Below, one piece after another: positions 1 through 31,430 of a stretch of DNA of 31,430 bases. Source of the stretch: Candidatus Thorarchaeota archaeon. GTDB lineage: Archaea > Asgardarchaeota > Thorarchaeia > Thorarchaeales > Thorarchaeaceae. Each line of letters begins with the position of its first letter. Within the stretch, counting starts at the first letter, position 1. Both the position numbers and the translations under genes were made by a program. Where the stretch lies: NCBI GenBank assembly GCA_029855925.1, contig JAGSHP010000001.1, positions 1-31,430 of the forward strand, written 5' to 3'. The notes beneath the pieces are model-generated. The model worked only from the letters and a program-made list of their open reading frames with translations, was not told the origin of the DNA and did not search any database.

Positions 1-792
1 AGTCCAGTGAGCGGTCTGGAGAACCTGAAACGGTTGATTCTGTCATCAAATCGCCTCACGCGTATCGATCTGAGTCCCCTGCGTGGTATGGTGAACCTGA
101 TATCTCTGAACCTGTCACAAAATCGCCTCACGCGTATCGATTTGAGTCCCCTGCGTGGTCTGGAGAACCTGCAGTCGTTGGAGCTGTCACAAAATCTCCT
201 TGCACGTATCGATCTGAGTCCAGTGAGTGGTCTGGTGAATCTGAAAAAGTTGAATCTATCGGTAAATCCCCTCACGCGTATCGACCTGCGTCCAGTGAGC
301 GGCCTGGAGAACCTGGAAACATTGAATCTATCGGCAACTCATCTCACGCGTATTGACCTGCGTCCAGTGAGTGGCCTGGAGAACCTGAGAACGTTGAATC
401 TATCGTGGACTCAACTCACACGTATCGACCTGCGACCCCTGAGCGGTCTGGTGAGTCTGGAGGAGCTCCACTTGAGAGACGCCAATCTCTCGAACATCGA
501 CCTGGGTCCGTTGAGCGGTCTGGTGCACCTGAAAACGTTGGACCTGGCGTCAAATCACCTCACGCACATCGATCTGCGACCCCTGAGCGGTCTGGAGAAC
601 CTGGAATTGTTGGACCTGTCACAGAATCGTCTGAGGCGTATCGACCTGTCGCCGTTGAGCACGGTCAATGGTCTAAAGAAGCTGCACCTGGTGGCAAATC
701 CACTGGTGGGCATCGACCTGAGTCCATTGCGTGGTCTTGCGAACTTGGAATATATATATTTGAATCAGACCCCTCTTACGAACGTCGACCGT
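1..792 (+). repeat. 72-nt coding tandem repeat, 11 units (LRR units)
   Basis: CGTATCGA(T/C)(C/T)TG recurs at 61, 133 and onward with a 72-nt period. The protein units are 24 aa each. Confidence 0.92.
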
Positions 793-828
793 AGTTCGCT
801 CAGAGCCTCGGTACACGTCATTAAGTGA
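1..828 (+). CDS. Leucine-rich repeat protein, 5'-truncated by the window edge (11 x 24-aa LRR, consensus SPLSGLxNLxxLxLSxNxLTRIDL)
   Basis: Frame 1 is open from base 1 (SPVSGLENLKRL...) to TGA at 826-828. The track start at 7 is an internal GTG. The LxxLxLxxNxL core is clear in most units. Confidence 0.93.
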   Translation, partial: SPVSGLENLKRLILSSNRLTRIDLSPLRGMVNLISLNLSQNRLTRIDLSPLRGLENLQSLELSQNLLARIDLSPVSGLVNLKKLNLSVNPLTRIDLRPVSGLENLETLNLSATHLTRIDLRPVSGLENLRTLNLSWTQLTRIDLRPLSGLVSLEELHLRDANLSNIDLGPLSGLVHLKTLDLASNHLTHIDLRPLSGLENLELLDLSQNRLRRIDLSPLSTVNGLKKLHLVANPLVGIDLSPLRGLANLEYIYLNQTPLTNVDRSSLRASVHVIK

Positions 829-915
829 GGGTTGTGCGTAGATACGTAGAACTAGGACAGACTTGGACTCCCCTCAAGTGGATGTTGATGAAATTGCCAC
901 CAAAAATGCATGAGC

Positions 916-922
916 TTATATA
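916..922 (+). promoter_or_regulatory. Possible archaeal TATA box for the giant gene
   Basis: TTATATA in the intergenic spacer, ~105 nt upstream of the ATG. There is no convincing BRE directly upstream. Confidence 0.3.
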
Positions 923-1013
923 GGAACTTAACCTGCTAATTTTTGAACGTGTCCAGCACCGTACGTGTTGGGATGGTCGATCTTCTGGCCATTAAGTGGG
1001 ACTGTTCACGAAT

Positions 1014-1021
1014 AAGGGAGG
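1014..1021 (+). promoter_or_regulatory. Shine-Dalgarno-like site of the giant ORF
   Basis: AAGGGAGG followed by a 6-nt spacer (TTTAAT) and ATG at 1028. Confidence 0.7.
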
Positions 1022-1027
1022 TTTAAT

Positions 1028-1117
1028 ATGCAATTTAAAGCACACAGGGTTAATAGAGTCCTACTCTTTTTCACCCTAATGTTATGTCTTTCGACAATGA
1101 TACATGTGGCGTCTGCC
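1028..1117 (+). other. Sec-type signal peptide (30 aa)
   Basis: MQFKAHRVNR (basic n-region), VLLFFTLMLCLSTMI (h-region), then HVASA|TE with an A-S-A cleavage motif. Confidence 0.75.
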
Positions 1118-4100
1118 ACTGAAACACCCGTTGAAACACTGTCATTGCCCGAATACATATACTCTTGCTATGACGGCAGTACTGGATTTTCCGACACTCC
1201 CCAGGGAAGTGTGTCATTCTCATCTACATATGATGCAGTGAAGCTGCTGATGGATGAAACGGACCGTTCAGACTGGCCTGTAGGGATGAGCGGAGTATTG
1301 CGGACCATAGGAGATGCATACATCGCACTGCAGAGTCCCGAACGGGGTGGATTTCACTCCTTCAACTCAGCGTCCCCCGATTTTAAGACCACGGCACTTG
1401 TTCTTGAAACACTCCGTCTTCTTGGCAGGATTGATGAAGTTGATGTGGGCATGGTGCGGAGGTACTTGTGGTCCTCATTCAGAGGCAGCTTGACACTTGA
1501 GAGATGGACTACCGAGGGTGACATTGACATGAAATACTGGGCGCTGCGTACTGCTGTCGCCATTGACGATATCCGTGTGCTTGGACTGGGTAGAATCTCA
1601 CTCGACTACGTGTTGTCACCAGACAAGAACAGGGCAGATTACCCTGAGGGCGATCCTTACATGTTCTGGGGTGAGCGCTATCTCGGTCGCAGTGGCTTCG
1701 GTGATGCATTTAATGACATGAAGTTTACGACAAGGCTGCGTGCCATTGAGTCAATTCATATGATGATTAGTGATAAAAAAGAGGCACCGACTCTCATGCG
1801 ACTACTGATTGATGTTGATTCCTTTGTGTCAGAAGTACGAGAAAAGTTTGATATTGAGAGGTACATGTTTACAACAGATAATGGCGACACCGACTATGTG
1901 TTCACTGCCCGTGTGTTCAAGGTACTTGCAGACATTGGCAGGGTCGCAGACCTGTATAGCAGTGATGGACTCGGTGGGCAGAGTTTCACAAGGTCGCTGA
2001 TTGACATAGATAGTCGCCTTGACGGTTTCAGAAATGGTGTATCTCTGAGTGAAACCCCATCATTGTCTAGAATGACCTCACTTAGGCAGATCAGGGCATC
2101 CCTAGACACCATAATCAATCCGACTGTCGTGTACTTTGAACCAGTTTTTGGAAACTCCGACACTGGCATCTCAGACTGGGAACCCCACACTGGTTTCTAT
2201 TTTGGAGAGGAAACCGTGAACATGCTGCGAAACTCTCTCAAGTTTTCACATGATAATATTGATGATCAGCATGTGTCAATGTTCAGTATGGTCGTGATTC
2301 TCTCTGTTATAATGGTGGTGGGAATAATCGGTGACAAAAGGGTGGGCATCGTCCTGACCGTGCTCGTACTGTTGCTATTCATAGGGCAAGAGATCTACGG
2401 CATAGAGAGCGTGATACAATACGCATCATCCTTCGTTTCAGGCATGATTCCACAGTCACATGCTTTGGACCCGCTTGCTATGCGGGGCATGCTGGAAATA
2501 GGCACAAGGTACGTTGAAACGGTATTCACACCGCCAGACGAGGATGCCAGCATGGACTACTCAATGCAGGAGATTGAAATGGGTCCCAAATTGCAGGGAA
2601 CAAACAACCAATTCACGCCAGCCCTCAGCTTGGGTCCTTTCAAGAGCTGGGCGAGTAGATCCATTGCGAGGATAAAGTCCTACATAATTCCGCAGCTCAG
2701 TTCAGACCTTAGAATGGTGTTTGAGAATAATGAAGTCGCACAGAAAGACATAGTATCATTTCGTAATATTGAACTATTGAAAAATGCGGTTTCATCTGAA
2801 GAAGAGAATATGAACCTATTTGGAAATGAAGTCAAAGTGCCGAAGAACTTTGCGAAATTCTACAAAAATCTCGAAAGTGGAAGTTTGACAGCTGATGACT
2901 TCAAAAGTATTGAAATGAAGGGGCACATCCTCACGGCCGTGAGTATTGCGCTGGTCTGTTTCCTTGGTATAAGTCCGCATGAAGCCAAAAATTTAGTTGG
3001 CACATTGAGCGATGTTGTGCTTAGTGTGCGAAATAGCGTGAGTAAAATCTTTGCCAAGTTCGAAAAGAATGGAATTCTGGGCAAGAAGGAAACATTGCTT
3101 TCTATTACAGTAAATGACTTGTTCAAGAAGGATGTAGACTCCTTTGCCAAAGAATTATTGGAGCCAGCAATTGATGATATGAGATCCAAGGGGTATGATA
3201 TCAATGGACTCGAAAATAAAATTGATGAACTCCTGGAGAAGGTCAAGGAATCAGACAGCAAAATACGACTTTACGAGGTACTCGAGTCAATCTTGCGGAT
3301 ACTGGAAAACAGGGATCGTGATAATGATTATAGTAATGTGGCCAACCCTTTGGAAAACCTATATTCAGTCATACTAGCAAACAAAGATGCTGCTAAATAC
3401 AAAGCTGTGACTGGTTCGCCTGAGTTCCTTGCATCCATCACGCAGTTACTGGCGAAGCCAACTGATATGAAAACGCTGCTACATAAAATCTCTAGTACTT
3501 TTGGTAGAAGAGTGCTATTGGAGTTTGGAAAGGGTAGAAATGAGTTGGTGATGACAAAAAAGATGGCTGAGGTTGTACGTCGTATCGGTCTGTTGAATTG
3601 GCTCAGTAAATTTGACATTGATAAGTACTCAGAGAAGAAAGGATATTGCTACGGTGCAAACATAGGAAATGGTCAGGTCGTGGATGTCATCCAACTCTTC
3701 AATCTGGCCATTACTGAATTGGGATACCCCCCTGAGTATGCAATGGGTGATGTCATGGGACTTGCGGGAAATCTTGCCCATCTTAGCCCAGAGTTCCCCA
3801 GTAACAGTGATAGAGGTATCGTGGCAGTATGCATTAACTCTAATGGCAGATTCGTGTACCGAAATAATGAGGCTGTGTTTAAGAAACTTAGATCTGAGAA
3901 TGGCCATCAGTTTCAGGCAGAGTGGAATGGCAAAAGGTTGTTCATCGTTGCTGTAACCGAGCGTGATGATAATGGCGGTGCACGATACAAGGGGGTCTTC
4001 GGACTCCCCCAAAAAATCGCAGATCGTTTGGGGGTGGGAATTGAAACCAAAAATGAACTATCCGACATGAGGGCCATAAAGATTCTTGAGGAGAAAACCA

Positions 4101-7100
4101 ACGATAGGGGAGAACCAATCTTTTTCATCAATGAGAATTCGTTGCAGGAGTTGCAGCAGGAACTCAGCAAGGGCGATGACATCTTCCGTGTGCTAAAGAA
4201 GTTCGGTCTAACAGAGATAGAGCTCAAGTTAGGTCCTGACGGGTCTCAGACCATTATTGGGAAAAAAAACCGCAACGGGGTACCTGTGACAATGTCAGGG
4301 TCTGTTGATAAGAATGTTGTCATTCCATACATCGAAATGGCACTCGAATTCGCCCTTGAGTTACTCAAATATGAGCCAACTTATATTGAGTTCACAGATA
4401 ATGGAAACGGATTGTTGACTGCTCAGGGCAGTGCAAGGACATCTCTGTCCAATTCCATGATAAAAATCACTGAAGATTTTAGCAAAGTGTTTTCACGGGG
4501 CCCACGTCATGGTACAATACGACTCACAGAAACACTGAGTTCTGACATGTCAATCTGGAGGACTGACTCCCGCCAAAATGAACAAACGGGTGGATCTTCT
4601 TCTGACACTCAGACGCCGTATCAACAGATTGATGAATTTCGTAGTAGTCTGATAGAAGAATGTAAAGAACGTTTTCTAGGAGGAAAGGACATTGAGAGCG
4701 GGGTTTTGAGGATAAGAATTGATGACATTACCTTTGCTAAAGATGGAACGATTAGTTTTGGCAAATCCTCGAAAACTGGAAAATATGTCGGGCCAAACAT
4801 TAAGGCATTAATGGACCTGCTAACAGCCAAAGATGATTCATCAAGCCATTCAGACATAGAGAATGGTGGGACCTTAAGAGCAGAGCTGTTCCTATTCCAT
4901 GATCCAAATGAGAATACAGATAAAGCGTTCTTACTCGTGAGTCTGAAGGTAAATAATGAATATGAGCCGATTATTTTCGATGATATCGCCACTATCCTGA
5001 AGAGTCAGACACCCATTCTCTATAAGAATGGAAAAATAGCCGAGTCTCTTAAGGCTCTCTCAGCCGAGGGAGACTATGGGAATGCAGTAGCAAGTGCCTA
5101 TGAGATAGATGAAATACTAACAAATCTGAAGACGATTACTGAGGGTAGTAATAATAATATTGTTGACATGATTACAAAAATAGAGAACAAGATTAATACA
5201 ATTAGGCAAAAAATTAATAATGCGTTCCGAGAACATGTAATTGCAAAATTAAATGATGGGGTCTTGGAAAATAGTGATGTTGTACATGCAGTACATAACC
5301 ATTTAGACACGCTCTTCAACTCTGTGATTGCTGGACGTGCAATGGCAAAGACTGTGATGGCATATATCAAAGGTATTGGAGAAGAGCGAAAAGGAGCAAA
5401 TGTTAACATTGTCGCAGACGCAATCGCACATATTGTGGCAAGGAAAGTTGTGTTTATGGATGCAGTTGACAACGGACTGTTAAAACGTGGAAGTCCGTAT
5501 GAACAATGGGTGAGCACGGACGGAAAGCTTGTCCTTTACAGACAGATGAAGTCGGCAATTGCCCAGTCAACTCACAACTATGGCCGTGCCACTGATGTGG
5601 AGGCATTTCTCATCAAGACGAACATCAATGTTTCAAAACTCAGTAAGACAAAGGCTGCAAGTAAAGGTAACTACGTGATAGAAGGAATATGTCCAGTCGG
5701 TGTCATGGTGAAAGATCACATCGAATCTAGTTCTTATCTTGGGCCAGAACGGGTGAGCAAAATGAGCGATGTGGGTGGATATTACGGTGTGTATCAACGG
5801 CTGATAATTGCTTACCGTTTGAACAAGATAAAAGATGGCGTGCAAGAGCATCACATTGTCACTGCAAAAATGGGTGGGATTGGTTGGGTAGAAACTCTTG
5901 AAATGCTATCTATGTTGTACTCCATGTATGAAATAGCAAATATTATGAAAAAGAATAGTGCAAAAGCATTCATCAAAACGCAGATAGATTTCCTATTGCC
6001 CCCCGATGCCAATAATGACTATGCCGTTGCGTTGAAAGGTGCAATGGATGAGTTTCATGAAATATCTAATGCAATGAAAAAAATTCTGAAAATGTTCGAC
6101 ACTCCAAACTTGAATACCCTAAAACTGCCCATCAGTCGACTACTCCTGAATTGGATGTTACTGACATTGTGTATACCGTACAAAACAGATCCGGGTCCAA
6201 GAATATCTGATGTCAACCATGCCAACATTGTTTCGCTCTTGAACTGGTACAAGAACATGTTTGTCCTCGACCCGTCTATTATGATGGACAACACAAAGAT
6301 GATATTGTCCTCGTTTGCGCCGTTGGGTATTCAGGGAGAGGTCGAGCAGTATATTGCGGGGTGGCTCAAGGCGCTCATCCATGACGATAGCGTGTCCATG
6401 GCCCTCAAACAGGATGTGCTAAATGAACTGACCTACGATATCATTGGATCTGGTCGCCTCGCAGATGACTGGCCGTACCCGCCGTTTCAGATTGGTGAAT
6501 GGAGGTTCATCAACGAGGAGAAAGACGCATGGTACAACCTCTGCGATCCGCAGGACATAACTACTGGTGTCGATTTTGGCAGTGTTCCACTCAGTCAGGA
6601 AGTCCACATCACCGAGGAGATGAAGATTGACAGCATCAGACTCTATGTGACAATGCCGTGGACCGACAATGTTGCAGCGTTCCCGTTCAGGATCTCCGTT
6701 AGTGATGGCAAGACCGTAGCCTCGGGGAGAACAGATGTGTGGAAAGACGGTGTCGTAACATTATCACTTGACAGACAGATTCACGTTAATGATGGTGACA
6801 CTGTGACTATCACACTAGTTGCTCAGGAGACGATGGGACGCGTTTGGCTGACCCATCGGGGTTTGCTGTCTAGGGCACAGGATAAGATGGCTGGTCGTTT
6901 CATGGGCGATGGCAATGAGCTCGAGGGTACGGTGATGTACGTGGCGCTTCACGACGCCATGAAGAGTTCTGTGATTGGTTGGCAGAAGACGGGTATCAGG
7001 TTTGAGTCGGACATAGATGTTGACACCTCCGTGCTTATCGGCGATGGTCAAAACTACCTTGATGCATACTTCACGTCTAATCCCCAGGATAAGATGCCGA

Positions 7101-10100
7101 GGATGTGGATAGTAGCGACAGCATTCAACACTACCACGAATAGCACCAGTGTTGAGATGTTCAACTATGAGTTCACGGAATCTAGGATTTACTCCGAGAT
7201 TCCAGACAAGAGCTACCAGAACGTTCCCGTATACATCTACGGTGATGGTCTTGATTCGTTTTTCGTGGAGTTAGGTCTGCGCATCACCGATCAAACGAAC
7301 GTCAAGTACATCACAGACAACGACCTTATTGACATAGTCTTCTCGCGCAAAAAAGGACTGGTAGTTGTCACTACTGACACCGTGCCAGCAAAGGTCATGC
7401 TGGCGGCATCAAGCGGCAAGACGTACTTGCGTGAGTGGCTCGAAGATGGCAACCAGATAGTGAGTGCTGGTGTGTTGCCATTCAGCAATGTGATCAACAA
7501 CGGGCAAAAGCTGGACACCTTCGATTTCCTTTACGGGAACGAGATCTCTTCCAGTGGTGCTTCACGTATCACAGAGGCGCTGATCACGGGCCATTCTGCC
7601 AGTGTGACTCAGGCGCAGGCGGCGATATACCAGAACCCCGCGGGTACTAACAACACCTACACGATGGAGCTGGGCGGTGAGGTAACGGATGACTACATCG
7701 AACTCAGTGGCAACGCGATTGATAATGATGGATCTATGACCTTCGTGTTCGGCATAGCAGCGGCTGATTGCAACTCGACACCGAAGAGGTACCAGACCTT
7801 TGACATCACCTTTGACGGGCACACAATCTTTGACAGGTTCACGCTGGACCAGCTGCGTACAGCGAACCACAATCTTGGTTCGAGTGGTGTGTTTTACGGC
7901 AACAATGCACGATTGTATGTACAGCACGTTGGCAATATAGAGCAGATTGATGGTACTGTGGACTGTGACTTCCTCATGTACCTGACTGTCGATGGTAGCT
8001 GGTTCTTCAAGGGGCCTCATACAATTGGTATACATGACAGGGATGACAATAGGAATCCGTCCATGCAGACCATAAGGGTACTCGAGCTGGGCAACATTAT
8101 GGAATATGAGAGGCTCAACAGACGCGAAACATTTGAGCGTGTCTTGGCGAGGTATCAAGGCGTACCAGAGATAGGCGCCGGTGTATTCGCCGTCACGGGA
8201 ATGGATATGGTGGTTAAATCGAATGAGGAACTCAGGAGTTCCTTCACCCTTAGCAACACAATCGGCCTAGATCCTGTGGAATCGATATACGCGATTGACC
8301 TGTCAGCCGTGTCTCCGTTCAAGGTCTATGGTGTCGATCTGACGGGCAAGTTCGGCGAGGCCACCGTTCGTGTAGGTGGCGGCTATTTTACGATGATTGA
8401 CATTGTACCATACTCAATAAACAACTGGGACACGATTGCCAAGCTACAGTACGTGCTGACTGGTGTGGTTGGCGACTGGACATGGCAGCACAGTACACTT
8501 ACTACTGATGGCTTCGGGCTCTACGTGAACGGTCAGACGTTCGAGGGCATGACCCACATGGTGGACACTGTCGACACTAAGGCACGGGTACATCAGGCAC
8601 TGGTGCCAAACAGGGACCTGAAGAATGATGGCTCCTATGCGAACTCCTTTGACACGGTATCGAACGTCAGTGCCGTGAACGCTACATTGGAGTGGACTAA
8701 CGGTGCAGTACTCGTGAATGGCAGTGCGGCTGGTGCGTCTGGCCAGTTCAGCATGACTGTGACCGGTGCTGACATGACAGACGACTATCTGTTCGTATCA
8801 GCCTACATGGTCAACTGTAGCCTCTCTGTGAACAGCACAGTGGGCAACATTGGTAATGTCCGTAGCAACGGCATCAGTATGTTCAAGCTTAGCACCGGTA
8901 CGCATACAAACATCTCCTTCGTGGCAACATCAGATGGTGACGGTGCATTGTTCAAGCTATACTGGATGTCCAGTTCTAAGACGCCCTTCCTGATGAGCGA
9001 CCAGCAAGTGGTGGTGGAGGATTTCTATTCCGTTGACAATCTCGTTGCATCAGGTTTTGAGTCTGATATTGTGACAGCATCAGGCGGTCTTCTGACCTTT
9101 GCACATGACGGTCTTGGCAATGATGTGGACTCGGTGTATTTTGACACTGAACCCATCCACGACCCAAGATTGATCCTCGAAATACGGCATATGGTCAATG
9201 AGACTGTGCAAGACATGGTCATCAGTGTCGTATTGCACTCAGAACAGAGATGCTCTGGTTTCAACCAGACTATCGTGCTTAATCCGAAGACATCTATGAA
9301 TACTGAGCGACACCATGTCACACTCACCACAATCCGTTCGATAGAGCTGAGGTTGTCATCACCTGCAGTTAGCTCCAACATGGCATGGATTATTGACTGG
9401 CTGGAACTCTCGGTGGACTCTGACATAGCACTCACGATGGATGACCCGATGTATGTGTCATCTATTGGTGATGTTGTGTACGAAATCGCTGGTGATGAGC
9501 TAAATATCTACACAAACAGCACAACAACAGTAGAGGTATTTATCCCTGATGTGTTTGTCAACACCGCAAGCTACCCGTACATGCATGTTAAACATTCCAA
9601 CAATATGACCAGTGCTAACATCACCCTTTGCACGACTGATGGAAATTTCAGCTACACACTGTCAGACACTGGACTTGATATGTTCAATCTTACTACACTG
9701 GAGGTAGACATCACCAGTATTGCAGTGCGTGTGACATCCGATGGTGCGAACCGTACCTTATCGCTCGATGCGATTGTCTTCTCTGACATTGCAACAACAC
9801 TCAATCAACGGAACAAAGTGACGGTTTTCTACCAAACAGATACTGGTCTCTCAACAATCGTGTTAGACGATCATCTGATGTCATGGGACGTAGGTCTGCT
9901 GACCATTGGCAACGACACATGGGTTGGCTCACGCACCGAGACCAGCATCGTCGAATGGACATGGGATGTGATGATTGTGCGTCAGGACATTCTTGATACT
10001 GATGCTTCTGTGACCGTGATGTTCTTCAATGACGGTCTCATTGACTTTTTCATCGACACTGATTCGTATGGTGTCATTATGAACCATCAGTACACCGCAA

Positions 10101-13100
10101 CCAAGTACTCTGATAGCTTTGGTGTAGTGAACAACACTGTTGTGAGTGATATTATCCGAACACCGACCTTTGCTGCGATGTATGGCAGCGGTGTTGGTCC
10201 AGCGGTCACCGCACTTGACGGTGAGAGGGTCACGGCATCTGTGCCGATGTCACGGTTCTCCATTGACATGAATGCCAATGACTCCGCCGTGCTTATCCCC
10301 TTCGTACAAGAGCGTTTCGAAACCATCGCTGGTGTCGAGATCGATCCCAACTTTGTAGTTTCAATAACTGATGTTTCAAAAGGTGGACTGCTCAGCGGAT
10401 GGACAGGAATTATCGACTCGCAAGACGTTGCGTATTGGGATGGCAGATTCAGTGAAGTCTATGCATTGCATGAGACCTTTAGTGGCAGTAGTAAGTGGAT
10501 TATCGACAACGAAGGGCAGACTATGGACACCAAAACAGCACTCGAAAAAATGACGGCCGAATCCATTGACGGGAAAATGATACTGACCCTTAATGCCAAC
10601 GAGAGCACCACAGAGACCGTGGTCATGAAATACAACTTTCTCGACATCCCAGTGAAAAACTACCCATTCTTCAGGATTGTAGCATCCGGTGATGAGAACC
10701 TCACGTTGACTGTCAAGATTAACATCACAGGTGAATCCGTGCTCTATGATGTGTGCACAATCACGCCCACGGAGAAGAATGAGGAAACAATCAAGAACAT
10801 TTATTACATACTCGACAGCGCTGGTAGGCCGGATGCTGTCATTCAGGGTGTGGAGATATGGATTGAGGAGGTCTCGCCATCAAAGATCTGTAACAAGACC
10901 GTGATGCTTGATGAAGTGGACATATACGCGATATCCGGCTTTGAGGCGATTATCATACCGAACTACACAAACGAGAACTCTGTGGCGAAGAGCAATGGTG
11001 CAATGCTCACACTGTCTGCGGACAAGGAAAAAAGGATGAGGCTGCGCAGGATTATGGAGCCGCGGATTGACACCACCATGAACAGGATATTCCAGTGGCG
11101 AGAGTATGTTGGTTACGAGTCCACGATAAACATAGTCGTGACCAATAGCTCCAGCAGTTCATATGTTATAGACGAGGATAACACCAACTGGGCAGTGGTC
11201 ACTGACGATGTGTCTGAGATTCTCGAGATTGCCGAACTCAACATCACGCATGTGTCTGGCGCAAACACCGAGGGCGAGTCTCATATAGACTGGATTAGGG
11301 TGATGAAGCCTTACACCTCCCTCTATATGTGGGAGGGTTTCGATGACGGATCATGGACACCGACTGGCGGTTTCACACTCAGCGCATTCTCAATGCCTGC
11401 GCCTTCTCCAGATAATGAGATAAACGAACCCTGGACAGGTTCTGTGTCAGGACAGTCGGTGGAGCGGTGGTCGAGTTATGACGCCGACCCGGGCTCGTTC
11501 AGTAACGGTGGGCATCTCTCGATACATGACGCCACCCATTATGAGTGGACACAGTGGTACATTGCAGACGTGACACGGGATCACGGGTACACCAGTCAGC
11601 ATACCAACATCAACAACGAACAGGACTGTGGTATCGATGACGGATACAAGGCGGCACAGGCTGTCGGTCCAATTGCGACAAATGAGTACGTGACGGCATT
11701 CAAGGTCTATATCAAGGCGTGGGAAGACCCATTGTTCATAGGAAAGAACGTTCGATGGCGGGTATACTCTGGTACGGAGACAACACCCAACTACAACTCG
11801 ATATTGCGATCTGGCAGTTTTGACGCCTCCACATCTGCATTTGGCTGGTATACCATATCGTTCTCCGCAATATACGGCAGCAACTCATACCTCTGGATCT
11901 CCGTTATGGGCAATAAGTATCTGGATCATGGTGGTGGGCTCTCAAATGATGAGCATCCCACTGCCGATCAATATGTCTATTCCAGAGTCTATTGGAAGTA
12001 TGACTCCACCTCGGACAGCAGTCCGGGAGGGAAACGGTATCTGAGTGGCATTGGCAGTGACTGGTATGACTTTGCGGTTCAATATCGGAAATACACAAAG
12101 TACAGTGGGTCATCAGTCTATAACTATGGTATCACGATTAACTGGCACGACAGTAGCGGGAACCATCAGCAGCAGTTGTCCACGGATGGTACAAAGGTCA
12201 CACACTCTGCAAGCACGGACGATGTGTGGGTGACCGCCGTTTCGTCCATTACGAACATCAATCCCTCACGAGTGGTTTCATACTACAAACGTCCTACAGC
12301 GAGTACCAGTGCCTACTTCTCAGCAGACCCCGACACAGAGGTGACAACATGGGAGTTTCCGAAGGACTTTGTACTGACCAACTACGGCGACCATGATAAT
12401 ACGAATGACGGTAAGTTCAGGTTCAACAAAGACTCGTCATGGTCGTACTCAAGCATAAGTCCCACGGGGCCCTCAGTGACTATTGTCGGGAATCAGGTGA
12501 CTGTCACAAATGTGGTGTACGGGACCGCGTACACACTGACATTCACACAGTCAAACACTGCACTGACGATCACACCAAAGAGGACCGATTCAGGGGGTAA
12601 TGTGTTGGAGGACGGCCCTGATGATGTACCATACCTGGGATATTCACGAAGCACCACCTCTGCAGGTGCGGGCAACAATGGCATCTTCTATGTATACGGA
12701 TATGTCTGGGACATGATAGACGGACACAGTGCCACTCTTGAGTTCAGTGAGACCTCCTCAAGTGGGCTGAGTACATACACAAGTAGCAACAGGCAGATGA
12801 CCTATCCGGTTGACTCCGGCCTCTACTATCGGGTGTGTTGGGCATCCGACAGTGGATTGAAGCGGTTTTGTGAGGCTGAGGGTCACTACATCCGCGAGCC
12901 TGCACTTGATACGGACCTCTCCCACAATCCGAGCTATGACTCCTCTCAGCAGTCCAATAGTGAGCATGTGGAAGTGAGACTGGACTACATGTATGGTTCC
13001 AGTGACATCACCATGCATTATCGAGTTGGTGGTGGAAGCTGGCAGACCACTGTGGAGTCCGGTGTGACCCACGGTCCCACCGGTGAGCAGAACTATGCTC

Positions 13101-16100
13101 ACTTCACCTTTGATGACTTTCTGGGGGTTTCTGACGAGGAGAAGACAATCGAGTTCTACTTCACGACGAATGCCTGGGGCGGGCCCCACACCTTTGACAA
13201 CGGTGGGAACTACTGGTCATTCTATCTTGAGGACAGCGACACGGATGGTCCATCCATAACGAGTGTGTGGCCATCCGATCATGGTACTGTCATGGACAAC
13301 AGTGCAAATGTAAGATATGGCGGCGTGTATGGTGACGGAGAGATCAAGGTCTATGCCACCATAACGGACCCATCAGGTATCGAACATGCCGAGGTCCACT
13401 GGACCTATCAGGCAGGCGGCAGTGGGACTGTGAGTCCAATGGAGCACTCCGGAGACCTGTATTGGGCATGGGTCCCGATTTACTATGTTGATAACCCTGA
13501 ATTCAGTGACTACCTCAAATTCAACATCACTGCGTATGACAATGATGCGAGTATCTCATCGAGTTCTGAAACCAGGAGTCATATTAGGGTGCAGGATGAT
13601 GACTATCTCGCCCCGACTGCAAGTGGCCTCGACAGTGGCACATTCATCGTTTCCCAGAGTATCTCTGACAGCGGTATATGTACCGACTACAACACCGGTA
13701 ACTCTGGTATTTCCACGTCGTTCTCAAATGTGACATGGTACTGGACGGATGCACCAGAGACCGTCTACGAGGCAGACACGTTCAGCATCACGCCGAATAT
13801 GAACAACGGTTATGACTGGTCATATACCATATCTTCCTCGCATTGGACCGAGGCGGACGAAGGTAGACAGATTACTATCACTCTGAATGTTGTTGATGAT
13901 GACGATGACAGGGGTGCAATCGACCGTATGGCCGGCTCGTATAGCTGTCAGTGGACAATGAACGACGACGACACCACGGCACCAGTCATCGAGGCCACTG
14001 CCACATCACCCACAATGGACGACTCTGTGGTGCAGGACTTTGTGCTGTATGCGAAGATCTCTGATGCAGGTCCAGACGGTGTGAATGTGGTCAAGTTCAA
14101 GTATGACATAGGCGGGACCACATATGGGTCATTCCGGACCGCCTCCGACAACAACGGCACATGGTGGTGGTACAACATTCCATACTCTGAGTGGAGTGCC
14201 GAGGTCCAGAATGACCCGAGCGGTAAGACGGTGTACTTCTGTGTATACGCACAGGACGGTGACAACAGTCCGCTCTCGGTACAACAGAATGACATAGTCG
14301 GGAATCAGGTCAAGGACAATGACGCACAAGGGCCGAGCATCAGTCTCGTGAGTCCAATTGAGGGGTCCTTCAAGTATGATGCCGAGTGGCAGACATCAGG
14401 AATTGAGGTCTGTGTGACTATCTCCGACTCATCACCCCTGGACAGCAACAGCATTGAGTTTCAGTACAGAGAGCAGGGCTACAGCTGGGGCGCCTCTTGG
14501 TATGGATACACAAGTTCCGGTTCCGGAAAGTACTACTTCACAATACCCGACTCATGGCTGGACGCACATATCAACAGCATTGTTGAGTGGCGTGTGCATG
14601 CAAGTGACGCAGACAACAGTCCCACATCAAGCACGAGTGCGACGTTCAGTTTCCATGCAGACGATGATGATACCGTCATAGCGTTCTCGGAGTTGGGTCT
14701 GAATAACCCAAGCACAATGTACTCGGACAAGTCGTACACAATACGGATCAAGATCACTGAGGGCTCAGGAATAGACGCACAATGGGTGGAGTGGTGGTTC
14801 ACCGGTGAGGCCCACCACGAGGAGAACATGACCCTCGAGTCACAGAACGGAAACGAATACATCTACAAGTTCACCATAGCTGCCCCGGGTGACTCTCGTG
14901 AGAATACGTTCTTTGAGTGGACGGTGCATGCACGAGACACCGACAACGACAGGGGCGACATTGACAAGACCTACCAGACCAGTCATCGCGACAACATCCC
15001 GATAGCAGATGATGATGCCGACACACCGGACATATACAACACCGTCACGAGTGGTGACATTCTAGACAACAACACAGGGAGTTACATATTGCGGGTATAC
15101 GTGAATGACGAGTCGCCGGTCAACGTGACAGTGTGGTACAGGTACGGCAGCGGTTCATGGTATGGTCCATTCAACATAACTGACTCGAAGGTCGCCGTGA
15201 ACAGCACCGCGTCTTACTTCACATATTACATAGCAAGGACTGGCGGCTGGCTCGACCATATCGGTGAGATGATCTACTGGAATGTCACGGTCTGGGACAA
15301 GGACAACAGTCCTCTCAAGACCGAGATAAACAGCATGCAGGCAGGTACACCGACAGATGACGACACGAGTGCACCGTCACTCACTGGCGAAGACCCGTCG
15401 AACGGTGCCTCGATAACCGATGGCTATATTGTCACACAGACGCAGGAGAAAATGAGGGTGGAGTTCAGGCTGACGGACAGACTCTCTGATGTGTCGTGGG
15501 TCAAGTATAAATGGTCCTTCAATGACGGCCCGTGGAGTGACTGGCTTGATGCCACGCGGTGGTATAACCCTGATAAGACCGACTGGTGGTACTTTGACAT
15601 TGACTCCGATCTTCTCCTTGACAACACAGGCAAGACGTTCAGGTACTACCTCTGGGCCTCCAACGGCGACAACGACAGGCCGAACGATGCCGAAGAGTAT
15701 CTCGAATCATATCCGAACAACTATCACTGGTTCATGATACGGGACGATGACATATCTGAACCGGACCTGACGCACGTACAGCCGAGTGCCCCGGTGTCGA
15801 ACACGGACTTCACACTCTCATTCACCATAACAGACACTGATGGCGAGAACGGTGAGAGTGGTGTGTCAGAGGTGGTCCTCTACTACAGGTATAATAACAA
15901 TGCATCTTCATGGATGACGACAACGGCATACTCGAAGAACGGTGACGTATACAGGTTCACATTGAACTTAGGGGATGACTGGGAGGCGTACGGTATTGAG
16001 TACCTCGTATATGTCAAGAACGGCGATACTGATCGTGGTCTTGCAAATGATGCAGAGTACGGGTACAAGACCGCCACGGGATCATACCTCTCCCTCTCGA

Positions 16101-19100
16101 ACGCTGAGGGTAGCGGGTGGAAGCTAGCAGTGCTGGATGATGACACTGCGGCACCAGTGATAAGTGACATTGATACATCCGGTGTCAATGACGGGGGTCA
16201 GTGGTGCTTCAATGTCACGCTCAGCGACATGTCCGGTATACACACCGCATATGTCTCAGTTGATGGCAACATCAATCAGACTCTGATTCTCTGGGACAGC
16301 AGTGTTGATGCCGATTACTTCAGTGTAGACAACTATTACTTCTATGTGATACTCGACCCACTGCCACTCAATGGCTACCATACAATTGAGGTCTTTGCAC
16401 TCGATGATGATGGTGTCGTGTCATCGGACAAGCTGTGGAACAGTCAGTCTGTGACATTCCTGTCGACAGATGATGACATCAAGGCACCTGATGTGAAGGT
16501 ATGGATCCCTGATGCCGAATACGATGCGATAGCGACCATCTATGCCAATGTGACCGACTACAGTGGCATATCCGAGATCACGGTGTACTTCTGGCAGGGT
16601 CGTGGTGTCACCTCTGCGTCAATGGTGCTTGATGCCACATACAACGGCACATCTTGGAGATACAGGTACGATGTCTCACCAGAGCAGACATACTGGGGCT
16701 CCATGCTCTTTGCATATGTCTACGCTGTGGACGATGACTACGACTTTAGCAACTCGTCCGACCACAGCAGTGTGATCACGGCCACGGTGTATGGTACGAT
16801 AATAGACTCCACCCCACCGATAATAGATTATGTCACAGGACCTGTGGGCACGGTGGAGTACAGTGAGGACAATCGCGTATGGGTTGTAGCGTATGAGCCC
16901 GAGGATGCATCACTCGTTTCTCATGCGTACATGAACTACAGCCTCAACGGTGAGTGGTTCCTCGTGGAGATGGGTTATGTGAACAGTTCACTGTCCAACG
17001 GGCAACACTATAAGACGTTCATGGCCAGACTGCCGCTGAGATACGGAGCGACCCTACAGTATCATGTGATATGTTATGACAATGCTGGTAACAGTGTGAC
17101 GAGCGCCACATATACCGTGGAGAGTGTTGTGGACACCACACAGCCGGAGCTGCTATACTCGCAGGTGATGTATGCGGAGCCCGGTGTGAACGGTACACTC
17201 ATTGCAAAGTTCTACGAGCCCGATATTGCATCCGGTCTTGTATACGTACAGGTGAACATCAGGCTCAGACAGAGCGGTACATGGGGCGACCTCTATCAGA
17301 CCAATATGACCTACAACAGTAAGGCTGACACATGGGTGTTCACACTCCCAGCAGTCAGTGAGAATGACGAGTTCCAGTACTGGTTCAGTGCAGAGGATGC
17401 AGCGGGTAACATGTTCACAGGAGAAAACATAACATATGTGGTGAAGGACTTCTTAGAACCGACCATCATTGAGACCGGAGTCCTCAACTCTATAGAGGAG
17501 CCCAATAAGGTGGCATATCTCAGGACGATGTTTGCTGTCGAAACAGAGGGAGTCTACAGCCTCGTGGCACTGCGGAACGGCGCTGTCGCCAACATGACCC
17601 TGTGGCTGGACGGTGACGAGATTCCGAGTGGTGCACAGGTCATGCTCTCTAGTAGTGTACACATCGTCATGGTCAGGGTCGAATCGGCTGACATGTATGC
17701 GATGTGGGGTGTGCAGGTCATGAACATGAAGTCAGAAGTCTCTATCAATGAGACCGCCCTCGCATTCAACCTCCTGATGCCTGCACCACCTGCGGACGAG
17801 CTACGCATCGAGCGTGTGGGTGTCCTGGGTCCAATGACCGGCAATGACTATTATGCCACATACTCGTACGACGACATCGCCATAATAGAGGGCGACTTTG
17901 AGAACAGTGTCGACAGCTGGGAGTACGTCAACGCGAGGAGACTCAGTGCTCTTGGAATCGATGGATCATATGCACTTAGTCTCTGTAGTGACACAGGCGT
18001 AGAGGGTAGTGCGTCGTATGACTATGCAGGCAACATCACTGCTGACGCTCTGGCTTTCTATTACAAGTTCAACAGCAATACCGACTATACAGGTCTCGAT
18101 GTTTCGATCGGATACATGGATGGTGACTGGCTCAACCAGACGCTGGTAATCAATGAGACCGTCACATGGAAGCAGGTTGTAATCCCGATCAGACACAAAG
18201 AGATATCGGTCGTGGTGCTATCACAGAACACTGACAACACTGACCCATACGCCCTACTTATTGATGATGTTTCGCTCGTGACAACGGAGCTTGTGAAGAC
18301 AAGCTGGAGCACAAAGATGTATGACGACCTGTCACCTCACAAACTACTCGAAGTTGACGCAGGGACCGTTACAATGGAGTATGCTGGATATACTGAGTTT
18401 GTTTCACAGGTCGATACGAAAGCAGTCCTCGATGTCACACTTGTCAATGGTGTGCAAATGGATATATACTCCGGAGTGGTCAAGATAGCCTCAATTACGT
18501 CAAGTGCGAATGTGCCATTAATGGTCACGCGTGGATTGAATGTTTTGACAGTGTACATCAATGCGACAAACGCCAAACTGGGCTTTGTAGGTATGTATCT
18601 CAGGTTCACAAATGGCACGCAGGTGCCTGTGACTGTCCTCGGATTGAATACTGGTCTAGCATCACTGACTGATAGTGAGAGCGCGATTATTATACCACTG
18701 CTCCCAGAGTTGTGGCAGGTGGACGAGCAGAGCACCACAAATGTCACAACGACTGCCAACGATGACACATGGGAGATCGAGGCTGAGATTGAAGTCGCCT
18801 CAAATGATGACCTGACTGATGACATTGTGGTGTTCAATATCACAGAGGGCTTTGACATTCGTGTGATGCCAGTGCTTGTTTCAGAGATCTGTACAAATGA
18901 CACATCACTGATGATCAGGTATATGGCTGAACTCCATTCTGCCTCGACAGGTGAGTCAGTCTGGGTAGCCATAGACTGGATTAATGCGAGTGTGGGCAAC
19001 TATATGACTGATCTGACATGGGCAGCTGCGCAACAGTTCGGCACCTCTGCGGGAGACTACGATGAGTTGCTAAGCCTTGAGTTATGGATTGGGGACCTTA

Positions 19101-22100
19101 CGGGTGACGGCGCGTTCATTACGGACACGGCGAGCGTGTCTGTCCTGACCTACTTCAAGTCTCGTGTTGGTCATGTCTACGAAACGGTCCCGAGAAACAA
19201 CGGATACAGCAGTCTTCTCTCTGACTTCGACATTGCCATGGATGACTTCAACATATCTAGCAACGCGTTTCATGGATATGGCTCTGCGCTGGTTGGTGGG
19301 AGCAATGGCGCGTTGACAATAGATGTGTCAGAGGAGCCACTCCCAGAAATAATCAGGTTCTTCTGCAACGGTACAGTGTCTGTAGACATTAGCATATCAC
19401 TGGACGGCAGTAATTACACGGTCAATGTGATGGACACGCCAGCTCAGGACAGCTGGTCCACGGCATTCACTGCCAGACGTGAAACTGTCGTGGGATGGTA
19501 TGAGTACATCATCGACATACTTAGCACCGTGAAATCACTAGCTGTCGACAATGATGTCATGTTTAATGAGATCTATATATTTGAACTGACATTCGATTCT
19601 GCTGAAGCCAGTACTGTGGTTATAGATTCATTGAAGTTAGAGAACCATAGGGAAGTCATAGTCGAGATACCATACTGGGATGTTTCGATGGTCTGGGAAA
19701 CGAGATGCCTCGGCTTCCATCTTGTTGGTACCGAGGGACTGAGTTCTGTGAACCAGCCGTATTACAGTGTGGACTATGATGGTATAACTCTTGAAACAAC
19801 AGATAGATCATGGTATGAGGTGACGAACCTGTTCGTTTCTAACTACGATACAACCGCCGTAGTGGTACAACAGGCATACGGGATGGGACTAATTATAACT
19901 GACACCTATTTCATAAACAACACTGGATATGTATCATTGGACAGAAATGTAAGAAAACTTGGCAGCCCAGATCTCTATTCCAATGAAGTCATGATGACCT
20001 TCAACTATGATTTGGGCAAGGTCATGCAGGACTACTACATTGACTCTGCAAGCGTGCCTCTCTATGACTTTGGTGGTGTACTTCTGAGTCATGCATCCGA
20101 CGGGATTGACAATACTCTGGATGTCGATGTTGTTGAGGAGGACGTTGACTCGCCATACTTCAGTCGCTCCATGAGCACCATTGTTGACATAAGCAGCTAT
20201 GAGGCCTGCAACATCGTTTCTGATGGTGACCTGATGAGGATGGCACCAGAGTACAACAAGGACTCTTTCTGGGCAGAGTACTCTGGATTGAACATTGACA
20301 ACAGTATTGCAAAGTGGCTCATGCTCTCGGTGGAGAATGTATACGACTACATTGGATATGTCGAGTTGTATGGTCCATCTGGTTTTCTCGTGCGCCATGA
20401 GTTCAACAAGTCAGGAAGACATACATTCGCGCTCTCACTGTCTGAGAATATCGTAGCGGTCAGAATAGGCGCAGAATCAGTGACACTATCAAACATACTC
20501 ATGGTGGACTGGCTGACCATCAGAGAGAGACCGTTTGTGGTAGATCTCCCACCGACCTCAGATCTCACACTGAGAAGGCACTATCCCGATTTTGTAGAGG
20601 ACTTTTCTGACATCTCGGGCTGGGACTTTGAGGAGTATAATGTCAGTAGTACGGAGTACTTCCAGTGCGGTGTCAATTCTGGTATGCTCATCTTTGAAGG
20701 CTACTTCCGTGAGAGTCATACGGACACAATTGAACTGACAGGACTCAACATTGACACATTCAAGTACCCGAACTTCAAGATGAACTACCAAATCGAGCAG
20801 AGAGGCCTCATAAACGGGCAAGTCACATTCAAGATTCATTATGTGAAGAACGGTGTGGAGGGTGTAAATACATACTACATCTTGACAGAAGAGAGCACAT
20901 CAGGTGATGGGGTTGTCACAGAGAACCTAAATGTCACGACGGACGGCGGTTGGGTTACCAGCATAGAGATTGCGGCGGAGGGGTACAACGGTGCTGACGG
21001 GGCCTATAAAGTCTGGATTGACGATATTGTCATTGTCGAGGATACACTCGAGTACTACTACGTGTTTCGTTCACCGTTCTTCAGCGACAGCTTCACCTCT
21101 GTCAGTGATTGGAATAATGCTGACGGCACAGGATCTGTCACTTCATATCTGAACAATGACGGTATCAAGTTCACATCAACCTCAACGACTGCGAACTTCA
21201 GCAAGGACTGTCATCTTGAAATAAGATTTGACTCTGTGTTGGAGTTTGAGATAATGAACGGCGCTGGCACAATGCCTGACAGGATATGGGTGGCCTTTGA
21301 TCTCCACAATACAACGAGAGTGGATGTGATGGAGGTGACATCTCCGAGTGCAACATATTACAGGATGGACCTTGAGAATTTCACATCACTTGAAGTCGAC
21401 AAAGTTGTATTCGGTCTTGAAGGTAGTGGTGATGTATTGGCATTAGACTACATCAGAATCTCGGAGGCGTACAGCGCTCATGTATCATGCCGTCACATAG
21501 GTGGTTGGACAAGTACTGCAAACAGGCTCATGTCAGATGGGGAATCCGTCACAATCGAGGCATCAGTTGGTTCATGGAGCGCCAACTTCATGTTCCCGGA
21601 GGCACTGCCGTCATCAGTATATTCCACCCTGCGAATCGAGTACACGCTCGATCATTCCTCAGACGGGCCAGAGATACGACTGCGTGGACTGAACGGTGGC
21701 GATACGTACGACCACCTGTCAATGGACGAGATATATGAGGATGACTGGATTTCACCATTCATAGCAGACGGCGAGAAGCATACACTCTACCTCGATGTTG
21801 CAGAGAGGTTTCCGGGCAATGCGCTCTACCGCATCGAGATACGAGACACATCATCAGAGATGTACAACCTCACTATACACAGCATAAATCTCTTGGAGAA
21901 ACAGGATGACATCGCACGAGTCGGGTCATCAGGATGGACGTCTGCGGCATTCATGACTGAAGATGCACTCCGGTTGCAGACAATTGCCGATATTCAGGGC
22001 TCCTATGGTCTTCAGTTCAATATATCCGTTCATGGCAGTTTTGCAGAAGCGATACGTGTTGAATACTCATCAGTCATCAATGCAGACATAGATGCTTACC

Positions 22101-25100
22101 TCTATGTCACCACTAACAACACAAAGTACGAATACAACATTCCGTTGTCGGCATGCCGCACAACGCAAATCATCAGTATAGCAAATGTCACGGATGAGAT
22201 ACTAGATGTGGGAATCACGATGAACTACACTTGCAGTAACGATGAGTATCTCTGGCTTGATATCTATGACCTCAAAATACTCTCAACCCCGCTCATCTCA
22301 TATGATAGGTTTGAATCATTCTCGGCAGGGACAGCAACATTCACAGACATTATAGAAACACTCTATCACATCCAGACGCTAATCAATGAGGACGTGGTTG
22401 ATCAGACGACTGGCACCGATGTAGGTACACACTCGGACTTCACAAATCTGCAGAATGCCATAACACTACTTGACACAATGACAGAGGGACTGACAGGTAC
22501 ATGGGGTTTTGACGGTGAGTTCAATGTGTCAAGCTACCTTGAAGTCCTTGGTGCAGTCGTCGAGATGTCAACCTACTGGCATCTCGATGAGGCGGACTCT
22601 GGCGATGCAGGACCATATATTGATGTTGCCGACTCCTACAACATTGTGTTTGGCGATCTGTTGACATCCGGAGTGCTACTTATCCAGACACTCGGTGATG
22701 GAGAGACATTGAACATCACGGAGCATGATGATGGTACACCACTATCAGAGCTCTACACGGCTGTGGTTGACTATCACAGTTGGACTGGACTCATCAGTGG
22801 GACAATAACAGATGTTCAGACTGATGATGCCAACTACATGACACTCACAGAGGAAGATGCTGGCGTGGCTGCTGTGAACGGTGAGCACGGCTATGACACC
22901 AGTAATGACAATCACTTGCCGGCCGATGTTGGTGTGGAAACATTACCCAATAATGCAAATGATGGTAACATTGTCACGGTGATGACGATCGCAGAGTACA
23001 ATTCCGGAGAAGCAGGAAACCTACAGTTTGAAACAATAAAGATCACGAATGTAGGCACCGACTGGGTAGATGTGAACTTTGCAAACACATATGTCAGCCC
23101 AGTGGTGATTGCCACATTGGAGATTGGTGCTGGGCATGATCCAGCTGTCACAGCCGTCGACCATAGAGTTAATGCGGTGACGAGCACTGGATGCAAGGTC
23201 AAGATGGCAATTCCTGACCATCAGTATGGTGATGGCAGTTATGTGAATGGTACAATATACCTCTTTGTTGTGGAAGAGGGCAGCTGGGACGTTGCTGGAC
23301 TACCAAAGATTGAGGCAGGAATACACACGACCAGTACTGTTGTGGCAAACACCTATGATAGTGCTGGAGAACAAGTCATACTCAACTCGACGCTCTGGAG
23401 TGGTGTGTCACAGGCCGAGTTCTTTGTGACTGTCGGTACTGAGAATCAAGCGGCAACAGGAAGCAAATGGATTAGTGCATGGGTCAATGGTGGGAGCAGG
23501 ACCACTACCCCAACCACGAGTTCGTTCTATATTTCAATGAGTTCTGCAGAGTGTACTCCACAAGACAACCACCCGCAGGAAGATTTGCACTATGTAGTGA
23601 TTGAGAACGGCATATTCAATTATGGTGGAATGCACATGCAAGTCGGTCGAACAAGTGACACAATTGACGAGTACACTTCCAACAACCTATACACTCACGA
23701 GTTTGGGCATACGCCTGTCTGGGGTGTCAACCAATACCTCAGAATGGATGGTAACAACGGTGGATGGACGAATTGGGCTGACGGGCCGTTTACAAGCACA
23801 ACAATAGAGCCATACGTTCAGGAAGACAGGTGGCAAGACTCAGAAGTGGCACACACGACCACACAGGTCAGCTACATACTCTGTACAATGGATAACTACT
23901 CTACATCCCTCAATGGTGATAATTACGACCTCGACTTAGAGTATCAATTCAATGGAGTGGACACAAGTACCACATATGCAAACCTATCGATATACATCGG
24001 GTACCACAATGGCACTGAGGATCTGAATGTGGACTACTGGAACGGCACCAGTTGGAGTAGTCTGGGGATGGTACCTGCCGATATTGACTATCAGTGGTAT
24101 AATATAACGATTAAGGACCCTGATATACCCATTGATGTCCTCAGTTCCGACTTCGAGATACGGTTCGATGCCATCACTAATACCAGTGATGTAACACACG
24201 ACTCTTGGGAGATTGGCGAACTTGTGATTCACACATGGACCCCTGCCGTCATAGACTATGAGATGAACACAAAGTTCGATTGGGACACCACTGCGGACGA
24301 TACGAGGACCTATGGAGTGGTGATAATCACAGTTGCATCGTCGAGCACAGAGGCTGCCTTTATTGAAGCATGGGATGGTGCCACATGGAATAGAATTGGT
24401 ACAATAGACAGTGGAATATCCTCTGACATTACCTATCAGTTTGATGTGAAGAACGATACTGTTGACTACATCCTCGGTACAAACTGTACAATTCGGATCA
24501 TTGGTGTCGATGAATCTCTAGACGCTACACAGGACAGTTGGGACATTGACCTGATTGAACTACATACATGGACCCCAGCAGTGGTGAACTACAGGTTCGA
24601 TGTTGACTTCACATGGAATAGTCCCGTCACTGATGCTGAGATGTCATCCGTCTGCATGTACTTTGAGGGTAACTATGGAAATGAGCAATTATCAGTGTAC
24701 TATGACAATGGTGGCGGTTGGACAAACACTGGTGAAGTGATACCAGCAGGACTGACTGGCTGGAAGAACATCACAGTGACGGGTCTGGTGACAACATCTA
24801 CCTTTAGAATCAAACTCGTGGGCCAGTCAGAGTCATCAGATATATCACGGGACCGGTGGGACATTGATTATGTTATGCTGAGAACTTCCAGTTCAATCAC
24901 GAGCCTTACGGCGTATGACACACTAACAACGGTATATGGTCACTGGTTGAATCAGGCTAATGCACAGGACATCGGTGGCGGATATATGACAGTGACCGAA
25001 ACGGAGAACGGCACACAGTTCACAGATTTGAGTGACAGTGTAGATGCATATCTTGCATTCACAGGAGTTGTGTCACTGTTTGCGAATGCACAGTCACTTG

Positions 25101-28100
25101 ATTCCAACTATATGACACTGACAGAGGAGGACACAGGTACTCCAGCAACAAATATGGAAGATGCTGTTGATAGTAACTCATCAGATGTGGACTCATCGCC
25201 TGACAAAGGTATTGAATCAAGTTTTGCCAACGCACAGTCCTATGATGGCGCCAGCATGAATATCACTGAAGAGAATACGGGTTGGAGCCCAGAAGAGGGC
25301 TTCAAGACCTACCATGGTTCATTCGAATTCACAAACACGCTCGGTGTCACCACCGATGTAAGTATCGGTGCTGTTGTCAACCCCAATCACGCGTTCATCC
25401 GGGTATACACTGCAGGTTCGTCAACACCGAACACACCCACAGAGGGTGCTGTGTCGGGTTACATCCTTAACTCCACACATATCAGGTTTGAGCGGAACAC
25501 TGCCGTTTCAGGTTTGTGGGTATCATGGTTTGTGATTGAGTGCTTCAACAATGAGTTCACAGTACGTGCACGTGGGGATATCGAACTACTCTCCGGAGCA
25601 ATGACAGGATCCGCGAGTGTTTCGGGGGTACAAGATATCAATAGGGTGATGGTGACGGAGTCTCATAGAGGCAGTGGCAGCAGCACCAGCGACTGGAGTG
25701 ACACATTTGCGAAAGCATACATGACTGATGTGTCCACCGTAATGGTCAAGCGTGCGAGCAATGGTACAACTGTCAACATCAGGTATGAAGTGGTTGAGTG
25801 GCGTACCGACTTCAATGTGTATCGCGGGACCTTTGTAAAAAGTGCTACCACTCAGACGGTGGACATTGGCGGGACAGTGGACCAATCACGTTCATGGGCT
25901 TATGCAACATGGACAGCTCCGACTGATGGGATTCAACAGGTGCAGCTGGCTTATGGAATTATTTCTTCCACCCAGTTAGAGTTTCTTCATTACTCGGATA
26001 ATTATGCATGTGATGTGCAGTGGTATGTTATCGAACATCCGACAAATCTTGCACCGACAATCACGAGATATAGCTATAACTGGGACCCGACCACAAGTCC
26101 GGACAATGTCAGGACGAACGCCATAGGCACTGCGATTGCAACGGATCAAACATTCATACACATGAGTTGTACTACCTCTGGTACTGGTACCGCCTTCAGG
26201 AGAGACTTTAACCTTCCGAGGTTGGTCAATGCCACCTCATGGAGTGAAACGCAGTACAACCCGACTACTGCCAGCTATGATCAGCATGAGACGCGTGCTG
26301 CGGTGATTGAGCTGCCATACTCACCAGGAAGCAGTGACAATTATGAGATCAATGCGGAGTACCAATGGAACACTGCCCACTACACAGAGGTGAATGAAGA
26401 GGTCTGCATATATGTTTCATCTCACAGTGGTACAGAGGTTCTGAATGTTGAGTACTGGGATGGCGCTGGCTGGAGCACCATCGGCACGATAAGCAGCACG
26501 GGTTGGAGCAACATCACGGCGGTGGGTCTCACCAGCAGCACTTACACTATACGAGTGGTTGGCGGTATCGAGGCCAATGACACATCTGCGGACATCTGGT
26601 ACATCGACTACATCGGTCTTCACACATGGAGTGATGCAGTCGTAAACTACGAGATGAATGTCAGATTTGACTTCACAGATGTGGTGACCACACACGACCA
26701 CACTAACCTGACGATTTACACAGATGCTGTGCAGACAGAACCCCTGAACATCAGCATCTACAATGGTGTGGGATGGACAAATCTTGGTCAGATCAGTAGT
26801 GCTGGTTGGAATAACTTCACGATTGATAGCCATGTTGCCTCAACAATCAACATAACCCTGTTTGGTTCCGACGAAAACAATGATGCCACACAGACATCAT
26901 GGGACATCGACTACGTCGGTCTGTACAGCTGGACTGATGCTGTCAGTAACCATAGAACTGAGGCAGAGTTCACATGGAGCAACATTGATACTGGTGCGTC
27001 TGAGGCGTATGTCACGATATACGCAGAACAGTTATCCACAGAGATGCTTGAGGCCTGGGTGTACGATGGTGCATGGCACTATCTCGGAAACATCACTAAT
27101 GCGCATGGTTGGAACAACTTCACAGTCACAAATTACTTTACGAATCCGAGCTTCAAGGTCAAGATAGTGGGCGCCACTGAATCAGCAGACCCCTCTCAAG
27201 ACACATGGCAGATTGACTATGTCGGTCTTGAAACTCGGGTTGTGCAAAGAAAGAACTATCTGGTCAACATTGAGTGGAACTTTGATGGTATCACAAATTA
27301 TAATGAGGACAACGAACAGGTCTGCATCAATGTGCTCACCATGGGTAGTGAGACACTGAATGTTGAGTACTGGGACGGCGCTGGTTGGAGTCTACTCGGC
27401 ACAATTACTGGCATAGGTTGGAATAATTTTACGGCTCTTGATCTCACAGGTTCGAGTTATAAGATTCGACTAACAGGCACAGATGAAACAAAGGACATCT
27501 CACAGGACTACTGGAACATTGACGATATACTCTTGCACTGTTGGAGTGTCCGAAACAACTACGAGCTGAGTCTTGAAACACAGTGGAACAGTGTCGACAC
27601 CAGCGCTGATGATATTGAGTTGTGCATCTATGCGGACACGCTGGATACAGAGGATATCAAGGTGGATATATGGTACAACAGCAGTTGGATGACCGTGCTC
27701 ACCGATCTTGTACCGAACTCATGGAACAATATCACCATCAAAGGATACATTCAATCGTCAACGACAAAAGTGAGGTTTGTTGACGGTACAGCGGCACAGG
27801 ACGAGGCACAGGGATCATGGAATATCGGTTCCGTCCTGCTCAGGTACACGACAAACAGTATCGCAGCACCAATTCAGTATAGTGCAATTGAAACGCCTCT
27901 CATTGGTGGAATGTGGTACACACCCGACTATAACATTACTGTGGTGTCATGCAATGGTGAGGTATATGGCAAGCTGAACGCAACAGCATCTCCCATCACT
28001 GCAAAATGGATGGTGAACGGACCAGTGTACCACGGTGACGCGATCATGATGCGTTGGCGATACACGATTGACACAGACCCTGTGAGTTCCACATATCAAT

Positions 28101-31100
28101 TGATTATTGAGCATGACAACATGAACACGACCCTTGCCATTTTGCCGAACGGGTTCACCAAAGGCACAAGCAACTGGACCCTCACACGCGTGGCACTCAA
28201 TAATATTGGCATAACACATGTCAACAATATCTATATCCGTGCTGAGTCCGGGGTGATGCACATTGACTACATCTGTATTGGTCACGGTGGTGTCATCTCC
28301 ACGGGATTACTTCAACCGAGTGACGTGGTCGGTGACCTGAGTACTACGTCATACGGCTTTGATGTGAGCGGTATGGATCTTGTAGAGTTCACATATGACA
28401 ACATCAATCTCATGGTGTCTAACGACATCTATCTATCGATGAATGTCTACTTGGACTCGAACGATGAACACTATATCGTCATAGACGGCATATATCGGAA
28501 TCAGACAGCTGGCACTGTGACATACATGATTCCAAACATCGTTACGGGATGGAACAAGCTCAGCATGAACATAACGGACATTGTAACCACCTATGGACAG
28601 ATGGATCTCGTCGACAGGGTGACAATCCGAGCAATAAGGCCCTCTTTCATCGTGAGCATGCATGTCGATTGGATAAAGGTCCTCACCCACAGCAGTAAGA
28701 CGGTGATGTCTGATTACATAGAGATAATGGGACTGAAAAACACAGACGGCATAATCATCTACGACATTGCTGATTACACACAGGGTTTCACGCCGACTGG
28801 TGGTAACACGCTCACGGCCGTTGGTGTGAATGGTGAAACTGAAATGAGCGTAAGCATGTTTGTCGGTGACATAGACTACTCTGACCCAATGCCAGCACAC
28901 CAGCTTGCTAACTACCTATATGATGGCGTGCCGCTCGCTGTTACATACTGGCCAAAGTCATCATTGAAGATTACAACTAATGGACATGACATGGATCTCA
29001 GAGTCGAAACACCCAATATGAAATTCACATTGGGTGATGATGTTAATGCGGTGCTCGATTCTGTCGATGTGATCAGGAGCTACGAACAGGTCGAGATACG
29101 GATGACAGGCTGGGTCGACGGGAAACAGATGAATAGGACATATGTGATACGCGACTCGGGTGAAATCAATTGGACAACCTACCTCGATGACACCATGACA
29201 CTGGACAACTTCCGCATCGACAGTAGCTATTTCCGTATACAACCAGATCTACATTACATAAACACCTTCGAAACTGTTAATGTCACTGCTATCTCTGGTG
29301 TAACAACATCACTGACTAGTGCATTAACCGAGGGAAGCAATGCAATTTCCATTCAGTCATCAGCAGCCTCTGGTGGTGTCAGAATTGCGGATGGATTATC
29401 CCTCTCAGGTGATGACTATTGGAAAATTCGGTTCGTTGTAAGACCCACATCTAGTGACATAGACATGAAAGTACAGCTCACTCTTGACGGGTCAGAGTTT
29501 GCATATCTATTGTCAAGAGACAACGATACGCACTTCGAGTATGGAGAAGACCTTGTATATAATGAGCGGCAGGTCATCATGATGGATAGGTATTCCTTTG
29601 ACACCGATCTAACAGATAGGACCATCAAGGCCGTTAGTGTCTACATCGGCAATGGTCATAGTATAATCATTGACGACATGTATATGTCGGACATGCCAGT
29701 TAGTAATGGACCGCAGTTGCTCTGGACCGTGAAGAAGGCAAGCAACAGCAGCTATTACTCCTACCTCGATCCGTCAGTGAGGTACACTGACAGTGACGGC
29801 ATTGTCATGTATTCTCTTGACAGCAGAATCGGTATGTCTGTAAATGCAAACTGTTCAATGCAGAACGGCGACTTCGTAACTCTGCTGAATGGATCACTGT
29901 ATGTTGGTCCATATGCAGATGATGAGTCACACATCTATGCTAGAGAGGTCACACCGTCATCGGTCCTTGACATAGATGAGGAGGGCAGTCTGGTGTACTC
30001 TGTCGACATGCGGAACGGCGAGGACAGAGAACTCACTGTCATATTCAAGAACAATGACAATAGCGTCTTCAAAACGGTGATCGTGCACAGCACAACGGGT
30101 GTAAACGACATTGACAACGGAATTATGTATCTCAACAAGACCCCTGGGAGCATTCATCAGGTACGTCTCTCGATACCCACAGTCCTGTTTATGCTCAACG
30201 AGAGTGGTGATTTGCCTGACCTCTACAGCTTCACAACAAACGTGACGGGACGTGTGGTACAGGTGATGACAAAGCCGGTGTCCCCACTGCTTGAATACTT
30301 CACGGTGTCTACAAAGCTCATAGAGGAGGTGGCAGGCGGTGTTGATGAACAGGGATACATAACTAACTGGATTGCGAGCCCGCGTGATGCGATGGACAGA
30401 TCCCTGTATACATCTAGGAACGCAGAGGAGTTTACATTCATTCACAACCTCCATATATCACAAGAAGACATGGTCAATATGACATCGTCCCACTACCTGT
30501 ATCTCAACTTCTTCACCGATACAGACTTCCCGGACTATGAGAACCACACATCAACCAGCGGTGAAACACCGGTATATAGGATGGCTGACTCTCTGTCGCA
30601 CTCCGGTCTAGAGTACTACTTCGAGCTCACGGTGGAACGCAAGTACACAACAGAGTGGGAATACCTTGACGGTAAGTGGGGCAACACCATCACAGACGAC
30701 TACTACTTCAGCATAGTACAGAAGGAAGTACATGAAGGGTGGGTACAGTCCAGCAAGGTGATAGCCAGTTGGACTATGAGCACATCAGAGGTGCAGCAGA
30801 AGTGGATGTTCTGGGAGTATGACCTCACTCATGGTAGGCTCCAATACAGCTTTGTTGACGATGATGGCACGCCGACCTCCAAGCCGGTCACAAAGACATT
30901 CATACAATATCATGAGCTGAATACATTGACTAGCATAAGCATACTCAAGCTCACCAACAATGCCAGCTTCTACTTAGACGATGTCTCTGTTATGACACAG
31001 AATGGCACAAAAATGATGTTTCATGACGACTTCAGCTATGGTTCCGTAGCCGAAATGGCAACACACGGTGGCTGGGTGTGTAGCGGAGAGTATAATGCAG

Positions 31101-31430
31101 AGCTCACCACTGCAAAGAATATAGGGTTCAGCAGGTCGGTGCTGGATATTGATCCGGTTGTGTTGTGCGACTATGCATCACCAAGTGCACAGATAGAGTT
31201 CGGCGGTGGATGGTACCGTGTGACCAATTACAATGAGACCACCAGTCCCGGATATCTGAGCGGGTTCACGGAGAACATGCTCCAGTACTTCACGACAAAG
31301 TTCTATCAGCACTACTTCACCGTGGTGGATGTTCCGCGTGCCGGTCTTTACAAGATTCAGTTCATCTCCAACAACAATACTGGACGACTGGTCTACATCG
31401 ATGGTGCAGAAGTGACACCTGTCAATAACA
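1028..31430 (+). CDS. Giant secreted, membrane-anchored multidomain surface protein or adhesin, at least 10,134 aa, 3'-truncated by the window edge
   Basis: Codons starting at positions 2 mod 3 were read through the whole window with no stop. It has an SD site plus ATG, a signal peptide, and coherent domain repeats in this frame. No other ORF in the track lies in this frame. Confidence 0.95.
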   Translation, partial: MQFKAHRVNRVLLFFTLMLCLSTMIHVASATETPVETLSLPEYIYSCYDGSTGFSDTPQGSVSFSSTYDAVKLLMDETDRSDWPVGMSGVLRTIGDAYIALQSPERGGFHSFNSASPDFKTTALVLETLRLLGRIDEVDVGMVRRYLWSSFRGSLTLERWTTEGDIDMKYWALRTAVAIDDIRVLGLGRISLDYVLSPDKNRADYPEGDPYMFWGERYLGRSGFGDAFNDMKFTTRLRAIESIHMMISDKKEAPTLMRLLIDVDSFVSEVREKFDIERYMFTTDNGDTDYVFTARVFKVLADIGRVADLYSSDGLGGQSFTRSLIDIDSRLDGFRNGVSLSETPSLSRMTSLRQIRASLDTIINPTVVYFEPVFGNSDTGISDWEPHTGFYFGEETVNMLRNSLKFSHDNIDDQHVSMFSMVVILSVIMVVGIIGDKRVGIVLTVLVLLLFIGQEIYGIESVIQYASSFVSGMIPQSHALDPLAMRGMLEIGTRYVETVFTPPDEDASMDYSMQEIEMGPKLQGTNNQFTPALSLGPFKSWASRSIARIKSYIIPQLSSDLRMVFENNEVAQKDIVSFRNIELLKNAVSSEEENMNLFGNEVKVPKNFAKFYKNLESGSLTADDFKSIEMKGHILTAVSIALVCFLGISPHEAKNLVGTLSDVVLSVRNSVSKIFAKFEKNGILGKKETLLSITVNDLFKKDVDSFAKELLEPAIDDMRSKGYDINGLENKIDELLEKVKESDSKIRLYEVLESILRILENRDRDNDYSNVANPLENLYSVILANKDAAKYKAVTGSPEFLASITQLLAKPTDMKTLLHKISSTFGRRVLLEFGKGRNELVMTKKMAEVVRRIGLLNWLSKFDIDKYSEKKGYCYGANIGNGQVVDVIQLFNLAITELGYPPEYAMGDVMGLAGNLAHLSPEFPSNSDRGIVAVCINSNGRFVYRNNEAVFKKLRSENGHQFQAEWNGKRLFIVAVTERDDNGGARYKGVFGLPQKIADRLGVGIETKNELSDMRAIKILEEKTNDRGEPIFFINENSLQELQQELSKGDDIFRVLKKFGLTEIELKLGPDGSQTIIGKKNRNGVPVTMSGSVDKNVVIPYIEMALEFALELLKYEPTYIEFTDNGNGLLTAQGSARTSLSNSMIKITEDFSKVFSRGPRHGTIRLTETLSSDMSIWRTDSRQNEQTGGSSSDTQTPYQQIDEFRSSLIEECKERFLGGKDIESGVLRIRIDDITFAKDGTISFGKSSKTGKYVGPNIKALMDLLTAKDDSSSHSDIENGGTLRAELFLFHDPNENTDKAFLLVSLKVNNEYEPIIFDDIATILKSQTPILYKNGKIAESLKALSAEGDYGNAVASAYEIDEILTNLKTITEGSNNNIVDMITKIENKINTIRQKINNAFREHVIAKLNDGVLENSDVVHAVHNHLDTLFNSVIAGRAMAKTVMAYIKGIGEERKGANVNIVADAIAHIVARKVVFMDAVDNGLLKRGSPYEQWVSTDGKLVLYRQMKSAIAQSTHNYGRATDVEAFLIKTNINVSKLSKTKAASKGNYVIEGICPVGVMVKDHIESSSYLGPERVSKMSDVGGYYGVYQRLIIAYRLNKIKDGVQEHHIVTAKMGGIGWVETLEMLSMLYSMYEIANIMKKNSAKAFIKTQIDFLLPPDANNDYAVALKGAMDEFHEISNAMKKILKMFDTPNLNTLKLPISRLLLNWMLLTLCIPYKTDPGPRISDVNHANIVSLLNWYKNMFVLDPSIMMDNTKMILSSFAPLGIQGEVEQYIAGWLKALIHDDSVSMALKQDVLNELTYDIIGSGRLADDWPYPPFQIGEWRFINEEKDAWYNLCDPQDITTGVDFGSVPLSQEVHITEEMKIDSIRLYVTMPWTDNVAAFPFRISVSDGKTVASGRTDVWKDGVVTLSLDRQIHVNDGDTVTITLVAQETMGRVWLTHRGLLSRAQDKMAGRFMGDGNELEGTVMYVALHDAMKSSVIGWQKTGIRFESDIDVDTSVLIGDGQNYLDAYFTSNPQDKMPRMWIVATAFNTTTNSTSVEMFNYEFTESRIYSEIPDKSYQNVPVYIYGDGLDSFFVELGLRITDQTNVKYITDNDLIDIVFSRKKGLVVVTTDTVPAKVMLAASSGKTYLREWLEDGNQIVSAGVLPFSNVINNGQKLDTFDFLYGNEISSSGASRITEALITGHSASVTQAQAAIYQNPAGTNNTYTMELGGEVTDDYIELSGNAIDNDGSMTFVFGIAAADCNSTPKRYQTFDITFDGHTIFDRFTLDQLRTANHNLGSSGVFYGNNARLYVQHVGNIEQIDGTVDCDFLMYLTVDGSWFFKGPHTIGIHDRDDNRNPSMQTIRVLELGNIMEYERLNRRETFERVLARYQGVPEIGAGVFAVTGMDMVVKSNEELRSSFTLSNTIGLDPVESIYAIDLSAVSPFKVYGVDLTGKFGEATVRVGGGYFTMIDIVPYSINNWDTIAKLQYVLTGVVGDWTWQHSTLTTDGFGLYVNGQTFEGMTHMVDTVDTKARVHQALVPNRDLKNDGSYANSFDTVSNVSAVNATLEWTNGAVLVNGSAAGASGQFSMTVTGADMTDDYLFVSAYMVNCSLSVNSTVGNIGNVRSNGISMFKLSTGTHTNISFVATSDGDGALFKLYWMSSSKTPFLMSDQQVVVEDFYSVDNLVASGFESDIVTASGGLLTFAHDGLGNDVDSVYFDTEPIHDPRLILEIRHMVNETVQDMVISVVLHSEQRCSGFNQTIVLNPKTSMNTERHHVTLTTIRSIELRLSSPAVSSNMAWIIDWLELSVDSDIALTMDDPMYVSSIGDVVYEIAGDELNIYTNSTTTVEVFIPDVFVNTASYPYMHVKHSNNMTSANITLCTTDGNFSYTLSDTGLDMFNLTTLEVDITSIAVRVTSDGANRTLSLDAIVFSDIATTLNQRNKVTVFYQTDTGLSTIVLDDHLMSWDVGLLTIGNDTWVGSRTETSIVEWTWDVMIVRQDILDTDASVTVMFFNDGLIDFFIDTDSYGVIMNHQYTATKYSDSFGVVNNTVVSDIIRTPTFAAMYGSGVGPAVTALDGERVTASVPMSRFSIDMNANDSAVLIPFVQERFETIAGVEIDPNFVVSITDVSKGGLLSGWTGIIDSQDVAYWDGRFSEVYALHETFSGSSKWIIDNEGQTMDTKTALEKMTAESIDGKMILTLNANESTTETVVMKYNFLDIPVKNYPFFRIVASGDENLTLTVKINITGESVLYDVCTITPTEKNEETIKNIYYILDSAGRPDAVIQGVEIWIEEVSPSKICNKTVMLDEVDIYAISGFEAIIIPNYTNENSVAKSNGAMLTLSADKEKRMRLRRIMEPRIDTTMNRIFQWREYVGYESTINIVVTNSSSSSYVIDEDNTNWAVVTDDVSEILEIAELNITHVSGANTEGESHIDWIRVMKPYTSLYMWEGFDDGSWTPTGGFTLSAFSMPAPSPDNEINEPWTGSVSGQSVERWSSYDADPGSFSNGGHLSIHDATHYEWTQWYIADVTRDHGYTSQHTNINNEQDCGIDDGYKAAQAVGPIATNEYVTAFKVYIKAWEDPLFIGKNVRWRVYSGTETTPNYNSILRSGSFDASTSAFGWYTISFSAIYGSNSYLWISVMGNKYLDHGGGLSNDEHPTADQYVYSRVYWKYDSTSDSSPGGKRYLSGIGSDWYDFAVQYRKYTKYSGSSVYNYGITINWHDSSGNHQQQLSTDGTKVTHSASTDDVWVTAVSSITNINPSRVVSYYKRPTASTSAYFSADPDTEVTTWEFPKDFVLTNYGDHDNTNDGKFRFNKDSSWSYSSISPTGPSVTIVGNQVTVTNVVYGTAYTLTFTQSNTALTITPKRTDSGGNVLEDGPDDVPYLGYSRSTTSAGAGNNGIFYVYGYVWDMIDGHSATLEFSETSSSGLSTYTSSNRQMTYPVDSGLYYRVCWASDSGLKRFCEAEGHYIREPALDTDLSHNPSYDSSQQSNSEHVEVRLDYMYGSSDITMHYRVGGGSWQTTVESGVTHGPTGEQNYAHFTFDDFLGVSDEEKTIEFYFTTNAWGGPHTFDNGGNYWSFYLEDSDTDGPSITSVWPSDHGTVMDNSANVRYGGVYGDGEIKVYATITDPSGIEHAEVHWTYQAGGSGTVSPMEHSGDLYWAWVPIYYVDNPEFSDYLKFNITAYDNDASISSSSETRSHIRVQDDDYLAPTASGLDSGTFIVSQSISDSGICTDYNTGNSGISTSFSNVTWYWTDAPETVYEADTFSITPNMNNGYDWSYTISSSHWTEADEGRQITITLNVVDDDDDRGAIDRMAGSYSCQWTMNDDDTTAPVIEATATSPTMDDSVVQDFVLYAKISDAGPDGVNVVKFKYDIGGTTYGSFRTASDNNGTWWWYNIPYSEWSAEVQNDPSGKTVYFCVYAQDGDNSPLSVQQNDIVGNQVKDNDAQGPSISLVSPIEGSFKYDAEWQTSGIEVCVTISDSSPLDSNSIEFQYREQGYSWGASWYGYTSSGSGKYYFTIPDSWLDAHINSIVEWRVHASDADNSPTSSTSATFSFHADDDDTVIAFSELGLNNPSTMYSDKSYTIRIKITEGSGIDAQWVEWWFTGEAHHEENMTLESQNGNEYIYKFTIAAPGDSRENTFFEWTVHARDTDNDRGDIDKTYQTSHRDNIPIADDDADTPDIYNTVTSGDILDNNTGSYILRVYVNDESPVNVTVWYRYGSGSWYGPFNITDSKVAVNSTASYFTYYIARTGGWLDHIGEMIYWNVTVWDKDNSPLKTEINSMQAGTPTDDDTSAPSLTGEDPSNGASITDGYIVTQTQEKMRVEFRLTDRLSDVSWVKYKWSFNDGPWSDWLDATRWYNPDKTDWWYFDIDSDLLLDNTGKTFRYYLWASNGDNDRPNDAEEYLESYPNNYHWFMIRDDDISEPDLTHVQPSAPVSNTDFTLSFTITDTDGENGESGVSEVVLYYRYNNNASSWMTTTAYSKNGDVYRFTLNLGDDWEAYGIEYLVYVKNGDTDRGLANDAEYGYKTATGSYLSLSNAEGSGWKLAVLDDDTAAPVISDIDTSGVNDGGQWCFNVTLSDMSGIHTAYVSVDGNINQTLILWDSSVDADYFSVDNYYFYVILDPLPLNGYHTIEVFALDDDGVVSSDKLWNSQSVTFLSTDDDIKAPDVKVWIPDAEYDAIATIYANVTDYSGISEITVYFWQGRGVTSASMVLDATYNGTSWRYRYDVSPEQTYWGSMLFAYVYAVDDDYDFSNSSDHSSVITATVYGTIIDSTPPIIDYVTGPVGTVEYSEDNRVWVVAYEPEDASLVSHAYMNYSLNGEWFLVEMGYVNSSLSNGQHYKTFMARLPLRYGATLQYHVICYDNAGNSVTSATYTVESVVDTTQPELLYSQVMYAEPGVNGTLIAKFYEPDIASGLVYVQVNIRLRQSGTWGDLYQTNMTYNSKADTWVFTLPAVSENDEFQYWFSAEDAAGNMFTGENITYVVKDFLEPTIIETGVLNSIEEPNKVAYLRTMFAVETEGVYSLVALRNGAVANMTLWLDGDEIPSGAQVMLSSSVHIVMVRVESADMYAMWGVQVMNMKSEVSINETALAFNLLMPAPPADELRIERVGVLGPMTGNDYYATYSYDDIAIIEGDFENSVDSWEYVNARRLSALGIDGSYALSLCSDTGVEGSASYDYAGNITADALAFYYKFNSNTDYTGLDVSIGYMDGDWLNQTLVINETVTWKQVVIPIRHKEISVVVLSQNTDNTDPYALLIDDVSLVTTELVKTSWSTKMYDDLSPHKLLEVDAGTVTMEYAGYTEFVSQVDTKAVLDVTLVNGVQMDIYSGVVKIASITSSANVPLMVTRGLNVLTVYINATNAKLGFVGMYLRFTNGTQVPVTVLGLNTGLASLTDSESAIIIPLLPELWQVDEQSTTNVTTTANDDTWEIEAEIEVASNDDLTDDIVVFNITEGFDIRVMPVLVSEICTNDTSLMIRYMAELHSASTGESVWVAIDWINASVGNYMTDLTWAAAQQFGTSAGDYDELLSLELWIGDLTGDGAFITDTASVSVLTYFKSRVGHVYETVPRNNGYSSLLSDFDIAMDDFNISSNAFHGYGSALVGGSNGALTIDVSEEPLPEIIRFFCNGTVSVDISISLDGSNYTVNVMDTPAQDSWSTAFTARRETVVGWYEYIIDILSTVKSLAVDNDVMFNEIYIFELTFDSAEASTVVIDSLKLENHREVIVEIPYWDVSMVWETRCLGFHLVGTEGLSSVNQPYYSVDYDGITLETTDRSWYEVTNLFVSNYDTTAVVVQQAYGMGLIITDTYFINNTGYVSLDRNVRKLGSPDLYSNEVMMTFNYDLGKVMQDYYIDSASVPLYDFGGVLLSHASDGIDNTLDVDVVEEDVDSPYFSRSMSTIVDISSYEACNIVSDGDLMRMAPEYNKDSFWAEYSGLNIDNSIAKWLMLSVENVYDYIGYVELYGPSGFLVRHEFNKSGRHTFALSLSENIVAVRIGAESVTLSNILMVDWLTIRERPFVVDLPPTSDLTLRRHYPDFVEDFSDISGWDFEEYNVSSTEYFQCGVNSGMLIFEGYFRESHTDTIELTGLNIDTFKYPNFKMNYQIEQRGLINGQVTFKIHYVKNGVEGVNTYYILTEESTSGDGVVTENLNVTTDGGWVTSIEIAAEGYNGADGAYKVWIDDIVIVEDTLEYYYVFRSPFFSDSFTSVSDWNNADGTGSVTSYLNNDGIKFTSTSTTANFSKDCHLEIRFDSVLEFEIMNGAGTMPDRIWVAFDLHNTTRVDVMEVTSPSATYYRMDLENFTSLEVDKVVFGLEGSGDVLALDYIRISEAYSAHVSCRHIGGWTSTANRLMSDGESVTIEASVGSWSANFMFPEALPSSVYSTLRIEYTLDHSSDGPEIRLRGLNGGDTYDHLSMDEIYEDDWISPFIADGEKHTLYLDVAERFPGNALYRIEIRDTSSEMYNLTIHSINLLEKQDDIARVGSSGWTSAAFMTEDALRLQTIADIQGSYGLQFNISVHGSFAEAIRVEYSSVINADIDAYLYVTTNNTKYEYNIPLSACRTTQIISIANVTDEILDVGITMNYTCSNDEYLWLDIYDLKILSTPLISYDRFESFSAGTATFTDIIETLYHIQTLINEDVVDQTTGTDVGTHSDFTNLQNAITLLDTMTEGLTGTWGFDGEFNVSSYLEVLGAVVEMSTYWHLDEADSGDAGPYIDVADSYNIVFGDLLTSGVLLIQTLGDGETLNITEHDDGTPLSELYTAVVDYHSWTGLISGTITDVQTDDANYMTLTEEDAGVAAVNGEHGYDTSNDNHLPADVGVETLPNNANDGNIVTVMTIAEYNSGEAGNLQFETIKITNVGTDWVDVNFANTYVSPVVIATLEIGAGHDPAVTAVDHRVNAVTSTGCKVKMAIPDHQYGDGSYVNGTIYLFVVEEGSWDVAGLPKIEAGIHTTSTVVANTYDSAGEQVILNSTLWSGVSQAEFFVTVGTENQAATGSKWISAWVNGGSRTTTPTTSSFYISMSSAECTPQDNHPQEDLHYVVIENGIFNYGGMHMQVGRTSDTIDEYTSNNLYTHEFGHTPVWGVNQYLRMDGNNGGWTNWADGPFTSTTIEPYVQEDRWQDSEVAHTTTQVSYILCTMDNYSTSLNGDNYDLDLEYQFNGVDTSTTYANLSIYIGYHNGTEDLNVDYWNGTSWSSLGMVPADIDYQWYNITIKDPDIPIDVLSSDFEIRFDAITNTSDVTHDSWEIGELVIHTWTPAVIDYEMNTKFDWDTTADDTRTYGVVIITVASSSTEAAFIEAWDGATWNRIGTIDSGISSDITYQFDVKNDTVDYILGTNCTIRIIGVDESLDATQDSWDIDLIELHTWTPAVVNYRFDVDFTWNSPVTDAEMSSVCMYFEGNYGNEQLSVYYDNGGGWTNTGEVIPAGLTGWKNITVTGLVTTSTFRIKLVGQSESSDISRDRWDIDYVMLRTSSSITSLTAYDTLTTVYGHWLNQANAQDIGGGYMTVTETENGTQFTDLSDSVDAYLAFTGVVSLFANAQSLDSNYMTLTEEDTGTPATNMEDAVDSNSSDVDSSPDKGIESSFANAQSYDGASMNITEENTGWSPEEGFKTYHGSFEFTNTLGVTTDVSIGAVVNPNHAFIRVYTAGSSTPNTPTEGAVSGYILNSTHIRFERNTAVSGLWVSWFVIECFNNEFTVRARGDIELLSGAMTGSASVSGVQDINRVMVTESHRGSGSSTSDWSDTFAKAYMTDVSTVMVKRASNGTTVNIRYEVVEWRTDFNVYRGTFVKSATTQTVDIGGTVDQSRSWAYATWTAPTDGIQQVQLAYGIISSTQLEFLHYSDNYACDVQWYVIEHPTNLAPTITRYSYNWDPTTSPDNVRTNAIGTAIATDQTFIHMSCTTSGTGTAFRRDFNLPRLVNATSWSETQYNPTTASYDQHETRAAVIELPYSPGSSDNYEINAEYQWNTAHYTEVNEEVCIYVSSHSGTEVLNVEYWDGAGWSTIGTISSTGWSNITAVGLTSSTYTIRVVGGIEANDTSADIWYIDYIGLHTWSDAVVNYEMNVRFDFTDVVTTHDHTNLTIYTDAVQTEPLNISIYNGVGWTNLGQISSAGWNNFTIDSHVASTINITLFGSDENNDATQTSWDIDYVGLYSWTDAVSNHRTEAEFTWSNIDTGASEAYVTIYAEQLSTEMLEAWVYDGAWHYLGNITNAHGWNNFTVTNYFTNPSFKVKIVGATESADPSQDTWQIDYVGLETRVVQRKNYLVNIEWNFDGITNYNEDNEQVCINVLTMGSETLNVEYWDGAGWSLLGTITGIGWNNFTALDLTGSSYKIRLTGTDETKDISQDYWNIDDILLHCWSVRNNYELSLETQWNSVDTSADDIELCIYADTLDTEDIKVDIWYNSSWMTVLTDLVPNSWNNITIKGYIQSSTTKVRFVDGTAAQDEAQGSWNIGSVLLRYTTNSIAAPIQYSAIETPLIGGMWYTPDYNITVVSCNGEVYGKLNATASPITAKWMVNGPVYHGDAIMMRWRYTIDTDPVSSTYQLIIEHDNMNTTLAILPNGFTKGTSNWTLTRVALNNIGITHVNNIYIRAESGVMHIDYICIGHGGVISTGLLQPSDVVGDLSTTSYGFDVSGMDLVEFTYDNINLMVSNDIYLSMNVYLDSNDEHYIVIDGIYRNQTAGTVTYMIPNIVTGWNKLSMNITDIVTTYGQMDLVDRVTIRAIRPSFIVSMHVDWIKVLTHSSKTVMSDYIEIMGLKNTDGIIIYDIADYTQGFTPTGGNTLTAVGVNGETEMSVSMFVGDIDYSDPMPAHQLANYLYDGVPLAVTYWPKSSLKITTNGHDMDLRVETPNMKFTLGDDVNAVLDSVDVIRSYEQVEIRMTGWVDGKQMNRTYVIRDSGEINWTTYLDDTMTLDNFRIDSSYFRIQPDLHYINTFETVNVTAISGVTTSLTSALTEGSNAISIQSSAASGGVRIADGLSLSGDDYWKIRFVVRPTSSDIDMKVQLTLDGSEFAYLLSRDNDTHFEYGEDLVYNERQVIMMDRYSFDTDLTDRTIKAVSVYIGNGHSIIIDDMYMSDMPVSNGPQLLWTVKKASNSSYYSYLDPSVRYTDSDGIVMYSLDSRIGMSVNANCSMQNGDFVTLLNGSLYVGPYADDESHIYAREVTPSSVLDIDEEGSLVYSVDMRNGEDRELTVIFKNNDNSVFKTVIVHSTTGVNDIDNGIMYLNKTPGSIHQVRLSIPTVLFMLNESGDLPDLYSFTTNVTGRVVQVMTKPVSPLLEYFTVSTKLIEEVAGGVDEQGYITNWIASPRDAMDRSLYTSRNAEEFTFIHNLHISQEDMVNMTSSHYLYLNFFTDTDFPDYENHTSTSGETPVYRMADSLSHSGLEYYFELTVERKYTTEWEYLDGKWGNTITDDYYFSIVQKEVHEGWVQSSKVIASWTMSTSEVQQKWMFWEYDLTHGRLQYSFVDDDGTPTSKPVTKTFIQYHELNTLTSISILKLTNNASFYLDDVSVMTQNGTKMMFHDDFSYGSVAEMATHGGWVCSGEYNAELTTAKNIGFSRSVLDIDPVVLCDYASPSAQIEFGGGWYRVTNYNETTSPGYLSGFTENMLQYFTTKFYQHYFTVVDVPRAGLYKIQFISNNNTGRLVYIDGAEVTPVNN
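1142..2100 (+). other. Prenyltransferase/squalene-cyclase-like helical repeat domain, probably degenerate
   Basis: YIYSCYDGSTGFSDTPQGSVSFSSTYDAVKLL and YIALQSPERGGFHSFNSASPDFKTTALVLETLRLLG resemble the Y/F-x-x-S/L-Q-x-x-x-GGF...T-x-x-A/V-L-x-x-L-x-x-LG repeat of the PF00432-type family. Later units are less recognisable. Confidence 0.55.
2273..2386 (+). other. Transmembrane helical hairpin (membrane anchor)
   Basis: VSMFSMVVILSVIMVVGIIG - DKR - VGIVLTVLVLLLFIG: two hydrophobic stretches joined by a short basic loop. Confidence 0.75.
2700..6200 (+). other. Lys/Glu-rich, lower-GC in-frame module of unknown function (~1,150 aa)
   Basis: AAA/AAT/ATT codons are abundant. Two hand-counted 60-nt lines give 22% (5161) and 38% (3121) GC versus 55% at 14221. 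The sequence looks helical or alpha/beta, unlike the acidic beta-rich remainder. Boundaries are approximate. Confidence 0.7.
6470..11310 (+). other. Series of beta-sandwich/jelly-roll (galactose-binding-like) domains
   Basis: Recurrent terminal strands WIIDWLEL (~9385), LSLDAIVF (~9760), VMLDEVDI (~10900) and SHIDWIRV (~11280). The region is rich in Thr/Ser/Asp/Val and NxS/T. Confidence 0.5.
12965..13231 (+). other. CBM25/CBM21/CBM53-like (starch/glycogen-binding-type) domain
   Basis: HVEVRLDYMYG..ITMHYRVGGGSW...IEFYF...FDNGGNYWSF resembles the LHY...W...EF.F...WDNNxGxNY signature of these families. Confidence 0.45.
13232..17446 (+). repeat. 12 tandem Ig-like domains (105-131 aa) with D(D/S/N)Dxx(A/G)P-type linkers
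   Basis: Linkers start at 13232, 13595, 13964, 14315, 14660, 15008, 15356, 15743, 16136, 16469, 16805 and 17132, with a 13th at 17447. Each unit has a D-x-SG-type early motif and a late (A/V)xDxDN motif. Confidence 0.85.
17447..22300 (+). other. Further PA14-like and jelly-roll (CBM-like) beta-sandwich domains
   Basis: FAVETEGVYSL...LWLDG...HIVMVRV (PA14-like). Terminal strands LLIDDVSL, VAIDWIN, VVIDSLKL, LMVDWLTI, VWIDDIVI and LALDYIRI. Confidence 0.5.
23021..23890 (+). other. Triple H-type-lectin-like domain
   Basis: WVDVNFANTYVSPVVIAT...RVNAVTSTGCKVKM, YLFVVEEGSW...KIEAG, and MDGNNGGW...QEDRWQDSEVAHTTTQVSY: three units of about 90-110 aa. Confidence 0.6.
25295..26320 (+). repeat. Four ~80-90-aa repeats resembling phage tail-fibre-associated (gp53/H-lectin-like) beta-sandwich units
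   Basis: The units end in WFVIEC, YEVVEW, WYVIEH and AAVIEL. Internal VSIGAVVNPNHAF, VDIGGTVDQSRSW and IGTAIATDQTF motifs are followed by a L..ST.(I/L).F.R-type motif. Confidence 0.5.
27851..31430 (+). other. C-terminal continuation with more jelly-roll/PA14-like domains (incomplete)
   Basis: Terminal strands MHIDYICI, MHVDWIKV, MTLDNFRI, IIIDDMYM and FYLDDVSV, plus VDVPRAGLYKIQF...LVYIDG at the window end. Confidence 0.5.

Follow-up and report, generated by a model that had tools for sequence, protein, structure and literature searches.

A lineage-restricted giant gene family of Thorarchaeota with a conserved order of parts and a candidate role at the cell surface

Introduction

Among known organisms the Asgard archaea are most closely related to eukaryotes. 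Those that have been cultured live in intimate contact with microbial partners. Halomucin of Haloquadratum is a very long, acidic and probably extracellular archaeal protein, and among bacteria SiiE, LapA/LapF and MpIBP are giant adhesins built of Ig repeats.

Giant genes have already been reported from Asgard archaea. Proteins of more than 3,000 aa are described across Asgard archaea, with tandem giants in Thorarchaeota (Wu et al. 2022, PMC8813620). Of the archaeal proteins with more than 10,000 aa, the majority are of Asgard origin (West-Roberts et al. 2023, bioRxiv 10.1101/2023.11.21.568195), and a further survey counts 23 Asgard proteins of at least 5,000 aa, three of them in Thorarchaeota (PMC11573180).

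Here we analyse a window of 31,430 nucleotides from a Candidatus Thorarchaeota archaeon which contains one giant open frame. An earlier note on this window had stated that proteins of more than 10,000 aa are very rare in archaea and that this one is unannotated. Both statements go too far: the surveys report giant Asgard genes, some of them of more than 10,000 aa, and homologues are on record as hypothetical proteins. Because giant Asgard genes are already known, the value of the present case lies in the definition of a family and in its architecture, not in size. The novelty is that of the family itself, in which the parts keep a conserved order, the range is narrow and most of the sequence is non-repetitive and unannotated; neither the size nor the host is new.

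Results

The open frame and its integrity

The window comprises contig C81 in full. This contig is the longest among the 477 of a metagenome-assembled genome (MAG) of 2.2 Mb that is 74.7% complete with 1.6% contamination. The source reads are from one public run, a hydrothermal-vent metagenome. A search for RNA runs found none listed. The giant gene, whose features are collected in Table 1, makes up about 1.5% of the assembled sequence. An ORF listing that allows open ends gives 10,134 codons from an ATG (1028..31429, forward strand) with no stop and with the 3' end open. The default listing, according to its description, omits frames with open ends, and this may explain the absence of the giant from the ORF track of the earlier note. 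Translation in three pieces and a scripted translation both returned zero internal stops. The frame runs off the end of the window as the earlier note had described, and translated as a partial ORF it is continuous, with no stop. As the window is the entire contig, the open 3' end of the frame is the contig end. The composition of the window predicts stops at 5.3% of codons, so that a run of 10,134 codons would lack one with a probability of about 10^-240. This speaks against a non-coding origin.

The start codon at 1028 is supported by the Shine-Dalgarno-like AAGGGAGG, 6 nt upstream of the ATG, and by the N-terminal M-Q-F-K-A followed by a hydrophobic stretch, which recurs among homologues. 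The TTATATA about 110 nt upstream is a candidate promoter element.

Table 1. Features of the window and of diverged giant-gene fragments elsewhere in the same MAG. Positions are those of the window unless a contig is named.
Feature	Residues	Position	Strand	Remarks
Leucine-rich-repeat (LRR) gene, 3' part		1..828	+	5' end cut by contig; Pfam LRR_8 E 1e-40
Intergenic region		829..1027	+	TATA-like TTATATA 916-922; Shine-Dalgarno-like AAGGGAGG 1014-1021 (read from sequence)
Giant open frame		1028..31429	+	10,134 codons, 3'-open at contig end
Signal peptide	1-31	1028..1120	+	basic N-terminus, hydrophobic core at residues 11-29, AxA site VASA|TE
Divergent prenyltransferase-like alpha/alpha toroid	~32-410	1121..2257	+	PF00432 sub-threshold; ESM Atlas
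Transmembrane (TM) hairpin	416-434 and 441-459	2273..2404	+	DKR loop; Kyte-Doolittle 2.77 and 2.24
Lys-rich, fast-evolving, membrane-proximal region	460-1720	2405..6187	+	low GC3, nearly without N-x-S/T sequons
Family-defining conserved module	1721-2700	6188..9127	+	18 relatives, 27-43% identity; AF2
Lectin-like jelly-roll domain	~1830-1983	6515..6976	+	
ThuA-like / GH42-domain-B-like alpha/beta domain with inserted beta-sandwich	~2061-2479	7208..8464	+	
CBM-like jelly roll	~2533-2657	8624..8998	+	
Non-repetitive acidic region	2701-4071	9128..13240	+	best conserved part among giants
Array of 12 Ig-like domains, ~115 aa each	4072-5478	13241..17461	+	many DDDxxxP-type linkers
Non-repetitive region	5479-7140	17462..22447	+	colinear with G033 and G026
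Lineage-variable region	7141-8963	22448..27916	+	duplicated segment and eight 103-aa modules
Conserved C-proximal region	8976-10134	27953..31429	+	31-32% identity to G033 and G026; cut by contig end
Diverged giant-gene fragment		C436 3-3731		conserved module, 33% identity
Diverged giant-gene fragment		C418 3-2900		C-proximal sequence, 47% identity to G033
Diverged giant-gene fragment		C127 191-1975	-	C-terminus with stop

The frame is a genuine single gene, conserved in a Thorarchaeota family, and not a mis-assembly. That it might be an artefact, either a chimera of the assembler or a non-coding open frame, could be argued from the fragmentation of the MAG into 477 contigs and from the fact that the source contig and the final contig of a second assembly both end at base 31430. 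This reading is effectively refuted: it is opposed by the negligible probability of such a frame arising by chance, by colinear homologues in other genera along the entire length and by read depth. In the Logan assembly of the source run, four contigs tile positions 11431-31430 at a depth of 13.5-14.8 without joints, and a single contig of 9,255 nt crosses the lineage-variable region. The Logan contigs were built from the same read set and are only partly independent of the source contig. The two assemblies differ at four bases only (11584, 11632, 11635 and 28835), which suggests minor strain variation. One Logan contig break, at 21161-21190, coincides with a low-depth tip that bears transposase-adapter sequence. 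The coverage check for chimerism that the earlier note had proposed thus comes out in favour of one gene, i.e. even depth and no joints over the last 20 kb together with colinear homologues, of which we regard the homologues as the stronger argument. The GC3 of the giant gene (0.551) is that of its genome (MAG mean 0.557 +/- 0.045).

Homologues are colinear with the giant

A phmmer search with residues 1500-2699 against 1.84 billion representatives found 18 relatives with 27-43% identity. A profile of these relatives located the conserved module in four other genomes, the first 60 relatives having been searched, and all four belong to the same GTDB family. Two homologues, which come from two other genera of this family, are comparable in size: that of G026 (contig C28, locus L012) is a complete frame of 9,987 codons with stops on both sides, and that of G033 (contig C25) is a frame of 9,749 codons running off its contig. 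BLAST joined residues 1640-7123 of the giant with residues 1685-7091 of the G033 protein in one alignment of 5,667 aa at 32% identity, and residues 8976-10129 with residues 7708-8907; the G026 protein is likewise colinear with the giant. In a three-way alignment the identity is mostly 25-51% over residues 1-7100 and 9000-10134, with lower values for G026 in the Lys-rich part. The proteins differ mainly in the number of Ig-like units and in extra material at residues ~7750-9000.

The homologues that carry a name in NCBI are all from Thorarchaeota and are recorded as hypothetical proteins. Two homologues have Laminin_G_3 (E 4e-27) and DUF2341 (E 1e-17), and the complete G026 protein is as devoid of family matches in sequence searches as the giant itself. 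Split homologues were seen at two loci, in G015 (C40 16382-26745, L016/L017; frames of 900 and 2,568 aa, a short form of ~3,450 aa) and in a JGI contig (L002 3127-25153; frames of 4,008 and more than 4,114 aa). In both, the consecutive frames overlap by 25-40 nt and the split points differ. They could reflect frameshift errors, decay or genuinely split genes.

Host and distribution

The host is of Asgard type, as the earlier note had surmised. The MAG shares its GTDB family with G015 (Candidatus Thorarchaeota archaeon BLK6-1.bin.124; its contig C40 is JAWOEX010000024.1), it encodes the archaeal/eukaryotic ribosomal protein L21e and has 26 matches to Ras-family small GTPases in 2.2 Mb (best E 4e-53), and all named homologues are thorarchaeotal. 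Such an expansion of small GTPases is a typical Asgard trait. In this MAG, of which 75% is present, the Pfam models of actin and Snf7 had no match and rRNA was not detected. Several of its other contigs are made up of long open frames (1,500-2,300 aa) that have no relation to the giant family.

The giant gene is an accessory, lineage-restricted trait, found in one GTDB family only. The module profile matched 5 of the 85 other genomes of the family and the C-proximal region 7 of 85, so that the two family-specific probes combined found 9 of 85. Outside the family, each probe and the two combined matched none of the 314 Asgard genomes of the phylum's other families, a count in which distant homology could be missed and which may not include Heimdallarchaeum. 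Nor did these two probes have a match in the four other genomes of the genus, of which two are 97-98% complete. The N-terminal probe did match G002 and G004, both of this genus, but its matches were restricted to the first 100-220 aa. In G002 (C2 60805-61494, L024) the match is a frame of 256 aa, 43-45% identical to the N-terminal ~220 aa of the giant, which ends ~160 nt before the contig end and may be a remnant.

The missing 3' end and a second copy

Beyond the residue that matches the last one of the window, the G033 protein continues for at least 842 aa and the G026 protein for 1,282 aa to its stop. Roughly 0.85-1.3 thousand residues are therefore missing from the window, and the full-length protein probably has about 11,000-11,400 aa. 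The contig could not be extended to the stop, as the earlier note had suggested: an overlap with the 3' end of the gene was found in none of the MAG's contigs, and the Logan contig stops at the same base.

Three other contigs of the MAG carry fragments that are 33-47% identical to the giants (Table 1). The fragments on C418 and C127 were considered as a continuation of the giant gene and rejected, since C418 overlaps the last 260 aa of the window at an identity of only 39.5%. All three fragments come from a second, diverged copy, either a paralogue or a second strain. Both C127 and G026 terminate in 3-5 hydrophobic helices of moderate Kyte-Doolittle values (1.2-1.7). These helices, known from the homologue and the paralogue, the giant's own end being missing, may be a membrane anchor. 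The C-terminus is 31-41% identical among homologues, i.e. it is not polymorphic.

The N-terminal part

The signal peptide (Kyte-Doolittle peak 2.07) is conserved in G026, G033, G015 and P0014, and its likely cleavage site would be VASA|TE. The domain that follows is likely a divergent member of the PF00432 fold. The Pfam model itself scores 22.2 bits (E 1.1e-4), below the gathering cut-off of 26.5; nine of the 16 N-termini of homologues match it at E <= 0.01, the best at 1.1e-6, and the ESM Atlas clusters nearest to the N-terminal 460 aa (score 0.92) consist of thorarchaeotal and promethearchaeotal PF00432 proteins. The TM hairpin is retained by every homologue that has an N-terminus and is found at the same place in G026, G033, G015, P0006, P0009 and P0014. 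These results agree with the N-terminal anchor that the earlier note had read from the window. With the signal peptide cleaved and a hairpin behind the toroid, the toroid and the rest of the chain should both face outward, and the toroid is accordingly predicted to lie outside the cell. Extra TM segments at residues 630-648 and 1700-1717, which would put the Lys-rich region into the cytoplasm, were considered and dismissed as they are not conserved in homologues. The unit of signal peptide and toroid, with or without the hairpin, also heads shorter frames of the family (376-1,466 aa), namely on G012:C3, G029:C13, G015:C20 and G026:C61 (L019-L023).

The Lys-rich region has a GC3 of 0.437 against 0.557 for the MAG, i.e. 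about 2.7 standard deviations lower. Its identity among homologues is 15-19%, and the alignment was too poor for folding. No match was found in Pfam, in the PDB or in the ESM Atlas (queried with residues 460-1700). The earlier note had taken the region for a foreign cassette. This reading is rejected: every homologue is likewise rich in Lys and poor in sequons here, the shift in composition is a family trait, and the low GC3 is for this reason no sign of foreign origin.

The conserved module

The module is what defines the family. Its alignments (A2, A3) contain many invariant W, G and P residues, and the AF2 model, with a mean pLDDT of 71, has the beta-jelly-roll fold of the CBM4/29/86 type. 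In Foldseek searches the hits among PDB entries were BcsB, a Cry protoxin and CBM29, and those among AFDB entries were surface proteins of the DUF4082, CBM and MAM types, with low global TM scores throughout. An ESM Atlas search with the module gave nothing usable. Judging from the predicted folds, the module would most likely bind glycans.

The distal chain

The acidic region behind the module is 29-48% identical to G033 and 35-46% identical to G026; it has no internal repeat and no Pfam match. The Ig-like array that follows had been recognised in the earlier note, and the Ig-like fold of its tandem beta-sandwich domains is now predicted at a pLDDT of 95. The 12 domains make up ~14% of the chain. 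Against Big, cadherin and PKD families the array gave sub-threshold matches only (Big_13 E 0.0013; profile against PDB cadherin E 0.25-0.7). The acidic DDDxxxP linkers are suggestive of putative Ca2+ sites, though suggestive only. In the G026 homologue the Ig-like units are in two arrays of 5 and 6 units (homologue residues 4173-4738 and 6817-7500), in place of the giant's one of 12, and the array has therefore moved or re-expanded within the family.

From residue 5501 onward the next non-repetitive region (to residue 7140) is 26-39% identical to G033 and 20-36% to G026. It contains no internal repeat, and an [ILVM]-D-[DWY]-[ILV] strand motif closes several of its modules; iterated HMMs did not link these modules to one another. 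The lineage-variable region is poorly covered by G033 and G026. Its duplicated segment lies at residues 7141-7350 and 7980-8094, and its eight 103-aa modules at 7632-7956 and 8437-8945.

In all, the chain has only three internal repeat families, which account for ~25% of it. This upholds the view that the protein is not one simple repeat. The earlier figure of at least six domain types is plausible: the toroid, the TM hairpin, the Lys-rich region, the three folds of the module, the Ig-like domain and the 103-aa module speak for it, in a count that was checked in part. For the other ~75% of the chain, profile windows found no internal repeat, and there is no sequence match in Pfam, NCBIfam, PHROGs or the PDB. 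PDB sequence searches with the giant protein and with profiles A1, A2 and A4 yielded nothing above threshold. Searches of Pfam, NCBIfam, PHROGs and PDB sequences detected no enzyme, toxin, peptidase or glycosidase family anywhere in the 10,134 aa, and Laminin_G_3 is not detectable with Pfam in the giant itself.

It is conspicuous that N-x-S/T sequons are unevenly distributed. Residues 31-1720 (positions 1118-6187) have one sequon where 12.7 +/- 3.3 are expected (none of 2000 shuffles was as low), which agrees with the sequon desert pointed out in the earlier note. Residues 1721-10134 (positions 6188-31429) have 126 where 97.4 +/- 8.7 are expected (4 of 2000 shuffles were as high). A second sequon-free stretch is at residues ~3490-4010 (0 against 6.5 expected). 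The split into a depleted and an enriched part is also present in G026 and G033. The distal part is strongly acidic as well, with 1154 D+E against 433 K+R. The pattern of sequons and charge would fit a distal part that is exposed and glycosylated and a proximal part without glycans.

Genes next to the giant

The upstream LRR gene has a 24-aa 'IDLSPL' repeat with a 72-nt tandem period. At each of three loci an LRR gene with this repeat sits directly upstream of the giant gene (window 1-828; G026 L013:10375-12093; JGI L002:1968-2912), on the same strand in the window and divergently in G026 and L002, and the whole MAG has only three 'IDLSPL' LRR ORFs. The two complete LRR neighbours, those of G026 and L002, are without a signal peptide, so the LRR protein is no obvious match for a system that is wholly extracellular. 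At the loci examined, genes upstream of the giant include LRR, DUF11, radical SAM and tRNA-guanine transglycosylase-type genes. The housekeeping or metabolic neighbours are a tRNA-guanine transglycosylase-type gene (DUF5591, TGT_C2, PUA), radical SAM, NiFe hydrogenase and a proteasome gene. There is no tRNA gene in the window or in 8 homologous loci; neither a MinD/ParA gene nor an integrase was seen beside the giant gene at the loci examined, where the assembly of the window lacks the downstream side of its gene; and beside the complete homologues no small gene resembling an immunity gene was noted.

Discussion

On balance we favour, with some reserve, the reading of the giant as a membrane-anchored surface tether or adhesin, its mechanism included. 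The protein would be exported through its Sec-type signal peptide, and the TM hairpin just after the extracellular prenyltransferase-like toroid would hold it in the cell membrane. The remaining chain would lie outside the cell and begin with the Lys-rich, unglycosylated region as a membrane-proximal spacer. The lectin-like/ThuA-like/CBM-like module would come next and most likely bind glycans. It would be followed by ~8,000 acidic residues, mostly in unique beta-sandwich modules together with the rod of 12 Ig-like domains, probably N-glycosylated and reaching far from the cell. In homologues a cluster of moderately hydrophobic helices ends the chain and may fasten its far end to the membrane again. 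The protein would most likely act as a surface tether or adhesin that binds a polysaccharide or the surface of a partner cell. We infer glycosylation, glycan binding, export and adhesion from sequence features.

The earlier note had proposed a glycosylated surface appendage. The surface make-up stands, considering the signal peptide, the hairpin, the Ig-like and CBM-like folds, the acidic and sequon-enriched distal part and the Laminin_G_3 and DUF2341 domains of homologues. A free appendage is an overstatement: as the C-terminus may also be anchored, the protein may be a loop or tether instead. A more far-reaching proposal is that a chain of ~11,000 aa, tied to the membrane by the N-terminal hairpin at one end and by C-terminal helices at the other, and with a conserved membrane-proximal core of toroid, sequon-free Lys-rich stalk and glycan-binding module, works with the LRR neighbour and holds or senses syntrophic partners, in a new design specific to Asgard archaea. 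This we hold to be improbable.

The same features can be read in other ways. A protective or structural coat, i.e. a hydrated, acidic, glycosylated layer round the cell that is tied at both ends, is an unlikely alternative that nevertheless has several points in its favour: the acidity and the sequon enrichment of the distal 8,400 aa, the possible second anchor at the C-terminus, and the length of the mostly non-repetitive chain. A hydrated, glycosylated protective layer has been proposed for halomucin. The gene is sporadic, however, being found by two probes in 9 of 85 family genomes and in none of four of the same genus, which is unexpected for an essential envelope layer, and the lectin-like and CBM-like folds suggest specific binding. 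The accessory, patchy occurrence and the diverged second copy in the MAG would also agree with a contact-dependent effector or attack protein of the kind of CdiA, the MARTX toxins or the 'archaeovorins' of Omnitrophota, whose stalk delivers a membrane-active or enzymatic C-terminal part. The hydrophobic helical C-terminus of homologues could serve as such a part, and the ThuA-like/GH42-domain-B-like domain is of a kind found in carbohydrate-active enzymes. We give this reading little credit, given that the searches of all 10,134 aa found no enzyme, toxin, peptidase or glycosidase family, that complete homologues have no noted immunity-like neighbour, and that the C-terminus is conserved and not polymorphic.

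Patchiness would also suit the cargo of a mobile element like the Heimdallarchaeum 'aloposons' with their tandem giant genes. Two loci have a homologue in the form of two consecutive large frames, and tandem giant genes are mentioned for Thorarchaeota MAGs by Wu et al. (2022, PMC8813620). We consider this very improbable, as the loci examined are without the tRNA, MinD/ParA and integrase genes, the neighbours are housekeeping or metabolic, the GC3 is native, and the A2 module and the C-proximal region had no match in the 314 Asgard genomes outside the family. The reading as an anchored surface tether or adhesin is the one that we retain.

Little is known about the Asgard cell surface, and the giant is a defined candidate for the biology of the surface and of cell contact in Thorarchaeota. 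It is among the largest archaeal genes, and although its order and sequence are conserved across genera domain databases recognise next to nothing of it. For a giant surface protein it is unusual that three quarters of the chain consist of unique sequence and not of repeats. Its ~1,000-aa and 100-aa modules are open to expression and testing.

Comparison with known systems

The bacterial Ig-repeat adhesins SiiE, LapA/LapF and MpIBP resemble the giant in their long tandem Ig-like rod, in acidic linkers (DDDxxxP in the giant) and in ligand-binding modules of the lectin/CBM type. They differ in that the giant is anchored by an N-terminal TM hairpin and has only ~14% of its chain in Ig-like domains. 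RTX repeats, a type-1-secretion signal and a Big/cadherin Pfam match were not found in the giant, and the complete G026 protein likewise has no Pfam family of the RTX or type-1 type. Halomucin, going by its general description, is similar in length and acidity, whereas the giant starts with a toroid and a TM hairpin and consists of ~75% unique sequence. The nearest relatives of the giant's N-terminal 460 aa are stand-alone prenyltransferase-like toroid proteins (PF00432) of Thorarchaeota and Promethearchaeota. In the giant this unit has a Pfam score below the cut-off and is fused to more than 9,600 further residues, and nothing suggests that it carries out prenyl transfer outside the cell.

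The reported Asgard giants (PMC8813620; bioRxiv 10.1101/2023.11.21.568195; PMC11573180) belong to the same phylum and the same size class. The architecture found here is not described in the passages of these surveys on giant genes, and the family may or may not be among those drawn in Extended Data Fig. 7 of PMC8813620. The aloposon giants Otus and Ephialtes, as they are described in PMC8813620, have a tRNA downstream and a four-gene set with MinD/ParA upstream, and neither was found at the loci of the present family. The archaeal 'huge proteins' with Laminin_G_3/concanavalin-like domains (PMC11573180) are, like the giant, very long, acidic and probably extracellular. As far as that description goes, the family differs from them in that Laminin_G_3, carried by two homologues, is not detectable in the giant, and in the same N-terminal start and unique sequence that distinguish it from halomucin. 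On the level of single domains the closest likeness is to BcsB-type and CAZyme accessory domains (CBM4/29/86, GH42 domain B, ThuA-like), as the conserved module likewise joins jelly rolls to a flavodoxin-like/ThuA-like alpha/beta domain.

What the first reader, a model, noticed from the sequence alone, without database searches (positions are those of the whole stretch)
2700..6200. Compositionally foreign, Lys-rich ~1,150-aa module spliced in-frame near the anchor (toxin or effector cassette?)
Seen: codon use shifts to AAA/AAT/ATT and sampled GC drops. The segment is basic and helical-looking, with only one NxS/T (NVS, ~5627) by hand count between 2400 and 7120. It is bounded by two marginal hydrophobic stretches: ILTAVSIALVCFLGI (2927-2971) and LLLNWMLLTLCIP (6140-6178). 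Known: polymorphic toxin systems such as CdiA and Rhs carry swappable, often lower-GC effector domains on large filament scaffolds. Inference: this is either an exchangeable effector placed at the base of the filament, or a cytoplasmic signalling domain if the two marginal helices span the membrane.
Basis: partly seen in the sequence, partly recalled or inferred. Interest (0 to 1): 0.7.

Follow-up and report, generated by a model that had tools for sequence, protein, structure and literature searches.

The report
Hypervariable sugar-free base of giant archaeal protein
Near the membrane anchor of a more than 10,000-residue surface protein of a Thorarchaeota-type archaeon lies a ~1,200-residue stretch that differs in almost every relative, is the most AT-rich DNA in the genome and is kept free of sugar-attachment sites. 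It is a real, unexplained variable module, but nothing shows that it is a toxin or that it sits inside the cell.

Summary
Observation confirmed. Window 2633-6187 (aa 536-1720 of the ORF 1028..31429+) has GC 0.416, lower than all 358 other 3.5-kb windows of the genome. Amino-acid-standardised GC3 is 0.41 against 0.54 for the genome. Lys is 8.5% against 2.2% downstream, and there is one sequon in 1,185 aa.

The block is a family trait, not a one-off insertion. Thirteen other versions from relatives (Thorarchaeota-type MAGs and metagenomes) hold a ~1,000-1,450-aa block at the same place. It lies between a conserved anchor (signal peptide, alpha/alpha-toroid-like domain, TM hairpin) and a conserved module that opens with an invariant [D/N]PG[P/S]. 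Flanks align at 23-60% identity; block cores mostly do not align. Block similarity is uncoupled from flank similarity.

In the 11 block segments tested, sequons are purged (4 observed, 58.7 expected). Control motifs and the genome's cytoplasmic-type ORFs sit near expectation.

The two "marginal helices" are not conserved, so the cytoplasmic reading is disfavoured. No toxin or other known family was detected and no immunity-like gene is visible in the window or the examined upstream flanks, so the toxin reading is unsupported but not excluded.

Best reading: a membrane-proximal, glycan-free, fast-turning-over ectodomain, probably a protein-contact pedestal. Its function is inferred, not shown.

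The parts
1028..1117 (+). Signal peptide (aa 1-30) of the giant ORF 1028..31429 (>10,134 aa, open at the 3' end)
   Evidence: The sequence has a basic n-region, a hydrophobic core (KD 2.07) and an ASA|TE site. It is conserved in homologues.
1118..2272 (+). Alpha/alpha-toroid-like ectodomain (aa 31-415), the conserved N-terminal flank
   Evidence: Pfam Prenyltrans scores E 1.8e-4, below its cut-off. It is 25-47% identical to homologues. Sequons in this domain across the family are at chance: 11 observed, 12.4 expected.
2273..2392 (+). TM hairpin (aa 416-455) with a short DKR loop
   Evidence: KD peaks are 2.77 and 2.24. A hairpin with a short K/R-bearing loop is seen in every homologue whose N-terminus was recovered. 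By the positive-inside rule the chain after it faces outside.
2393..2632 (+). Post-hairpin stretch (aa 456-535) that is still weakly alignable
   Evidence: BLASTP to the G015 version gives E 0.002. N-flank HSPs end at aa 532-581. Column identity falls to background after about aa 520-560.
2633..5425 (+). Orphan core of the variable block (aa 536-1466)
   Evidence: There were no hits among 1.84 billion representative proteins. Nothing was found in Pfam, NCBIfam, PDB sequences, PHROGs, PADLOC, the ESM Atlas or viral contigs. Smith-Waterman z is at most 2.7 against 12 of the 13 other block versions. The z of 5.9 against P0010 was not confirmed by BLASTP (E 1.8). hhalign against a 7-sequence block profile finds no match in the core. 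Hydropathy looks folded, and helices and strands are predicted.
5426..6187 (+). Semi-conserved tail of the block (aa 1467-1720)
   Evidence: It aligns to the own-genome paralogue on C436 and to L034 from aa 1467-1470 onward. Tail z is 10.8-13.8. hhalign gives E 0.008. AF2 with a 14-sequence alignment gives block-mean pLDDT of about 64-87 for aa ~1461-1510. Its GC3 is as low as the core's, 0.41.
2915..2971 (+). First 'marginal helix' (aa 630-648); most likely a buried helix, not a membrane span
   Evidence: KD is 1.83. No counterpart exists in 13 other block versions. If it alone crossed the membrane, the sequon-rich stalk would be cytoplasmic.
6119..6178 (+). Second 'marginal helix' (aa 1698-1717), the helix just before the DPGP motif; not a membrane span
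   Evidence: KD is 1.47, below the usual 1.6. The aligned positions in homologues are amphipathic and charged, with KD 0.12-1.24. AF2 predicts a helix at low confidence.
5627..5635 (+). The single N-x-S/T sequon (NVS, aa 1534) in the block
6188..6199 (+). [D/N]PG[P/S] motif (DPGP, aa 1721-1724) at the block/module border
   Evidence: The motif is present in 14 of 14 aligned homologues, with P and G invariant. GC3 steps from 0.43 to 0.64 here.
6188..7627 (+). Conserved module after the block (aa 1721-2200), the C-terminal flank
   Evidence: It is 23-60% identical across 14 homologues. It holds a near-invariant sequon pair at aa 2034-2040. The AF2 model shows a beta-sandwich followed by an alpha/beta domain, with weak fold matches to DUF4082/CBM-like and SGNH-esterase-type entries.

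Best explanation
The block (aa ~536-1720) is the hypervariable, glycan-free, membrane-proximal ectodomain of a rare family of giant surface proteins. The family was found only in one Thorarchaeota-type family of Asgard archaea.

The chain order is: cleavable signal peptide, alpha/alpha-toroid-like domain (outside), TM hairpin (loop inside), block (outside), invariant [D/N]PG[P/S] motif, conserved beta-sandwich/alpha-beta module, then more than 8,000 aa of acidic, heavily sequon-bearing stalk.

Shown here:
- Every family member has a block of similar length at this position.
- The flanks are conserved, while block cores are mostly unalignable.
- Block relatedness is uncoupled from flank relatedness.
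- The block has a regional dip in synonymous GC in 9 of 10 loci measured.
- Sequons are specifically purged from it.

Inferred:
(1) The block turns over by segmental replacement or recombination between the conserved flanks, plus fast divergence. Its AT-rich codon usage therefore reflects a history different from the rest of the gene.
(2) Because only exposed protein can be selected against glycosylation, the block lies outside the cell and needs a bare protein surface.
(3) The most plausible use of a bare, near-neutral, helix-rich, lineage-specific 130-kDa domain next to the membrane is protein-protein contact. It would act as a pedestal that packs against the anchor's own ectodomain, against neighbouring copies or against a partner protein. 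Such a private interface would be free to co-evolve quickly.

It is not a recognisable enzyme, toxin or signalling domain.
For: Composition.

Family-wide architecture, with a block of ~1,000-1,450 aa between the same two conserved flanks.

The core is an orphan.

Block and flank similarity are uncoupled:
- Spearman correlation of flank identity against block similarity is -0.12 for the core and -0.01 for the tail.
- L021 and L023 are 57.6% identical over 3,819 aa downstream and 47% over 650 aa upstream. Their blocks (~1,020 aa each) show no similarity. The two form a clade with 99/99 support.
- L023's tail matches P0008's (z 39.9) although their flanks are only 36-39% identical.
- L032 and L033 have the weakest flanks (23%) yet blocks alignable over about 1,000 aa (z 28.8).

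The GC3 dip is regional, not tied to site-level constraint. It steps at DPGP in 9 of 10 loci, with a mean of -0.11 to -0.16. Variable sites inside the conserved module keep GC3 0.60, while conserved sites in the tail have 0.38.

Sequon purge: 4 observed against 58.7 expected over 10,685 aa of 11 block segments. The reverse sequon and six other control motifs have O/E 0.8-1.2. Four more homologues also have none. The genome's non-hydrophobic ORFs have O/E 0.97.

Topology: a signal peptide plus a conserved hairpin, with no further conserved TM segment.

The block looks folded: hydropathy/charge is in the folded range in 10 of 12 100-aa windows and hydrophobic residues make up 40%. The tail is modelled at moderate confidence.

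The block belongs with the anchor. G015 contig C20 encodes a 1,435-aa protein that is anchor plus block only. It is 62% and 35% identical to the block of that genome's giant gene and is also sequon-free after the hairpin.

The block is not a chimera.
Against: No structure or function could be obtained for the core. AF2 on the single sequence gave pLDDT 34.5. The ESM Atlas recognition score was 1686, below the 2300 that 91 in 100 proteins of known families reach. The 'contact pedestal' role is therefore inference from composition and selection only.

The block's K+R and D+E content (~13% each) resembles this genome's cytoplasmic-type proteins (11.8% and 13.9%) more than its exported ones.

Replacement and extreme divergence cannot be cleanly separated. 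Synonymous sites between homologues are saturated, the flank tree is otherwise a star, and no donor or second copy of this core was found anywhere.

Topology rests on hydropathy and the positive-inside rule, not on a dedicated predictor or an experiment.
Confidence: 0.5

Rival explanations
1. Weakly constrained spacer. The block is only required to stay open-reading, soluble, roughly 1,000-1,400 aa long and unglycosylated. Its sequence drifts almost neutrally towards the AT-rich mutational equilibrium, and it has no specific partner or activity.
For: The core is an orphan. AF2 and the ESM Atlas do not recognise it. Amino acids with AT-rich codons (K, N, I) are enriched. Block GC (0.416) lies near, and below, the GC of intergenic-like DNA (0.453). 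Homologues with saturated synonymous divergence would lose all similarity in a neutral region.
Against: Variable sites inside the neighbouring conserved module do not show lower GC3 (0.60 against 0.55), so relaxed constraint does not by itself lower GC3 in this gene. The L032/L033 blocks are as conserved as their flanks. G015's two paralogous blocks are 35-62% identical. Hydropathy looks folded. The strong, specific sequon purge shows that selection acts on the block's surface.
Confidence: 0.2
2. Exchangeable effector, toxin or recognition cassette. The block is a polymorphic module swapped between strains by recombination in the conserved flanks. It would possibly be released by cleavage at the Asp-Pro of the DPGP motif and act on other cells.
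For: Conserved flanks surround unrelated blocks, and an invariant short motif sits exactly at the border. The block is the lowest-GC segment of the genome and differs regionally in codon usage. Glycan avoidance would suit a domain that must be translocated or must bind tightly. The family is patchy: 5 of 85 genomes of the family carry the conserved module and 0 of 314 genomes from other families of the phylum.
Against: The variable part is internal and close to the N-terminus. The conserved motif lies on its C-terminal side, the reverse of the CdiA and Rhs layout. The ORF continues for 25 kb, so no downstream immunity gene is possible. No ORF of 150 aa or more lies on either strand within 2700-6200. 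Upstream genes differ between loci, apart from LRR proteins. No toxin, defence or phage family matches. The block is about 1,200 aa, far larger than typical toxin tips. A stand-alone anchor-plus-block protein has no filament. No two loci were found with near-identical flanks and different blocks.
Confidence: 0.12
3. Cytoplasmic signalling or scaffold domain. The stretches at 2915-2971 and 6119-6178 span the membrane, so aa 649-1697 form a cytoplasmic loop.
For: K+R and D+E content resembles cytoplasmic proteins of this genome. The block has almost no sequons. The first stretch scores KD 1.83. Four TM segments would restore the outside location of the stalk.
Against: The second stretch scores 1.47 and aligns to charged amphipathic helices (KD 0.12-1.24) in 13 homologues. 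The first stretch has no counterpart in any homologue, yet all homologues show the same sequon-free, more basic, low-GC3 block. Cytoplasmic-type ORFs of this genome carry sequons at chance (O/E 0.97), so a 15-fold depletion is not expected inside the cell.
Confidence: 0.05
4. Assembly artefact: a chimeric join of foreign DNA into the contig.
For: The block has an extreme GC outlier value, and the genome is a fragmented MAG (477 contigs, 75% complete).
Against: The frame stays open through both borders. Logan contigs of the source run cover 802-4696 and 6109-9318 at even depth of 12-14, bridging both borders. The same flank-block-flank layout occurs in independent assemblies.
Confidence: 0.01

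Closest known systems
Polymorphic toxin systems (CdiA-CT after the VENN motif; Rhs/YD C-terminal tips after PxxxxDPxGL). Comparison from general knowledge of these families.
   Same: Both are giant surface or filament proteins. Both have a module that differs between relatives while the neighbouring sequence is conserved. Both have a short invariant motif exactly at the border, and the variable part often has deviant, lower GC.
   Different: Here the variable part is internal and next to the membrane anchor, not at the C-terminal tip. The motif follows the variable part rather than preceding it. The block is about 1,200 aa with no known toxin fold. No immunity gene and no orphan cassettes were found. 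Glycosylation avoidance has no counterpart in those bacterial systems.
Variable recognition domains of surface receptors used for kin or partner discrimination (for example the variable domain of Myxococcus TraA). Comparison from general knowledge.
   Same: Both are lineage-specific, fast-diverging ectodomains within an otherwise conserved surface protein. In both, a protein-protein interface is a plausible cause of the variability.
   Different: Those domains are small, distal and belong to recognisable folds. This block is very large, membrane-proximal and an orphan. No recognition phenotype is known for it.
N-terminal retention or anchor modules of giant bacterial adhesins (LapA, MpIBP type). 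Comparison from general knowledge.
   Same: Both are non-repetitive modules at the cell-proximal N-terminal end of a very long, repeat-rich adhesin-like stalk.
   Different: The bacterial modules plug an outer-membrane channel after type I secretion and are conserved. Here there is a Sec-type signal peptide, a TM hairpin, an archaeal envelope and extreme variability.
Other huge archaeal surface proteins (halomucins; the few Asgard proteins of more than 5,000 aa counted in PMC11573180, three of them from Thorarchaeota)
   Same: All are archaeal proteins of more than 5,000 aa that are predicted only, mostly without assigned function and rich in lectin or Ig-like modules.
   Different: The survey paper read here (PMC11573180) describes no internal hypervariable, sequon-purged block bounded by a conserved motif.
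Asp-Pro self-processing sites (FrpC self-processing module; GD|PH in von Willebrand D domains of mucins). Comparison from general knowledge; a lead only.
   Same: Both have an Asp-Pro dipeptide in a conserved short motif at a domain border of a giant secreted protein.
   Different: Two of the 14 homologues have Asn instead of Asp. The surrounding sequence is unrelated. No cleavage has been shown.

Membership tests
Polymorphic toxin system (CdiA/Rhs type) | The variable toxin domain sits at the extreme C-terminus, after a conserved demarcation motif | tested here: not met
   The variable block is aa 536-1720 of more than 10,134. The invariant motif lies on its C-terminal side, and 8,400 aa follow it in frame.
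Polymorphic toxin system (CdiA/Rhs type) | A cognate immunity gene lies immediately after the toxin-coding part | tested here: not met
   The ORF continues to the contig end. No ORF of 150 aa or more lies on either strand within 2700-6200. Upstream genes are not shared between loci, apart from LRR proteins. The true 3' end of the gene is not in the window.
Polymorphic toxin system (CdiA/Rhs type) | The variable part belongs to a recognisable toxin or nuclease/deaminase/pore-former family | tested here: not met
   No hit was found in Pfam, NCBIfam, PADLOC, PHROGs or PDB sequences, for this block or for seven other block segments in Pfam. A fold-level test failed for lack of a usable model.
Polymorphic toxin system (CdiA/Rhs type) | The module is replaced between relatives while the flanks stay conserved, with deviant composition | tested here: met
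   Searches show replacement with conserved flanks. Searches show deviant composition.
Cytoplasmic loop of a polytopic membrane protein | Membrane-spanning helices lie on both sides of the loop and are conserved in relatives | tested here: not met
   KD is 1.83 and 1.47 in the window. No conserved pair of membrane helices flanks the block in 13 other versions. The pre-DPGP helix has KD 0.12-1.24 and is charged. No dedicated TM predictor was available.
Cytoplasmic loop of a polytopic membrane protein | There is no selection on N-glycosylation sequons, so their frequency is near chance | tested here: not met
   Blocks have O/E 0.07, control motifs 0.8-1.2, and cytoplasmic-type ORFs of the genome 0.97.
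Secreted, N-glycosylated archaeal surface protein (whole ORF) | An N-terminal Sec-type signal peptide and a high sequon density in the exported part | tested here: met
   The signal peptide spans aa 1-30. There are 126 sequons in the 8,414 aa after the block, or 1.5 per 100 aa. Actual glycosylation is not testable here.
Prenyltransferase/terpene-cyclase-like alpha/alpha toroid (N-terminal flank) | A Pfam PF00432 match above the gathering score | tested here: inconclusive
   The score is 21.5 bits against a cut-off of 26.5, with E 1.8e-4. The domain was not folded.
Asp-Pro self-processing module | Autocatalytic cleavage at the D-P bond | not testable with these tools
   Only the motif is seen: [D/N]PG[P/S] in 14 of 14 homologues, with P and G invariant.

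The most novel reading that the evidence does not exclude
The block is a true exchangeable cassette. Thorarchaeota-type populations would keep a pool of unrelated, AT-rich, glycan-free ~1,000-aa modules. These recombine into the base of a giant surface protein between two conserved flanks. The module would specify strain-level cell-cell recognition or would be a deliverable effector, possibly released at the invariant Asp-Pro motif. That would make it an archaeal, N-terminal-side counterpart of bacterial polymorphic toxin and kin-recognition systems.
Probability: 0.12. Interest if true: 0.85.

Novelty: new variant of a known kind. Interest (0 to 1): 0.55.

Why it matters
Asgard archaea are the closest known relatives of eukaryotes, and almost nothing is known about their cell-surface proteins.

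This family shows a clear three-part logic: a conserved anchor, a hypervariable sugar-free base and a conserved glycosylated stalk. It also gives a simple sequence-only signal, specific purging of N-x-S/T, which marks surfaces that must stay bare. That signal can be used to map functional faces of other uncharacterised archaeal surface proteins.

If the block proves to be exchanged between strains, it would be evidence for polymorphic recognition or effector cassettes in Asgard archaea. If it is only a private docking pedestal, it is a tidy example of how fast a self-contained interface can evolve inside an otherwise conserved giant protein.

Tried and rejected
- AF2 on the block as a single sequence gave mean pLDDT 34.5, which is unusable for fold search.
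- The ESM Atlas gave no usable hit for aa 650-1700 or aa 940-1330.
- An exhaustive phmmer search of aa 556-1740 against 1.84 billion representatives gave 0 hits at E<=1e-3. That library evidently cannot rescue the weak tail similarity later found by pairwise comparison.
- A search for proteins of 4,376-5,000 aa, and a word-index search with the N-terminal module, found nothing. This is weak evidence because long or common-word candidates crowd the search.
- The viral-contig scan found no relative.
- PHROGs and PADLOC gave nothing; the only PHROGs line was E 0.006 to a family of unknown function.
- Rfam gave no match in 1-9000.
- No direct or inverted repeats flank the block, so there are no insertion scars.
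- BLASTP of the block against itself shows no internal repeats.
- The dinucleotide signature is uninformative. The block lies at the 94th percentile, but the rest of the giant ORF deviates even more because of its odd amino-acid content.
- A Smith-Waterman z of 5.9 between this core and P0010 was not confirmed by composition-adjusted BLASTP (E 1.8) and was dropped.
- I considered that the gene might really be two genes (anchor and stalk), because the ORF is broken inside the block in four relatives. In G015 the break is a 1-nt shift at a G6 run, with homologous sequence continuing on both sides. In L021 it is another frameshift. In L036 it is a single in-frame stop. The breaks are heterogeneous lesions or errors, so the idea was rejected as the general architecture.
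- Sequencing-run search: only the source sample (a hydrothermal vent metagenome) holds the stretch, so there is no independent population or RNA evidence.
- Complex prediction was not used, because no partner is defined.

Full report
**What is there.** The window is one whole contig (C81) of a 2.2-Mb, 75%-complete MAG. A relative of the same GTDB family is recorded as Candidatus Thorarchaeota archaeon. The only sequencing run that holds the stretch is a hydrothermal vent metagenome.

A single frame is open from 1028 to the contig end, giving more than 10,134 aa. Its N-terminus reads as follows:
- a Sec-type signal peptide (aa 1-30);
- a ~385-aa domain with a sub-threshold Prenyltrans (alpha/alpha toroid) match;
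- a strongly hydrophobic hairpin (aa 416-455, KD 2.77 and 2.24) with a DKR loop;
- the flagged block;
- more than 8,000 aa of acidic sequence rich in Ser, Thr, Tyr and Trp, carrying 126 sequons.

**Check of the observation.**
- The block (2633-6187 as refined below) has GC 0.416. All 358 other 3.5-kb windows of the genome lie between 0.455 and about 0.55, with mean 0.504 and sd 0.018.
- GC3 is 0.424 against 0.557 +/- 0.051 for 877 long ORFs.
- The shift is not only due to Lys, Asn and Ile content. Within synonymous families the block prefers AAA (55-71% against 22-26%), GAA, AAT and GAT. Amino-acid-standardised GC3 is 0.41 against 0.54 (genome) and 0.56 (downstream), p ~1e-19.
- Lys is 8.5% against 2.2% downstream.
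- Net charge is about neutral, whereas the stalk is strongly acidic.
- The only sequon between the hairpin and aa 2034 is NVS at 5627.
- Logan contigs assembled independently from the source reads bridge both borders at an even depth of 12-14. The block is therefore not a chimeric join.

**The block is a family trait.** Searches with the flanks found homologues in G015, G345, G349, G391 and G392. All five belong to the window's GTDB family. A paralogue lies on contig C436 of the same genome. Further homologues came from five metagenome contigs and five database proteins. The conserved module was found in 5 of 85 genomes of the family and in 0 of 314 genomes from other families of the phylum.

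In every member the N-terminal anchor aligns to this protein up to aa ~532-581. The sequence from aa 1719-1721 onward also aligns, at 23-60% identity. The 1,000-1,450 aa between them do not align by BLASTP.

The C-terminal border is marked by an invariant [D/N]PG[P/S] motif (DPGP at aa 1721-1724) in 14 of 14 sequences. The N-terminal border is gradual, at aa ~520-580.

The block has two parts. The last ~255 aa (the tail, aa 1467-1720) are related to the tails of C436, L034, L023, P0008 and L032. The core (aa 536-1466) matches nothing:
- not the 13 other block versions (z<=2.7 against 12 of them; the z of 5.9 against P0010 was not confirmed by BLASTP);
- not a profile of seven blocks;
- not 1.84 billion representative proteins;
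- not Pfam, NCBIfam, PDB sequences, PHROGs, PADLOC, the ESM Atlas or viral contigs.
No other block version has a Pfam domain either.

**Divergence or replacement?** Block similarity is uncoupled from flank similarity, with Spearman -0.12 for the core and -0.01 for the tail.

The clearest case is L021 and L023. They form a clade with 99/99 support in the flank tree. They are 57.6% identical over 3,819 aa downstream and 47% over 650 aa upstream. Their blocks, each about 1,020 aa, show no similarity. L023's tail instead matches P0008's (z 39.9), although their flanks are only 36-39% identical.

The opposite case is L032 and L033. They have the most divergent flanks (23%) but blocks that align over about 1,000 aa. 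In G015 the blocks of two paralogues are 35-62% identical. The block is therefore not intrinsically unable to be conserved. In some lineages it has been replaced or has diverged in bursts.

The codon evidence points the same way. GC3 drops in the block and steps up at the DPGP motif in 9 of 10 loci, on very different genomic GC backgrounds. Inside the conserved module, variable sites are not AT-richer than conserved ones (0.60 against 0.55). In the tail, both classes of site are AT-rich. The dip is thus a regional property and not a by-product of relaxed constraint at individual sites.

I read this as a separate history for the block: recombination between the conserved flanks, drawing on an AT-richer pool. 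I cannot exclude a region-specific selection for rare codons. No donor, no second copy and no insertion scars were found.

**Inside or outside the cell?** The signal peptide and the hairpin with a short K/R loop are seen in every homologue whose N-terminus was recovered. By the positive-inside rule they put the block outside.

The cytoplasmic alternative needs two more membrane spans. The stretch at aa 630-648 has no counterpart in any of 13 other versions. The stretch at aa 1698-1717 aligns to charged amphipathic helices with KD 0.12-1.24.

The strongest argument is the sequon count. Over 11 block segments (10,685 aa) N-x-S/T occurs 4 times against 58.7 expected. Three of the four lie at the N-terminal edge of my block definitions. 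The reverse motif and six other controls occur at 0.8-1.2 of expectation. Four further homologues have none.

Cytoplasmic-type ORFs of this genome carry sequons at chance (O/E 0.97). Location in the cytoplasm would therefore not explain a 15-fold depletion. Selection against sequons makes sense only for protein that meets the oligosaccharyltransferase.

The toroid ectodomains have sequons at chance (11 against 12.4 expected). The module just after the block holds a near-invariant sequon pair. Glycosylation is evidently used on both sides of a block that is kept bare.

**What it most likely does.** The core is helix-rich with some alpha/beta segments and has folded-like hydropathy. The tail is modelled with moderate confidence as an alpha/beta unit.

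G015 encodes a 1,435-aa protein that consists only of anchor plus block. Several relatives encode stand-alone anchors of 761-877 aa that include the first 250-400 post-hairpin residues. The block therefore belongs functionally with the anchor rather than with the stalk.

My best reading, at about 50% confidence, has three elements. The block is a membrane-proximal pedestal whose bare surface makes protein-protein contacts. The contacts would be with the anchor's ectodomain, with neighbouring copies or with a partner. Because the interface is private, it can co-evolve and be swapped quickly. This step is inference.

Rivals:
- a weakly constrained spacer (0.2);
- an exchangeable effector or recognition cassette (0.12). 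The flank/block pattern and border motif resemble polymorphic toxins. The position, the size, the lack of any toxin family or immunity gene, and the stand-alone anchor-plus-block protein argue against it;
- a cytoplasmic domain (0.05);
- an assembly artefact (0.01).

**Comparison with known systems.** The block works like a polymorphic or hypervariable module of a surface protein, but it is not a member of the CdiA/Rhs kind. The defining C-terminal position, the immunity gene and the toxin family were all tested and not met.

The conserved module after the block gave weak fold matches to beta-sandwich (DUF4082/CBM-like) entries and to entries combining a beta-sandwich with an SGNH-esterase-type fold. 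These are ordinary extracellular domains.

A survey of huge proteins counts only three proteins of more than 5,000 aa from Thorarchaeota in UniProt, all uncharacterised (PMC11573180). The papers I searched brought up nothing on such an internal, sequon-purged variable block.

**Verdict.** The finding is a new variant of a known kind, a hypervariable module in a giant surface protein, within an uncharacterised Asgard family. Interest is 0.55.

Noticed in passing
window 6188-6199 (aa 1721-1724): The [D/N]PG[P/S] motif (P and G invariant) sits exactly where conservation and GC3 step up, in 14 of 14 homologues. An Asp-Pro bond at a domain border recalls self-processing sites such as FrpC and GDPH. 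Two homologues have Asn instead of Asp, and one has Ser in place of the last Pro.
   Followed up: partly
window 7127-7147 (aa 2034-2040): A pair of sequons (NTT, NST) is almost invariant across the 14 homologues (N598 and T600 of the aligned segment). It looks like a conserved glycosylation site just after the sugar-free block.
   Followed up: no
window 6188-7627; AF2 model of aa 1441-2200: The conserved module folds as a beta-sandwich (aa ~1830-1980, block-mean pLDDT up to 92) followed by an alpha/beta domain (aa ~2060-2170). It has weak Foldseek matches to DUF4082/CBM-like domains, phage baseplate proteins and SGNH/CE2-type esterases.
   Followed up: partly
L016 2433-6740 (-) = G015 contig C20: This is a complete 1,435-aa protein made of signal peptide, toroid, TM hairpin and ~970 aa of block, with no DPGP module or stalk. 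Its block is 62% and 35% identical to the block of the giant gene in the same genome. It is sequon-free after the hairpin and has low GC3.
   Followed up: partly
L050 (G392 C13), L051 (G392 C38), L052 (G349 C61): These loci encode stand-alone 'anchor' proteins of 761-877 aa: signal peptide, toroid, hairpin and 250-400 further residues. They are followed by unrelated genes, so the anchor is an independent evolutionary unit.
   Followed up: partly
L015 7077-7085; L021 6827-6872; L035 7371-8256; L036 79-81: In four relatives the giant ORF is broken inside the block. The lesions are a 1-nt shift at a G6 run (G015), a frameshift (L021), several shifts (L035) and one in-frame stop (L036). They could be pseudogenes, assembly errors or switching; I cannot tell which.
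   Followed up: partly
G000 contig C436 (L017 3-3731): The same genome holds a second family member on a 3.7-kb contig that is open at both ends. Its conserved module is 40% identical to the window's. Its block is different, Arg-rich and shares only the tail with the window's block.
   Followed up: yes
window 1-828: An LRR protein (72-nt repeat period, 8 or more copies) ends 200 nt upstream of the giant gene. LRR genes also lie next to the giant genes of G349 and, as fragments, of G015.
   Followed up: partly
window 4617-4767 and 3173-3312: In the source metagenome a low-depth contig (2.4x against 13x) differs at 11 of 151 positions inside the block. The main Logan contig differs from the MAG at four block positions. 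This hints at strain variants concentrated in the block, but the numbers are small.
   Followed up: no
window 4262-4269 and 6077-6083: The only homopolymer runs of 7 or more in the whole 31-kb window (A8 and A7) both lie inside the block.
   Followed up: no

Follow-up and report, generated by a model that had tools for sequence, protein, structure and literature searches.

A forked side-branch of nested, split beta-sandwich domains is predicted in a giant Thorarchaeota-like protein

Residues 7121-8941 of a giant protein encoded on a Thorarchaeota contig are likely to form a side-branch of nested split beta-sandwiches, in which a two-domain trunk bears two three-domain arms and two heads. Two kinds of segment, termed X and A, follow one another in this module in an order that reads as a string of balanced brackets, and such an arrangement is the norm across a large, as yet unnamed family of surface and pilin-like proteins from archaea. 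The core idea, that an X and a distant A are the two halves of one domain, is supported by four independent lines of evidence, drawn mostly from the family: the bracket grammar, the covariation of X with A, contiguous X-A domains and, for the giant protein itself, AlphaFold2 models. Within the window, that is, the whole 31,430-nucleotide stretch of DNA analysed here, direct support was obtained for the pairs X8-A4, X7-A5, X5-A1 and partly X4-A2. The outer levels would be completed by X1-A8, X2-A7, X3-A3 and X6-A6; topology is what assigns the last three, while X1-A8 also fits a covariation signature.

Results

A module of eight X and eight A segments

The window, one contig throughout, contains a single giant open frame (Table 1). 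The encoded protein has a Sec-type signal peptide at its start and is longer than 10,134 aa; the frame is open at its 3' end, the C-terminus lying beyond the end of the contig. No family rose above threshold in a Pfam scan of the entire protein: DUF7265 reached 14.2 bits against a cut-off of 24.6 and DUF4999 17.7 bits against a cut-off of 25, and Pilin_N (PF07790) had no match, the N-terminus being Sec-type and not class III.

The original prediction described eight X and eight A segments in a definite order, and profile searches bear this out, six of the X being solid. An HMM built from the module's own eight A segments picked out these and no others in the 10,134 aa, with E-values of 1e-35 to 1e-41 and a next best match at 0.23; a scan of the whole genome added a single further copy, on contig C449, to the eight. 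The A pieces, about 100 aa long with the opening motif N-Y-x-L-x-x-E-x-Q-W, start at aa 7632, 7742, 7853, 8438, 8539, 8640, 8742 and 8843. A family X HMM built from other proteins detects X1 and X4-X8. X2 and X3 are not significant with this HMM (score -2.9 even in a one-sequence search space) and keep only the terminal strand motif Y/L-x-L/I-x-E; X2, originally singled out as the least conserved segment, is indeed degenerate, but X3 is missed likewise. None of the X or A segments was found elsewhere in the giant protein, and X6 directly abuts A3, with no linker.

Table 1. Features of the giant open frame and of its X/A module.
Feature	Position	Strand	Evidence	Role
Giant open frame	1028..31429	+	Frame call, Sec-type signal peptide	Contains the module
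X1 (aa 7121-7157)	22388..22498	+	Family X HMM	Outer trunk domain, proposed partner A8
X2 (aa 7158-7192)	22499..22603	+	Degenerate, terminal strand motif	Proposed partner A7
X3 (aa 7193-7236)	22604..22735	+	Degenerate, terminal motif	Arm 1 base, proposed partner A3
X4 (aa 7237-7279)	22736..22864	+	Family X HMM	Partner A2
X5 (aa 7280-7327)	22865..23008	+	pLDDT and partner states	Innermost arm-1 domain, partner A1
Head 1 (304 aa)	23009..23920	+	E 1e-148 to P0010 insert	Tip of arm 1
A1, A2, A3 (aa 7632-7953)	23921..24886	+	A HMM E 1e-35 to 1e-40	Proposed returning halves of the three arm-1 domains
X6 (aa 7954-7995)	24887..25012	+	Family X HMM	Arm 2 base, proposed partner A6 by topology alone
X7 (aa 7996-8037)	25013..25138	+	pLDDT	Partner A5
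X8 (aa 8038-8085)	25139..25282	+	pLDDT, covariation	Innermost arm-2 domain, partner A4
Head 2 (352 aa)	25283..26338	+	E 1e-101 to 1e-125 to P0152-P0158 inserts	Tip of arm 2
A4, A5, A6 (aa 8438-8741)	26339..27250	+	A HMM E about 1e-40	Proposed returning halves of the arm-2 domains
A7, A8 (aa 8742-8941)	27251..27850	+	A HMM E 1e-36 to 1e-40	Proposed returning halves of the two trunk domains

Proposed architecture

The module runs X1-X5, a 304-aa insert, A1-A3, X6-X8, a 352-aa insert and A4-A8. With X2 and X3 accepted as X, the string is balanced and describes eight domains nested to at most five levels, with one fork; the two inserts, which we call heads, occupy both innermost bracket positions.

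In the architecture that we propose, each X and its bracket-partner A would make up one beta-sandwich domain of ~140 residues, split at a single hairpin by an insertion. The X piece (~40 aa) would run from a short strand through an acidic DVD-type loop and a one-turn helix to the Y-x-T-L-T-E strand, and the A piece (~100 aa) would contribute seven strands; the insertion site would be the tight hairpin of 2-6 residues that joins X to A in unsplit relatives. The first strand of X would adjoin the last strand of A, so that a whole domain could be plugged into the hairpin of another copy. Repeated insertion would then produce a stalk leading out through the X pieces to a head at the tip and back through the A pieces. 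The trunk would consist of X1+A8 and X2+A7, and two stalks would be enclosed in tandem within the same hairpin: arm 1, made of X3-X5, head 1 and A1-A3, and arm 2, made of X6-X8, head 2 and A4-A6. The outcome would be a forked single chain, Y-shaped by virtue of its topology, which shows two unrelated heads and branches off the side of the giant protein. Its most likely function would be that of a rigid two-headed cell-surface adhesion module.

Balanced brackets across a protein family

Since balance in the giant protein alone has a chance of 1/9, the evidential strength of the order comes from the family. A search with the A profile led to 931 representative proteins (clusters), and the grammar was scored with iterated X and A HMMs on the best 150 of these. 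X and A are equal in number in 95 of the 150, and all 95 are balanced, against 28.7 expected by chance; the perfect balance noted in the original prediction extends to these equal-count relatives. The commonest strings among the best 150 are XXAA (59), XXAXAA (12) and XXXAAA (10); P0002 is nested six levels deep, and P0007 five levels with a fork. A segments outnumber X segments in 53 of the 150 representatives, many of which are N-terminal fragments, and some A domains of the family may lack a canonical X. In P0005, P0159 and P0160 a different N-terminal strand segment replaces the outermost X. The domain family has no Pfam entry, and a literature search found no paper on it.

Covariation of X with its bracket partner

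In the family, X clearly covaries with the A that is its bracket partner and not with the protein's other A, which provides a within-protein control. For XXAA proteins, the top 20 corrected mutual-information values sum to 5.2 under nested pairing versus 2.9 under swapped pairing. Coupling is strongest between the final strand of X and the opening strand of A, and between the first strand of X and the last of A. Paired states are D/T, H/E and Q/Y at X12-A99 and H/L, E/F, L/Q and Y/R at X20-A34, and in proteins whose domains differ in state, the bracket pairing is consistent in 9/9, 13/13 and 10/10 cases. In leave-one-out runs, a model trained on nested pairing recovers it in 56 of 64 cases, while a control trained on parallel pairing recovers that pairing in 37 (chance, 32). 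Trained on simple nests, the model puts the bracket pairing at the top for 13 of 23 proteins with a forked or tandem layout, where chance would give 5.4. Where X and its partner A are of the same subtype, the two halves may have descended together without being in physical contact, which would still imply a single domain.

In the giant protein itself, X8-A4, X5-A1 and X1-A8 fit known family states. X5 and A1 carry the common partner states H(X12)/E(A99) and E(X20)/Y(A36). In X1, X-column 20 is H and column 34 is D; this state accompanies L at A-column 34, an L that in the giant protein occurs in A8 and A1 only. The 8x8 matrix of covariation scores has a single positive cell, X8-A4. A model trained on other proteins does not pick out the bracket assignment here, which ranks 4,266th of 40,320, because most residue states of the giant protein are unseen in the training set.

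Unsplit relatives and structure prediction

Contiguous X+A homologues, whose existence was anticipated in the original prediction, were found in P0102 (Hodarchaeota), P0151, P0018 and P0034, with a loop of 2-6 residues at the insertion point. AlphaFold2 modelled a construct of the giant protein spanning X7 to A5 with a mean pLDDT of 80.7 and a pTM of 0.61. In this model pLDDT is 92-97 for X8, 90-94 for residues 20-42 of X7 (its C-terminal half), 93-98 for A4 and 82-95 for A5, and mostly 85-95 for head 2 except at model residues 353-431. In arm 1, X5 is at 84-93, the C-terminal half of X4 at 60-84, A1 at 87-96, A2 at 61-90 and A3 at 77-91. X8, the C-terminal half of X7 and X5 are placed confidently although 300-450 residues separate them from their partners. 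X3 was not placed (pLDDT <45), though its proposed partner was, which indicates that an A segment can be modelled lacking its X; the alignment covered X3 by just two near-identical sequences, and a low confidence is therefore expected there. The view of X+A pairs as split domains is in this way upheld by structure prediction for the inner pairs, with X8, X7, X5 and part of X4 confident, and not for X3. Fold searches yielded no clear structural relative.

Heads and exchange of arms

Head 1 aligns, at 29% identity, to two tandem units of ~290 aa in the bacterial protein P0163, one of which carries a Pfam H_lectin match. As head 1 itself has no Pfam match, H_lectin (PF09458) included, at E up to 1, its relation to H_lectin is indirect; it is probably a glycan-binding head. 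Relatives of head 2 occur in P0152-P0158, which have pilin-like N-termini and include proteins of the layout X X head A A, and a fold search with head 2 gave nothing beyond generic phage-tail-like fold matches. The labels first attached to the heads, lectin and tail-fibre-like, are therefore only loosely echoed, by an H-lectin-bearing related module and by these generic folds.

Each arm has counterparts that are smaller, free-standing proteins, in some cases with an archaeal pilin signal peptide, which shows that such units pass between proteins as cassettes. Over 95% of its length, arm 1 is 51% identical to P0010, and the stretch X7-X8-head 2-A4-A5 matches proteins of ~810 aa with archaeal class III signal peptides. 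Pilin_N was found in the relatives P0012 and P0164.

Alternative readings

The weak X2 and X3 invite a reduced version of the architecture, with only six true split domains (X1+A8, X4+A2, X5+A1 and X6-X8 with A6-A4). X2 and X3 would be decayed or unrelated linker, and A7 and A3 would be X-less or completed by non-canonical strands; the forked topology would be kept, with a looser trunk and arm 1 base. Such a view would account for the failure of X2 and X3 with the family X HMM and for the confident A3 beside an unplaced X3, and it finds parallels in the surplus A segments of relatives and in the three proteins with another strand segment in the outermost-X place. We nevertheless consider it unlikely. 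The 92-aa gap that houses X2 and X3 has the size expected for two X units, both stretches close, where the spacing would predict it, with the strand motif and a G directly after it, the terminal strand of X3 is conserved in the homologue P0010/P0165, which has its counterpart at the N-terminus, and the low pLDDT of X3 is what its alignment depth would predict.

Full nesting, which remains our preferred reading, also has to be weighed against two more distant views. If the A segments were complete domains strung like beads, and the X segments unrelated small linker repeats, self-folding or flexible, balance would result from block duplication only. The good model of A3 next to an unplaced X3 suits this arrangement, as does the 1/9 chance of balance in the giant protein alone, but it is already disfavoured, and to our mind very improbable, in view of the balance in 95/95 equal-count representatives, the partner-specific covariation with its within-protein control, the contiguous X-A units with their short loop, and the pLDDT of 85-97 reached by isolated 40-residue X7, X8 and X5. 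The X of one chain might otherwise complete the A of another, through domain swapping or donor-strand exchange of the kind seen in several archaeal filaments, and so lead to polymerisation or to the cross-linking of cells. Reassembly of a split domain in trans has a precedent in the Jo/In halves of RrgA D2 (PMC5333627), there are many pilin-like proteins among the relatives, and partner-specific covariation is compatible with cis and trans pairing alike. We give this possibility very little credence: pairing in trans needs neither equal counts nor a strictly non-crossing order, the near-zero linkers set each X beside its bracket partner in cis, and the monomer is predicted with confidence.

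Discussion

The long surface proteins known so far resemble strings of beads, and nested adhesins of the RrgA type stop at two insertions. The nested module described here would depart from both. In streptococcal antigen I/II, the chain also runs to a head and back, its N- and C-terminal parts pairing along the stalk; this stalk is an unbranched alpha-helix wound with a polyproline helix, whereas the X/A stalk is predicted to consist of all-beta sandwiches and to be forked.

The closest known analogue is RrgA, the tip adhesin of the Streptococcus pneumoniae sortase pilus, in which domain D3 is inserted into D2, and D2/D3 into D1 (PMC5333627). RrgA is likewise a surface adhesin whose stalk domains arise from N- and C-terminal pieces, the halves forming one beta-sandwich, and its binding domain lies mid-sequence, yet at the tip of the molecule. 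Its nesting involves different kinds of domain, goes two insertions deep, has no fork and is locked by isopeptide bonds, whereas the giant protein would nest one domain type in its own copies, at up to five levels (six in a relative) and with a fork. No Pfam match in the giant protein connects the two, be it to a vWA-type D3 or to another domain, and RrgA is absent from its PDB sequence matches and fold matches. The design had originally been judged unusual; it is not confined to the giant protein, and within the family forks are present in 15 of the 150 representatives.

Two other comparisons concern pilin-like proteins. The two-level relatives P0152-P0156 have homologous X and A and share with the giant protein both the insertion hairpin and head 2, at about 40% identity across about 80% of arm 2. 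These proteins of ~810 aa carry a class III (pilin-type) signal peptide and have two levels and a single head, in contrast to the eight domains, five levels, two heads, fork and Sec-type signal peptide of the giant protein, which exceeds 10,000 aa. The combination of a pilin N-terminus with a displayed binding module, seen in relatives of the X/A module, recalls the modular type IV pilins PilB and PilC of Streptococcus sanguinis with their grafted adhesive module (PMC8179133, PMC9934059). In these pilins the module is appended or inserted once, with no self-nested stalk; the giant protein, unlike them, has no pilin N-terminus.

On balance, we lean towards the view that self-insertion of a domain into its own hairpin is a general archaeal construction principle, which yields rigid tree-shaped chains and follows a balanced-bracket (context-free) grammar in place of the tandem repetition that governs known stalk proteins, the giant Thorarchaeota-like protein being the most elaborate case in our sample. 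A domain that is both host and guest of insertion offers a simple evolutionary route that does not break the fold: a stalk may gain a unit, a head may be swapped at the tip, or a second arm may be added. If confirmed by structure, the module would represent a new architectural class in protein-domain grammar, supply a natural scaffold for presenting binders on rigid branched stalks, comparable to the use of RrgA Jo/In, and give a lead on the way in which Asgard and other uncultured archaea fasten themselves to their partners. As the family is hundreds strong and has no Pfam model, a definition of the domain would by itself annotate many "hypothetical" proteins.

Segments and their order in the giant protein

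Contig C81, which the window spans in full, belongs to a fragmented 2.2-Mb genome bin of 75% completeness. An MBL-fold hydrolase of this bin, a housekeeping protein encoded at C228:17327-18595, shares a 90%-identity cluster with proteins from Candidatus Thorarchaeota bins; on this single taxonomic pointer, the source is most likely an Asgard archaeon. An HMM derived from the eight A segments returned exactly eight matches in the whole giant protein, with E-values of 1e-35 to 1e-41 and a next best match at E 0.23, and the eight X segments were found at the positions that the original prediction had assigned to them. An X profile rebuilt from other proteins matched X1 and X4-X8 (6/8), whereas X2 and X3 gave no significant match to it. 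Segments follow one another as X1-5, 304 aa, A1-3, X6-8, 352 aa, A4-8, and the observation of the segments and their order is confirmed. For this protein alone, the chance of a balanced order is 1/9, so that the real test lies in the family.

Coordinates of the features discussed in the text
Feature	Position	Strand	Remarks
Upstream frame	window 1-828		5' end open; leucine-rich-repeat protein (Pfam LRR_8, E 1e-40)
Giant open frame	window 1028-31429	+	>10,134 aa without stop; 3' end open
X/A module	aa 7121-8941 of giant protein		termini at window 22388 and 27850; ~7,100 aa precede and >1,190 aa follow within giant protein
Arm-1 construct	aa 7193-7953		
Arm-2 construct	aa 7996-8639		X7 X8 head 2 A4 A5
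Region near end of head 2	aa 8348-8426 (~nt 26069-26305)		~80 residues
A segments with Asn-rich motif	window 23921-27850		8/8 segments
One-level family member (L009)	contig C449, ~nt 190-1070		signal peptide, one X, ~150-aa insert, one A, then Ig-like repeats

X and A as one probable split domain

X plus A make up one domain, as four lines of evidence indicate: unsplit copies, covariation, the pattern of couplings and AlphaFold2 models. Natural contiguous homologues, which the original prediction had anticipated, do exist: X and A stand side by side in P0102 (from a Hodarchaeota bin), P0151, P0018 and P0034. In these copies, 2-6 residues separate the X strand Y-x-T-L-T-E from the A strand N-Y-x-L-D-x-E-x-Q-W that comes after it, and this short join identifies the insertion point as a tight hairpin.

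Coevolution, proposed at the outset as a check, links each X to its bracket partner. Mutual information computed within one class of pairs (outer-only or inner-only, N = 64) is underpowered, and we therefore relied on a pooled comparison of nested with swapped pairing and on leave-one-out tests. Over 64 XXAA proteins, the 20 best corrected mutual-information values sum to 5.2 for nested pairing versus 2.9 for swapped pairing, position-class effects being identical in both. When one protein at a time was left out, a model trained on nested pairs recovered the nested pairing in 56/64 cases, versus 37/64 (32 by chance) for the parallel rule with a parallel-trained model. When 23 forked or tandem proteins were scored with a model trained on simple nests only, the bracket pairing came top in 13, versus 5.4 expected, and among the top two in 20. 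Covarying states are D/T, H/E and Q/Y at X12-A99, and H/L, E/F, L/Q and Y/R at X20-A34. Wherever the domains of one protein differed in state, they obeyed the bracket rule (9/9, 13/13 and 10/10 cases).

The couplings fall into two clusters. One joins X20, X26 and X34 to A34, A36, A98, A102 and A121, the A residues being alternate positions of the first, sixth and last A strands; the other joins X1 and X3 (X columns) to A120 and A122. The strongest couplings thus place the last strand of X beside the first strand of A, and the first of X beside the last of A. Such an arrangement would bring both domain ends side by side, letting a whole domain plug into a hairpin. Split-domain nesting is well supported.

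A bracket grammar shared by the family

Among 1.84 billion representative proteins, 931 matched a profile of the A alignment at E up to 1e-3; the best 150 of these were annotated with iterated X and A profiles. The numbers of X and A are equal in 95 of these 150, and the order is balanced in 95/95, versus 28.7 expected under random order. The commonest strings among the best 150 are XXAA (59), XXAXAA (12), XXXAAA (10) and XAXA (6). Nesting reaches six levels in P0002, while P0007 (XXXXXAXAAAAA) combines five levels with a fork; a fork within an enclosing domain occurs in 15 of the best 150 representatives. The innermost insert is usually a domain of ~150 aa or ~210 aa. A surplus of A over X is seen in 53 of the best 150; many surplus-A proteins begin within the repeat region, and many are probably fragments or carry an undetected divergent X, as with X2 and X3 of the window. 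Three proteins with one A in excess (P0005, P0159 and P0160) share a different N-terminal strand-like segment of ~25 aa, rich in N-x-S/T and lying right before the first X, which might be a non-canonical partner of the outermost A.

In the window's own genome, the A scan found one copy beyond the eight of the giant protein. It belongs to a protein of contig C449 that is a one-level member of the family, and whose insert looked, by appearance, like a MAM/CBM-type domain. Pfam has no model for the X/A family, and our literature search found no description of it.

Pairing within the giant protein

At the innermost level, residue states fit those of the family: E at X20 is confined to X5 and X8 as Y at A36 is to A1 and A4, and H at X12 of X5 is matched with E at A99 of A1. 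For the outermost pair, H/D at X20/X34 of X1 is matched with L at A34, which is present in A8 and also in A1. In the 8x8 matrix of X-A scores from the family covariation model, X8-A4 is the sole positive cell, and the full bracket assignment ranks 4,266th of 40,320 permutations; covariation scoring is weak here because the training set holds few examples of the states seen in the middle and outer domains of this protein.

Outer-level pairing is probable on a topological argument. Successive X units, and likewise successive A units, leave ~5 residues between structural elements, and A3 runs straight into X6. With such short spacing and adjacent domain ends, the X strand leading out and the A strand coming back begin side by side at each level, which leads to the non-crossing pairing X7-A5, X6-A6, X4-A2, X3-A3, X2-A7 and X1-A8. 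The chain would then form a two-domain trunk whose inner hairpin holds two three-domain arms in tandem. We regard both the complete set of eight pairs and the Y shape as probable, the outer levels resting on topology. As the chain enters by X1 and leaves by A8 at the same place, the ~1,820-aa forked module should itself be a lateral branch on the giant protein.

Three other readings were weighed against this nested, forked arrangement. One is a degenerate periphery in which X2 and X3 are non-functional. All that these two segments retain is the terminal strand motif and the G after it; they lie inside a 92-aa gap that is the size of two X units, and a stretch corresponding to X3 opens the homologue P0010/P0165. 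We consider such degeneration unlikely. That the segments are strung like beads on a string is very improbable given the unsplit copies and the family-wide balance of X and A, and a pairing of X with A in trans is just as improbable.

Compared level by level, the arms show modest resemblance, with identities of 45% for X4-X7 (the highest of any X-X pair), 40% for A3-A6 and 37% for A2-A5. These values are compatible, though not strongly so, with the arms having arisen by duplication and an exchange of heads.

Structure models

Structure was predicted in two pieces, using two-level relatives for the alignments, as in three-level MAFFT alignments the X segments slipped out of register by one unit and short fragments ended up dispersed. 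The arm-2 construct, with a collinear 59-row alignment, reached a mean pLDDT of 80.7 and a pTM of 0.61, with 92-97 for X8, 90-94 for the C-terminal half of X7, 93-98 for A4 and 82-95 for A5. Each modelled A has seven strands, to which the modelled X contributes short strands and a one-turn helix. In arm 1, X5 is also confident (84-93), but the C-terminal half of X4 reaches 60-84 and X3 stays below 45, and head 1 was not placed; alignment depth for X3 and head 1 is effectively one homologue. The models support the inner levels of the predicted nest, where we infer X-A contacts from model confidence.

The region near the end of head 2 (table) has pLDDT below 50 yet is conserved among homologues, and may be flexible or ordered by a ligand.

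A fold assignment for the X7-A5 model was sought with Foldseek against PDB and BFVD and set aside: there were many weak multi-sandwich matches at TM-scores of ~0.1-0.2, among them glycosidases with CBMs, phage baseplate and tail proteins, Vip3 and the PCSK9 C-terminal domain. An ESM Atlas look-up of X8-head 2-A4 was uninformative (scores ≤0.71). No Pfam family exceeded its threshold in the module, in either head or elsewhere in the giant protein. Among PDB sequences, the A profile and the two heads together yielded a single marginal match, to a beta-galactosidase accessory domain (E 3e-4).

Heads, likely function and known designs

A homologue search with the entire module recovered P0010 as its sole match; the complete fork is not known as a protein of its own. 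P0010, a separate 1,191-aa protein, is 51% identical to arm 1 over 95% of the arm's length. The part comprising head 2 and its two inner levels is about 40% identical to the ~810-aa proteins P0152-P0156. These start with an archaeal class III, pilin-type signal peptide, and Pfam Pilin_N is found in P0012 and P0164; no pilus gene cluster was seen in the gene neighbourhood of the pilin-like relative P0155. Head 2 also occurs in the DPANN-archaeon protein P0157 (Pacearchaeota, OYT40973.1; residues ~520-880, E 1e-125) with no detectable X or A around it, so that the head is a free-standing cassette common to archaeal phyla. Fold searches with the head-2 model gave weak, generic multi-sandwich matches, including many phage tail and baseplate proteins. 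Head 1 has no Pfam match itself; it is 29% identical to two tandem ~290-aa units of P0163, a type-9-secreted protein from bacteria, and one of these units has a Pfam H_lectin match. From this context, the most plausible reading of the module is a putative adhesin, a rigid stalk displaying two binding heads that can be exchanged.

Among known designs, that of the pneumococcal pilus adhesin RrgA comes closest. RrgA has D3 inserted into D2 and D2/D3 into D1, the D2 halves forming one sandwich (PMC5333627). Unlike the present module, RrgA has two insertions, involves unlike domains and is unforked (PMC5333627); we found no sequence relation between the two. Modular type IV pilins have one grafted module each. 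Homotypic, recursive and branching insertion of the kind proposed here is undescribed as far as our literature search could find.

The leucine-rich-repeat protein encoded beside the giant gene is probably another surface or interaction protein. A W-N-N-x-S/T sequon (N-x-S/T, at the start of the fifth strand) is kept at the same position in 233 of 245 family A copies, and an Asn-rich motif occupies that place in all eight A segments of the window; the sequon may be a conserved N-glycosylation site in each stalk domain.

Follow-up and report, generated by a model that had tools for sequence, protein, structure and literature searches.

Giant RTX adhesins of bacteria, MpIBP among them, contain split domains that project ligand-binding modules, with one insert to a host domain. 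In the cyanobacterial RNA polymerase β′ subunit, the Si3 insertion has been described as a six-level architecture in which sandwich-barrel hybrid motif (SBHM) domains are nested recursively (PMC13114784). Here we describe an archaeal locus, contained in a window of 31,430 nucleotides (the whole stretch of DNA that was analysed), which encodes a nest of apparently split domains with two arms. A sequence-only reading of the window had proposed that the arms are paralogous, a whole three-level nested arm having been duplicated and its tip swapped. This proposal is well supported by motif matches, by the grouping of units by level in trees, by the unrelated tips and by variable modules in relatives. 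We consider it probable that a single ancestral arm of three levels, built of split CBM-like jelly rolls, was copied in tandem, and that tip exchange has left the two copies with unrelated heads.

The nest lies within a giant open reading frame (1028..31429, + strand, as are all features below) that encodes more than 10,134 amino acids and is open at its 3′ end, where the contig ends. The N-terminus of the protein is signal-peptide-like rather than pilin-type, and the nest lies approximately 7,100 residues into the chain. All of the motif strings quoted in the earlier reading were found in this frame, and positions 22613-27253 were confirmed to correspond exactly to both arms. The pieces follow the order XXXXX T AAA XXX T AAAAA, where X and A are the N-terminal and C-terminal pieces of the putative split domains and T is a tip. 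Two outer levels open the nest: X1 (22415..22504, partner A8), of the family-consensus type with the motif DVGTHSDF, and X2 (22517..22609, partner A7), which carries a level-3-type signature. Arm 1 comprises X3 (level 3, 22622..22741, partner A3), X4 (level 2, 22751..22870, partner A2), the innermost X5 (level 1, 22895..23014, partner A1), tip 1 (23015..23920), an all-beta head of approximately 300 residues that was confidently folded in prediction, and the pieces of approximately 100 residues each that would close levels 1, 2 and 3 (23921..24895; A1 23921-24253, A2 24254-24586, A3 24587-24895). Arm 2 repeats this layout with X6 (level 3, 24899..25018, partner A6), X7 (level 2, 25025..25144, partner A5), X8 (level 1, 25148..25288, partner A4), tip 2 (25289..26338), a head of approximately 350 residues made of repeated beta-sandwich modules, and the corresponding C-terminal pieces (26339..27250; A4 26339-26644, A5 26645-26947, A6 26948-27250). 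The spacing of the X units is 43 and 48 residues in arm 1 and 42 and 48 residues in arm 2. The C-terminal side of the two outer levels consists of A7 and A8 (27254..27859; 27254-27556 and 27557-27859), which enclose both arms. A conserved region directly downstream of the nest (27860..29227) served to locate the equivalent site in relatives.

In the proposed arrangement each level would be one CBM-like beta jelly roll encoded in two pieces, with X providing the N-terminal strands and A the rest, and the next level or the tip would emerge from the hairpin that joins the final strand of X to the initial strand of A. The polypeptide would ascend through X3-X4-X5, form the tip and descend through A1-A2-A3, likewise for X6-X8 and A4-A6, and the X1/A8 and X2/A7 pairs would enclose both arms to give a branched single chain.

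This bracket model, put forward in the earlier reading, held in structure prediction and in homologues. An AF2 model of X8-tip2-A4, based on a paired alignment of 90 rows, placed X8 and A4 in one predicted domain with high confidence (pLDDT 94-98 for X8 and 96-98 for A4). The best structural matches of the X8+A4 model were single CBMs (Z 9-10.6, rmsd approximately 3 Å), and the alignment took in 116-137 residues across the model range 1..495, more than the 102 residues of A4 itself. For X8/A4, the model thus predicts that an X of approximately 45 residues and an A of approximately 100 residues form a single CBM-like jelly roll, from a hairpin of which the next module protrudes as a loop. This innermost pair of arm 2 is the only pair modelled with confidence, and the remaining, outer X/A pairs would form single domains in the same way. 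When X8 and A4 were submitted as two separate chains, the complex prediction scored 0.00, a result that we weighed neither way.

A competing account would have each arm grow separately by local duplication of X and A pieces, or would treat X as repeated linkers and A as beads on a string with no nesting at all. In keeping with it, an AF2 model of the whole of arm 1 left X3-X5 unstructured (pLDDT 30-40). That model was built from a heterogeneous and poorer alignment of 73 rows, and the disorder was not counted against nesting because the paired X8-tip2-A4 alignment gave values of 94-98. Beads on a string would also be at odds with a confidently folded X8 and with the alignment of X8+A4 to whole CBMs. 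Furthermore, X and A pieces were balanced and properly nested in 58 of 87 homologues, with up to 6 levels and with branched forms included, while the unbalanced homologues were mostly N-terminally cut fragments and an excess of X was seen in one protein only. Uninterrupted XA units were present in two relatives (P0172 and P0037). When each X was paired with the A that closes its bracket, the mutual information was 1275.7, compared with 1187.5 ± 11.7 (maximum 1221) for within-protein shuffles, and partners lying far apart on the DNA share a matching type, as in the X2/A7 pair, where both pieces are of the level-3 type; both observations lend indirect support to single domains at the outer levels.

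The arms resemble one another level by level, most clearly at level 2. X4 matched X7, as had been claimed, with a 40-residue Smith-Waterman score of 86 (z approximately 14-16); the two are reciprocal best matches, X4 is the strongest match of X7, and 10 of 12 residues are identical in the quoted stretch. Matches between X3 and X6 (score 37) and between X5 and X8 (score 31, z 2.4-2.9) were present as the earlier reading had stated, but each is weak taken alone and neither is a reciprocal best match. The D.G.E motif shared by X5 and X8 is the family-wide X consensus and is found in X1 as well. X6, X7 and X8 are closer to one another (65, 73) than to X3 and X5, a pattern that would be expected if arm 2 had grown by local duplication. 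As a set, the predicted matching of X units ranked first among the 60 possible matchings.

For the A domains, the predicted matching again ranked first of 60 when the first 10 residues were compared. The A cores (without the first strand), which make up approximately 90 of 140 columns, carried no level signal, and there the predicted matching ranked 24th of 60. Thus the likeness of the arms by level is real but local, being confined to the X units and the first A strand. Whole-domain identities for the predicted pairs were 37, 37 and 39%, and those elsewhere included 53% for A4/A7 (the strongest A pair overall), 44% for A2/A4 and 40% for A1/A8. Whole-domain identity among A1-A8 is misleading as a guide to pairing because the slowly evolving, consensus-like A4 and A7 dominate. 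One part of the original comparison failed: the ends of A1 and A4 (HTWTPAVI and HTWSDAVV) had been quoted as a match between equivalent levels, but A2 ends in HTWTPAVV and A5 in YSWTDAVS, indicating that the quoted ends represent an A-to-A junction motif.

The expectation that equivalent levels would group in trees was borne out in part. In a tree of 21 X+A units, joined as bracket partners and drawn from six arms in four genomes, the units sorted by level and not by arm or genome, and the duplication was thus not refuted. Level 2 formed a clade (97/92), level 3 occupied one side of a branch and level 1 was not rejected, and the level labels were more clustered than in 200 of 200 shuffles. A joint level-by-level constraint was accepted (p-AU 0.19-0.35, at a cost of only 0.8-6.7 lnL). 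When the register was shifted or mirrored the cost was 10-28 lnL, with rejection in some data sets only, and forcing the arms into separate clades cost 18-49 lnL. The hairpin partition accepted the level constraint (dlnL 0.8) and rejected the shifted register (p 0.004), the mirrored register (p 0.016) and the arm clades (p 0.0006).

Support for individual sister pairs was weak (47-88). Of the A pairs anticipated by the earlier reading, A2/A5 and A3/A6 were recovered, weakly, and A1/A4 was not; the A1+A4 grouping was borderline rejected on A domains alone (p-AU 0.049) and not rejected on X+A data. A1, A3 and A8 lie on long branches, and a free tree of the cores paired A4 with A7 and A5 with A6. 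The A5/A6 pairing is what separate growth of the arms would produce. Against such growth, arm clades were rejected in all three X-containing data sets (p-AU 0.005, 0.015 and 0.0006), with p 0.08 on the A cores alone. Together with the evidence for nesting, these tests largely refute separate growth or a chain without nesting, to which we attach very little credence.

The preferred reading remains the copying of a whole arm. Levels 1, 2 and 3 would have diverged before the arm was copied, so that both arms match level by level, and the scaffold would have been retained while tips came from unrelated cassettes. The copy would be a tandem segmental duplication in this lineage. Consistent with this, X4A2 and X7A5 were sisters, with level-2 units from three other genomes falling outside the pair (65/75 in a 15-unit tree and 74/47 in the 21-unit tree), and X3A3 and X6A6 were sisters in the 15-unit tree. 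Both results count against a second history, which we regard as unlikely, in which the arms are homologous at each level and yet arm 2 did not arise from arm 1 within this gene: either the tandem pair predates this lineage, with loss of one arm in relatives, or recombination supplied an arm from another surface-protein gene. This history draws on P0178 (Candidatus Thorarchaeota), a relative that likewise carries a tandem pair of three-level arms, with shared level signatures that also support copying level by level, and on the 21-unit tree, where X3A3 was placed with a P0178 unit and not with X6A6. It would also fit the variation of arm number and depth at the equivalent site among relatives, and the age of the copy, which is not recent since 5 of 11 degenerate codons in the X4/X7 core differ. 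For X4 and X7, recent gene conversion was rejected as well, there being 5 synonymous differences in the 12 shared residues.

The restriction of the level signal to the insert-holding hairpin, with none in the A cores, is also what would be seen if depth in the nest dictated the hairpin sequence (X and the first A strand), in which case a shared three-level ancestor would not be needed. Such convergence is improbable, as type tracks ancestry and not depth. In P0006 both X and A of the fourth level are of the level-2 type, whereas in the window the fourth level (X2/A7) shows the level-3 type and the fifth (X1/A8) the family-consensus type. Levels 2 and 3 each hold an XA domain, and their signatures nonetheless differ. 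The same level-1 signature surrounds three unrelated tips (tip 1, tip 2 and, in P0006, tip 3) and is also found around both tips of P0178, which are only distantly related to each other. These observations favour descent of both arms from one ancestral three-level arm.

Tip exchange is likewise supported, as tip 1 and tip 2 are unrelated in sequence (BLASTP E 0.54) and each has relatives in other hosts. Tip 1 also occurs in two relatives (P0003 and G162), and tip 2 in small pilin-like proteins. A4 shares 61% identity with the innermost A of P0006, a protein with an unrelated tip, but only 38% with the A flanking tip 2 in P0153. Overall, 89 tips fell into 23 sequence clusters. Tip 1 lies near H_lectin clusters by protein-language-model features (0.96), no Pfam hit (PF09458) or PDB sequence hit to an H-type lectin was found for it, and fold searches were dominated by A domains; an H-type lectin identity for tip 1 is a lead only. 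The first approximately 260 residues of tip 2 resemble in fold the three-lobed C-terminal domain of PCSK9.

Modular variation, which the earlier reading had inferred, was evident among the homologues surveyed: these have 0, 1 or 2 arms, 1 to 6 levels and the 23 tip clusters. Two small members of approximately 590 residues (P0159 and P0023) start with Pilin_N followed by XX-tip-AA. A search with the downstream region found no relatives in species-representative genomes and one locus in metagenomes. Pfam and NCBIfam contained no family for X, A, the uninterrupted XA unit or either tip. For Pfam DUF7265 (PF23927), A4 scored 21.6 bits, below the gathering threshold of 24.6, and 1 of 91 A domains was matched; CBM_6 and CBM30 each matched 1 of 91 A domains, weakly, which does not place the A domains in a CBM family. 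Profile searches of PDB sequences gave no match, and a literature search found no paper on the X/A family or on DUF7265.

The heads are probably binding modules, and the duplication with tip exchange would explain how one chain can present two different ones. The tips may bind different ligands, such that the arms would combine binding specificities. More tentatively, and with the odds slightly against so broad a reading, archaea (here of a probable Asgard lineage) may possess a combinatorial system of surface-protein display, in which a split jelly roll acts as a stackable socket, nesting sets the stalk length, whole stalks are copied so that the chain branches, and at least 23 cassette families supply the exchangeable heads. 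If so, the binding targets of giant adhesins and pilus tips would vary among close relatives. The locus would offer a natural case of a whole multi-level nested scaffold behaving as one heritable, copyable unit with its payload swapped, and it points out a site of hypervariability in the giant proteins of Asgard-type archaea, a site that may reflect recognition of partners or surfaces. Balanced X/A brackets also provide a simple grammar for the annotation of archaeal surface and pilin-like proteins, hundreds of which have none at present. For protein design, the socket domain is of interest in that it appears to tolerate inserts of about 130 to 1,500 residues, its own copies included.

Compared with known systems, the X/A scaffold resembles CBM jelly rolls (CBM86 6sgf, CBM29 1wcu, CBM8, CBM11 and CBM32), to whole members of which the predicted X8+A4 domain aligns; the likeness is at the level of fold only. 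Like the SBHM domains of Si3, domains of one family appear to be inserted in one another over several levels, and every host domain would be encoded as two separate pieces that come together again about the inserted domain. Unlike Si3, the predicted fold is a CBM-like jelly roll, the setting is extracellular, in a surface or pilin-like protein, two arms branch from the nest and end in exchangeable tips, and depth and arm number differ among close relatives. With the RTX adhesins it shares a beta-sandwich stalk domain of a giant surface protein that is interrupted by a probable binding module, held out from the chain; unlike in MpIBP, stacks of the host family reach a depth of 3 to 5 (up to 6 in relatives) and have probably been copied whole. 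Finally, P0159 and P0023 link the family to archaeal type IV pilin-like proteins through Pilin_N (PF07790), whereas the window protein, at more than 10,134 residues, begins with a signal-peptide-like N-terminus and carries its nest some 7,100 residues into the chain.

A single open frame on the forward strand (1028..31429) nearly fills the window and encodes more than 10,134 aa before running off the contig end; the window is the entire 31.4-kb contig, taken from a 2.2-Mb metagenome-assembled genome that is 75% complete. The two arms lie at 22613-27253 (aa 7196-8742), exactly the span in which the sequence-only reading had placed a duplicated, three-level nested arm. A profile made from the ~100-aa A domains identified exactly eight copies in the giant protein, three at aa 7632-7956 and five at aa 8438-8944. 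The X unit (about 40-45 aa; an acidic D.VD...SDVDSS.DKG followed by F.N.Q..D...TLTE in the family consensus) also occurs eight times, with five copies preceding tip 1 and three preceding tip 2, and the chain reads X1 X2 X3 X4 X5 - tip 1 - A1 A2 A3 - X6 X7 X8 - tip 2 - A4 A5 A6 A7 A8. Under the bracket model each X and A are the two pieces of one split CBM-like jelly roll, pairing X5/A1, X4/A2 and X3/A3 in arm 1, X8/A4, X7/A5 and X6/A6 in arm 2, and X2/A7 and X1/A8 outside them, with level 1 adjoining the tip. Upstream of the giant frame, at window positions 1-828, lies a gene for a leucine-rich-repeat protein (LRR_8, E 1e-40), and the N-terminal ~150 residues of the giant protein (within 1028-2407) gave a weak, sub-threshold match to the prenyltransferase alpha-alpha toroid. 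A second protein of the same genome, on a fully open contig of 2,718 bases (C449), carries one level only (X, an insert of ~150 aa, then A), after which come repeated beta domains of ~95 aa; this fragment is open at both contig ends.

Searching 1.84 billion representative proteins with arm 1 recovered 688 relatives. Family profiles found equal and properly nested X and A counts in 58 of the 87 proteins carrying either piece; the remainder were mostly fragments beginning within the A run, and only one had an excess of X. Nested orders ranged from XX-T-AA and XXX-T-AAA up to XXXXXX-T-AAAAAA, and included a branched X(X-T-A)(X-T-A)A. Two relatives, P0172 and P0037, contain uninterrupted XA units in which only 1-4 residues lie between the X strand and the first strand of A, indicating that the insert sits in a hairpin turn. 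The mutual information between X and its bracket-partner A was 1275.7 (126 pairs, 44 proteins), compared with 1187.5 +/- 11.7 after re-pairing within proteins, and the observed value was reached in none of 200 shuffles. The top column pairs joined the X unit with positions 6 and 8 of the first A strand. Part of this signal could come from depth-dependent types instead of physical contact.

The bracket pairing was also modelled for the innermost level of arm 2. AF2, given X8-tip 2-A4 of the window and an alignment of 90 innermost X-tip-A segments, returned pLDDT values of 94-98 in X8 and 96-98 in A4. By exhaustive structural alignment the best matches of the model were single CBMs (CBM86, CBM29, CBM8, CBM11 and CBM32; Z 9-10.6), aligned over 116-137 residues within model range 1..495 and starting in X8, whereas A4 alone has 102 residues. 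The prediction is thus that X8 and A4 make up a single CBM-like jelly roll from which tip 2 loops out. When the whole of arm 1 was modelled from a poorer alignment, the X region was disordered.

The proposed level-by-level likeness of the arms was only partly visible in pairwise scores. X4/X7 was a clear reciprocal best match (score 86, z about 15), while X3/X6 (37) and X5/X8 (31) were weak, and X6-X8 resemble one another. Recent conversion as the source of the X4/X7 match is ruled out, because the core of this pair differs at 5 of 11 degenerate codons. Over whole A domains the predicted pairs were 37, 37 and 39% identical, compared with 53% for A4/A7, 44% for A2/A4 and 40% for A1/A8. Among the 60 possible assignments of A1-A3 to three of A4-A8, the predicted level matching ranked first for X units and for the first 10 A residues, but only 24th for the A cores. 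The missing level signal in the cores would be compatible with saturation, and equally with homogenisation of the tandem A domains; A4 and A7 share 53% identity.

The tree of the eight A domains recovered two of the three expected sister pairs, (A2,A5) with support of 52/67 and (A3,A6) with 67/85, together with (A4,A7) at 80/88 and (A1,A8) at 68/83; A1/A4 was borderline rejected (p-AU 0.049, A domains alone). Topology tests on the A cores discriminated no arrangement, the free tree joining A4/A7 and A5/A6. For X plus the first strand, the level constraint cost 0.8 lnL (p-AU 0.35), and a register shift (25 lnL, p 0.004), a mirror-image register (13.5 lnL, p 0.016) and each arm as a clade (48.7 lnL, p 0.0006) were all rejected. 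Combining X and A, the level constraint cost 2.7-6.7 lnL (p about 0.2) and arm clades were again rejected (p 0.005 and 0.015). A tree of 21 bracket units brought equivalent levels together, with no grouping by arm or genome. Here level 2 formed a clade with the fourth level of the relative P0006 (97/92), levels 2 and 3 separated from level 1 (93/96), level 3 made up one side of a branch (56/81) and a level-1 clade was not rejected (p 0.47). The level labels required the minimum possible number of changes on this tree, which none of 200 shuffles matched.

Five arms have common level signatures, the first A strand ending in EYQ(W/F) at level 1, (K/R)F.W at level 2 and (D/E)F.W at level 3; a sixth, the first arm of P0178, departs at level 2 only (EIEW). 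Level-1 X units bear SDVD..PD.G.E and level-2 X units Y..(W/F)TG, and four of five arms show an X-to-X spacing, read off the sequences, of 42-44 aa followed by 48-50 aa. Depth alone does not set the type: in P0006 the X and the A of the fourth level both have the level-2 type although about 2.4 kb separates them, and in the window X2 and A7 share the level-3 type at a distance of 4.7 kb. These cases argue for ancestry over convergence and further support the bracket pairing.

Arm 2 may have been copied from arm 1 within the window's lineage; X4A2 and X7A5 remain sisters, weakly. The tandem pair could alternatively be older than the window's lineage, as P0178 (3,637 aa, from a Candidatus Thorarchaeota MAG) also has two tandem three-level arms. 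This complete gene (L013:6001-16914) opens directly with a tip-like domain and then AAA; neither matching X units nor a signal peptide were found for it, including in the 6 kb upstream. As a bracket word the gene is thus unbalanced: it may be a remnant truncated at its 5′ end, or its X pieces may come from elsewhere.

Arm number, depth and tip vary among relatives at the same site, recognised by the conserved region following A8. P0003 has a single three-level arm, which bears tip 1 and is 51% identical to arm 1, and then the downstream region. Its frame starts within the outermost X unit and stops some 475 aa past the last A, so this copy may be what is left of a giant gene that was cut down; a few kb upstream of the locus lie two transposase genes (DDE_Tnp_1 and IS110-type, L010:313-3430). 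P0006, on a frameshifted contig, reads XXXX - third, unrelated tip - AAAA, and a frame shift was directly seen where its four X units, in frame 0, give way to the tip and the four A domains, in frame 1. The series of same-strand gene calls on this contig (L012:3519-19659) may be a single giant gene broken by assembly indels. Within the same family, genome G108 has one arm, its last two A being of level-2 and level-3 type, and G156 has at least two one-level arms. G162 and G157, also of this family, have open frames of 9,749 and 9,987 aa (L021, G162:C25:4000-16000; L022, G157:C28:5500-17500) in which the ~3,300 residues preceding the conserved region contain neither X nor A. In G162 a tip-1 homologue (49% identical) stands in line, un-nested, directly upstream of that region and at the site of the nest; G162, the one of the two that was aligned, also retains the flank preceding the nest. 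Four genomes of the window's genus gave no match to the conserved region. An A domain is present in 25 of 151 sampled genomes of the phylum, including 13 of 26 in the same family; another genome of the phylum has one within a 14,729-aa open frame (G102:C14:27578-27877).

The two tips are not similar in sequence (E 0.54). For tip 1, 88 relatives were found, many of which lie in proteins that lack both X and A; in protein-language-model features tip 1 adjoins H-type lectin clusters, which we treat only as a lead. Relatives of tip 2 (25289-26338) are 40-48% identical and occur in ~800-aa proteins with an archaeal-pilin-like start and two levels only. Its first three repeats (~260 residues, confidently modelled) are predicted to fold like the three-lobed PCSK9 C-terminal domain (probability 1.0, TM 0.45 by target); the fourth (model residues 316-386) has pLDDT <50. 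A4, which adjoins tip 2, shares 61% identity with the innermost A of P0006, a protein with an unrelated tip, and only 38% with the A flanking tip 2 in the relative P0153. On these identities the scaffold tracks its host clade and tips track their own family, as tip swapping would predict. Family-wide, 89 tips fall into 23 sequence clusters, and two-armed XXAXAA homologues (n=10) nearly always have two unrelated tips.

Bacterial RTX adhesins have split stalk domains that hold out binding modules. Recursive nesting within one domain family has been described for the SBHM domains of the Si3 insertion of cyanobacterial RNA polymerase (PMC13114784). No Pfam or NCBIfam family matched the nest units, and no paper was found covering a CBM-like socket nest. 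What seems new here is such a nest that branches, is copied as a whole stack and exchanges its heads.
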